Shown here: piece by piece, positions 1 through 32,000 of the stretch | How positions within the stretch are numbered: the stretch's first letter is position 1 | How the letters are laid out: each line of letters starts with the position of its first letter | Source: Trichlorobacter lovleyi SZ | GTDB lineage: Bacteria; Desulfobacterota; Desulfuromonadia; Geobacterales; Pseudopelobacteraceae | Length of the DNA: 32,000 nt | Reading direction: 5' to 3' | Assembly (NCBI RefSeq): GCF_000020385.1 | Contig: NC_010814.1 | Span: 960,001-992,000 of the forward strand | Translations under genes and position numbers: made by a program | Notes under the pieces: generated by a model | The model's database searches: none | Seen by the model: only the letters and a program-made list of their open reading frames with translations | Told to the model about the DNA's origin: nothing

Positions 1-1031
1 TCCAACTCAAGCTCTGGTATGAAGTCAGGCATCCCGGTGATGCAGGAGGCCCCTTTGCGGTCAATATTGCCGGTGATGGCCCGCAGAATATCAAGGGAGT
101 GATGAAGCGGCACGCTGTTCCGGCCGATCTGGTCGATACCCCGTCCGGTAAACAGCGCAGAGGGACACTGCAGGGCGTACAGACGGGCTACCTCCAGTAG
201 CTGCTCCGCTGGTATGCCGGTGGCCTCTGCAACGTAGCCGGGAGTGTAGTGTTGCAGGTGTCCGGCCAGCCTGGCAAAGCCGTGGCACCAGGCCTCCACA
301 AAGGGGGCGTCGTACCAGCGGTTCTGGATGATGGCCTGGACGAGTCCCAGGGCGAGCACCGCATCGGTACCGGGCCGGACCGGGAGCCAGTGGGTTGCCA
401 GCTCAGCCGTCCTGGTGCGGCGGGGATCGACCACGATCAGCGGTTTGCCGGTCCGGCTGTACTGCTGGATCCTGTGCCACAGCAGTGAGTTGTCGGATTC
501 GGCGTGGTTTGCCCCCCACAACATCAGGCAGCCGGTCAGGTCAGGTTCCAGCTCGTTATCGAGGGGCCAGCCGTAGCTGATCGCATGCAGCAGGGTGCCG
601 GGGTTCCAGCAGATCTGGCCGATACCGACATTGTTGGGACTGCCGAAGAGGGTCATGAAACGGTGCAGGGGCCAGTAGACGGCATGGGGGCCGCCGATGC
701 AGGTGGCCAGGGTTTCCGGCCCGAACTGTTCCTTCAGCCCGGCCAGCTTTTCCGCAATCTCGTCCAGGGCCTGGTCCCAGCTGATCCGATGCCACTGGCC
801 GCTGCCCCGTTCACCAACCCGTTTCAGGGGGTAGTTGACGCGGTCAGGGTGGTCCAGAAACTGCGGTGCCATCCGCCAGCGATGGCAGCCGTGCTGAATA
901 CGTTCATCACCCGGATACTGGGTCGGGTCCGGGGCAACCCCGGTCACTCTGCCGTTTTCCACGGTGGCGGTCAGGCCGCATTGATAGCCGCAAAAGCGGC
1001 AGTTTGTCTTTACTGTCTGTGGCATGGTCAT
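1..1031 (-). CDS. Mo/W-bis-pyranopterin (DMSO-reductase family) oxidoreductase catalytic subunit, N-terminal ~343 aa; gene continues past the left edge
   Basis: Not in the ORF track because there is no stop in the window. Own translation of the minus strand from ATG 1031 (second in-frame ATG at 1025): MTMPQTVKTNCRFCGYQCGLTATVENGRVTGV..HGCHRW..VNYPLKRVGERGSGQWHRISWDQALDEIAEKL..LFGSPNNVGIGQICWNPG..LIVVDPRRTRTAE. It has the CxxCxxxC..C 4Fe-4S motif and is a clear paralog of the 6167-8404 product. No twin-arginine motif. The start is 7 nt after the stop of the radical SAM gene. Confidence 0.85.
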   Translation of the reverse strand, partial: MTMPQTVKTNCRFCGYQCGLTATVENGRVTGVAPDPTQYPGDERIQHGCHRWRMAPQFLDHPDRVNYPLKRVGERGSGQWHRISWDQALDEIAEKLAGLKEQFGPETLATCIGGPHAVYWPLHRFMTLFGSPNNVGIGQICWNPGTLLHAISYGWPLDNELEPDLTGCLMLWGANHAESDNSLLWHRIQQYSRTGKPLIVVDPRRTRTAELATHWLPVRPGTDAVLALGLVQAIIQNRWYDAPFVEAWCHGFARLAGHLQHYTPGYVAEATGIPAEQLLEVARLYALQCPSALFTGRGIDQIGRNSVPLHHSLDILRAITGNIDRKGASCITGMPDFIPELEL

Positions 1032-1038
1032 AATCAGA

Positions 1039-2349
1039 TTACCGGGTCTTTCGTTTCGTGCCGTCGAGGGAGGTCAATTGATAGGAACAGAACGGGACGA
1101 TGCAGCCATCAGCCCGCGATACCGTCATGCTGCACTCCTTCAGCCGTTCAAGATCCATGCTGAAGGCGTCCATGTAGTTCATCACCACCACTGAAAGGCC
1201 GGACTGGCTACCGGGAAACAGCCTTTCCGCCAGATCGGGAAAGACCGAGCCCTGCGGGCTGGACGGGTCAAATTCGCGGTGATAGTCATCCGGGGTTATC
1301 CGACGGGTCAGGGGAACCAGCGTGCCCTTATCCTCAATGATATAGGTGGCTGAACTGCAGAGCGGGTGCGAGCAGCCCAGGGGCCAGAGGTCGTACGGTT
1401 CAAGCAGGCCGTTGCTCTGTCCGGCCAGCATGAAGGCCACATCCCCCATGGTCAGACGCCGGTCAGGGGAGATGTCGAAGCGGCCCGAGCCAAAGGCCGG
1501 CTGAAAGGCAACGCCGGCAACAACATCCCGGTTGTCCAGGGCAAAACGCAGCACGTCACCCATCTCAAGTTCATTCACCCCGCTGATCACGGTCATGGCC
1601 AGCACCATCTGGATGCCGGCGGCACGGCAGTTCTGTACGGCACGCAGCTTGGTCTCAAGCAGGTCGGCGCCCCGGATGGTCCGGTAGACTTGTTTGGTCA
1701 TGCCGTCAAACTGCATGTAGACACCGCTAACCCCTGCCGAAGCCAGCTTCCTGGCATAGTCCGGGCGCCGGGCCAGCACGACCCCGTTGGTGTTGACCTC
1801 TATGGCGGAAAATCCGATCCGGCGTCCCAGTTTGACAATCTCAGGCAGGTCGGCACGCATGGTCGGTTCACCACCGGTCAGCTGAATAGCGGTATCCGGA
1901 CCGGTTTGGGCAAGAATCGAGCGGTAGATCGCGGCCAGAGCGTCAAGGTCAGGTCCCGGCGCTGCCTTGGCCTGGATCTCTTCTGCCGACATGAAGCAGA
2001 CCGGACAACGCAGATTGCATTTTTCCGTCAGCTCGATCTCAACCAGTGTCGGGCGGCGCTGGTGGGCTGAACACAAGCCGCAGTCGTCAGGGCAGCCACC
2101 CAGGGAGGCAATCGGGTGCTCGGGACGCACGAGCGGCATCCTGAAGCTGCTGGCCCAGCGGTAATGGTCGCTGTCGGGCCAGACGTAGGTCTTGTAGGGG
2201 CCGTGCTCCCGGCACTCCTTGAGCATGTAGACTTCCCTGCCCTCGGTGATGATCCGGGCCGGGATGACCTCAAGGCAGACCGGACAGACCGATGAGGTGC
2301 TGCGGATCAGGTTGCTGGTGGCTGCTGGTTCTGAAGCTGGTTCTGACAT
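1039..2349 (-). CDS. Radical SAM enzyme with N-terminal zinc-ribbon and a GCPxDCGLCxxH motif (MJ0619/Tes-like architecture)
   Basis: 436-aa ORF. The CNLRCPVCF motif is the CxxxCxxC radical SAM cluster. Upstream motifs are CPVC..C..H and GGCPDDCGLCSAH. The TIM-barrel-like core contains GGEPTMR. Confidence 0.8.
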   Translation of the reverse strand: MSEPASEPAATSNLIRSTSSVCPVCLEVIPARIITEGREVYMLKECREHGPYKTYVWPDSDHYRWASSFRMPLVRPEHPIASLGGCPDDCGLCSAHQRRPTLVEIELTEKCNLRCPVCFMSAEEIQAKAAPGPDLDALAAIYRSILAQTGPDTAIQLTGGEPTMRADLPEIVKLGRRIGFSAIEVNTNGVVLARRPDYARKLASAGVSGVYMQFDGMTKQVYRTIRGADLLETKLRAVQNCRAAGIQMVLAMTVISGVNELEMGDVLRFALDNRDVVAGVAFQPAFGSGRFDISPDRRLTMGDVAFMLAGQSNGLLEPYDLWPLGCSHPLCSSATYIIEDKGTLVPLTRRITPDDYHREFDPSSPQGSVFPDLAERLFPGSQSGLSVVVMNYMDAFSMDLERLKECSMTVSRADGCIVPFCSYQLTSLDGTKRKTR

Positions 2350-2409
2350 ACGGTTTCTCCGGCGTATTCTGCTGCAAAAAGGGTCTGGTGTGTTGTTTCC
2401 ATCATGGGG

Positions 2410-4533
2410 CTAACCACAGGGTGAGTAGCCGATCCGGACGGCGCCCCAATGTCTTCCCCGGATGAACACCGGGCAGGCAAGATCAATAATCACCTCGCCG
2501 GAAACCCGCATGAAGGTCTGCAGCAGGAACGGGTTGGTGTTCTTGCAGGCCCGCACACTGGTTCTGTCGGTAAAGATCAGTTTGGTGCGGTTCTGCACCT
2601 GATCGATCTCTTTGTTGCCGGTGAGCGGCTTGCTGAATTTCTTCAGGTGACAGGGCAGGTAGCCCTGGTCATCAAAGACAGTGGAGGTGGCAAGGTCCGG
2701 ATTGGCGGCAATGACCTCCTCCTGGATCGGTGAGATGATTTTCTCAAAGAGTGCGTCGTAGGCCGTGGTGTATTTGGGGGGATCGGTCTTCGGTATCGGC
2801 AGGTAATTTCTCGAAAAGAGCTGCTCCTGCGATATCTCACCACGGTCCACTGCCTGTTCAAGCGCCTCGACAACGCGATCACGGAACGCCAGGGCGATTG
2901 CCCTTTTTTGATCGTGGTAGGTGCCGACACTGAAGCTGCCCACCGACGAGAAAATCAACTCGGCCACCTCGGAGAGCCCCAGCAGGGTCTTTTCGGTTGC
3001 CAGCATTTCCTGATTCACATCCTGCGCCATACCGGAGATATGCTGGATCTTGTCGGTGATTTCAGAGGTGACGACACTCTGTTCCTCTGTGGCTGTCGCG
3101 ATCTGGTTGATCATGTCCGTTGATTCACCGGCCAGTTGCAGGATCTGTATCAGTCCCTCCCGGGCGGCCCGGGCCGTGGCAACACCATCTTCAACACGGA
3201 CATACTCATCATGCATCGCCTGAACCGCCTGCCGGCTTTCCTGACGGATGGCACTGATGATGCCGCTGATCTCACGGGTTGAGGCAGCGGTCTTTGAGGA
3301 GAGGTTTTTGACCTCGTCGGCGACAACGGCAAAGCCTCTACCCTGCTCACCGGCACGGGCCGCCTCAATGGCGGCATTCAGCGCCAGCAGATTGGTCTGA
3401 TCCGCGATATCCTCGATCAGACCGGCAATCTCGCCGATCTTCTCCGATGAGCGGGTCAGGCGCTCGACGGTCGCCCGGGTCACCTCAACACTCTGCTTGA
3501 TATCCTCCATGCAGTCGCAGGCCTTTTCCACCGCCTGCATGCCGCTGTTGGCCGAGTTGTTGACCGATGAGGCAACATCGGCTGCACTGTGGGTGTTGTT
3601 TGCCACCCCGTTCAAGGTGGATGCCATCTCCTCAGCCGCCACCGCCACTGCCACCGCCTCGGTCTTCTGCTGCTCTGCCGTCTGCACCGTCTCACGGGTG
3701 GTCCTGGACATTTCACAGACCTTGACGGCAACCTGTTCCCCCTGCTGATACAGGGTACTCACCATCTCCCGCAGCCAGGCCACCAGGGTGTTGATCCCCT
3801 CCGTCAGTCTGGCGATGTCGTCTTTGCCGCTTACGGTAAAATCTCGAGTCAGGTCACCACCACCATGGGTCAGGGCGTGCAGGCCTTCGGTAATGGCATG
3901 CAGCCGGCGGGTCAGCAGCCGGGTAATCAGCAGTTGTGCGCCAACCGCCGCCATCAATCCGACAATCAGGCAGACCACAACAATCCGGATGACCATGGTT
4001 ACCCGGCTCGATACACCGGTGCGGCTTGTTGCCAGTTTTTCGCGTTGCTGTTGTTCGATCTGCAGCAACAGCTCCTTGACCTGGCGCCACTGAGGGGTCT
4101 CCCGGGTCAGCAGGATGGTCTTGGCGGCGGCAAGGTCAGCAGCCCCGGACAGGGCAATGATCTGCTCCTTCAGGGCGGTATTGTCCTTCCATGCTGTGGT
4201 CAGCTTGCGTAGGGCGGCATCCTGGCTGCTTACGGCGGCAAAACGCCCCTGTAGCTGTTCCAGTGTCCGGTTTGCCGCTGCCAGGGCGGTGCGATAGTTC
4301 TCCATCGCCTTGGTATCACCGGGGTTCAGCAGGATATTGCGCGTGGCCTGACCCGACTGGAGTGCCGCTCCATGCATCTCCTTGATCAGCAACAGGGTCT
4401 CCAGTTCCACGGCCAGAGACCGTTCGGCAACGGATCTGATCGAGAAGAGACCGAAGACACTGACAACCAATGCGGCAATGAAGATGGCCGATACCGATGT
4501 TCCAATTAGCATCAAACGGGTAGCTATACTCAT
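2410..4533 (-). CDS. Methyl-accepting chemotaxis protein: two TM helices, periplasmic 4-helix-bundle-type sensor, HAMP, MA domain, plus ~180-aa C-terminal extra domain
   Basis: 707-aa ORF. TM1 is [24 protein letters not shown] and TM2 is [23 protein letters not shown]. The MA signature is [34 protein letters not shown]. The C-terminal tail ends ..[36 protein letters not shown]. Confidence 0.9.
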
Positions 4534-4550
4534 GGGATTTCCGATCCTGT

Positions 4551-4591
4551 CAAAACAGATTCGACGGCCCCGTTGCCGGAACCGTCGAATC
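4551..4591 (-). terminator. Stem-loop plus U-tract after the NrfD-like gene (possible terminator or attenuator)
   Basis: Perfect 10-bp inverted repeat GATTCGACGG (4558-4567) / CCGTCGAATC (4582-4591). On the minus strand it is followed by TGTTTTG. It lies only ~18 nt upstream of the MCP ATG, so its role is ambiguous. Confidence 0.4.
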
Positions 4592-4657
4592 GTTGTTGTA
4601 CAAAGAACTCATGGAATGTCCGCCCGGAGGCGTAGCGCGCTGCCATGCTGCATTGAA

Positions 4658-5602
4658 CTATCTGCTCCAGGCCTTCAGGAATGCCTCATTGCCGGTGGGC
4701 AGCCGCTTGCGGTACTTCTGCTCACCCGGCAGCCAGGTGCGTTCTTCACCGGCGTAGACCACCAGGCAGCGCATCACCACACCACCCACCAGTACCAGCA
4801 ATGCACCGATACCCTGGCAGAGTGTGGACGGGATCATGACCAGCACCAGCGGTACCAGTGTTCCCACGAAGATGAATGCGGCCTTGAAGCTGTCGGCATA
4901 CTGGCCGTTGATCCACTTGAGGGCACTGGCCGCTTCAGCAGCGGTGGTGCCGGTACGCTTGATCCAGATATACCCGAGCCATCCGACCAGCTGGAAGAAC
5001 AGCAGGCCACCCACAAAGGTGGGCAGGTTGTGCCAGATCCCCGGAACCGAGCCCGGGGGATAGATCAGTGCACTGACAAAATGGGCAGAGGCACCGGTCA
5101 CAATGGAGGAGAGCATAAACAGGGTCATGATTCCCGGACCGACCCAGAAGGGGCGGCCCTTGTGGCGACCCAGCAGCACCCCCGGATAGGTGGCGACCAC
5201 CAAGCCGGTGATGACGCAGACAACGGCCAGCAGCTTGCGGAGCAGATCCCAGTCCTGCCAGATCAGCTTGTCCTGCTTGAACCAGGATGGATCAAGATCA
5301 AACGAGGCGTAGACCAGTCCGGCAACGATTGCCACCGACATCAGCCAGGCACCGGCCGTCAGGATCGCCTTGGGGTTCATGAAGACCCGCCAGGCCTGAA
5401 ACGGTCTGCCCAGCTCCAGGATCAGAAAACCGCAACCGATGCACATGAACAGCGGCCCCATCACGTTACCCAGCAGGGAAAGACGGCCTGAACCGGCAAA
5501 CAGTTCCAGCAAACCGGTAATCAGCACCATGCCGCCACCCATGCCGGCAAAAAAGAAATCAACGGCCAACATCCAGCCCCAACCTTCATGTTTGGTACTC
5601 AT
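4658..5602 (-). CDS. NrfD/PsrC-family integral membrane (quinone-interacting) subunit of the Mo oxidoreductase
   Basis: 314-aa polytopic hydrophobic ORF with about 8 predicted helices. The N-terminus MSTKHEGWGWMLAVDFFFAGMGGG is typical of NrfD/PsrC. An ATGA start/stop overlap with the upstream FeS gene (5599-5602) indicates translational coupling. Confidence 0.8.
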   Translation of the reverse strand: MSTKHEGWGWMLAVDFFFAGMGGGMVLITGLLELFAGSGRLSLLGNVMGPLFMCIGCGFLILELGRPFQAWRVFMNPKAILTAGAWLMSVAIVAGLVYASFDLDPSWFKQDKLIWQDWDLLRKLLAVVCVITGLVVATYPGVLLGRHKGRPFWVGPGIMTLFMLSSIVTGASAHFVSALIYPPGSVPGIWHNLPTFVGGLLFFQLVGWLGYIWIKRTGTTAAEAASALKWINGQYADSFKAAFIFVGTLVPLVLVMIPSTLCQGIGALLVLVGGVVMRCLVVYAGEERTWLPGEQKYRKRLPTGNEAFLKAWSR

Positions 5603-6165
5603 GGATTCTTTACCTCCAATCCATAGATATAGAAGACATACGGGTCTGTCCCCAGCTCACCCAGCAGGCGGCAGGCATTTTCCCCGTTTACAAGTTTGTG
5701 GACATCACTGGTTTCGTCATCAAGGTCCCCGAAGATACGGGCCTTCTGGTGACAGGTGTTGACACAGTGCGGCTTGAGGCCGATATCAACCCGGTCTTTA
5801 CAGAAGTCGCATTTCTGGACCGCGCCGGTTGCATGGTTCTTGTAACGGGCGCCGTAGGGACAGGCCATGACACAGGCCAGGCAGCCGACACATTTGCTGT
5901 CTTCCACAAAGACAATCCCGTCCTTTTCCCGGCGTTGGGAGGCACAGGTGGGGCAGCCGTCCACGCAGGGCGGATTGTCGCAATGCATACACAGCAGCGG
6001 GATATGGACCATCTGTACGTCCGGGTAGACGCCGGTAGGACCGACCGTGGTCACCGGGTTGTAGATCATCTCAACCGGCAGTTCGTTGTGCACCTTGCAG
6101 GCGACCGTACAGGAATGGCAGCCGATGCATTTTCGTGTATCTATAACCATCGCGTAACGAGCCAT
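5599..6165 (-). CDS. 4Fe-4S ferredoxin-type electron-transfer subunit (PsrB/DmsB-like), four Cys clusters, no signal peptide
   Basis: Cys clusters: CIGCHSCTVACK, CMHCDNPPCVDGCP, CVGCLACVMACPYGA, CDFC..C..C. I place the start at ATG 6165 (MARYAMVIDTRKCIGC). A GGAGGG RBS lies upstream, and this start sits 1 nt after the TAA of the catalytic subunit. The track start at 6192 would overlap that gene. Confidence 0.88.
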   Translation of the reverse strand: MARYAMVIDTRKCIGCHSCTVACKVHNELPVEMIYNPVTTVGPTGVYPDVQMVHIPLLCMHCDNPPCVDGCPTCASQRREKDGIVFVEDSKCVGCLACVMACPYGARYKNHATGAVQKCDFCKDRVDIGLKPHCVNTCHQKARIFGDLDDETSDVHKLVNGENACRLLGELGTDPYVFYIYGLEVKNP

Positions 6166-6166
6166 C

Positions 6167-8404
6167 TTATTTGCCCTCCATATCTGAAGCATTTACTTTA
6201 TAAACGCGGCAGAGCAGACCACGGTTAGCCCAGGAACCGCTATAGGGGTCGCAGTGATCATCGGCAGTGGTCGTCAGTACGTTGGTGTTTGATTCCAGAC
6301 AGCCGCCCAGCTCCGGCGCCGCCATGCTGCGCTCCGGATACCACCAGCCGCGCTGGGTGTAGATGACACGGGGATGGATCCCCTGGGTCAGGTTGGCCTT
6401 CTGCTTGATACGTCCCCGCTTGGTTTCGATCCAGACCCAGTCGCCATCTTCAATGGACAGCTCGGCGGCGGTTGCCGGGTTGATATCCATGTACGGCTCA
6501 TGGCGCAGGAAGCGTACTTCCTTGATCTGGAAATGCTCGGAGTGGTGGTAGGGCATGAATCCGCCACCGGTGGTCAGCACCAGCGGAAACTCCTTGGCCA
6601 GTTCCGGGTCGTCGATCTCGTTCTCGGTGGGCCCGATATAGGGGGGCAGCGGAGGATAGCCGAGATCCTTGAGTACCGTTGAGTACAGCTCCACCTTGCC
6701 CGACGGGGTTGCAAAACCCTGGCGCTGGTACTTGAAGTACTCACGCTCGGGGAAGTGGAAACGGTAGCGCTCAACGAATTCATCGTAGCTTTCGATGTCG
6801 TAGCCAAGGGGGGCTATCTTGGCATAATAGGCCTCTTCAACCGTTGCCCAGGGCCACATCTCCTGCTGGCCCATGGCACAGCCCAGATCACGCCAGAAGT
6901 TGTAGTCGTTGCGACGTTCGTACATCGGCTGAATCGCCCGTTGTGATGCCAGCAGGAAGTCGGAACAACCGTAGCTGCTGGTGATGGTCGGTCTTTCAAG
7001 GGCACCGGCAATCGGGATCACGTAATCGGACAGGGCTGCGGTCGGTGTCATCCAGTAATCGCAGGTGACCATGAAGTCGACCGCCTTCAACGCATCCAGC
7101 ACCAGACTGGTTTCTCCATAGGAGTTGATCGGGTTGGTGGCCGAGACCAGCAACGCCTTGACCTGATACGGTTTGCCGCTCAGGATCGATCTGAAGACTG
7201 AGGGAGGGTGGGCCTCACACATCCACTCGGCGGTGGGGGCCTTGCCCCAGACCTTTCTGGTCTGTTCAGCGATCTTGCTGTAGCCCGGCCAGGTCACCAG
7301 TTTGAAACGATCAGAGCCGATCTGCTTGGCCTTCTGCTCTTCCGGCAGCTGATCGTTGGCCTCCATCTCTTCATCGGTCAGGAAGTCGGGGCTCGGGCCG
7401 GTCAGCAGGTCGGAACCGGGGGCATCAAGGTTGCCGGTCAGGGCCCGCAGGATCGCACGGGCATGCATGGTGGAGCCGGCCGGTTTCCCGATCTGGTCCA
7501 CCGAGGTGCCCCACTGGATGTTGCCCGGTTTGTTCATGGCATACATGTAGGCGCCTGCGCGGATCTGTTCCGGGGTCAGCCAGGTCAGTTCCGCTGCCCA
7601 TTCCGGCGTGAAGTTTTCAACATGGTCGGCCAGTTCGCCGAAACCTTCGCAGCAGTTTGCGACAAACTCCTGGTCGTACAGGCCTTCAAAGATGATGACA
7701 TGGATCCAGGCCAGTGCCAGCGCCAGGTCGGAGCCGGGACGCAGCGGCAGCCAGAGATCGGCCTTGGCAGCGGTTTCGCTGAAACGTGGGTCGATCACGA
7801 TCAGCTTCATCCCTTTTTCCTGCAGCTCCCGGATGTGGTGCATCTCCGGCATACCGGCGGCACCGGGGTTTTGACCCCACAGGATCAGGCAGCGGCTGCT
7901 GCCCATGTCCAGTTCAAACGGACACCAGCCGTAGATGGCCGTTTCCACCATAAAGGTGGGGATCCAGCAGAGATGGGAGTTATGGAAGCCGTTGGGGCTG
8001 CCGAACAGGTTCATGAAGCGTCGTCTGGACCAGTCGTCGGTACGCTGGGTGCCGCCGGCGGTTGCCACCGCCTCCGCACCGAACTCACTGCGGATCTGGA
8101 GCAGTTTGGAACCGATCTCCTTCATGGCCTGGTCCCAGGGGATCTGTTCCCATTTCCCTTCACCACGCTTGCCAACCCGCTTCAGGGGGTAGTTAATCCG
8201 CGCCGGATGATCAAGATGCTGCAGGGCGATATTGCCCCGGCAGCACAAACCGCCCTGGTTTGTGGGGAACTCCGGATCTCCTTCGATCTTGAGCACCTTG
8301 CCGTCTTTTACATAGGCCAGCACACCACAGTTCTGGTGGCAAAAATAGCAAGCTGACTTCTTTACCTCAACGCCAGCTTGCGTTATGTCAATGTTTTTAC
8401 TCAT
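6167..8404 (-). CDS. Mo/W-bis-pyranopterin oxidoreductase catalytic subunit (DMSO-reductase family, Psr/Phs-like size), no Tat signal
   Basis: 745-aa ORF. The N-terminus MSKNIDITQAGVEVKKSACYFCHQNCGVLAYV..GGLCCRG has the CxxCxxxC..C 4Fe-4S motif and no RR motif. Also present: INYPLKRVGKRGEGKWEQIPWDQAMKEI, LIVIDPRFSETA and a C-terminal beta-barrel-like domain. A candidate metal-ligand Cys lies in NSHLCWIPT. Confidence 0.9.
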   Translation of the reverse strand: MSKNIDITQAGVEVKKSACYFCHQNCGVLAYVKDGKVLKIEGDPEFPTNQGGLCCRGNIALQHLDHPARINYPLKRVGKRGEGKWEQIPWDQAMKEIGSKLLQIRSEFGAEAVATAGGTQRTDDWSRRRFMNLFGSPNGFHNSHLCWIPTFMVETAIYGWCPFELDMGSSRCLILWGQNPGAAGMPEMHHIRELQEKGMKLIVIDPRFSETAAKADLWLPLRPGSDLALALAWIHVIIFEGLYDQEFVANCCEGFGELADHVENFTPEWAAELTWLTPEQIRAGAYMYAMNKPGNIQWGTSVDQIGKPAGSTMHARAILRALTGNLDAPGSDLLTGPSPDFLTDEEMEANDQLPEEQKAKQIGSDRFKLVTWPGYSKIAEQTRKVWGKAPTAEWMCEAHPPSVFRSILSGKPYQVKALLVSATNPINSYGETSLVLDALKAVDFMVTCDYWMTPTAALSDYVIPIAGALERPTITSSYGCSDFLLASQRAIQPMYERRNDYNFWRDLGCAMGQQEMWPWATVEEAYYAKIAPLGYDIESYDEFVERYRFHFPEREYFKYQRQGFATPSGKVELYSTVLKDLGYPPLPPYIGPTENEIDDPELAKEFPLVLTTGGGFMPYHHSEHFQIKEVRFLRHEPYMDINPATAAELSIEDGDWVWIETKRGRIKQKANLTQGIHPRVIYTQRGWWYPERSMAAPELGGCLESNTNVLTTTADDHCDPYSGSWANRGLLCRVYKVNASDMEGK

Positions 8405-8522
8405 AATATAAACCTCACTGGCTTCACCGGAACAGATTGTTTGCGTCTGTCGTGCTTCACGTTCCAGACATGCATCAGTTCACACAGCTTTCGTGCCTAT
8501 TGATTTGATTGCGTCGTTCTAT

Positions 8523-8663
8523 GAGCCTCATGCAAGACTACTGCAGAGACCGTCTACTGCGTTGCCCGGTGCTCACTCCTTCGCCTGACTACCTGTTATG
8601 TCTCTGTCGCTCCGCTCCGTGCGCCTTGTATCCGGTCTTCCTCATAACGTTTGCAAGAGGCTC
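8523..8663. repeat. Copy A of a ~140-bp intergenic repeat family with terminal inverted repeats (MITE/REP-like or structured RNA)
   Basis: Termini are GAGCCTCATGCAA ... TTGCAAGAGGCTC. By eye about 75% identical to 30120-30257. Shared blocks: CTACTGCGTT, CTCCTTCGCCT, GTTATGTCTC, CGCCTTGTATCCG, TTCATAAC. More distantly related to 26576-26697. Confidence 0.8.
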
Positions 8664-8672
8664 ATCTGCCTG

Positions 8673-9896
8673 TTATTTCTTTGATTTGACATCCATGGTT
8701 CTGAAGATGTAGGCGAACACAAAGCCCACGACGTTGATGCCGAGTGCGATCCAGAACGCCTGCTCATAGTTGCCGGTGGCAACCCGTACCTTGGCGGCGG
8801 TCAGCGGTCCGAAGATTGCGGCAAGGCTGAAGCCGATAAAGGTGATGCCGTAGTTGACGCCGAAGTTCTTCAGACCGTAGCGGTCGCTGATAATGGTCGG
8901 CATGGTGCCCATGAATCCGCCAAACACCGCACCGCATCCGATACCCGAGGCGACAAAGCCTGCCACGCTGGTGGTAAACGCCAGGTTGAGCATGGACAGG
9001 GCCGATACGATGTACATGATCATGATGGTGTTGGAACGTCCGATCCGGTCGGACAGGGCGCCAAAGCCGACACGGCCCAGGGCGTTGGCCAGGGTGATGA
9101 TACTGACGAAGAAGGCTGCGTTCATGGGGGTCAGCTTGAACATGATCTGGCCGATGGGGGAGGCGTGGGCCAGAACCATCAGGCCGGACATGGCACCGCA
9201 GAACAGCATGATCATGACCACCCACCAGATCCCTTCACTGATCATCTGGGTCCACTTGCTGTCATTGCCTGCCGGCTGTGCTGCCGTGGCTGCCACGACC
9301 GGAGGGGTCCAGCCTGCCGGTTTGTAGCCTGCCGGGGCCTTTTTGATGAACATGATACAGATGGCGATAATGATAAAGAAGGCGGTACCAAGGATCTGGA
9401 AGGTGTTGAGCACGCCGTAGTTGATGATCAGGGCGCTGGCGATCGGTGCCACCAGCATGGCGCCGCAACCGTAGCCGGCTGCACAGAGACCGGCAGCCAG
9501 TCCCCGCTTGTCAGGGAAAAATTTGACCGTGTTGCCGATGTTGCCGGCATAGATCACGCCACCGCCGATACCGGCCAGGGCGCTGTAGGTCAGGTAGAGC
9601 ATGCCGACCTGTGAAACGTAGCCGGAGAGAAACAGGCCGATGGTAAACATCAGGCCGCCGACGATAATGGTTGTTTTGGAACCCAGTTTATCCTGCAGGT
9701 AGCCGCCGCCGATCATGGCCACCGGGCTTAAACCGTGGTTGATCGTAAAGACCAGCGCCAGCGCCGGCGGAGCCCAGCCGAACAGTTTGCCCAGCGGCAT
9801 GGCGAAGACGCTCCATGCGTACAGCGTACCGATACAGATGTTGATGATTATTGCCGAGATCAGTATAAGCCATCGATTGTAGTGTTCTTCTGACAT
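8673..9896 (-). CDS. MFS transporter, oxalate/formate antiporter (OFA)-like family
   Basis: About 12-TM hydrophobic ORF. The N-terminus MSEEHYNRWLILISAIIINICIGTLYAWSVF is typical of the OFA family. I prefer ATG 9896, which has an AAGGGG RBS, over the upstream GTG at 9914 used by the track. Confidence 0.8.
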   Translation of the reverse strand: MSEEHYNRWLILISAIIINICIGTLYAWSVFAMPLGKLFGWAPPALALVFTINHGLSPVAMIGGGYLQDKLGSKTTIIVGGLMFTIGLFLSGYVSQVGMLYLTYSALAGIGGGVIYAGNIGNTVKFFPDKRGLAAGLCAAGYGCGAMLVAPIASALIINYGVLNTFQILGTAFFIIIAICIMFIKKAPAGYKPAGWTPPVVAATAAQPAGNDSKWTQMISEGIWWVVMIMLFCGAMSGLMVLAHASPIGQIMFKLTPMNAAFFVSIITLANALGRVGFGALSDRIGRSNTIMIMYIVSALSMLNLAFTTSVAGFVASGIGCGAVFGGFMGTMPTIISDRYGLKNFGVNYGITFIGFSLAAIFGPLTAAKVRVATGNYEQAFWIALGINVVGFVFAYIFRTMDVKSKK

Positions 9897-10017
9897 AAGT
9901 GTACCCCTTTGCACCTTGTGGTCCCGTATGGGTGATAGTTAGCCTTTTATGCAGATTACGTCTTTTTTCGCGTGGTACCGTGCAGGTAAGCTGTTACTCA
10001 GATGCTGTCTTGTGTTT

Positions 10018-10176
10018 AAGCCTCCAGAAGTTTGCAACCACCGGCTCAACAGAACAGGGCACCTTCATTCTCTGCGTTGGTATTTTATCATGGTGTTGCG
10101 GCTCCTTTCGTGGAGGTGTGCAGTCCTGCAAGGGTGACATCGCGCTAATCCGATTCTTGCTGCAGCGTGCTGAGGC
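10018..10176. repeat. Possible degenerate fourth copy of the intergenic repeat family, inside the OFA-transporter leader
   Basis: Imperfect termini AAGCCTCCAGAAGTTTGCAA ... TGCAGCGTGCTGAGGC. Internal blocks CTCTGCGTTGG, GCTCCTTTCG and TAATCCGATTCTTGC resemble copies A and B. Confidence 0.35.
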
Positions 10177-10265
10177 CGTTTGATGTCCGGTTCCGACAGG
10201 TGACGGCTCTGTAGCGGGAACGGCCAGCCCGGATTTGTCATGCCATCCGCCTTGTCTGCAACTTT

Positions 10266-10281
10266 AGCAACGAGTGTGCCA
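10266..10281 (-). promoter_or_regulatory. Sigma-54 (-24/-12) promoter upstream of the OFA transporter
   Basis: The minus strand reads TGGCACACTCGTTGCT, matching TGGCAC-N5-TTGCW with correct spacing. Intergenic, correct orientation, about 370 nt upstream of ATG 9896. Confidence 0.75.
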
Positions 10282-10421
10282 CTCTTGGTTGTTTGTGCAA
10301 CTGCTGGAAATTAAATGGAAAAATCTGGATTGTGGGTGGTCTTGCTTCCAGCTTTGATAAGCTGAATATCAAATTGGGAACGGTGCGTTTGGGACACTGA
10401 CGCCGGTTGGTGGCCCAGCCC

Positions 10422-10453
10422 AAAAAACAGGGGCCGGTGAGTACCGGCCCCTG
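10422..10453 (-). terminator. Rho-independent terminator of the AAHS transporter gene
   Basis: Stem CAGGGGCCGGT / ACCGGCCCCTG (11 bp, 4-nt loop), followed on the minus strand by TTTTTT. About 60 nt after the stop at 10515. Confidence 0.85.
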
Positions 10454-10514
10454 TGCGTTGGTTTGTCTGTGTGGATGTAGGCTTCAGTTTTTGAATCAAC
10501 CGGCAAAGCGGTTC

Positions 10515-11861
10515 TTACACCTCGCCACGGGCGGTTGAACGCATATGCCGCTGCAGAATGACGACGACGACGGCAATGATCAATGCGCTGCTGCCGTTGA
10601 CGGCGCAGATGTCAAACACGCTCCAGTTGCGGGCCAGATAAAATCCGCCAACGGCCGGTGCGAGGAACGAGCCGATCTTGCCGATGCCGTAGGCCCAGCC
10701 GATGCCGGTGGCCCTGATCTCTGCCGGGTAGACCGCCGATGCCAGCCCCATCAGTGCGGAGTTGCCGCCGTTCACAAAAAGCCCGGCCAGTACGGAAACC
10801 ACGATGACCACGGCAAAGGGGTAGCCTGAAGAGAAGTAGCCGAACGCCAGCATGGCAAAGAAGGCGGCCAGGAAGACGTATTTCACGACATTCAGCTTGT
10901 TGTATTTGTCCATACAGCGGCCGATGCAGAGTATAGCCACAACAGAGCCAAGGTGAATGAAGGCAAAGCCGATGCTGTACTGCTGGACCGACGCACCGCT
11001 CTTCTTGAGCAGGGTGGGTACCCAGGAAAAGAGGATCCAGAGCAGATAGAAGCTCATGTAGAACAGGATCCAGAGCAGTATGGTCGTCAGCAGGCGGTGG
11101 TCGGTAAACAGTGACTTGAGGGAACCGCCTTTTTCCTTGGTCTGGCTGGTGACCGTCAGTTCGATATCTGCGGAGAGCGGTGATGATCTGTCAATCCGTG
11201 CCAGAATTTCACGGGCCTTGGCAATGGATTTGGCTGTTCCGGTCCTGACCAGGTGGTGCAGGGAATCAGGCAACAGCAACAGGATCAGCAGCGCAATCGC
11301 CACCGGCGCGATCCCCCCCACGATGAAGACCGATTGCCAGCCGTAGTGGGGCAGCAGCCAGGAAGCGGCAAATCCTGCGATCATGGCACCGCAGGGCATG
11401 CCGGCCCACATATAGAGGGAAAGTGAGGTGCGGATTCTGGCTGGAGCATATTCACTGCCGAAGGCCAGGGCGTTGGGGATGGCGCCACCCATGCCGAGGC
11501 CGGCCAGAAAACGGTAGGCTGCCAGTTCTTCGACACTGGTGATATGGGTGGTCATGTAGGTGAAAAAACCAAAGACAATGGCTGAGCAGAACATGGTCTT
11601 CTTGCGTCCGACACGGTCAGCCAGCATGCCCAGCAGTACCGCGCCGATCATGGGCCCCAGCTGTCCGGCACTTAATGCCAACCCCAGTTCGCTCGGCTTG
11701 GCGTTCAGATGCTCGGCGATCTTGGGTAGTGCCACTCCGATGACCGTCAGGTCAAAGCCGTCAAGAAAGACGATACAGAAACAGAGTAGGCAAACTGCTG
11801 TTTGGTAAGGTGAAAAAGGAATATTATCGAATACTTCATTAACGTTCACAGACCTGCTCAC
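10515..11861 (-). CDS. MFS transporter, aromatic acid:H+ symporter (AAHS; PcaK/MhpT/BenK-like) family
   Basis: 448-aa 12-TM ORF. The N-terminus ..FSPYQTAVCLLCFCIVFLDGFDLTVIGVALPKIAEHL, followed by GMLADRVGRKK, is typical of AAHS-family transporters. Confidence 0.8.
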   Translation of the reverse strand: MSRSVNVNEVFDNIPFSPYQTAVCLLCFCIVFLDGFDLTVIGVALPKIAEHLNAKPSELGLALSAGQLGPMIGAVLLGMLADRVGRKKTMFCSAIVFGFFTYMTTHITSVEELAAYRFLAGLGMGGAIPNALAFGSEYAPARIRTSLSLYMWAGMPCGAMIAGFAASWLLPHYGWQSVFIVGGIAPVAIALLILLLLPDSLHHLVRTGTAKSIAKAREILARIDRSSPLSADIELTVTSQTKEKGGSLKSLFTDHRLLTTILLWILFYMSFYLLWILFSWVPTLLKKSGASVQQYSIGFAFIHLGSVVAILCIGRCMDKYNKLNVVKYVFLAAFFAMLAFGYFSSGYPFAVVIVVSVLAGLFVNGGNSALMGLASAVYPAEIRATGIGWAYGIGKIGSFLAPAVGGFYLARNWSVFDICAVNGSSALIIAVVVVILQRHMRSTARGEV

Positions 11862-12007
11862 GTGTGACCTCCCTCAAATCGTATTCCGGTTCATTAGCCT
11901 CTTTGCACTGATGAGGCTCAGCTGGAGAAAAGCTGCATGGCAATCTTTCGATACGGTCTTGCAACATCTTGAACGGATTCGCGCGAAAATCGGTTAATGA
12001 GAGGGTC

Positions 12008-12023
12008 AGCAAGAACGGTGCCA
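12008..12023 (-). promoter_or_regulatory. Sigma-54 (-24/-12) promoter upstream of the AAHS transporter
   Basis: The minus strand reads TGGCACCGTTCTTGCT, a full consensus match, about 147 nt upstream of ATG 11861. A perfect palindrome GTTGCAAAAATGCAAC abuts it on the upstream side. Confidence 0.8.
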
Positions 12024-12182
12024 TTGTTGCAAAAATGCAACTTATCGATTTGATGAGTTTTATTCAAGCAATAAAGTGGGGGCGCTGTCAAGAATGAGAA
12101 GAATCTTCTCGAATTGATTTTAATGGAAAGCTGCGGAAATCTGTAAACAGAATTACGGCTGGAATGAAGCGGGAGGCAGGTC

Positions 12183-12845
12183 TTAATGGTGTTCTTGCCA
12201 GTATTGAAACTCAAAGTCCCAGTCATCCTTGCGGGATTCCACCAGCCGCTTCATGCGGGCCTTGAAACTGCCCCGGTAACCGGCCTGATCAGGAAAGTGG
12301 TTCTGCTCCCGGATGCAGCGGCAGAGTTCGCTGCCCAGTTCCCGTGCCTTGTCAAAGAGTTCAGCCTGTTTGGGGAAACTGCGCCTGCCGCTTACCTGGG
12401 AGCTGACTGACCCCACTGACTGGGCACCGGTAGAGTTGATGAAACGGACCATGTAGCGCAGCAGTTCATCGTGCTCTGCGCCACCGGAGGTTACGGCCAC
12501 TGCCCCGTACTTGCCCTCAAGCGCCAGGCAGTGGATCAGGCTGCTGCTGCGGTCAAACAGGGTCTTCAGCTGGGCGGTGACACTGAAGATATAGTTGGGG
12601 CTGGCCAGGACAAAGCCGTCGCAGGTCAGCAGGCTGGTCTTGATCATCTCGTAGTCGTCCGGCAGACGGCAGCTGCCGTTCTTGTGACAGGCATCGCAGC
12701 CGAGGCAGGGCTGCAGGTGCAGCGTTGAGAGGTCAATCAGCTCCAGCTCCGCCGCGGCTCCAAGACCGGCCATGACCTCTTCCACCAGGCGGCCGGTATT
12801 GCCGTGCATGCCATGGGGACTGCCTATGATAACGGTGATCTTCAC
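12183..12845 (-). CDS. Iron-sulfur flavoprotein (Isf-like; flavodoxin-fold FMN reductase family with compact 4-Cys motif)
   Basis: 220-aa ORF with a GTG start and an AAGGAAG RBS. MKITVIIGSPHGMHGNTG is the flavodoxin-like FMN loop. CLGCDACHKNGSC is the CX2CX2CX5C motif characteristic of Isf [4Fe-4S] sites. Confidence 0.75.
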   Translation of the reverse strand: MKITVIIGSPHGMHGNTGRLVEEVMAGLGAAAELELIDLSTLHLQPCLGCDACHKNGSCRLPDDYEMIKTSLLTCDGFVLASPNYIFSVTAQLKTLFDRSSSLIHCLALEGKYGAVAVTSGGAEHDELLRYMVRFINSTGAQSVGSVSSQVSGRRSFPKQAELFDKARELGSELCRCIREQNHFPDQAGYRGSFKARMKRLVESRKDDWDFEFQYWQEHH

Positions 12846-13024
12846 GTCTGTCTTCCTTGGTGTCAGCCTGCCTGTAATCCTATGCCATTCCTGGCGATTG
12901 ATCCGGGCGAAGCAGATTGCGGGGCTTGTGGCCGGTGCAATCTGCCGTGCCGGGATGCGTGCAGCGGGTTGTCTGTTTCCCGCCCCTGAACGTCTTCAGG
13001 AGCGGGAAGCAGGGTCTCTATGGT

Positions 13025-14731
13025 TCAGGGGGTATCCAGTTGATAGAGACGCAGGGCTGCCTTGCGGTCTGCCACAGGGCTGGTTTTGGGGAACGCCACG
13101 ACGCTGAGCAGTCTGGCCTTTTCGCCTGCCTTGCCCGGCATCAGTTTGAAGTCGGCCAGGTAGCTCTTGTCAGGTGCGGTATGCCAGACCTCGCGCAGTT
13201 CCTTGCCGTTCCAGTGCAGTCGCTTGATTTCTGACTTGAGGTACATCTTGAAGCGGGCCAGGAAGCTCAGGCCACTGTTGGCGCTGACCAGGATGTCGCC
13301 CTGATCGGATGCCTCGATCCGTGCCTTGAGATAGACCTCGCGGCTCTCTCCGCCGCTGGGCACGTCGTCGTTCATGGTGAAGTAGGATTCGGTCCCGCCC
13401 AGCGCATCCACGCTGTCGGCCAGTTCTTCTCCCTCAGGGGTGACGATTGAGAGGTAGCCGTCATCATTCAGATAGGCGATCAGCTTGCGCCCCTGACTGG
13501 TGAACGGGGCAAAGCCGTACAGATTGATCCGTCTGGGCAGTGACAGTTTTGCACCGGCAGTCAGGCGGTCTCCTGAGCGCTTGACCCGGAAGACCGGGCC
13601 GGCAAACTCACGTCCCAGGCTGTCATACTCCTGGGCCAGCAGCACGTCCCCTTCGCCGGGCAGTGCAACCCGGCGCAGATGCCAGGGAATCTTGGTGATG
13701 GTTGTCCGGTAGCGCCCGTCGCGGAATTCAATGCTGATACCGGCCGGGTTGCCGTTGCTGTTCATGGCTGATACATACAGTTCAGGGCGTCCGTTGGGAA
13801 GGAGATCAACAGCATCAAGGGCATAGGCCAAGCTGCCTGCGGCAAGCCGGACAGTGCCCAGTCCCTGGTACCCCTCAGGGCCCAGACGTCCGATTTCAAT
13901 CCGGTCGCTGTAGGCAATGGCCACTTCCGGTCGTCCGTCGCCGTCGAAATCGCCCGCCTCAACCCCCACCGGCGTTCCCTTCAGGCCAGTGTAGCTCCAG
14001 ATCGGTTCACCGCCGGCCAGAACAGCGCCACCTGCGGTCACCGGCGGCAGTACCGCAAGTGCAGACGCCGCTGTCGGTGCTGCTGTTGCTGCCGGTGCCG
14101 GCTGACTGGGCTGGGGTGATGTGGTGGTTGGGTAGCTGTGGATCAACTCGAAATCCGGTGCGCGTACTTCAACTGCCTGGCTGGTCAGGATAAAGTAGAG
14201 TGCCGGGCTGAATGTGGCGGGCCGGGCCGGGCTTGCCGGACGTTTCTGCTGGGCAGCGGCATAGTCCTGCCAGTTCAGATGCGGCAGCGCGGTTTGCAGT
14301 TCTTTGGCCAGCTGTTCTCCCTGGCCGGTGTAATCCCACACTATGGCCGGAATGTCCTGAAAACGATGGATCACGTCACCGCGCTTGACCCCTGCAACAG
14401 TCCCGACCGGGCGACTGTGGGAATAGCCTTGCTTCAGACGGATCAGCCGCAGTAGTCCTTTGCGTGTTTCCTCGGTTCCCAGCACCTTCCCGGTGACCGG
14501 GTGCGTAATCGTGGCGCCCGGGCCGACAACGGTGAACAGATCACCGACGGCAACACCCTGGCCGATCCCCAGGTCAATCAGATACTCTTCTCCGCTGGAT
14601 TGCACGACATATCCCGAGAGCGGTGTGAAATCACGAACAACCTGGTCCGGTAGTGACGTTGCGGCGAAACTGCAGGTGGCGGCTGCCAGCAGCAGTAGGA
14701 CTGTGCAGGCCGTTTTCAAAATGGTAAACAT
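13025..14731 (-). CDS. Exported hypothetical protein: N-terminal beta-rich domain, Pro/Ala linker, FG-GAP/VCBS-like repeat region
   Basis: I place the start at ATG 14731 (MFTILKTACTVLLLLAAATCSFAA, a signal peptide) with a GGAGGG RBS. The track's 50-aa N-terminal extension is unlikely. DFDGDGRPEVAIAYSDRIEIG is FG-GAP-like. There is a PAPAATAAPTAAS linker. Confidence 0.7.
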   Translation of the reverse strand: MFTILKTACTVLLLLAAATCSFAATSLPDQVVRDFTPLSGYVVQSSGEEYLIDLGIGQGVAVGDLFTVVGPGATITHPVTGKVLGTEETRKGLLRLIRLKQGYSHSRPVGTVAGVKRGDVIHRFQDIPAIVWDYTGQGEQLAKELQTALPHLNWQDYAAAQQKRPASPARPATFSPALYFILTSQAVEVRAPDFELIHSYPTTTSPQPSQPAPAATAAPTAASALAVLPPVTAGGAVLAGGEPIWSYTGLKGTPVGVEAGDFDGDGRPEVAIAYSDRIEIGRLGPEGYQGLGTVRLAAGSLAYALDAVDLLPNGRPELYVSAMNSNGNPAGISIEFRDGRYRTTITKIPWHLRRVALPGEGDVLLAQEYDSLGREFAGPVFRVKRSGDRLTAGAKLSLPRRINLYGFAPFTSQGRKLIAYLNDDGYLSIVTPEGEELADSVDALGGTESYFTMNDDVPSGGESREVYLKARIEASDQGDILVSANSGLSFLARFKMYLKSEIKRLHWNGKELREVWHTAPDKSYLADFKLMPGKAGEKARLLSVVAFPKTSPVADRKAALRLYQLDTP

Positions 14732-14862
14732 AGGTTCCCTCCTTCGTGTTTGTGCAGTCCCTGCCGGGCAGGTACTGCAGAGGCCACTTCCCCGTGTGGC
14801 TGTTGAGCAGGAGGCCAGCCGTGCCGAAGCAACGCCGGTCTGACCTCCCTGTCTGCTTGCTG

Positions 14863-16023
14863 CTAGAATTTCATTTCCCACTTGACACCGGCAGCATAGA
14901 TCTGGGGCTCACGTGCCCCGGCTGCACTGCGCAGGTCATTCAGGTAGGTGAATTCCGGCACGACATTGAAGTTCTTGGTTACGGCATACTGCAGGTTGGC
15001 AAAGGCGGCCATCCGGTCATCGGTTGCCCGTCCACGCATCTCGTTGGACTCATAGGCCACACCGGTAAACATTTTGATCTTGTTGTTCAGTTTATAGCCG
15101 ATCTGTCCCCAACCGCCATAGGTGTAAGCGTTTTTACCGGTGGCAGAGCTGTTGTTGTAGAAGGAACCGGCCGCTGCAGCAGCGTTGTTCATCAGGTTGC
15201 CGATGTTTTGTCCCGTGTGACCCGCAACTTTGATTTCAATCGGGGCCAGATCGATCATGGCATGCGCAAAGCCCAGGTAGGAGTAAATTTCATCCTTGCC
15301 GGTCTGTACGTTGCCGGCCACGGTCCGTATCTTGTAGTAGTTACCGGCCACGCCGCCGCCGTAGGTCACGATGCCGGCCTTGCCTTCATAACCGGCAATG
15401 GTCTTGGGCATAAAGGTGTCGTAATCGGTATAGCCGGTTGAGTAAACCGTACTGGTCAGGTTGGTCGGGGTGCCTGACCAGCTGTTGCCGGTGTTGGTGG
15501 TAAAGGCGTTGGTGGCACTGATGCCGTTCAGGCCGACCGTTGCCTGCTTCATCAGGGTCAGGTAAAAACCGTTGTTCATGGTCAGCTTGATCTGGGCATA
15601 GCGACCATCCCAGAGAGAGGCATAACCGTTAAAACCGCCGTCGGCATCATAGACCTGCTCAGAACGGTAGACATAGGGGCTGGGGGCATAGCCGACCCGC
15701 AGCTTGCCGTTGCCGAAGTTCCATTCACCGAACAACAGCCGCAACTCTACGCCACCGGCACGGTTTTTGGGGTTGTAGGCACCCATTTCGGCAACACCTG
15801 AAAAATCACCCTCTTTCACCCGCATACCCACTAGGCTGTCCCCTTGCAGGTCCAGGGTGAAGTCAGCATCATGCAGAGGGTTCGTGCCATTGTAGTAGGT
15901 ACTTGAGGTCCACCAAGTTGCCACCCGGATTGCTCCGTAGGGGGTGACATCCAATGCCATGGCAGGTGCTGACAGGCCAAGGGCTGCTGCGATGAGCGAT
16001 GCGCTGATGATACGTTTCTTCAT
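14863..16023 (-). CDS. Outer-membrane beta-barrel porin-like protein
   Basis: Signal peptide MKKRIISASLIAAALGLSAPAMA. Alternating amphipathic, Gly/Tyr/Asn-rich strands. C-terminal ..YAAGVKWEMKF with a terminal Phe typical of OMPs. Strong RBS AAGGAGGAG. Confidence 0.75.
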   Translation of the reverse strand: MKKRIISASLIAAALGLSAPAMALDVTPYGAIRVATWWTSSTYYNGTNPLHDADFTLDLQGDSLVGMRVKEGDFSGVAEMGAYNPKNRAGGVELRLLFGEWNFGNGKLRVGYAPSPYVYRSEQVYDADGGFNGYASLWDGRYAQIKLTMNNGFYLTLMKQATVGLNGISATNAFTTNTGNSWSGTPTNLTSTVYSTGYTDYDTFMPKTIAGYEGKAGIVTYGGGVAGNYYKIRTVAGNVQTGKDEIYSYLGFAHAMIDLAPIEIKVAGHTGQNIGNLMNNAAAAAGSFYNNSSATGKNAYTYGGWGQIGYKLNNKIKMFTGVAYESNEMRGRATDDRMAAFANLQYAVTKNFNVVPEFTYLNDLRSAAGAREPQIYAAGVKWEMKF

Positions 16024-16362
16024 GCTGTGCTCCTCCTTGCTTCAAGTAAGTGATCGCTGCCCTCGAAAGGGCGCGGTAGTATCGCCACGCCAGGCGTGGT
16101 CATGCGGTTACTGACTTACTCCGCAGGCACCGGCTGCGTGCCCGACGGTACTTTTTACAACTCACCTCCTCTCCCCTGAAATGTCGTCATATGAAGAACC
16201 GGCTGCTGCCGGATTGCGTTCCTTCTCTCATTAGTAGCGCCATGTGCGTGAAACGGCTGAGGCCGAGAGAAGGAGGGGGAATCCCTGCGTCTGCACCCTT
16301 CACGCACATGGCACGGGCCGGACTGTCCGGCGATGCTTAGACGCCGGCTTGGAGAGCTGGTT

Positions 16363-16378
16363 TGCAGTCGCCGTGCCA
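16363..16378 (-). promoter_or_regulatory. Sigma-54 (-24/-12) promoter upstream of the porin/FG-GAP unit
   Basis: The minus strand reads TGGCACGGCGACTGCA. Intergenic, correct orientation, about 340 nt upstream of the porin ATG at 16023. Confidence 0.7.
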
Positions 16379-16742
16379 TAGTGGTTATTTGTTGAAATTC
16401 TAGCTAAATCAGTATCTTGCGATGATGGTTGTTTGATTTGATCTTGTCGGTTTGATGTGTGGGGCTTTCATTATGAGAAGGTTTAGTTCTGAATTGAACG
16501 GTCTGTTGCGGGTAGGTCATTCTCATTTCAGGAGGGGGGGACTGCTCTGTTTCGCTACAAAAACATAGCGTCTTCTGAATACAGGGGCGCTGGCCGGTAG
16601 ATCTCAATGCTGCTGCAGCTCATTCAGCTAACAGGGGAAAATCAGCAACCGGGACAGCCCTGAAGAAAAGGGACTGCCCCGGTCAGATTTGAGGCGGGAG
16701 TGATGGCAGGTGGCGCGGGTATAGCGATGACCATTGACGGTC

Positions 16743-16910
16743 TCAGGCCTTTTTGTCCAGTTCAATGGCCTCTTTGCCCTCGCTTGCTTCTTTGAAATTA
16801 CGGATTCCTTTACCGACGGCCCGACCAACTTCAGGCAGTTTTCCTGCGCCGAAGATCACCAGCACGATTGACATGATGACGATAAGCTCCGGCATTCCAA
16901 AACCGAACAT
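16743..16910 (-). CDS. tatA: Twin-arginine translocase subunit TatA/E (55 aa)
   Basis: Below the ORF-track size cutoff. Own translation: [55 protein letters not shown]. This is the canonical TatA pattern of a TM helix, FG hinge and amphipathic helix. A GGAGGAG RBS lies 8 nt upstream. Confidence 0.9.
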
Positions 16911-16963
16911 AATTTATTCTCCTCCAGGGTGATTTGTTGTAACCATTCCGACATTAAGCGGCC

Positions 16964-17482
16964 TTAGGGCAGTTTGAAATTGAAGGTGTGGCACTGCACG
17001 CAAAAGTTTTCACCCTTGGCATGCTGGTGGTGGCAGACGTTGCAGTCCAGCGCCGTTCCGTAATGGGGTGAGGTATGCGGGTTTTGAGGTTTTACCCCGG
17101 CGGTTTTCTCTGCCAGTCTGGCCGGCTCATGGCACGCTTCACAGACAGCGGCTTCAACCGGGGTCTGTTTCTTGGCCTTACCGTGGCATTTGACACAGGT
17201 GACACCGGCCAACTGGTGTCTGTGGCTGAGTGGCAGCTTTCCTGATAGACTTGTCGGTGAATCTTTGGTGTGGCACTCCCGGCAGGCGCTGAGCGCCATT
17301 TTGGCGGTTTTGACGTGTCCATCCGGCAGCACCTTGTCCTTGCCGTGGCAGGCGCTGCAGTTGTCCGGTTTGGCGGAGGTCAGGCGCTTGGGGGCTGCAA
17401 ACGCAGGCAGGGCAACAAGCAGGGTGAGCGCTGCTGCCGTGCACAGCGCGGCAGATCTGGCTGGAATGAAGGTCGTGTACAT
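16964..17482 (-). CDS. Periplasmic hexahaem c-type cytochrome (C-terminal half homologous to the flavocytochrome c3 cytochrome domain)
   Basis: Signal peptide ..LTLLVALPAFAA. Six CXXCH motifs: CSACH, CRECH, CVKCH, CEACH, CNVCH, CVQCH. The tail NPHTSPHYG..CNVCHHQH..CVQCHTFNF parallels the 22845-23213 product. Confidence 0.9.
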   Translation of the reverse strand: MYTTFIPARSAALCTAAALTLLVALPAFAAPKRLTSAKPDNCSACHGKDKVLPDGHVKTAKMALSACRECHTKDSPTSLSGKLPLSHRHQLAGVTCVKCHGKAKKQTPVEAAVCEACHEPARLAEKTAGVKPQNPHTSPHYGTALDCNVCHHQHAKGENFCVQCHTFNFKLP

Positions 17483-17567
17483 GGTTGAAGCACTCCTGAA
17501 AAATGGAATTTTAAGCTCTTACAACGTCTTCAGTCGTTACTGAAACTGATCAGGAACCATGGAAATA

Positions 17568-17668
17568 GCACGCGGATGACACGGATCAGGCGGATATACA
17601 CGGATTTTAAACCGTCTGTTTTCTGAAAATCAGCGTAAATCCGCCAAAATCAGATTTGATCCGCGTGC
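17568..17668. repeat. ~100-nt imperfect palindrome with CGGAT/ATCCG iterations in the flavoprotein-cytochrome intercistronic gap
   Basis: Outer arms GCACGCGGAT (17568-17577) / ATCCGCGTGC (17659-17668). Internal GCGGATGACACGGATCAGGCGGATATACACGGAT contains four CGGAT units, answered by AAATCCGCC and GATCCGCG. Confidence 0.6.
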
Positions 17669-17703
17669 TAATGTCTTTAACTTTACCTGGGTCCGACAGG
17701 CTC

Positions 17704-19257
17704 CTAGCCCCAGTTCTTTTCTTTGGCTGCGTTCTTTCCGGCGATCCTGCCGAAGACAACACAATCGAGCATGGCACAGGTACCGAGGCGCACGGCACCA
17801 TGTACCCCGCCGGTCACTTCGCCGGCAGCGTACAGCCCTTTGATCGGCTTGAGGTTGAAGCCTTTGACCTGGGCATTTTTGTCAATCACCAGACCGCCCA
17901 TGCAATGATGTACCCGCGGCCAGAGCCGGCAGGCATAAAACGGGGCTACGACCGTCGGGGTGGTCTCCGGGAAGATCTTGCAGTTGAAGTCAGGATCCTT
18001 TCTCTTTTCTACATAGGAGTTCCATTTGGCGATTTCTTCCTTGAGCGCAGCCAGGGGAATGCCGTAGTTGGCAGCCAGTTCTTCGATGGTATCAAACCTT
18101 TTGATTGCACCGTTGGCCATCCCTTTTTCCAGGGTGTGTGACAGTACCTGCCGTTTGACGTTTACTGCATCGCCGAAGATGATGGTCGGGTAGCCCAGTG
18201 CCATCATGGCATCGGCCCGTACCTTGCGGTTACCGGTTTCCTGAATGAAGCGCCTGCCGGTTTTGGGGTCAATCATCGGCCCGTAGCCCACCAGACGTTC
18301 ACAAAACTGCGGGACATGTCCGAAGCCCTTTTCATCGGGACTGGTCCAAGGGCCCATCTGGATCCAGTCCATCTGTACATCCATGGCACCTGCCCGGCAG
18401 GCGGCCAGGGTGGCCTCGCCGGTGGCGCCCGGATGGTTGGTGGAGTCAAAGCGGCTGTCAATCCGGGGGTCCTGGATCTGGCGCAGTTCAACGTTCTGGG
18501 AGAAGCCGCCTGATGCCAGTACCACCGCCTTGCGGGCCTTTACGAAGCTTGCCTTGCCGGACCTGTCATCAGGAAATTTGTAGCCCTTTCTGATCTCCAG
18601 GCCGACAACCCGCCCCTCTTTGTTGGTGATCAGGCGTTCCATCTTGGTGGTAAACTGGAATTTGACCCCCATGGATTTGGCCTTGGCAAACAGCGGATTG
18701 ACCAGGCCTGAACCGGATGCATTATCGGTCTGGACCGACCGCTTGACCGAGTGGCCACCATGAAAGACCAGCTTGACAAACCTGGCCCCCACAAAGTTCT
18801 GACACCAGTCAAGCGCTTCACCGGACTGCTCGGCAATGGTACGGGCCAGTTCAGGGTGGTTCAGGTTTGAACCGGCCTTCAGCAGGTCTTTCATGAACAG
18901 CTCAGGCGAATCCTGAATACCGGCCTCTTTCTGCCACTTGGTGCCTGCAACCGCCATCTCTCCGCCGTTGATGATTGAGTTGCCGCCATGGGTACGCATT
19001 TTCTCAATCACCAGTACCTCGGCACCGGCATGCCTGGCCTCAATGGCTGCTGACAAACCGGCAAAGCCGGTCCCGACAACGATAACGTCATAGGTCTCAT
19101 CCCACTTCTTCGGCATCTCGCCACAGGCCGCCTCTGCCTGCCGGACTGTGGCGGCCAGTCCGGTCATGGCCAGACCGGCCGCTGCTGCAACTGCCCCGGT
19201 GGTTTTCAGGAAGCTTCTGCGGGTTACTTCGGATTCCTGGCTGATTTCGTCACTCAT
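17704..19257 (-). CDS. Tat-exported FAD flavoprotein of the fumarate reductase/flavocytochrome-c (FAD_binding_2) family, haem domain absent
   Basis: I place the start at ATG 19257 (MSDEISQESEVTRRSFLKTTGAVAAAAGLAMTGLAATVRQAEA, a twin-arginine signal) with a GGGAGG RBS. DVIVVGTGFAGLSAA is the FAD dinucleotide fold. RVHHCMGGLVID parallels the HHTMGG motif of Shewanella Fcc3. Confidence 0.88.
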   Translation of the reverse strand: MSDEISQESEVTRRSFLKTTGAVAAAAGLAMTGLAATVRQAEAACGEMPKKWDETYDVIVVGTGFAGLSAAIEARHAGAEVLVIEKMRTHGGNSIINGGEMAVAGTKWQKEAGIQDSPELFMKDLLKAGSNLNHPELARTIAEQSGEALDWCQNFVGARFVKLVFHGGHSVKRSVQTDNASGSGLVNPLFAKAKSMGVKFQFTTKMERLITNKEGRVVGLEIRKGYKFPDDRSGKASFVKARKAVVLASGGFSQNVELRQIQDPRIDSRFDSTNHPGATGEATLAACRAGAMDVQMDWIQMGPWTSPDEKGFGHVPQFCERLVGYGPMIDPKTGRRFIQETGNRKVRADAMMALGYPTIIFGDAVNVKRQVLSHTLEKGMANGAIKRFDTIEELAANYGIPLAALKEEIAKWNSYVEKRKDPDFNCKIFPETTPTVVAPFYACRLWPRVHHCMGGLVIDKNAQVKGFNLKPIKGLYAAGEVTGGVHGAVRLGTCAMLDCVVFGRIAGKNAAKEKNWG

Positions 19258-19375
19258 ACGACATACCTCCCTCGTGAAGTTGGCCCTGGCGGGCTGCATC
19301 TGACAAAACTGACTCTGCTGCAGGCGGTTGCCCGGCACACCGGTCCGGCATCCGGGTCATGCTGTAACGTCTGAT

Positions 19376-19391
19376 AGCAGTTCCTGTGCCA
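19376..19391 (-). promoter_or_regulatory. Sigma-54 (-24/-12) promoter of the flavoprotein / 6-haem cytochrome / tatA operon
   Basis: The minus strand reads TGGCACAGGAACTGCT, about 119 nt upstream of ATG 19257. It lies in the divergent region shared with the sigma-54 activator gene. Confidence 0.75.
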
Positions 19392-19502
19392 GTGGTGTGC
19401 ACACTGTAACATACTGAAAATGCTGGATGTCTGTTTTTGGTGCTTGACGCAACACTTTAATTTTGCGAAACGGATTTTAAAATTTGAAGTGTAGGGGCAG
19501 CC

Positions 19503-21140
19503 ATGAAGACCTCACAACTTGATTTCAGGGAACTGCTGTCGTTTAACCCCCAGGGGGGGGTGATCCGTTTTCTCGGCCAACGGGCCTACCTGGTCGATGC
19601 AACTGCCCAGGGGCTGCAGCGCAAAGAGTTTATTGATGCCTTCGGGCCGGAGATGGTGCGCACCATTGTCACCCGCTCGGCCTATGCCCACGGCTGGCGG
19701 GTTGCCGAGACCGTCAAGACCGAGTTGCCGGAGGTCTGGGCCGAGGCAAAGGAAGGCAAGCTGGGACCGATGCTGTGCGCCCTGTACGGCTTCGGGGAGA
19801 TTGTCAGCAGCCGGCGCACCGATGGCCTGGGGGATGAACCACTGGTTGAAACCGTGTTGAAGGATTCGTTTGAGGCTGAGCAGCATCTGATGCTGTCGGG
19901 GGGATCTGATGAAGCGGTCTGCTGGCGCTACACCGCCTTTGCCAGCGGCTATGTATCGCGGGTGCAGGGCCGTGAGGTGTACTTCATTGAGGACAGCTGC
20001 CGCGCCAAAGGTGATGACTACTGCCGGATCAAAGGCAGGTACCTTGAACAGTGGGGGGACGAGATCAAGCCGTACCTGCCCTATTATCAGACCAAGAATG
20101 TGGAGTCCATTTGTGCTGAACTGCGCAGGAAGCTGCAGGCAACGGAAAAACGCCTCAAGCATTACCAGCGCGATATGGCCTTTCTGCATAATGAGTGCGA
20201 AGAAGGTAACTGCTATCCTGTTTCCCGCAGCAGTGTCATGCAGAAGGTGCTTGATTTTGCCTGGCTGCTGGCAGAGGTGGATTCTTCAGTCCTGATCACC
20301 GGTGAGAGCGGTGTCGGTAAGGAGCGGATGGCACTTCAGATCCATTCCCGGTCGCCGCGCTCCAACAAGCCGTTTCTGGCGGTCAACTGTGGCGCCCTGA
20401 GCGAAACGCTGCTTGACAGTGAACTGTTCGGCCATGCCAAGGGGGCCTTTACCGGAGCAGACCGGGATCGCATCGGGCTCTTTGAGGCTGCAGCCGGAGG
20501 GACCCTGTTTCTTGATGAGGTGGGGGAGGTCTCTCCGTCCATGCAGGTCAAGTTGCTGCGGGCGCTGCAGGAAAGGGAAATCCGCCGTGTAGGCGAGAGT
20601 CAGCCGCGAAAGATCGATGTACGGATTATCTCTGCCACCAACCGCAATCTGCAGGAGGCCGTGGCATCCGGCGGCTTCCGGCAGGATCTGTTTTATCGCC
20701 TGAAGGTGATCGAACTGCATATCCCGCCACTGCGTGAACGGACCGAAGATATTCTGCCCCTTGCCCGCTGCATTCTGAATGCCCTGACAAAGGTTATGGG
20801 CAAAAATGTGACCGGCTTTAGCCACCAGGCGGCTGATAACCTGTTGTGCTACGAGTGGCCGGGCAATATCCGTGAGCTGCAGAACGCCATTGAATATGCA
20901 CTGGTCCTCTGTCGCAGCAATCAGATCGATGCCGAAGATCTGCCTGCCGAGGTTCGCAATTCACTCTTCAGGCCGACGGCTGTGAGCGGCATCAGATCCC
21001 TTGAGGCGATCGAGCGGGATTATATCCTTTCCGTACTGGCGGTTCAGGGGAACAATAAGGCCCGTACCGCAGAAAAACTTGAGATCAGTCTGGCGACCCT
21101 GTACAGGAAGTTGCGGGAATACGGTATGATGGATCGCTGA
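19503..21140 (+). CDS. Sigma-54-dependent transcriptional activator, XylR/DmpR type (XylR_N + V4R sensor, AAA+ core, Fis-type HTH)
   Basis: 545 aa. The N-terminus ..GVIRFLGQRAYLVDATAQGLQRKEFID.. and the ..AKGDDYCRIKG (V4R-like) segment resemble the XylR/DmpR A-domain. Walker A is GESGVGKE. The GAFTGA motif occurs as GHAKGAFTGA. C-terminal HTH: ARTAEKLEISLATLYRKLREYG. Confidence 0.9.
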   Translation: MKTSQLDFRELLSFNPQGGVIRFLGQRAYLVDATAQGLQRKEFIDAFGPEMVRTIVTRSAYAHGWRVAETVKTELPEVWAEAKEGKLGPMLCALYGFGEIVSSRRTDGLGDEPLVETVLKDSFEAEQHLMLSGGSDEAVCWRYTAFASGYVSRVQGREVYFIEDSCRAKGDDYCRIKGRYLEQWGDEIKPYLPYYQTKNVESICAELRRKLQATEKRLKHYQRDMAFLHNECEEGNCYPVSRSSVMQKVLDFAWLLAEVDSSVLITGESGVGKERMALQIHSRSPRSNKPFLAVNCGALSETLLDSELFGHAKGAFTGADRDRIGLFEAAAGGTLFLDEVGEVSPSMQVKLLRALQEREIRRVGESQPRKIDVRIISATNRNLQEAVASGGFRQDLFYRLKVIELHIPPLRERTEDILPLARCILNALTKVMGKNVTGFSHQAADNLLCYEWPGNIRELQNAIEYALVLCRSNQIDAEDLPAEVRNSLFRPTAVSGIRSLEAIERDYILSVLAVQGNNKARTAEKLEISLATLYRKLREYGMMDR

Positions 21141-21168
21141 ACCAGGATCGGGAGAAGCGGCGGAGATA

Positions 21169-21211
21169 CAGCAAAGCCCCTGCGGAGTGCGACTCCACAG
21201 GGGCTTTGCTG
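21169..21211. terminator. Bidirectional rho-independent terminator between the convergent activator and flavoprotein-2 genes
   Basis: Perfect 14-bp stem CAGCAAAGCCCCTG / CAGGGGCTTTGCTG with a 15-nt loop and T-containing flanks on both strands. Confidence 0.8.
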
Positions 21212-21236
21212 TTCAGGCCTGTTTGAAACCGGTTTT

Positions 21237-22772
21237 TTACTGCTTGATATATTTGACCGCATGCTCCGCTGCAAAACGGCCGGAGTTGATGGCGTAGCCG
21301 GCGGTGCCGCCGCCCAGCAACAGGTCGTAGGAGTCGCCATACATACCACCGGAGTCGGTACCAACGGCGTAGAGGCCGGGGATCGGGTCACCGCTTGTCT
21401 TGACCACCTGGTTGTTGGCCGTTACTTTCATGCCGCCCAGAGTACCCAGGTGACGGGGGGTCAGCTTGGTGGCATAGAAGGGACCGGTGGCCACTTTACG
21501 CAAGAATTTTGGATCTTTGCCAAACTCGGCATCTTTACGGGTATCGGCTGCTGTGTTCATCCTGGCAACACTGGCCTGCAGCACTTCAGGCTTCATGTTC
21601 AGCTGCTTGGCCAGCTCTTCGATGGTGTCGGCCTTGAAAACGTTGCCACGCTTGCGGGCCAGTTCTTTGTTAAAGGCATCTTCCCACTTGACCAGTTTGG
21701 TGCCTGCCAGAACCCACTCGCCCAGAGGCATTTCAATCCCCTGTTCAACGGCCATCTTGCGGGTTGCATCATCATAGATGGCGTAGGCAACACCACCGAC
21801 ACGGACCAGGGAGTTATTGGAGTAAGGCCAGAAGACGATGTTGGACTCGTCGGTATAGCGCTCACCACGGGGGGTGACCCAGAAATAGGGTTGTACTGCC
21901 AGGGCGATCATCTGGTCGGCCGGGTGGAAGCCGGGCAGACCGGGCCGGTAGCCCTGTACTGTGTTCATGCCCTCAAGATCGGCACCTGCCTTGATGCCCA
22001 TCGTGATGCCGTCGCCATCCTTACCGATGTTACCCACCGGGGTGATGTCGGGATACTCGGGATAGTACTTCTTCATCATCTCCTTGTTGCTGGAGAAACC
22101 GCCGGTAGCAATAACAACCGCCTTGGCATTGATGCGGATCTTCTCGCCGGACTTGTCCTTGGCCCAGACACCAACGACCTTGCCGTTGTCCATGATCAGG
22201 TCAGTACCGGGGGTTTGCAGCAGGATCTGTCCACCTTTGTCGGTAACATACTTGCTGAACACATTGATGATCCGCTCGCAGTGGTAGTCCTTCTTGTTTT
22301 TGCCGGAGAGATAGTCCGGACCCGGAGCAATTACATGCCAGGTCAGGGGGCCGCCATGGCCGCCGACACCGATATATTCAATCTTGATCCCCATTGAGTC
22401 CAGCCAGTCAACGGTTTCAGCCGAGCGATCCACAAAATGTTTTGCCAGCGCGGAATTGGCCTTCCAGTGGCTGTATTCCATGATCAGCTTGTAGGCAAAA
22501 TCCTTGGTGACATTGATGCCGATCCTTTTTTGCAGCTTGCTCTCTGCAGCAAAGACACCCTCACAGAACAGCCCGGTGCCGCCTACCTTGGCCTGCTTCT
22601 CAAGCACTACCACCTTGGCTCCCAGTTGGGTTGCCTGGGTAGCTGCCGACAGCCCCGAAAGGCCGCCGCCGACAACTGCAATGTCCGTTTCCATAGTCTT
22701 TTCGGCATAGGCCGGTAGCGCACATGCCACCAACAATGCTGCCGAAGCGATACTGCTCCACAGTCTCTTCAT
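21237..22772 (-). CDS. Sec-signal-bearing periplasmic FAD-dependent oxidoreductase (FAD_binding_2 family, KstD/flavocytochrome-like, divergent from 17704-19257)
   Basis: Signal MKRLWSSIASAALLVACALPAYA has no RR motif. DIAVVGGGLSGLSAA is the FAD fold. RHLGTLGGMKV occupies the position where paralog 1 has HHCMGG. Confidence 0.85.
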   Translation of the reverse strand: MKRLWSSIASAALLVACALPAYAEKTMETDIAVVGGGLSGLSAATQATQLGAKVVVLEKQAKVGGTGLFCEGVFAAESKLQKRIGINVTKDFAYKLIMEYSHWKANSALAKHFVDRSAETVDWLDSMGIKIEYIGVGGHGGPLTWHVIAPGPDYLSGKNKKDYHCERIINVFSKYVTDKGGQILLQTPGTDLIMDNGKVVGVWAKDKSGEKIRINAKAVVIATGGFSSNKEMMKKYYPEYPDITPVGNIGKDGDGITMGIKAGADLEGMNTVQGYRPGLPGFHPADQMIALAVQPYFWVTPRGERYTDESNIVFWPYSNNSLVRVGGVAYAIYDDATRKMAVEQGIEMPLGEWVLAGTKLVKWEDAFNKELARKRGNVFKADTIEELAKQLNMKPEVLQASVARMNTAADTRKDAEFGKDPKFLRKVATGPFYATKLTPRHLGTLGGMKVTANNQVVKTSGDPIPGLYAVGTDSGGMYGDSYDLLLGGGTAGYAINSGRFAAEHAVKYIKQ

Positions 22773-22844
22773 ATCTTCCTCCTGTGTTGGGTGTAGGTCC
22801 CTGAACGGCCGTGGCCAGGGACGTGAAAACTGTCTGCAAACCAG

Positions 22845-23213
22845 CTATTTAGGTACAAAATCAAAGGTGTGGCACTGTCCGCAGACCAGTTCTGACGGCT
22901 TGTGGGTGCGGTGGCAATCGGTACAGTTGATCGGCCCCATATGGGATTCGTGTGGATTGGCATGGGCCTCTTTGTCTGCCGGGTTGGCGATATGCTTCGG
23001 TTTTGTTTTTGCGGCCAGTTGTTCGTAACTGCCGTGGCAGGATAGGCATGCCTCGTTGGTTGGACCTGCCTGTGGCGCATCGGTCTTGTGGCAATCAGCA
23101 CACTTGAAGCCCATGGTGGCATGGGGGCCGCCAACAGTGAGTGCGTTGGCGCCGGCTACCGTGACGGTGAGCAGGGTCAAAATAAAGAACAGCTTGAATG
23201 GGATTCTGAACAT
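22845..23213 (-). CDS. Periplasmic tetrahaem c-type cytochrome (flavocytochrome c3 cytochrome-domain homolog as a stand-alone protein)
   Basis: Signal peptide plus four CXXCH motifs: CADCH, CLSCH, CTDCH, CGQCH. NPHESHMGPINCTDCH..CGQCHTFDF matches the Fcc3-type haem domain pattern. Confidence 0.9.
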   Translation of the reverse strand: MFRIPFKLFFILTLLTVTVAGANALTVGGPHATMGFKCADCHKTDAPQAGPTNEACLSCHGSYEQLAAKTKPKHIANPADKEAHANPHESHMGPINCTDCHRTHKPSELVCGQCHTFDFVPK

Positions 23214-23319
23214 GAGAGTTTACCTCCTGGGATTTTATATTTTGATGGTGCGATCACCTGCGTGCCCCCGGATACACGTAAGGAGCGGTGTAGGGATAAT
23301 GCACCTGTAGAAAACATTC

Positions 23320-23335
23320 TGCAGATGGTGTGCCA
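23320..23335 (-). promoter_or_regulatory. Sigma-54 (-24/-12) promoter of the 4-haem cytochrome / flavoprotein-2 operon
   Basis: The minus strand reads TGGCACACCATCTGCA, about 107 nt upstream of ATG 23213. Confidence 0.75.
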
Positions 23336-23546
23336 TAAATATAACTTGCCGATATTACGTTAGTAGTATGTTTACAGGGTTGACTTGGGCTATCGAAATG
23401 ATAGGGTTATTACTGAATTGGAAGGGATCGGCTCCCGGCAAAGGGTGTACTGAAACTGCACCGGCTTTCCGGTCTTCCGGCAGGGGAGGACGCAACCCTC
23501 GTCATGGTTGAAAACGGCCTTGATCGTACAAGGATGGTGTTAGCAG

Positions 23547-24488
23547 ATGATGGAATGTTTTTGCACAGACCCGGCTCAGGTTATTGGCCGTTTTGCTCCG
23601 TCTCCCACCGGTCCTCTGCACCTCGGTTCGCTGGTGGCTGCTCTGGGCAGTTGGCTGATGGCGAGACGTGCCGGCGGACAGTGGTTGTTGAGGATTGATG
23701 ATCTGGATGGTCCCCGCTGCCGGCAGGAGTTTGAGGACGATATTCTGCGGACCCTTGAGCGGTTCGGTCTCTGCTGGGATGGTGCTGTAACCCGTCAACG
23801 TGATAATACCGTCGCCTATGCCGGGGCCTTTGAGCGTCTGCGGGAGCTGGGGGCTGTCTACCCCTGCAGCTGCAGCCGGGCCGAGATCGCCCGTAGCGCC
23901 TCGGCCCCGCACCCCGGTGAAGAGATCCTCTATCCTGGCACCTGTCGTAACGGCCTGCCTGCCGGACGTGAGCCGAAGGCCTGGCGGCTGTGTACCACAG
24001 GTGTGCAGATTGCCTTTGATGATCTGCGCCATGGCAGGATTGCCACTGCTCTGGACCGGTCCGGTGATTTTGTGGTCAAGCGTGCGGAAGGTTTTTTTGC
24101 CTATCAACTGGCGGTGGTGGTGGATGATCACCTGAGCGGTGTCAATCAGGTGGTGCGGGGGGATGACCTGCTGGATTCAACCCCGCGGCAGGTCTGGCTG
24201 CATCAGCTGCTGGGGTGGCCGCTGCCGCAGTATTGCCACCTGCCGCTGGTAACCGCTCCCGATGGGGGCAAGCTCAGCAAGCGGGACAATACGGTCTCGC
24301 TGGCGGATGGCGGGATGGCCGGCAAAGAGTCTGAGCTGTTGATCTGGGCGCTTGATTTTCTTGGGTTGGCAGTGCCGGATGCACTGCGCGGGGCGAACTG
24401 CGCAGAGTTGTTGAACTGGGCGCGGGAGGCATTCGTCCCGGATCAAATGCAGCAGATTTCCGCCAGTTCCTTTTCTGCAGCAGCATAA
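23547..24488 (+). CDS. gluQ: Glutamyl-Q tRNA(Asp) synthetase (truncated GluRS paralog)
   Basis: GRFAPSPTGPLHLGSL is a HIGH-type motif and GGKLSKRDN is KMSKS-type. The ~310-aa length lacks an anticodon-binding domain. Confidence 0.85.
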   Translation: MMECFCTDPAQVIGRFAPSPTGPLHLGSLVAALGSWLMARRAGGQWLLRIDDLDGPRCRQEFEDDILRTLERFGLCWDGAVTRQRDNTVAYAGAFERLRELGAVYPCSCSRAEIARSASAPHPGEEILYPGTCRNGLPAGREPKAWRLCTTGVQIAFDDLRHGRIATALDRSGDFVVKRAEGFFAYQLAVVVDDHLSGVNQVVRGDDLLDSTPRQVWLHQLLGWPLPQYCHLPLVTAPDGGKLSKRDNTVSLADGGMAGKESELLIWALDFLGLAVPDALRGANCAELLNWAREAFVPDQMQQISASSFSAAA

Positions 24489-25459
24489 TCTTCAAGATTG
24501 ATGGTCCCCTCCGGCTCCCATTTTCTGACCCGGTAATAGAGCTTGTCGTAGTACTGCTCGATCAGATCCTGGGCCACCCCCGGAATATCCCAGGCTGCAA
24601 GTTTGTTCTGCAGCTCTGTGTACTGCGGCCCCCCCAGTTTTTTCTTGATCCGCTCCAACGCCTCTGCCATCGGCTGGCGGTATTCCTCCATCGCATATTC
24701 GGCAGACAGGCGCTTGACCCTGGTTGCCACTGACACCTCACACCAGACCTTGGTGCCGGCTGCCATAACCTCATACAGGTCGCCGGGCAGGGTCACCCGG
24801 CCGATCCGTTTGCTTTCCCCTTCCACCACAATCGGCCGATCTGTAGGGGCCTTGCGGAAGGCGTCCCAGAGCAGGGTCTCAAACCGCTTCTGGGGCGGTT
24901 GTTCTCCCAGCCCCAACGAGCCAAAGGCCGAGCCCCGGTGTCTGGCCAACCCTTCAAGATCAATCACGGTGTACCGTTCCTGCGGCAGTTGCTGCAGGAA
25001 TTCGGTCTTGCCTGATCCGGTCATGCCGTGCAGCACCACCAACTGGACCGGCAGGCTGACCGATGCAAAGAAGGAGGTGACGATGGTACGGAACGATTTA
25101 TAGCCGCCAGCCAGTTTGACCACCGGGTAGCCGGTCATCTCCAGCAGCAGGGCGATTGATTCGCTGCGCAGGCCGCCTCGCCAGCAGTAGACCAGCACCG
25201 GTCGTCCCTTGGCTGCTTCAGCAATGGTGGCAACAATGGCGGGAAAGCGGTGGCAGATCAGTTCCAGGCCGCGGACACGGGCCGGTTGCGGCCCCTGCTG
25301 CTTGTAGAGGGTGCCGATCTCCACCCGTTCAGCATCGGTCAGGATCGGCACATTGATGGCGCCGGGCAGATGGTCTTCTGCAAACTCCAGCGGCGTGCGG
25401 GCATCAATAATACAGTGGGTTTCAAACAGTGAGGGATCAAACGGGATCGTGCGGGCCAT
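24443..25459 (-). CDS. selU: tRNA 2-selenouridine synthase (SelU/MnmH)
   Basis: N-terminal rhodanese domain with CWRGGLRS. P-loop GMTGSGKT. Length 338 aa. Confidence 0.85.
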   Translation of the reverse strand: MARTIPFDPSLFETHCIIDARTPLEFAEDHLPGAINVPILTDAERVEIGTLYKQQGPQPARVRGLELICHRFPAIVATIAEAAKGRPVLVYCWRGGLRSESIALLLEMTGYPVVKLAGGYKSFRTIVTSFFASVSLPVQLVVLHGMTGSGKTEFLQQLPQERYTVIDLEGLARHRGSAFGSLGLGEQPPQKRFETLLWDAFRKAPTDRPIVVEGESKRIGRVTLPGDLYEVMAAGTKVWCEVSVATRVKRLSAEYAMEEYRQPMAEALERIKKKLGGPQYTELQNKLAAWDIPGVAQDLIEQYYDKLYYRVRKWEPEGTINLEDYAAAEKELAEICCI

Positions 25460-25596
25460 TGTGGTCAGATACTCCGGTGGTTTTTTCTGGGATCACCCTT
25501 GCCATGCAGGGTGTTCAGTGGTACATATAAACACTCTTTCCCTCGTATTTGCAAGGTTACAAACCTTTCATATCATACATCCGCCAGGAGGAAACC

Positions 25597-26574
25597 ATGG
25601 AGAAGAAACAGGTGCATTACAGCGAGCTGGGTCTGGTCAACACCAAAGAGATGTTTGCCAAGGCAATGGCAGGTAAATATGCCATTCCGGCCTACAACTT
25701 CAATAATCTTGAACAGCTTCAGGCAATTGTGGTGGCTTGCGTTGAAACCAACTCTCCGGTGATCATTCAGGTCTCCAAAGGGGCCCGTAGTTACGCCAAC
25801 GAGACCATGTTGCGGTATATGGCCATGGGGGCGGTGCAGATGGCCCGTGAGCTGGGTTCCACAATTCCGATCTGTCTGCACCTGGATCATGGTGATTCCT
25901 TTGAACTGTGCAAGTCCTGCGTGGACAGCGGCTTTTCGTCGGTCATGATCGACGGTTCTCACCTGCCCTATGACGAGAACGTGGCGCTCTGCAAGAAGGT
26001 GGTCGAATATGCCCACCAGTTTGATGTGTCTGTTGAGGGCGAACTGGGGGTACTGGCCGGGATTGAGGATGAGGTCTCTGCTGAACACTCCACCTATACC
26101 AAGCCGGAAGAGGTGGAGGATTTTGTTAAAAAGACCGGTGTGGATTCACTGGCCATCTCCATCGGCACCAGCCATGGCGCCTACAAGTTCAAGGCCGGTC
26201 AGCCGGTACCGCCGCTCCGTTTTGATATCCTGGCCGAGTGCGAAAAACGGCTGCCCGGTTTCCCGATCGTACTGCACGGCGCCTCTTCGGTGGTGCAGGA
26301 GTATGTGGAGCTGATCAACCAGAACGGCGGCAAGATGGAGGGGGCTGTTGGTGTGCCGGAGGAGCAGCTGCGTCAGGCTGCGGCTAGCGCGGTCTGCAAG
26401 ATCAATATTGATTCCGACGGCCGTCTGGCTGTCACCGCCAAGGTGCGGGAATACTTTGGCAAGGATCCCAAAGAGTTTGATCCCCGTAAATACCTTGGCG
26501 AGGCCCGCAAGGAACTGATCAAGCTGATTAAGCATAAGAATGAGACAGTATTGGGATCTGCCGGTAAAGCCTAG
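25597..26574 (+). CDS. fba: Fructose-1,6-bisphosphate aldolase, class II
   Basis: YAIPAYNFNNLEQLQAIV, HLDHG, VEGELG and GTSHGAYKF are class II aldolase signatures. I place the start at ATG 25597 after an AGGAGG RBS; the track start at 25549 is unlikely. Confidence 0.9.
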   Translation: MEKKQVHYSELGLVNTKEMFAKAMAGKYAIPAYNFNNLEQLQAIVVACVETNSPVIIQVSKGARSYANETMLRYMAMGAVQMARELGSTIPICLHLDHGDSFELCKSCVDSGFSSVMIDGSHLPYDENVALCKKVVEYAHQFDVSVEGELGVLAGIEDEVSAEHSTYTKPEEVEDFVKKTGVDSLAISIGTSHGAYKFKAGQPVPPLRFDILAECEKRLPGFPIVLHGASSVVQEYVELINQNGGKMEGAVGVPEEQLRQAAASAVCKINIDSDGRLAVTAKVREYFGKDPKEFDPRKYLGEARKELIKLIKHKNETVLGSAGKA

Positions 26575-26575
26575 T

Positions 26576-26697
26576 GACAATTCCAACTCAAGGCGCTATC
26601 TGCGTTGGCTCGTCGACGACTCCTCAGCGTACTACCGTGTACGCCTGCGTCGTCGTACTCCTCGCCGCCTTGATTTCATCCTTGATTTGAAATTGTC
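26576..26697. repeat. Copy C (divergent) of the intergenic inverted-repeat element family
   Basis: Termini GACAATTCCAACTCAAGGCG ... CGCCTTGATTTCATCCTTGATTTGAAATTGTC; the right arm carries a tandem CCTTGATTTSA duplication. The internal CTATCTGCGTTGGCTCG..ACTCCTC..GCCGCCTTGAT is related to copies A and B. Confidence 0.6.
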
Positions 26698-26720
26698 AAA
26701 CCAAGTATGAGGTGAAGCCC

Positions 26721-27095
26721 ATGAGTACCAGAAAATTCTCCCGTGTGCCATTCCATGTCACTGCGACCGCTACAGTCGGCGGTCGCAGCTTTCAGGGCAA
26801 GGTCAGTAACCTCTCCATGAACGGGCTGTTTCTGGAGACGGCAGAGCGGCTGCCGGAAGGGCAGGCTGCCGATCTGGTAATCAGCCTGGAAGGGACTGAA
26901 CCTGAAATCGCGGTTGCCTTTCTGGGGCGGGTCTGCAGGATCACCGAGGATGGTATCGGCTTTCATTTTGAAAAGATCGACCTGGATTCCTATACCCATT
27001 TGCGTAATATCATTGCCTACAATATGGCCGATGCAGAGAAGGTCATGGATGAGATCTTTACCAATATCGAAGAGAAAATTTCGTCTGGGGTCTGA
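26721..27095 (+). CDS. PilZ-domain protein (putative c-di-GMP receptor)
   Basis: RKFSRVPF (RxxxR-type) and VSNLSMNGLFLE (D/NxSxxG) motifs. ATG 26721 follows a GAGGTG RBS. The stop lies 15 nt before the MCP start. Confidence 0.8.
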   Translation: MSTRKFSRVPFHVTATATVGGRSFQGKVSNLSMNGLFLETAERLPEGQAADLVISLEGTEPEIAVAFLGRVCRITEDGIGFHFEKIDLDSYTHLRNIIAYNMADAEKVMDEIFTNIEEKISSGV

Positions 27096-27110
27096 TTGTC
27101 CGGGGGTGTC

Positions 27111-29096
27111 ATGAGTCGTTGTAGTCACTGCAAAACATACTCTGTCTTTGGCTTTCTTCTGGGGGTCGGGGCGCCGCTGGGCTGGTTGTTGTTACGTCTG
27201 ATACTGTTTAATGATCCCGGACAGACCATCTTTGAGCAACTGATAGGGGATATCGTCAAGGATGCCGAACACCGTCTGCTTTATCTGTATATGGGGGTCG
27301 GGACATCGTTTGTGCTGGGCACCGTAGGTTTCCTGATCGGCAGGACCGGTGATGAGCTGCAACAGCGCGCCCATGAGCTGGATGAACTGCATCAGGAGGT
27401 CGCCTCCCAGAAAGAGGTCTTTGAAAACCGCTTCAAGGTACTGGACAGTAACGTTAAAAACTTCCATCAGATCAGTAGCAAAATTCAGACTTCGCTGAAT
27501 CTTGAAGAGGTGTTGCTACTCTGTGCTGAAGGTCTGCACGATGTGCTGGGCTATGAGCGGGTTAATATCCTGATGACGACCAAAAATGGCCGTAGCCTGC
27601 GCTTTGTGACCGCCACCGGCAGTCTGTCCCGCGATATAGACGGGCTGGAGCTCCCCCTTGATTCTTCAATCGGGGTGATCTACCGCAGTATCAGCGAACG
27701 CAAGCCATACCTGATTGATGACATTACCCGCTATGATGAAAGTTATCATTTGCAACCTCCCCATGACCGGATTGAGGTGTTACGCTCCAAAAACTTCATC
27801 ATCTGTCCCATGGTGGTCAAGGGTGAGGCCCTGGGTGCTTTCGCCATTGATAACAAACACTCCCGTCGGGCTTTGAATGAGTCTGATCTTGATACGATCA
27901 TGCTGTTTGCCGATCAGGTTGCCAACAGCATCACCCGTATCAACCTGTTGACCTCGATTGATACCCTGACCAGCGAACTTGAAAGCTCGTTCTCGTTCCT
28001 GCTATCCCACCGTGACCAGTATTCGCGCAATGTTGAGGAGTTGAAAGCCAGTATCGAGTCGGTGGTGGATGGCGCGGCAGTAATCGCTTCTGCAGCGGAA
28101 GGTTCCACCGCCTCGGTGGATGAAACCAGTACGGCGGTAAACGAGATCTCGGTGGCCATTGAAGAGGTCTCCCGCAACCTGGATACCCTGGCCGGGATCG
28201 TGCATCAATCAGCTTCGGCCATGGAAGAAATTACCGGCAATATTACCAGTGTTGAGCGTAGCGCTGCCATCTCCCACGAGGTCTCCAGCCAGGTGCAGGC
28301 CCAGACCGAAGAGGGGCGTACGGCGGTCAACGAGACCATCGGCTCTCTGGCAGAGATTCAGCATTCGGTTGAGGAATCCTACGCCGGTATAACCCGTCTG
28401 GCTGAGAAAAGTACCCGGATCGAGAATATCGTCAATGTCATCAACGATATCACCAAGCGGACCAACCTGTTGGCCCTGAACGCTTCAATCATCGCGGCTC
28501 AGGCCGGTGAATACGGCAAGAGCTTTGGCGTGGTGGCGGACGAGATCCGCAACCTCTCACTGCAGACCGGCCATTCCACCGGAGAGATCACCGGCATTAT
28601 TGACGAGATCATGTTTGAGTCCCGCCACGCTGCTGACAATATTACCGCAACCAAAGGGCTGGTGGTGCGGGGGGTTGAGCTGGGGCATGTGATGGGTGAG
28701 ACCCTGCAGGCGATCTATGACCGTTCGGTATGCTCAATGGAGATGACCTCGGAGATCAAGCAGGCCACGGAAGAACAGTCGCTGAGTGTCCAAATGGTGG
28801 CCCGCTCCATGGAGGATATCAGCAGCATGACCTCCCAGATCTTTAACGGTTCCAAGGACCAGGCCAAGGCCACCCGCAGTATTGCCCGGGCGATTGAAAC
28901 GGTTAAGGAGATGGCCCACGAAATGGTGCAGTCTACTTCCAGCCAGGTTGAGGACGGTCGCAGGATCAGGCGCACGGTGGAGTCGGTCAGTGCCATGGTC
29001 TATCAGATGTTTGATAACATGGAGGCCCGTCGTGCCCAGTCGTCAGAGGTGGTCAAGGAGCTGGAGTCGATGAAAAGTACCACCTGCCAGTTGTAG
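27111..29096 (+). CDS. Methyl-accepting chemotaxis protein with two N-terminal TM helices (no periplasmic domain) and a cytoplasmic GAF domain
   Basis: The GAF-like region is [45 protein letters not shown]. The MA signature is [37 protein letters not shown] 27111 follows a GGGGG RBS. Confidence 0.88.
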
Positions 29097-29124
29097 TTCC
29101 GATTTTTACTCGAGGATCTCGTAT

Positions 29125-29158
29125 AAAAGGCCCCTGTCCAGAACGACAGAGGCCTTTT
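29125..29158. terminator. Bidirectional rho-independent terminator between the convergent MCP and yeiH-like genes
   Basis: AAAAGGCCCCTGTC-CAGAAC-GACAGAGGCCTTTT: a 14-bp stem with one mismatch. The A and T tracts allow function on both strands. Confidence 0.8.
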
Positions 29159-29168
29159 GTATTTCAGG

Positions 29169-30101
29169 TCAGCTGATCCAGCCCAGCAGGATCGCAGCAG
29201 CGCTGGTCACAGAGACAATGACCCAGAGGGTGATCCCCTGAACCAGTGGTTTGAGCCCGGTCTTTCCCAGCAGTTCCCGGGTCAGCCCGCTGCCGATCAG
29301 GAACAGGGTTACCACCAGACTTTGTCTGGCGATGCTGTTGAGCGGATGCCAGATCTGTTCAAACTGCGGCAGGGCTGTCTTGATGGCTGCAGCAACAATA
29401 AAGCCGATGATAAAAAGCGGAAACCTGGCCTTGCCTTCTGATTTGGTAAACCAGGCAGCCAGCAGGGCAGAAGGCATGATCCAGAGGGCCCTGGTCAGTT
29501 TCACGGTGGTGCCGATGGCCAACGCCAGTTCGCCATAGGCTGCTGCTGCCCCCACCACGCTACTGGTGTCGTGGATCGCCAGGGCAGACCAGAGTCCGAA
29601 CTGCTGCTGTCCCATCCCCAGCAGGTGTCCCAGGGGCGGAAACAGAATCAGGGCAACGGAGTTGAGGGTAAAGACCGTTGCCAGGGCAACCCCGGTTTCT
29701 TCGCCTTCCGCCCTGATCACCGGGGCCATGGCAGCAATGGCGCTGCCGCCGCAGATGGCGGTGCCGAATGAGATCAGGGTCGAGGTTCGTTGCGGGGTCT
29801 TGAACAGCCTGCCCAGCAACCAGCCTGCCAGCATGGTAAAGCTGATGCTGATGGCGGTGTAGAGAAAAGCGTCCTTGCCGGTTTGCAGGATCATCGGCAG
29901 GTTGATACCGAATCCCAGCCCGACCACCGATGCCTGCAACAACCGTCTGCTCCAGGTGGATGTACTGTTCTTCCAGGGGTTGCCGATCACCAGGCCGAAG
30001 ACGAGCCCTGCGGTCAACGCCATCGGCGCGCTGACCATTGGTACGCAGCAGGCCAGCAACAGGAGCCAGAACAGTAGTTTTAATCCCTTGGTGTCATTCA
30101 T
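29169..30101 (-). CDS. yeiH: YeiH/UPF0324-family integral membrane protein (putative sulfate-exporter family transporter)
   Basis: 310-aa polytopic ORF. LISFGTAICGGSAIAAMAPVIRAEGEETGVALATV aligns with the E. coli YeiH core (GSSICGAAAVLA..VKAE). Divergent LysR neighbour, as in yeiE-yeiH. Confidence 0.7.
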   Translation of the reverse strand: MNDTKGLKLLFWLLLLACCVPMVSAPMALTAGLVFGLVIGNPWKNSTSTWSRRLLQASVVGLGFGINLPMILQTGKDAFLYTAISISFTMLAGWLLGRLFKTPQRTSTLISFGTAICGGSAIAAMAPVIRAEGEETGVALATVFTLNSVALILFPPLGHLLGMGQQQFGLWSALAIHDTSSVVGAAAAYGELALAIGTTVKLTRALWIMPSALLAAWFTKSEGKARFPLFIIGFIVAAAIKTALPQFEQIWHPLNSIARQSLVVTLFLIGSGLTRELLGKTGLKPLVQGITLWVIVSVTSAAAILLGWIS

Positions 30102-30119
30102 CTCCAGCTCCTTGTGCCT

Positions 30120-30257
30120 GAGTCTCTTGCAAAATTACTGCGGAGGCCGCCTACTGCGTTACGTGCTGTTTGCTCCTTCGCCTAACTGTTATGTCTCAGT
30201 CGCTGCGCGACCTACGCCTTGTATCCGACCTTCTTCATAACATTTTGCAGGAGACTC
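30120..30257. repeat. Copy B of the ~140-bp intergenic inverted-repeat element family
   Basis: Termini GAGTCTCTTGCAAAA ... TTTTGCAGGAGACTC. Collinear with copy A throughout. Lies in the yeiH/LysR divergent promoter region. Confidence 0.8.
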
Positions 30258-30287
30258 AACTGATTGATGGTTGCTACTTTAGTCAGA

Positions 30288-30320
30288 AATAATTATAAAT
30301 AAAAATGAATAATAATTATT
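30288..30320. promoter_or_regulatory. AT-rich inverted repeat, candidate LysR-type binding site
   Basis: AATAATTAT (30288-30296) and ATAATTATT (30312-30320) form a perfect 9-bp inverted repeat with a 15-nt spacer. It lies 24 nt upstream of the LysR ATG. Confidence 0.3.
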
Positions 30321-30343
30321 AAATTGATCAATGGGATTTATGA

Positions 30344-31228
30344 ATGTCCTTGTCCCTCCGACAACTGGAAATTTTTGAAAAGATCGCCTCCACCGGTAGT
30401 GTTACCAGGGCCGGAGAGGAGCTGCTGCTGACCCAGTCAGCGGTCAGCATGGCCCTGTCCCAGCTTGAACAGCTCAGCAGTGTCCCGCTCTTTGAGCGAT
30501 CAGGCAGACGTCTGGTGCTGAATGATGCCGGTCGGCTGTTACTGAAGGATGCCCGTGACATACTCCTGGCTGTCAAACGGGTTGAACAACAGTTACAGGG
30601 TGAAACCGGCCAGCTGGCAGGAGAACTGCTTGTCGGCGGCAGCACCACCATTGCCAACTACCTGCTGCCGTCGCTGTTAGGTGATTTTGCCCGCAGCTAC
30701 CCGCACACCAGGGTGCAATTAACAGTTGGCAATACGCAACAGGTGGCAGATCTGCTGGCAGCTGGACAGCTGGATATCGCCTTTGTAGAGGGGCCTTGCC
30801 ATAACCGCGAACTGGTTGCCGTGCATTGGCGGGATGATGAACTGGTGGTGGTGGCCGGCGCTGAACACCCGTGGGGCAGGGATAAGCGGGTGACACCGGA
30901 GCAGTTGGCCGCAGCCCCCTGGATTATGCGGGAAAAAGGTTCCGGTACCCGTGAAATCTTTGAAGATGCCATGGACAGGGCCGGCATCAGGTATGACATT
31001 GCGCTGGAGTTTGGTCATACCGAGGCGATCAAGAACGGTGTTGCTGCCGGGCTGGGGGTAAGCTGTCTCTCGCGGATTGCCGTTGATCGGGAGCTGGAAT
31101 ACGGCCGGCTGGTTGAAGTAGCAAGTCCGTTGCTGCTGGATCGTTCACTGACCCTGCTGAAGCGGCGTAACAGCCACTGCAGCGCCCTGCTGAATGCCTT
31201 TTTAAAGGTGTCAGGCGGTGTATGCTAA
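30344..31228 (+). CDS. LysR-family transcriptional regulator (YeiE-like by context)
   Basis: N-terminal wHTH LRQLEIFEKIASTGSVTRAGEELLLTQSAVSMALSQLE, followed by a LysR substrate-binding domain. Length 294 aa. Confidence 0.88.
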   Translation: MSLSLRQLEIFEKIASTGSVTRAGEELLLTQSAVSMALSQLEQLSSVPLFERSGRRLVLNDAGRLLLKDARDILLAVKRVEQQLQGETGQLAGELLVGGSTTIANYLLPSLLGDFARSYPHTRVQLTVGNTQQVADLLAAGQLDIAFVEGPCHNRELVAVHWRDDELVVVAGAEHPWGRDKRVTPEQLAAAPWIMREKGSGTREIFEDAMDRAGIRYDIALEFGHTEAIKNGVAAGLGVSCLSRIAVDRELEYGRLVEVASPLLLDRSLTLLKRRNSHCSALLNAFLKVSGGVC

Positions 31229-31297
31229 GTGTGATCTAGCACAAATTAATGACATGCTTGAAAAGACTGCTATAGTTGCCAGAGGAGAGCTTACACG

Positions 31298-31675
31298 ATG
31301 AAAACAGCTGCAACCATCGCCCTGTTTTGTGCCGGGGGCGGGCTGACCCGCTACTATCTGTCCGGCTGGATCTATGGCCTGTTGGGACGGGCCTTTCCCT
31401 ACGGTACCCTTGTGGTGAATATCATCGGTGCTTACTGCATCGGCCTGATCATGGAACTTGGTCTACGCAGCACCATGCTTTCGGACACCCTGCGGATCGG
31501 TCTGACGGTCGGGTTCATGGGGGGGCTGACCACCTTTTCAACCTTCAGCTATGAGACCTTCAAGCTGCTGGAGGATGGACAGTTTGTGATGGCCTTTACC
31601 AATGTGCTGGCCAGCGTGGCGGTCTGTCTGTTGTGTACCTGGCTGGGAATTATAACGGTTCGGTCGCTGGCATAA
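31298..31675 (+). CDS. crcB: Fluoride ion channel CrcB/FluC
   Basis: 125-aa, 4-TM ORF. GTLVVNIIGAYCIG and GFMGGLTTFSTFSYE are CrcB signatures. Confidence 0.88.
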   Translation: MKTAATIALFCAGGGLTRYYLSGWIYGLLGRAFPYGTLVVNIIGAYCIGLIMELGLRSTMLSDTLRIGLTVGFMGGLTTFSTFSYETFKLLEDGQFVMAFTNVLASVAVCLLCTWLGIITVRSLA

Positions 31676-31691
31676 TCAAGGAGCTGCTACT

Positions 31692-32000
31692 ATGTCAAAA
31701 CTGGTCGGTGAACAGCAGTTGATGCGGATTTTTATCGGAGAAAGCGACCGTCATGGCTCTCGTCCCTTGTACGAGGCCCTGGTTGAGCTGCTGCGCAAGG
31801 AGGGGTTTGCCGGTGCCACGGTGTTGCGGGGCATCTGCGGTTTTGGCGCCAACCGGGTCTACCATACCCAGAAGCTGCTGGACCTGTCGGCTGACCTGCC
31901 GATGGTCATTGAGGTGGTTGACAGTCAGGAGAAGATTGCTGCCGTTATGCCGCAGATTGACGTCATGATGGGTGGTGGTATGATTACGTTGGAAAAAGCC
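31692..32000 (+). CDS. DUF190 (PII-like fold) protein commonly linked to crcB; 3' end beyond the window
   Basis: Not in the ORF track because there is no stop in the window. Own translation from ATG 31692, which follows an AAGGAG RBS: MSKLVGEQQLMRIFIGESDRHGSRPLYEALVELLRKEGFAGATVLRGICGFGANRVYHT..DLPMVIEVVDSQEKI... Confidence 0.75.
   Translation, partial: MSKLVGEQQLMRIFIGESDRHGSRPLYEALVELLRKEGFAGATVLRGICGFGANRVYHTQKLLDLSADLPMVIEVVDSQEKIAAVMPQIDVMMGGGMITLEKA

Follow-up and report, generated by a model that had tools for sequence, protein, structure and literature searches.

A candidate anaerobic-respiration island of Trichlorobacter lovleyi SZ with five predicted sigma-54 promoters, four of them sharing a putative enhancer

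Split periplasmic flavocytochrome c reductases of the methacrylate, acrylate and urocanate reductase kind are known (PMC4427408; bioRxiv 10.1101/2024.02.11.579808), and in G. sulfurreducens RpoN is essential and the sigma-54 promoter consensus is TTGGCACGGTTTTTGCT (PMC2725144). The flavin reductases encoded in the stretch of T. lovleyi SZ DNA analysed here (32 kb, hereafter the window) resemble the methacrylate, acrylate and urocanate reductases, being of the split periplasmic flavocytochrome c type. A first-pass annotation had not recognised the gene combination as a described pathway, a view that the known enzyme type contradicts. The regulator family of the activator encoded at 19503-21140 and the substrates of the enzymes are uncharacterised. 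Taken as a whole, the evidence inclines us slightly towards an inducible anaerobic-respiration island of mosaic origin with five sigma-54 promoters (P1-P5), of which P1-P4 would form one regulon.

We scanned both strands of the 32 kb window for TGGCAC-N5-YTGCW (TGGCACNNNNNYTGCW) and found exactly five matches, 5/5 on the minus strand, where 0.20 were expected by chance (sd 0.40, maximum 1, in 100 dinucleotide-preserving shuffles). The rescan thus reproduced the five minus-strand matches upstream of genes that had been reported before. The following sites were recovered by both pattern and matrix scan:

10266..10281, minus strand: P1, sigma-54 -24/-12 promoter TGGCACACTCGTTGCT
12008..12023, minus strand: P2, sigma-54 promoter TGGCACCGTTCTTGCT, predicted to drive MFS2
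16363..16378, minus strand: P3, sigma-54 promoter TGGCACGGCGACTGCA
19376..19391, minus strand: P4, sigma-54 promoter TGGCACAGGAACTGCT, divergent from the activator gene
23320..23335, minus strand: P5, sigma-54 promoter TGGCACACCATCTGCA, predicted to drive cytochrome 2 and flavoprotein 2

With an approximate sigma-54 weight matrix, P1-P5 were the five highest-scoring sites of the window (15.0-17.0 bits); ranks 6 and 7 were TGGCAG-type sites (14.4 and 13.9 bits), both within ORFs. As first proposed, all five are placed between real genes, aimed at the next minus-strand start codon, which begins 352 (P1), 147 (P2), 340 (P3), 119 (P4) and 107 nt (P5) from the -12 end. The P4 distance was measured to the ATG at 19257, ahead of the Tat motif RRSFLK; the sole overlap of P2 is with a mechanical 102-aa ORF, for which no Pfam match was found. 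The promoters had also been called near-identical, yet their likeness stops at the consensus positions. In related contigs (L numbers), the exact 16-mers of P1, P2, P3 and P5 are found again at matching positions, as is a variant 16-mer of P4. The P1 and P2 16-mers are identical in L098 and L114; in L125, P1 reads TGGCACAGTCGTTGCT and the MFS2 orthologue is likewise preceded by a sigma-54 promoter. The P3 16-mer stands upstream of the porin/FG-GAP genes in L095, L096 and L098, and that of P5 is identical in L095 and L096, with promoters likewise placed in L093 and L094. At P4's place, sigma-54 promoters occur in L083, L084, L086, L087, L089, L090 and L092. Because these elements recur at matching positions and were kept while the surrounding sequence diverged, the five motifs appear to behave as genuine sigma-54 promoters.

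The candidate regulator of these promoters is encoded divergently from P4:

19503..21140, plus strand: type-1 enhancer-binding protein of the XylR/DmpR type (Pfam)

Among the window's large ORFs we found no other sigma-54 activator, which bears out the earlier claim that this is its sole one. The protein combines an XylR_N and V4R sensor, an AAA+ domain with GAFTGA and a Fis-type HTH; its sensor shows homology to MopR, PoxR and DmpR and retains the zinc motif C140-E163-C166-C174. At 99% identity, the protein clusters under the NCBI name Trichlorobacter lovleyi. Orthologues in L083-L086 are 74-77% identical, and orthologues and homologues (56-77% identity) were sampled from metagenomes, Geomonas silvestris and Shewanella. 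The genes of these activators always neighbour those of a periplasmic flavoprotein, multihaem cytochrome and porin, with or without TatA and FG-GAP proteins, and each such locus has a sigma-54 promoter directed at the flavoprotein gene. Alignment of the activator-orthologue loci (A1) revealed a conserved block upstream of the flavoprotein promoters, which defines the type-1 enhancer as a palindrome, TGAGAA-N5-TTCTCA, with its centre some 80 bp upstream of the -24 element. A half-site matrix derived exclusively from six foreign loci led to the following predictions:

10342..10381 (core 10349-10377), minus strand: predicted P1 enhancer (UAS), CCAATTTGATAT-TCAGC-TTATCAAAGCTG
12089..12117, minus strand: predicted P2 enhancer, TCAATTCGAGAA-GATTC-TTCTCATTCTTG, with a perfect GAGAA-N5-TTCTC core
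16465..16498, minus strand: predicted P3 enhancer, TTCAATTCAGAA-CTAAACC-TTCTCATAATGAAAG
19443..19490 (pair core 19458-19486), minus strand: predicted P4 enhancer, the conserved block ACTTCAAATTTTAAAATCCGTTTCGCAAAATTAAAGTGTTGCGTCAAG of alignment A1

The top four inverted pairs of the window were those at P4 (27.6, the window's best), P3 (23.2), P2 (23.1) and P1 (18.5), compared with a maximum of 17.8 in whole-window shuffles; in local shuffles, the scores of P4, P3 and P1 were each reached in 0/1000 and that of P2 in 1/1000. In 1.35 Mb of unrelated loci, 20 sites scored at least 18.5 and 2 sites at least 23. As an independent check, the top type-1 match in the Shewanella locus L092, outside the matrix set, fell upstream of the flavoprotein. 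Across 14 promoters, the distance from the centre of the enhancer to TGGCAC is 78.5-82.5 nt; this set includes P1 (81.5 nt upstream), P2 (79.5 nt), P4 (80.5 nt, its block 13-60 nt upstream of the activator start codon), the Mo-operon promoters of L100 (80.5-81.5 nt) and, in L125, the promoters of MFS1 and MFS2, the latter with the enhancer TCAAATTGAGAA-ATTCT-TTCTCATAACAG at 82.5 nt. P4 and P2 are canonical, P1 combines canonical spacing with TATCA-type half-sites, and P3 has strong half-sites (palindrome TTCTCA...TGAAAG at 16465-16479) at an altered spacing, with a 7-nt spacer and a centre 104.5 nt upstream rather than 80. At P1, the arms are both identical in L125, with 3/5 spacer bases changed and an equal distance to the promoter; in this pairwise footprint (A7), conservation is limited to the enhancer (34/38 bases) and the promoter, the DNA being otherwise diverged. 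When the five upstream regions were compared directly with one another (k-mers, Smith-Waterman), nothing significant emerged, and it is the orthologue-derived matrix that carries the enhancer link between promoters. No IHF consensus was found between enhancer and promoter in the window.

The shared enhancer, defined independently from orthologous loci, links the activator to at least four promoters, and P1-P4 most likely form one predicted regulon. The original proposal of a single regulon under 19503-21140 is thereby upheld for P1-P4; P5 carries a type-2 enhancer instead. Other XylR_N-type activators elsewhere in the genome could serve the P1-P4 enhancers, given that the relatives' genomes hold at least two or three XylR_N-type paralogues each. 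Under control by the 19503-21140 activator, sigma-54 RNA polymerase would wait in a closed complex at every TGGCAC-N5-YTGCW element, and activator dimers would bind a 17-bp dyad (TGAGA-N7-TCTCA, arms A/T-rich) whose centre lies some 80 bp upstream of the -24 element. The N-terminal zinc-containing XylR_N/V4R sensor would bind a small-molecule effector, which is probably the substrate used as electron acceptor or a compound closely analogous to it; the AAA+ ring (GAFTGA) would then spend ATP to open the promoter. We infer the operon limits across the island. P4 is predicted to drive the flavoprotein 1 module:

17704..19257, minus strand: flavoprotein 1, Tat-exported (RRSFLK) FAD_binding_2 reductase of the flavocytochrome c subfamily (TIGR01813)
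16964..17482, minus strand: cytochrome 1, Sec-exported multihaem cytochrome c (Pfam Cytochrom_c3_2)
16743..16910, minus strand: extra TatA/E copy (Pfam TatA_B_E, E = 1e-19)

The products would be a Tat-exported 2-enoate-type flavoprotein reductase, a hexahaem cytochrome (six CXXCH motifs) and the extra TatA, whose gene also lies 3' of the module in L083, L087 and L090. Flavoprotein 1 scored 478.7 bits against TIGR01813 (cut-off 285); compared with Fcc3, it keeps Arg402, His504 and Arg545, whereas His365 is replaced by Gly and Arg381 by Val.

P3 is predicted to drive the first two of the following genes and probably the third; their products would be a putative channel in the outer membrane, a protein with FG-GAP repeats and an FMN reductase:

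14863..16023, minus strand: 386-aa putative outer-membrane beta-barrel ('porin'; signal peptide, end ...KWEMKF, context)
13025..14731, minus strand: exported FG-GAP repeat protein, 568 aa from MFTILK... (Pfam FG-GAP_3, translation)
12183..12845, minus strand: FMN_red/flavodoxin-like reductase (Pfam PF03358)

The porin label given earlier finds no family match in Pfam or NCBIfam and stands on the signal peptide, the C-terminal Phe and the context. Orthologues occupy the equivalent slot in L083, L084, L086, L094 and L095, with the FG-GAP gene as the conserved partner; DcaP-family porins, to which the window protein showed no sequence similarity, fill it in L087, L089 and L092.

P2 would supply an AAHS-type transporter, and P1 a monocarboxylate transporter, with a cytoplasm-facing Mo-oxidoreductase probably transcribed from P1 as well:

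10515..11861, minus strand: MFS2, aromatic-acid/H+ symporter (AAHS)-like MFS transporter (TIGR00895)
10427..10454, minus strand: intrinsic terminator 3' of MFS2 (12-pair stem, 9 GC pairs, then TTTTTTG), predicted to divide the P2 unit from the P1 unit
8673..9914, minus strand: MFS1, SfMCT-type monocarboxylate (L-lactate-type) MFS transporter (NCBIfam NF049980, Pfam MFS_1), predicted to be driven by P1
4658..8404, minus strand: Mo-enzyme operon, probably co-transcribed from P1 (Pfam and NCBIfam, as for its three genes)
6167-8404, minus strand: molybdopterin oxidoreductase
5599-6192, minus strand: 4Fe-4S subunit
4658-5602, minus strand: NrfD-type membrane anchor
4558..4591, minus strand: intrinsic terminator 3' of the NrfD gene (15-pair stem, then T run), the likely end of the P1 unit

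MFS2 scored 345.8 bits against TIGR00895, under the cut-off of 418, with PcaK and MhpT as next matches. The gene labels given earlier were broadly right apart from that of the porin and the OFA label of MFS1, a protein that passes the threshold for SfMCT-type monocarboxylate (L-lactate) MFS transporters (430.8 bits, cut-off 320). The oxidoreductase N-terminus (MSKNIDITQ...) has no twin-arginine motif and thus no Tat signal, and no promoter, enhancer or terminator was found in the 8405-8672 gap between its operon and MFS1. Orthologues of the Mo-operon in L100 and L103 each have their own sigma-54 promoter. The same promoter-plus-enhancer architecture in relatives supports including the Mo-enzyme operon, listed before as a possible member, and both MFS genes, whose membership had been proposed outright.

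P5 departs from this scheme:

23390..23421 (palindrome 23390-23404), minus strand: predicted P5 type-2 enhancer, CCAATTCAGTAATAACC-CTATCATTTCGATAG (type-2 matrix)
22845..23213, minus strand: cytochrome 2, Sec-exported tetrahaem cytochrome c with four CXXCH motifs (Pfam, motif count)
21237..22772, minus strand: flavoprotein 2, Sec-exported FAD_binding_2 reductase of a different clade (signal peptide)

No type-1 enhancer was found at P5 (pair score 2.4). Its palindrome, TATCA-N3-TGATA, is centred 61.5 nt upstream of TGGCAC and is the window's top match (20.8, shuffle maximum 15.7) to a type-2 matrix likewise built from foreign loci alone. The enhancer aligns with those adjoining type-2 activators in L093, L094 and L095. 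The type-2 activator, a paralogue about 55% identical, flanks flavoprotein-2 orthologues in L093-L096, and its gene is absent from the 32 kb window. Flavoprotein 2 matched vinyl phenol reductase VprA best in NCBIfam (347 bits, cut-off 600); it is without the catalytic and binding arginines of Fcc3 and has Tyr in their stead.

We suggest that the island is a mosaic. P5 and P3 have the same 16-mers as both promoters of the L095 type-2 module, and it is in L095 that the window porin (74%) and FG-GAP protein (67%) have their closest counterparts. Flavoprotein 1 (75%), cytochrome 1 (68%), TatA (58%) and the activator (77%) are closest to L083. An ancestral type-2 layout (activator-2 <-> cytochrome 2-flavoprotein 2 | porin-FG-GAP | ...) would have been split by the type-1 module (activator-1 <-> flavoprotein 1-cytochrome 1-TatA). 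We infer the loss of activator-2 from its best 120 relatives listed (at least 61% identity), which include no NCBI-sourced protein. P5 would have retained its type-2 enhancer after this loss. P5 would be activated here either through cross-recognition by activator-1, the recognition helix ATLYRKL being invariant in type-1 and type-2 activators, or by a factor encoded elsewhere.

Two further details of the enhancers count against the proposed regulon: the core half-site of P4 itself departs from the motif, with TTAAAA where TGAGAA is expected, and the P1 half-sites, TGATA/TATCA, resemble the type-2 half-site. The L095 half-site orthologous to that of P3 has TTATCA in place of TTCTCA. Comparison with relatives further uncovered a structure in the P3 leader:

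16240..16311, minus strand: conserved RNA hairpin with the invariant loop CCUCCUUCUCU

The stem of this hairpin is altered on both sides at four successive pairs in L093.

The first-pass annotation had placed five sigma-54 promoters in gene gaps of this stretch, aimed at minus-strand start codons, together with a single sigma-54 activator gene, and all of this was borne out. The pattern TGGCACNNNNNYTGCW matched five times in the 32-kb window, always on the minus strand and at the coordinates first proposed, against a chance expectation of 0.20 and a maximum of one match in 100 dinucleotide-preserving shuffles. These five promoters, P1–P5, were also the top five sites of the window (15.0–17.0 bits) for an approximate sigma-54 weight matrix, with base frequencies as in the published compilation; the next two matrix sites, of TGGCAG type, both fell within ORFs. 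Each of P1–P5 is intergenic, faces the next minus-strand start codon at 107–352 nt, and shows the exactly spaced −24 GG and −12 GC of TGGCAC-N5-TTGCW. No second sigma-54 activator was found in the window. The five sites agree with the Geobacter consensus TTGGCACGGTTTTTGCT, reported for G. sulfurreducens, in which RpoN is essential and 110 promoters were predicted in the genome (PMC2725144); compared with 110 in a whole genome, five within 13 kb form a dense cluster. Among the related loci compared, P1–P3 are kept in two contigs (L098 and L114) and also occur at the MFS genes of a third (L125), P3 and P5 have identical 16-mers in L095 and L096, and P4-type promoters are present at seven activator loci. 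The promoters and genes of the island are as follows.

4558–4591, minus strand: terminator after the NrfD anchor gene
4658–8404, minus strand: Tat-less molybdopterin oxidoreductase, 4Fe-4S subunit and NrfD anchor (Mo operon)
8673–9914, minus strand: SfMCT-type monocarboxylate MFS transporter (MFS1), P1 unit
10266–10281, minus strand: promoter P1
10427–10454, minus strand: strong terminator after MFS2
10515–11861, minus strand: AAHS-like MFS transporter (MFS2), P2 unit
12008–12023, minus strand: promoter P2
12183–12845, minus strand: FMN reductase, P3 unit
13025–14731, minus strand: FG-GAP protein, P3 unit
14863–16023, minus strand: 386-aa exported protein with C-terminal Phe, putative outer-membrane barrel ("porin"), P3 unit
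16363–16378, minus strand: promoter P3
16743–16910, minus strand: TatA copy, P4 unit
16964–17482, minus strand: hexahaem cytochrome (cytochrome 1), P4 unit
17704–19257, minus strand: flavoprotein 1, Tat-exported (RRSFLK), P4 unit
19376–19391, minus strand: promoter P4
19503–21140, plus strand: activator with XylR_N, V4R, AAA+ (with GAFTGA) and Fis-type HTH domains
21237–22772, minus strand: flavoprotein 2, Sec-exported, P5 unit
22845–23213, minus strand: tetrahaem cytochrome c (cytochrome 2), P5 unit
23320–23335, minus strand: promoter P5

We found no terminator in the 268-nt gap (8405–8672) between MFS1 and the Mo operon, and a promoter of the Mo operon's own was rejected, as this gap holds neither a sigma-54 site nor an enhancer. 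In relatives, the Mo oxidoreductase has its own sigma-54 promoter; loci compared for this gene were L100, L103, L107, L108, L111 and L121. The window enzyme (6167–8404, minus strand; N-terminus MSKNIDITQ...) lacks a Tat signal although its partner is an NrfD membrane anchor. Many metagenome contigs carry it together with a TrsS-like radical SAM gene and with another Mo paralogue; the TrsS-like gene of the window (1039–2349, minus strand) scores 394 bits against a cut-off of 490. The product of the first P3-unit gene was also considered as a DcaP-family member, but it has no sequence similarity to the DcaP-like proteins of locus L087 and no Pfam match, so that we call it a porin by inference. 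Porin and FG-GAP protein are 84% and 82% identical to their counterparts in L114 and 69% and 67% in L098; elsewhere these contigs are near-identical, neighbouring MFS genes being at 96–100% and the FMN reductase at 98% (L114) and 87% (L098). This suggests diversifying selection or recombination acting on surface-exposed proteins.

The enzymes of the P4 and P5 units are split flavocytochromes. An exported flavoprotein is accompanied by a separate exported cytochrome in each case: flavoprotein 1 (Tat) by cytochrome 1 (6 haems), and flavoprotein 2 (Sec) by cytochrome 2 (4 haems). Neither flavoprotein has a fused N-terminal tetrahaem domain, no CXXCH motif being present in either. With TIGR01813, the model for FAD_binding_2 proteins of the flavocytochrome c subfamily, flavoprotein 1 scored 478.7 bits (cut-off 285) and flavoprotein 2 scored 227, below the cut-off. 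Among structures, the best matches of flavoprotein 1 are the urocanate reductase UrdA (E about 1e-82) and the fumarate reductase FccA (about 1e-81). Of the full Fcc3 set for fumarate binding and catalysis, it retains Arg402, His504 and Arg545, whereas His365, Thr377 and Arg381 are replaced by Gly, Cys and Val, respectively. This residue pattern fits a predicted 2-enoate monocarboxylate reductase rather than a fumarate reductase. In flavoprotein 2 the catalytic arginines are absent, and its best, sub-threshold match is vinyl phenol reductase.

The P4 unit resembles the methacrylate reductase Mrd/Mcc of G. sulfurreducens AM-1, in which a Tat-exported FAD flavoprotein and a Sec-exported multihaem cytochrome c share one operon. 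For G. lovleyi SZ, a homologue has been listed that is 39% identical, 517 aa long and equipped with the Tat motif RRSFLK (PMC4427408, Table 1); flavoprotein 1 matches it in length and Tat motif, and identity to Mrd is only about 39%. The mrd promoter, in contrast, was predicted as −35/−10 rather than sigma-54, and no activator, porin or transporter regulon is described for Mrd/Mcc (PMC4427408). Flavoprotein 1 is also like the acrylate reductase ArdAB of Shewanella woodyi, UrdA and FccA, which are periplasmic flavocytochrome c 2-enoate reductases with anoxic substrate induction. It differs in lacking His365 and Arg381 of Fcc3, and its haem domain is a separate protein, unlike that of FccA. Acrylate induces ard in the absence of oxygen, and next to ardA lies a gene for an uncharacterised "transcriptional regulator" (bioRxiv 10.1101/2024.02.11.579808); a Shewanella locus, L092, has module, activator family and enhancer all as in the window. 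The reductase arsenals of gut bacteria likewise cluster flavin or Mo reductases with regulators, are induced by the electron acceptor, and include reductase clades that, like flavoprotein 2, have other residues in place of the catalytic arginines, along with a conserved Tyr (bioRxiv 10.1101/2022.12.26.521950). Their regulators, however, are two-component, cytosolic HTH or transmembrane proteins, and no sigma-54/XylR-type control is described for them. Within an incomplete coverage of the literature, we found no paper linking sigma-54/XylR-type activators to flavocytochrome reductase modules or to G. lovleyi.

The window activator matches Pfam PF06505, PF02830, PF00158 and PF02954 (XylR_N, V4R, sigma-54 AAA+ and HTH_8), all above cut-off, and has the GAFTGA loop, invariant in our alignment of the family (A4). 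XylR, DmpR and MopR share this architecture; their genes, too, face away from a sigma-54 promoter that has a palindromic enhancer upstream, and there, too, a single activator acts on several promoters. With their Pu/Po-type promoters, they govern aromatic catabolism in Pseudomonas and Acinetobacter. They differ from the window activator in sequence (about 36–39% identity to characterised members) and in targets, which are oxygenase pathways there and anaerobic respiratory reductases, porin and transporters here. The MobR model aligned over residues 7–538, but the MobR equivalog NF041906 gave 339 bits against a cut-off of 999; by this comparison the window activator has its architecture in common with MobR but is of a separate subfamily. 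Residues C140, E163, C166 and C174, invariant in 12 homologues, align with the zinc motif of the MopR sensor, Cys-X22-Glu-X2-Cys-X7-Cys; crystal structures of the homologous sensors of MopR, PoxR and DmpR have a Cys-Glu-Cys-Cys zinc site at the same spacing. The phenol anchors of MopR, His106 and Trp134, in contrast, are replaced by Cys and Leu (residues about 91 and 119).

The window activator belongs to a cluster at 99% identity to which NCBI gives the name Trichlorobacter lovleyi. Its relatives on two metagenome contigs and in Geomonas silvestris showed 77, 74 and 74% identity, others from metagenomes 68, 64 and 63%, and one from Shewanella sp. 56%. Genes for a multihaem cytochrome, a periplasmic flavoprotein and a porin-like protein adjoin all of them, in many cases together with TatA and FG-GAP genes, and each locus has a sigma-54 promoter pointing at the flavoprotein. 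Among the matches listed in a search of genome contigs, activators were 36–53% identical to the window activator, and relatives carry at least two to three paralogous activators per genome. One paralogous group, here type 2, is 52–56% identical to the window activator (type 1). Type-1 activators have Cys or Ser and Leu, Val or Ile at the His106 and Trp134 columns, whereas the type-2 activators of L093–L095 keep His and Trp, and type-2 modules contain a VprA-like flavoprotein 2. Together, these features hint that effectors and substrates are phenolic in type 2 and non-phenolic in type 1. Both types have the HTH recognition helix ATLYRKL without variation (A4). Homologues of the subfamily are also present in Anaeromyxobacter and Nitrospiraceae; the single Anaeromyxobacter locus inspected (L091) had no flavoprotein module and no enhancer match.

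The divergent gaps of the activator loci share a conserved block upstream of the promoter (alignment A1), whose core is the inverted repeat TGAGAA-N5-TTCTCA with A/T-rich arms, a predicted activator site that we term the type-1 enhancer. Its 5-N7-5 dyad geometry is that of NtrC-type (Fis-HTH dimer) sites. A 12-nt half-site matrix, derived solely from six foreign loci, was used to search the window for inverted pairs whose spacers measured 3–9 nt. The best four pairs lay upstream of P4 (19458–19486, score 27.6), P3 (16468–16498, 23.2), P2 (12089–12117, 23.1) and P1 (10349–10377, 18.5), and the top score in 30 whole-window shuffles was 17.8. When the 200-nt upstream regions of P1–P4 were shuffled 1000 times, the observed scores were reached 0, 1, 0 and 0 times, respectively; the P5 score of 2.4 was equalled or passed in 539 of 1000 local shuffles. 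In 1.35 Mb of unrelated loci, 20 sites scored at least 18.5 and two at least 23. The Shewanella locus L092, which lies outside the matrix set, had its top pair upstream of the flavoprotein gene. Simpler searches had been unconvincing: naive motif discovery on the five upstream regions, based on shared k-mers with mismatches, gave nothing, and pairwise Smith-Waterman alignments reached at best z = 2.9 against shuffles. The enhancer became visible only through the orthologous loci. A pairwise MAFFT alignment of P2 regions (A8) mis-registered the enhancer and was left out of the evidence.

The position of the enhancer is rigid. In 14 of 22 promoters the pair centre lies 78.5–82.5 nt upstream of the T of TGGCAC: P1 (81.5 nt), P2 (79.5) and P4 (80.5) in the window, all seven activator-adjacent promoters of other loci, two promoters before Mo-enzyme genes in L100 (orthologue 87% identical), and the L125 promoters of the MFS1 (89%) and MFS2 (81%) orthologues. 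No activator gene lies within the flanks (up to 8 kb) of the Mo and MFS loci of L100 and L125, so the enhancer there marks targets regulated in trans. At P1, enhancer (34 of 38 bases) and promoter are kept relative to L125, with identical arms and a changed spacer, and the intervening and surrounding DNA has become essentially random (A7). P3 has a strong palindrome, TTCTCATAATGAAAG, about 94 nt upstream, and its best pair has a 7-nt spacer off the canonical position. Palindromes that are statistically significant lie 79.5–104.5 nt upstream of P1–P4. The window has no IHF consensus (WATCAA-N4-TTR) between enhancer and promoter. In the literature, as far as our incomplete coverage reached, TGAGAA-N5-TTCTCA with a rigid 80-bp offset was not found described.

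P5 belongs to a different type of locus. Orthologues of flavoprotein 2 (73–90% identical) lie 3' of a cytochrome gene and divergent from a type-2 activator, followed by porin-like, FG-GAP and MFS genes. In the closest such contig, L095, two of the three sigma-54 promoters are the identical 16-mers to P5 and P3. Type-2 promoters carry another palindrome, TATCA-N3-TGATA (A2), likewise a predicted activator site. A matrix from five foreign type-2 sites had its best match in the window upstream of P5 (23390–23404; 20.8, shuffle maximum 15.7), centred 61.5 nt from the promoter and 8 nt nearer to it than in L093 and L094. A bipartite site common to P3 and P5, picked out by eye, was statistically weak (6 of 200 shuffles) and was rejected; the resemblance of P3 and P5 is put down to the type-2 ancestry that they share. 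We also rejected an enhancer-like site at 30300–30330, an AT-rich near-palindrome in the LysR/YeiH divergent gap that scores 15–17 with both enhancer matrices, has no sigma-54 promoter nearby and is probably a LysR box or a chance match. Between P2 and its enhancer, a palindrome at 12042–12056 (minus strand), TCATCAAATCGATAA, scores 16.2 with the type-2 matrix, and another, TTGCATTTTTGCAA, at about 12026–12039 (minus strand), abuts the P2 −24 element.

The proteins of the island are of mixed affinity. Porin and FG-GAP protein are closest to those of the type-2 locus L095 (74% and 67%), compared with 62–63% and 47–50% for type-1 modules, whereas flavoprotein 1 (75%), cytochrome 1 (68%), TatA (58%) and the activator (77%) are closest to the type-1 locus L083. 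On the simplest reading, a type-1 module would have come to split a type-2 module, whose activator was lost, a GluQ-like tRNA-synthetase gene now standing in that activator's place. None of the best 120 relatives (at least 61% identity) of the L095 type-2 activator came from an NCBI T. lovleyi genome, which, as far as these best 120 go, argues that T. lovleyi is without a type-2 activator. The GluQ-like gene is a paralogue at 23547–24488 (plus strand); the same slot holds a rhodanese/AAA_SelU-type gene at 24443–25459 (minus strand), likely a tRNA 2-selenouridine synthase. With the TrsS-like radical SAM "(seleno)protein" gene at 1039–2349, these lend the region a selenium/tRNA-modification flavour.

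Control of P1–P4 by the window activator is likely in view of the invariant recognition helix, the one-base difference between half-site types, and the P3 half-site, which is TTCTCA in the window and TTATCA in L095 (A3). Of the first-pass proposal that one regulon unites all five promoters, it is this P1–P4 part that is supported, each having a type-1 enhancer; P5, with its type-1 score of 2.4 and its type-2 palindrome, is where the proposal falters. We rate control of P5 less surely because the sensor pockets differ and flavoprotein 2 is of a different clade.

A strict single regulon, in which the window activator drives all five promoters and has taken over orphaned type-2 promoters including P5, is possible although we doubt it. 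It would agree with the window activator being the only one in the window, with a recognition helix identical across types, with half-sites one base apart (TTCTCA and TTATCA), with the shift of the P3 half-site towards TTCTCA relative to L095, and with the lack of a T. lovleyi activator among the best 120 relatives of the L095 type-2 protein. It sits badly with the low type-1 score of P5 and its palindrome 8 nt nearer the promoter than in L093 and L094, with the different enzyme clade of flavoprotein 2, and with the His/Trp pair, which type 2 keeps and the window activator has lost, so that the two probably sense different effectors.

There could instead be two or more regulons, with the window activator serving only promoters of TCTCA/TCGCA type (P4 and P2), and P5, possibly also P1 and P3, answering to another XylR_N-type activator outside the window; this we consider unlikely. 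The P5 enhancer fits the type-2 consensus with the window's top score and can be aligned with sites that neighbour type-2 activators, P3 and P5 have their orthologues in promoters of the L095 type-2 module, and the P1 half-sites read TGATA/TATCA. Relatives' genomes hold at least two to three paralogous activators, and the Mo and MFS operons of L100 and L125, with enhancers but no activator gene within up to 8 kb, indicate that such activators act in trans. Against it, no type-2 activator of an NCBI T. lovleyi genome is among those best 120 relatives, the recognition helix is the same in both types, and the geometry of P1 is precisely that of type 1 (spacer 5, 81.5 nt). Moreover, the strong P3 half-site is TTCTCA in the window where L095 has TTATCA, and the third half-site base is C, A or T at canonical 80-nt sites, so that half-site type may not discriminate activators.

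It is improbable that the palindromes are operators bound by some other protein, for instance a global anaerobic regulator or a repressor, with the true activator sites elsewhere or not shared. The P4 palindrome does overlap the promoter region of the activator gene itself, a place in which one would expect an autorepressor site as well, and the AT-rich LysR-region site scores 15–17 as well. However, the sites co-occur solely with sigma-54 promoters at a fixed offset of 78.5–82.5 nt in Geobacterales and Shewanella, follow the activator gene across genomes, have the dyad geometry generally known for NtrC-type Fis-HTH dimers, and do not fit the FNR/CRP box TTGAT-N4-ATCAA. That chance or non-functional look-alikes account for the five promoters is close to refuted: the pattern has just nine fixed bases, but more than one match occurred in none of the 100 shuffles, all five are intergenic and correctly oriented, and exact or near-exact 16-mers stand at orthologous positions although the flanking non-coding DNA has diverged.

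With P1–P4 probably under the window activator, we infer that the island is a XylR-type sigma-54 regulon for anaerobic respiratory modules, with a newly defined enhancer and a mosaic history. As far as sequence likeness goes, its regulatory logic is that of XylR/DmpR-type regulons, and its enzymes belong with Mrd/Mcc and ArdAB. In Aromatoleum anaerobium, RedR1/RedR2 control anaerobic resorcinol degradation through three sigma-54 promoters (PMC10084136), and this too is an anaerobe's substrate-specific island with several sigma-54 promoters under XylR-kind paralogues; that system is catabolic, with both activators present and interacting, whereas here one paralogue seems lost. The motif count has become a regulatory model consisting of an activator, a 17-bp enhancer with fixed geometry and four or five target operons, which also predicts which promoter may be orphaned.

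A wider reading, which we offer only tentatively, is that this XylR_N/V4R subfamily is a widespread, so far undescribed class of electron-acceptor sensors; the subfamily occurs in Geobacterales and Shewanella and in Desulfuromonadales from metagenomes. Through a rigid enhancer, TGAGA-N7-TCTCA, placed 80 bp from the −24 element, its paralogues would each turn on a periplasmic flavocytochrome reductase module of their own; in T. lovleyi, one paralogue would have been lost, and the survivor would capture orphaned promoters through single-base half-site turnover (TTATCA to TTCTCA at P3). If true, the island would be a natural example of regulon rewiring after activator loss, and the sensor pockets, with His/Trp present or absent, would predict the class of electron acceptor, phenolic or non-phenolic enoates. 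T. lovleyi is an environmentally important organohalide and metal respirer, and the model bears on which further organic electron acceptors it can use. Enhancer and promoter can be scanned for genome-wide in Geobacter, Shewanella and relatives to list such modules, and the sensor domain offers a route to reductase substrates, the same problem as is posed by the gut-bacterial reductase arsenals.

Two of the transcription units have long leaders; Rfam recognised no family anywhere in the window, these leaders included. The P1 leader (9915–10265) measures 352 nt both here and in L114, as against about 379 nt in L098; in the L125 orthologue it is about 125 nt, roughly 230 nt shorter. The P3 leader contains a conserved RNA hairpin (16240–16311, minus strand), also found in L095 (4597–4697), L093 (9795–9890), L114 (75–175) and L098 (103–203). 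It has a 17-bp stem (CCAUGUGCGUGAA.../...UUCACGCACAUGG), an invariant loop, CCUCCUUCUCU, that is anti-Shine-Dalgarno-like, and an MFE of −57.9 kcal/mol (z = −2.86). A GAGAGAAGG stretch complementary to the loop lies 3' of the hairpin at 16221–16229, and in the distant L093 four consecutive pairs of the stem are altered on both sides. We regard the hairpin as a candidate cis-regulatory leader of the porin/FG-GAP operon.

Follow-up and report, generated by a model that had tools for sequence, protein, structure and literature searches.

Two split flavocytochrome c modules around a sigma-54 activator in Trichlorobacter lovleyi: candidate periplasmic reductases for organic electron acceptors

In one stretch of the Trichlorobacter (Geobacter) lovleyi genome there are two enzyme pairs, unrelated to each other, each consisting of a small multi-haem cytochrome and an FAD protein. 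Both pairs, together with tatA, are encoded on the minus strand, and an activator gene lies between them on the plus strand. This arrangement raises the question of what each pair does and whether the activator governs both. The reading we prefer, with a probability of roughly 0.6, is that the locus encodes two periplasmic reductases that work independently and use organic electron acceptors; most likely, both are new members of an established kind of respiratory enzyme rather than a new kind of system. Each reductase would combine a Sec-exported, Fcc3-type multi-haem cytochrome c with an FAD flavoprotein from the PF00890 superfamily as a separate protein, and electrons would pass from a periplasmic or quinol-linked cytochrome pool to the module cytochrome and then to the flavoprotein.

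Gene content of the locus

The window analysed is 32,000 nt long. Its relevant genes and the terminator between two of them are as follows.

13025-14731, minus strand: FG-GAP repeat protein (568 aa, signal peptide)
14863-16023, minus strand: porin (386 aa, signal peptide, C-terminal Phe, no Pfam family)
16743-16910, minus strand: tatA (55 aa; TatA_B_E, 1e-19; TIGR01411, 64.6 bits)
16964-17482, minus strand: cytochrome 1 (172 aa, Sec signal, six CxxCH motifs)
17704-19257, minus strand: flavoprotein 1 (517 aa; Pfam TAT_signal and FAD_binding_2)
19503-21140, plus strand: activator (XylR_N, V4R, Sigma54_activat and HTH_8)
21170-21210, no strand assigned: hairpin terminator with arms AGCAAAGCCCCTG and CAGGGGCTTTGCT, from direct sequence reading
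21237-22772, minus strand: flavoprotein 2 (511 aa, Sec signal, FAD_binding_2)
22845-23213, minus strand: cytochrome 2 (122 aa, Sec signal, four CxxCH motifs)

An earlier note on this DNA had described two modules around a XylR-type activator, and every gene lies where it was placed there; two conserved partners of module 2, the genes for the porin and the FG-GAP protein, had been overlooked. The hairpin separates the convergent activator and flavoprotein 2 genes. The two flavoproteins are indeed not duplicates and are only 28% identical; a domain search of both found no FMN_bind domain in either, as had been claimed. The proposed AAHS transporter is an MFS gene (10515-11861) whose top family is in fact the aromatic acid/H+ symporter, but its score of 346 bits falls below the cut-off of 418.

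Active sites and closest relatives of the modules

Flavoprotein 1 starts with MSDEIS and carries the Tat motif TRRSFLK. In the HMM comparison that the earlier note had proposed, it passes the cut-off of the flavocytochrome c subfamily TIGR01813 (479 versus 285 bits). UrdA and Fcc are its closest matches, and UrdA 6t85 is the best among solved structures (3.5e-82). In the family alignment the triad Arg344/His450/Arg490 is invariant; the catalytic Arg411, His520 and Arg560 of UrdA (PDB 6t85-6t88) are thereby kept, and such an Arg/Arg/His triad has been described as common to all 2-enoate reductases (bioRxiv 10.64898/2026.04.22.720169). The segment ETGNRKVR holds the equivalent of Fcc3 Arg402. 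Position 302, which corresponds to Fcc3 His365 and UrdA Tyr373, is Gly in all family members. Module 1 would be a Tat-exported 2-enoate reductase of the Fcc3/UrdA/Mrd/ArdA kind, in which FAD N5 would donate hydride and Arg344 a proton, while Arg490 and His450 would hold the substrate carboxylate. The best guess for its substrate, judged from these residues, is a 2-enoate, probably an alpha,beta-unsaturated monocarboxylic acid and not fumarate. Position 100 (UrdA Glu177) is Glu or Asp throughout the family, and the acidic residues of flavoprotein 1 at both UrdA-specific positions (Glu177, Asp388) are a loose hint of an enoate that is urocanate-like or carries some other ring; because UrdA Tyr373 is lacking, urocanate-likeness is a weak guess. 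The HHCMGG motif reported earlier is present, but its Cys is particular to flavoprotein 1: nearly all aligned relatives have HHTMGG, and two have HYTMGG.

Both cytochromes are of the Fcc3 haem-domain type, and both pairs are unfused flavocytochrome c arrangements in which such a cytochrome accompanies a separate FAD protein, as first suggested. For both, the best match is the N-terminal tetrahaem domain of the Shewanella flavocytochromes c3 (Fcc3/Ifc3): cytochrome 2 matches 1qo8 over its whole length (6.5e-10), and in cytochrome 1 the four C-terminal haems match at 5.7e-4. The order flavoprotein 1, six-haem cytochrome is found again in Geobacter sp. FeAm09, at 82% and 66% identity, and, with tatA, in a Syntrophorhabdaceae MAG; in locus L005, too, tatA adjoins a flavoprotein 1 homologue.

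Pairing of a Tat flavoprotein with a Sec cytochrome has been established experimentally for Mrd/Mcc (PMC4427408) and ArdAB (bioRxiv 10.1101/2024.02.11.579808), and module 1 has this design, in line with the earlier proposal. As in module 1, Mrd/Mcc of Geobacter sulfurreducens AM-1 is encoded in one operon, a Tat FAD flavoprotein of ~520 aa followed by a Sec multi-haem cytochrome c; both proteins are periplasmic, and the host is likewise a Geobacter relative (PMC4427408). Flavoprotein 1 (G. lovleyi SZ YP_001951186.1) was already tabulated in 2015 as an Mrd homologue, but the two are only 39% identical (PMC4427408 Table 1). Mcc has seven motifs in 231 aa against six CxxCH in the 172 aa of cytochrome 1, and module 1, unlike Mrd/Mcc, is accompanied by tatA, a sigma-54 promoter and an activator. 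ArdAB of Shewanella woodyi and the S. oneidensis pairs SO_3056/3058 and SO_3300/3301 are also split flavocytochromes c, with flavin and tetrahaem subunits encoded side by side, and ArdAB activity needs both subunits (bioRxiv 10.1101/2024.02.11.579808; 10.64898/2026.04.22.720169). These enzymes keep the Arg/Arg/His carboxylate and proton-donor set, as flavoprotein 1 does, but differ from it in distal pocket residues. Unlike in the ArdAB case, no substrate-producing lyase (DddY, betaine lyases) adjoins the T. lovleyi genes. UrdA receives electrons through a flavinylated FMN_bind domain and has no cytochrome, whereas module 1 has one.

Flavoprotein 2 carries a Sec-type signal (MKRLW...PAYA/EK) and scores 227 bits against the flavocytochrome c subfamily, under the cut-off of 285. 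It has Val/Leu/Leu at the triad positions, lacks His365, Arg402, His504 and Arg545 (Fcc3 numbering) and, compared with flavoprotein 1, has no counterpart of ETGNRKVR, as had been noticed. Thus, the suggested likeness to methacrylate, acrylate and urocanate reductases holds for module 1 but not for flavoprotein 2. Its closest characterised family is instead the vinylphenol reductase VprA (347 bits, below the family cut-off of 600), whose model gives the top score for all 25 aligned members of the clade; sequence scores are 1e-103 for VprA, 5e-42 for Fcc and 3e-21 for KstD. The motifs YRPG, QPY, WP and YGDSYD are invariant in the clade. The AlphaFold model (pLDDT 88) matches UrdA at a Foldseek TMq of 0.75 and KstD at 0.76; TM-scores are 0.75-0.77 to KstD and 0.74 to cyclohexanone dehydrogenase. 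The RHLGTLGG motif that had been taken to indicate closeness to KstD is present, but the fold is equally near to UrdA and the best family is VprA. Among the related loci retrieved, about 18 have a four-haem homologue next to that of flavoprotein 2.

Flavoprotein 2 aligns end to end with VprA of Lactiplantibacillus plantarum (3-481 of 481 model positions; NCBIfam NF053717; PMC10295242). However, VprA was characterised in a Gram-positive, with no cytochrome partner described in the review PMC10295242, whereas flavoprotein 2 has a tetrahaem cytochrome partner and a signal peptide. By description it also resembles the gut cinnamate reductases CirA, CirC and CrdD, which are extracytosolic, lack both active-site arginines, have conserved Tyr/Trp and are induced by their acceptors, but which belong to other clades with <26% identity between clades (bioRxiv 10.1101/2022.12.26.521950). 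PF00890 cinnamate reductases without the arginine and with a conserved Tyr are documented in the same work. Flavoprotein 2 would be a VprA-like enzyme exported by the Sec route, with an active site that is rich in Tyr and Trp and free of arginine. Its most likely reaction is reduction of the side-chain double bond in a phenolic of the vinylphenol or hydroxycinnamate type; a phenolic alkene is the best guess for its substrate. In this superfamily, substrates predicted from residues have proved wrong before: CrdB of Vibrio ruber, taken by its residues for an acrylate reductase, actually reduces cinnamates. Sec export of a non-covalent FAD enzyme, from which the earlier note deduced periplasmic flavin insertion, is not unusual, given that the fused flavocytochromes c are all Sec-exported (PMC4427408 Table 1) and that Shewanella exports FAD via Bfe (PMC3551548).

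Conserved unit, promoters and activator

In related Geobacterales module 2 belongs to a conserved unit, in which the activator adjoins the cytochrome, flavoprotein and porin genes and usually an FG-GAP gene. The unit is present in T. thiogenes, Geobacter sp. AOG2, Oryzomonas, Geomonas (porin present, no full-length FG-GAP match) and one MAG, with sigma-54 promoters and a common upstream palindrome. Module 2 probably belongs with the downstream porin and FG-GAP genes in T. lovleyi as well, and its phenolic substrate would enter via this dedicated porin. The porin has 61 homologues, restricted to Geobacterales; its model is an all-beta barrel (pLDDT 70; Foldseek Omp38, PorB, OmpT and DcaP at TMq 0.56-0.65), and the FG-GAP gene is conserved 3' of it. 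The porin is syntenic with module 2 in at least five genomes, but since it accompanies the module 1 orthologue in FeAm09, its assignment to module 2 in T. lovleyi draws only on synteny with T. thiogenes.

Sigma-54 promoter-like sites with at most one mismatch number 8 against 1.9 expected, and none of 100 shuffles reached 8; they also lie where promoters would be expected. The regulatory features are listed below.

16239-16312, minus strand: long hairpin in the porin 5' leader, with conserved loop motif CCTCCTTCTCTC
16363-16378, minus strand: sigma-54 promoter-like site TGGCACGGCGACTGCA, 340 nt upstream of the porin gene
16465-16496, minus strand: second module 2 type upstream element, CAATTCAG (16489-16496) and degenerate palindrome TTCTCATAATGAAAG (16465-16479)
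19376-19391, minus strand: sigma-54 promoter-like site TGGCACAGGAACTGCT, 119 nt upstream of flavoprotein 1
19453-19491, minus strand: imperfect palindrome CACTTCAAATTTT..AAAATTAAAGTG between activator and flavoprotein 1, a candidate activator site for module 1 from sequence reading
23320-23335, minus strand: sigma-54 promoter-like site TGGCACACCATCTGCA, 107 nt upstream of cytochrome 2
23390-23420, minus strand: predicted module 2 upstream activator element, CAATTCAG box (23413-23420) and palindrome CTATCATTTCGATAG (23390-23404)

Every unit would have its own sigma-54 promoter. The promoter of cytochrome 2 is the same in all module 2 loci examined; its end, 23335, is also the end coordinate used in the earlier note. 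The palindrome CTATCATTTCGATAG has its sole exact match in the window here, and palindromes of this type also precede the cytochrome genes of T. thiogenes, Geomonas and a Geobacteraceae MAG. The CAATTCAG box is found only upstream of the cytochrome 2 and porin promoters. The porin promoter site is identical in T. thiogenes and present in MAG L009, where it is preceded by TTATCATAATGATAG. In L009 the stem letters of the porin-leader hairpin differ yet pair, and the loop motif is retained; a comparison of the hairpin with Rfam gave no match.

The sensor domain of the activator matches those of MopR, PoxR and DmpR (PDB 5kbe, 5fru, 6iy8) at 1e-18 to 1e-20 and keeps their zinc site (Cys155/Glu178/Cys181/Cys189). 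In MopR, His106 and Trp134 form hydrogen bonds to the phenol hydroxyl (PMC10598577). Both residues are kept in all six module-2-linked activators compared (from five genomes with the unit and one Nitrospiraceae MAG), but the T. lovleyi activator has Cys and Leu there. Thus, the regulator does belong to the aromatic-sensing family named in the earlier note, but it differs from phenol sensors at these two positions and is a divergent copy in which the phenol-anchoring residues are lost. Because of this loss, the phenolic reading of module 2 draws on relatives rather than on this genome. In those relatives a divergently transcribed, phenol-type XylR-family activator would drive module 2, whereas in T. 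lovleyi the locus has been rearranged and the divergent local activator now faces module 1.

Alternative readings of the two modules

KstD and cyclohexanone dehydrogenase, which are dehydrogenases, fit the flavoprotein 2 model as well as UrdA does, so module 2 may work in either direction. Module 2 might be oxidative, a periplasmic flavocytochrome dehydrogenase passing electrons from a phenolic or alicyclic substrate through the tetrahaem cytochrome to the respiratory chain, either as a desaturase like these two enzymes or as a role analogue of p-cresol methylhydroxylase. Besides the fold, the C-terminal motif region of flavoprotein 2 aligns with KstD, catabolic pathways are classic targets of phenol-type XylR-family activators, and the neighbouring genes include one for a putative aromatic acid importer that has a sigma-54 promoter. 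We nevertheless consider oxidation unlikely, given that sequence scores favour the reductases, that the conserved unit contains no further catabolic genes, and that in Pectobacteriaceae the flavoprotein 2 clade sits with NrfC, NrfD, MFS and FMN_bind genes, a gene company that is typical of quinol-fed reductases and suggests a respiratory-type electron input. Far less probable is that both modules are redundant, ordinary periplasmic fumarate/succinate enzymes, even though some sources name their homologues "fumarate reductase flavoprotein subunit" or "flavocytochrome c". The active-site check proposed earlier finds neither flavoprotein to be a plain fumarate reductase: flavoprotein 1 has the family-invariant Gly in place of His365, the ligand of the second carboxylate, flavoprotein 2 lacks all four Fcc3 residues named above, and the low identity of the two proteins also argues against redundancy.

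The modules could also form one system under a single activator. They would then reduce related variants of a single compound class, such as a hydroxycinnamate in module 1 and the vinylphenol formed by its decarboxylation in module 2, or else two different double bonds in the same molecule. Only one activator is present in the locus, sigma-54 promoters precede both modules and the porin, and the recognition helix ATLYRKL is the same in the local and the module-2-linked activators. Moreover, in a Smithellaceae locus (L054) a sigma-54 activator stands between a module of the flavoprotein 1 type and a gene of the flavoprotein 2 type, and an MFS gene akin to the aromatic acid symporter is also present. 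However, the element upstream of the flavoprotein 1 promoter (19453-19491) is unlike that of the cytochrome 2 and porin promoters, so the position of the activator between the modules does not show that it controls both; with the activator itself divergent, common control is therefore not established. A single system is quite unlikely also in view of the module 1 orthologues elsewhere, which have an activator of another class or none nearby, and of the fact that most genomes with module 2 lack module 1. Compared with T. thiogenes, moreover, the T. lovleyi layout is a recent rearrangement, which also counts against a single system.

Genes of the two modules

An ORF list and Pfam/NCBIfam scans of the window place all of the genes named in the earlier note where it had put them. 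The two modules, the activator between them, and the porin and FG-GAP genes that follow module 2 in related Geobacterales are arranged as follows:

13025-14731, minus strand: FG-GAP protein gene, downstream partner of the porin
14863-16023, minus strand: porin, of a 380-400 aa family without Pfam assignment
16743-16910, minus strand: tatA, 55 aa (TatA_B_E, 1e-19)
16964-17482, minus strand: cytochrome 1, 172 aa, Sec signal, six CxxCH
17704-19257, minus strand: flavoprotein 1, 517 aa, Tat signal TRRSFLK, FAD_binding_2
19503-21140, plus strand: activator, 545 aa, XylR_N, V4R, Sigma54_activat and HTH_8
21237-22772, minus strand: flavoprotein 2, 511 aa, Sec-type signal MKRLW...PAYA/EK, FAD_binding_2
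22845-23213, minus strand: cytochrome 2, 122 aa, Sec signal, four CxxCH

In each module a signal-bearing FAD subunit adjoins a multi-haem cytochrome c whose haem domain is of the Fcc3 type, which makes both modules split flavocytochromes c. The proposed kinship with Fcc3 is borne out by a search of solved structures, in which the best match of both cytochromes is the tetrahaem domain at the N-terminus of Shewanella flavocytochromes c3, over the full length of cytochrome 2 (6.5e-10) and through the last four haems of cytochrome 1 (5.7e-4). As had also been proposed, domain scans find no FMN_bind domain in either flavoprotein, and the two are not simple duplicates (28% pairwise identity). This kind of system is known and is already annotated in public genomes.

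In SdhA and FrdA, FAD is attached covalently through the His of an RSHT motif; such attachment was considered for both flavoproteins and rejected, since neither has this His when the alignments are read against the FrdA motif. Export of an FAD enzyme by the Sec route does imply periplasmic flavin insertion, as had been argued, but this is not unprecedented: every fused flavocytochrome c from Geobacter and Shewanella has a Sec signal (PMC4427408 Table 1), and Bfe is an inner-membrane route for FAD export in Shewanella (PMC3551548).

Module 1 as a predicted 2-enoate reductase

The flavocytochrome c interpretation stands largely for module 1. Flavoprotein 1 is 99% identical to a T. lovleyi protein labelled "flavocytochrome c", and the gene order is identical in another T. 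lovleyi assembly. In length, Tat signal and motif it agrees with G. lovleyi SZ YP_001951186.1, which was tabulated in 2015 as a haem-free Mrd homologue with 39% identity to the methacrylate reductase Mrd (PMC4427408). Its score against TIGR01813, the flavocytochrome c subfamily of soluble 2-enoate reductases of the Fcc3/UrdA/Mrd/ArdA type, is 478.7 bits, above the curated cut-off of 285 bits. Among solved structures, it is closest to the urocanate reductase UrdA (3.5e-82) and the Shewanella fumarate reductases.

An Arg/Arg/His triad (Fcc3 Arg402, Arg545 and His504), responsible for proton donation and carboxylate binding, is common to all 2-enoate reductases according to the Bogachev laboratory (bioRxiv 10.64898/2026.04.22.720169). 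When flavoprotein 1 is aligned with 16 relatives, UrdA and Fcc, the triad is kept as Arg344/His450/Arg490, invariant across the 17 family members and equivalent to Fcc3 Arg402/His504/Arg545 and UrdA Arg411/His520/Arg560. The second-carboxylate ligand of fumarate reductase, His365, is absent from flavoprotein 1 in this alignment; its position, which is Tyr373 in UrdA, is taken by a Gly (Gly302) that is invariant in the family. At the positions of two other UrdA signature residues, Glu177 and Asp388, flavoprotein 1 has Glu100 and Glu320, and the family has Glu/Asp and Glu, respectively. This acidic pair is a weak hint of a urocanate-like substrate; Vibrio ruber CrdB, a documented misprediction within the same superfamily, urges caution in residue-based substrate calls.

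The design of module 1, with a Sec multi-haem cytochrome after a Tat flavoprotein, is that of two systems shown experimentally, Mrd/Mcc and ArdAB, the latter requiring both subunits for its activity (bioRxiv 10.1101/2024.02.11.579808). An orthologous pair is present in Geobacter sp. FeAm09 (flavoprotein 82% and 6-haem cytochrome 66% identical), with a porin paralogue next to it, and in Syntrophorhabdaceae a pair of this type adjoins tatA. Taken together, the residue set, the subfamily score, the known gene design and the orthologous pairs predict that module 1 is a cytochrome c-dependent periplasmic 2-enoate reductase and not a fumarate reductase. Flavoprotein 1 and cytochrome 1 are separated by 221 nt (17483-17703), a spacer with a long-range inverted repeat, AGCACGCGGAT...ATCCGCGTGCT; a hairpin has been reported in the spacer of the Mrd/Mcc operon.

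Module 2 and the VprA-like clade

For module 2, the flavocytochrome c interpretation gives way to a better one, that of a VprA-like, arginine-free flavin reductase. Against TIGR01813, flavoprotein 2 reaches 227 bits, short of the 285-bit cut-off, and it lacks the Arg/Arg/His triad, having Val313, Leu442 and Leu485 at the positions of Arg402/His504/Arg545. The fumarate reductase His365 is also absent, Tyr275 lying in a different loop. The two enzymes are therefore not plain fumarate reductases with identical active sites, an outcome for which the earlier note had allowed: both lack His365, and the triad is present only in flavoprotein 1. The best family model for flavoprotein 2 is vinylphenol reductase VprA (NF053717), which aligns end to end at 347.5 bits, below the equivalog cut-off of 600 bits; the best clade member (1.3e-127) is also below it. 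VprA is the top model for all 25 aligned clade members, well ahead of other models. The invariant motifs of the clade are YRPG, QPY, WP, LGTLGG and YGDSYD, and its active site differs from that of every solved relative. Like flavoprotein 2, some PF00890 cinnamate reductases known from gut bacteria are without active-site arginines, using Tyr or Trp instead (bioRxiv 10.1101/2022.12.26.521950).

The main rival to this reading is that module 2 works in the opposite direction, as a dehydrogenase. The earlier note had placed flavoprotein 2 closer to KstD, which holds for one motif only; the AlphaFold model (pLDDT 88) is equally similar to UrdA (TMq 0.75) and KstD (TMq 0.76), with cyclohexanone dehydrogenase at 0.74. 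A family-level match to KstD is not seen, the scores being 135-146 bits vs NCBIfam cut-offs of 788-789, and it is the vinylphenol reductase model that leads throughout the clade. We infer the substrates, direction and regulation of both modules; most likely both reduce organic acceptors in the periplasm, module 1 a 2-enoate and module 2 a phenolic alkene. A lipoprotein reading of flavoprotein 2, in which LVAC would resemble a lipobox, was dropped because the Cys varies within the clade while the PA[YF]A/EK cleavage site is kept.

The flavoprotein 2 clade is widespread and carries generic names only. Members occur in Geobacterales, Deferribacterales, Shewanella, soft-rot Pectobacteriaceae and gut Sutterellaceae; identity to flavoprotein 2 is 76% in Geobacter sp. 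AOG2, 68% in Desulfuromonas, 59% in Denitrovibrio, 56% in Shewanella, about 50% in Brenneria, Dickeya and Pectobacterium, and about 45% in Sutterella. The partner for electron input can be exchanged: Geobacterales, Deferribacterales, Shewanella and Geopsychrobacteraceae have a 4-haem cytochrome, and Pectobacteriaceae and Serratia have NrfC, NrfD, an MFS protein and a free-standing FMN_bind protein. This exchange fits the swapping of cytochrome and flavinylation modules known in the PF00890 superfamily (PMC8238504). In the Dickeya locus (L003, 2932-9563), the flavoprotein 2 homologue follows the NrfC, NrfD, MFS and FMN_bind genes, and an esterase just upstream matches the feruloyl esterase family BD-FAE among other hydrolase families, which hints at hydroxycinnamate esters as a source of substrate.

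A conserved unit surrounds module 2 in relatives: a divergent XylR-type activator, then the cytochrome, the flavoprotein 2 homologue, the 380-400 aa protein and the FG-GAP protein. The unit is complete in T. thiogenes, Geobacter sp. AOG2, Oryzomonas rubra and a Geobacteraceae MAG; in two Geomonas species the porin-like gene is present, and a full-length FG-GAP match was not found. Homologues of the 380-400 aa protein number only 61 and come without exception from Geobacterales or their relatives; the protein is modelled as a porin-type beta-barrel (Foldseek TMq 0.56-0.65 vs Omp38, PorB, OmpT and DcaP). For the FG-GAP protein, a search of solved structures by sequence yielded no meaningful hit. 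Besides its tetrahaem cytochrome, module 2 thus has a conserved accessory pair, porin and FG-GAP protein, and in relatives it would be controlled by a phenol-type sigma-54 activator.

Between the window and a second T. lovleyi assembly (L004), the flanking proteins are 96-100% identical, and flavoprotein 2, the porin and the FG-GAP protein are 92%, 84% and 83% identical, respectively. Such mosaic divergence suggests recombination or selection on envelope proteins. The FG-GAP gene is followed at once, on its own strand, by an FMN_red gene (NADPH-dependent FMN reductase) without a signal peptide (12183-12845), and an FMN_red homologue is found near a flavoprotein 2 homologue in another related locus (L076). 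In AOG2 and Oryzomonas, the FG-GAP gene is followed by a riboflavin synthesis gene (GTP cyclohydrolase II/DHBP synthase). These genes could reflect a link to flavin supply, or coincidence.

The activator, the sigma-54 promoter-like sites and the rearranged locus

The activator has the XylR/DmpR/MopR architecture, XylR_N and V4R with a zinc site, an AAA+ sigma-54 domain and HTH_8, and its sensor domain matches the phenol sensors MopR, PoxR and DmpR, with the zinc site kept. MopR holds the phenol hydroxyl by hydrogen bonds from Trp134 and from His106, which serves as its phenol selectivity filter (PMC10598577). The window activator lacks both, having Cys and Leu instead. His and Trp are present in all six module-2-linked activators compared (T. 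thiogenes, Geobacter sp. AOG2, two Geomonas, a Geobacteraceae MAG and a Nitrospiraceae MAG). The window activator is also an outlier in identity, at 53-57% to all six vs 58-68% among the six themselves; it shares only 55% identity with its T. thiogenes counterpart, against 87-89% for the cytochrome and flavoprotein beside it. The recognition helix of its HTH has not changed.

Gene order differs as well. T. thiogenes has gluQ / activator / cytochrome 2, flavoprotein 2 / porin, FG-GAP, and the window has gluQ / cytochrome 2, flavoprotein 2 / activator / flavoprotein 1, cytochrome 1, tatA / porin, FG-GAP. On the simplest reading, module 1 would have entered an ancestral module 2 locus, the activator would now face module 1, and its effector pocket would have changed; the cytochrome 2 and porin promoters retain the old upstream element. 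A remnant of a lost activator gene, sought between gluQ and cytochrome 2, gave an unconvincing 20-residue match (E = 0.04), and a metagenome scan with the activator protein for a Cys/Leu variant beside module 1 returned only generic AAA+ relatives (37-52% identity). In FeAm09 the module 1 orthologue has a different class of activator; thus, one reductase is wired to different sensors among Geobacterales. In that locus (L088, 292-8940), the orthologue faces a 1043-aa sigma-54 activator with a long N-terminal region without Pfam match, and is followed by the porin paralogue and a methyl-accepting chemotaxis protein.

We give about one chance in four to the full reading: that the Geobacterales unit of phenol-type sigma-54 activator, tetrahaem cytochrome, Sec-exported VprA-like flavoprotein, dedicated porin and FG-GAP protein is an undescribed respiratory system, through which plant-derived vinylphenols or related carboxylate-free phenolic alkenes would serve metal- and organohalide-respiring bacteria as periplasmic terminal acceptors, and that T. 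lovleyi has rewired it, its activator having been captured for a second, horizontally acquired 2-enoate reductase. Periplasmic flavin reductases determine which organic compounds anaerobes can respire, and most of their clades are without a known substrate; that of module 2 is both widespread and uncharacterised. Its conserved partners (tetrahaem cytochrome or NrfCD/FMN_bind, porin and phenol-type activator) narrow the substrate search to phenolic alkenes, and T. lovleyi SZ is a cultured isolate. If module 2 does reduce such alkenes, plant phenylpropanoid derivatives would join the acceptors of metal and organohalide respirers in the subsurface.

The window has 8 sigma-54 promoter-like sites when up to one mismatch is allowed, vs 1.9 expected, a count reached in 0 of 100 shuffles. 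Five are intergenic and on the correct strand:

23320-23335: before cytochrome 2
19376-19391: before flavoprotein 1
16363-16378, minus strand: before the porin
12008-12023: before an aromatic acid symporter-like MFS gene, perfect consensus
10266-10281: before a lactate-type MFS gene, perfect consensus

Upstream of cytochrome 2 lies a palindrome, CTATCATTTCGATAG, preceded by the box CAATTCAG, and a palindrome of this type recurs at the corresponding position in other genomes. The porin promoter has a degenerate copy upstream with the same box; these two CAATTCAG boxes are the only ones on that strand of the window. The flavoprotein 1 promoter has a different palindrome (19453-19491). No 10-mer is shared by four or more of the five upstream regions, and therefore the five promoters are not demonstrably one regulon.

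A leader of 340 nt lies behind the sigma-54 promoter of the porin. The stretch 16199-16378 (minus strand) takes in this promoter and, within the leader, a long hairpin (16239-16312) whose loop carries CCTCCTTCTCTC; farther downstream are GAGAGAAGG (16221-16229), which is complementary to the loop motif, and a small hairpin resembling a terminator (16199-16212). In the porin leader of the Geobacteraceae MAG (L009), the stem sequence is changed yet still pairs, and the loop motif is conserved. Rfam gave no match in a scan of the whole window or in a permissive scan of the leader, which may be a cis-regulatory RNA.

The molybdopterin oxidoreductase set at 4658-8404 consists of three genes, for a catalytic subunit, a 4Fe-4S protein and a membrane protein of the NrfD type. 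The catalytic subunit most resembles thiosulfate and polysulfide reductase; as called, it begins exactly with the Fe4S4 domain and shows no obvious Tat signal. These genes were considered as a quinol dehydrogenase for the modules and excluded because relatives offer no supporting synteny. Of the two MFS genes, that at 8673-9914 scores 431 bits against the NCBIfam model of the L-lactate transporter SfMCT, above its 320-bit cut-off. The other (10515-11861) best matches the aromatic acid/H+ symporter family, with PcaK and MhpT as next matches, and in Smithella and Smithellaceae (L052 and L054) related MFS genes immediately precede flavoprotein 2 homologues.
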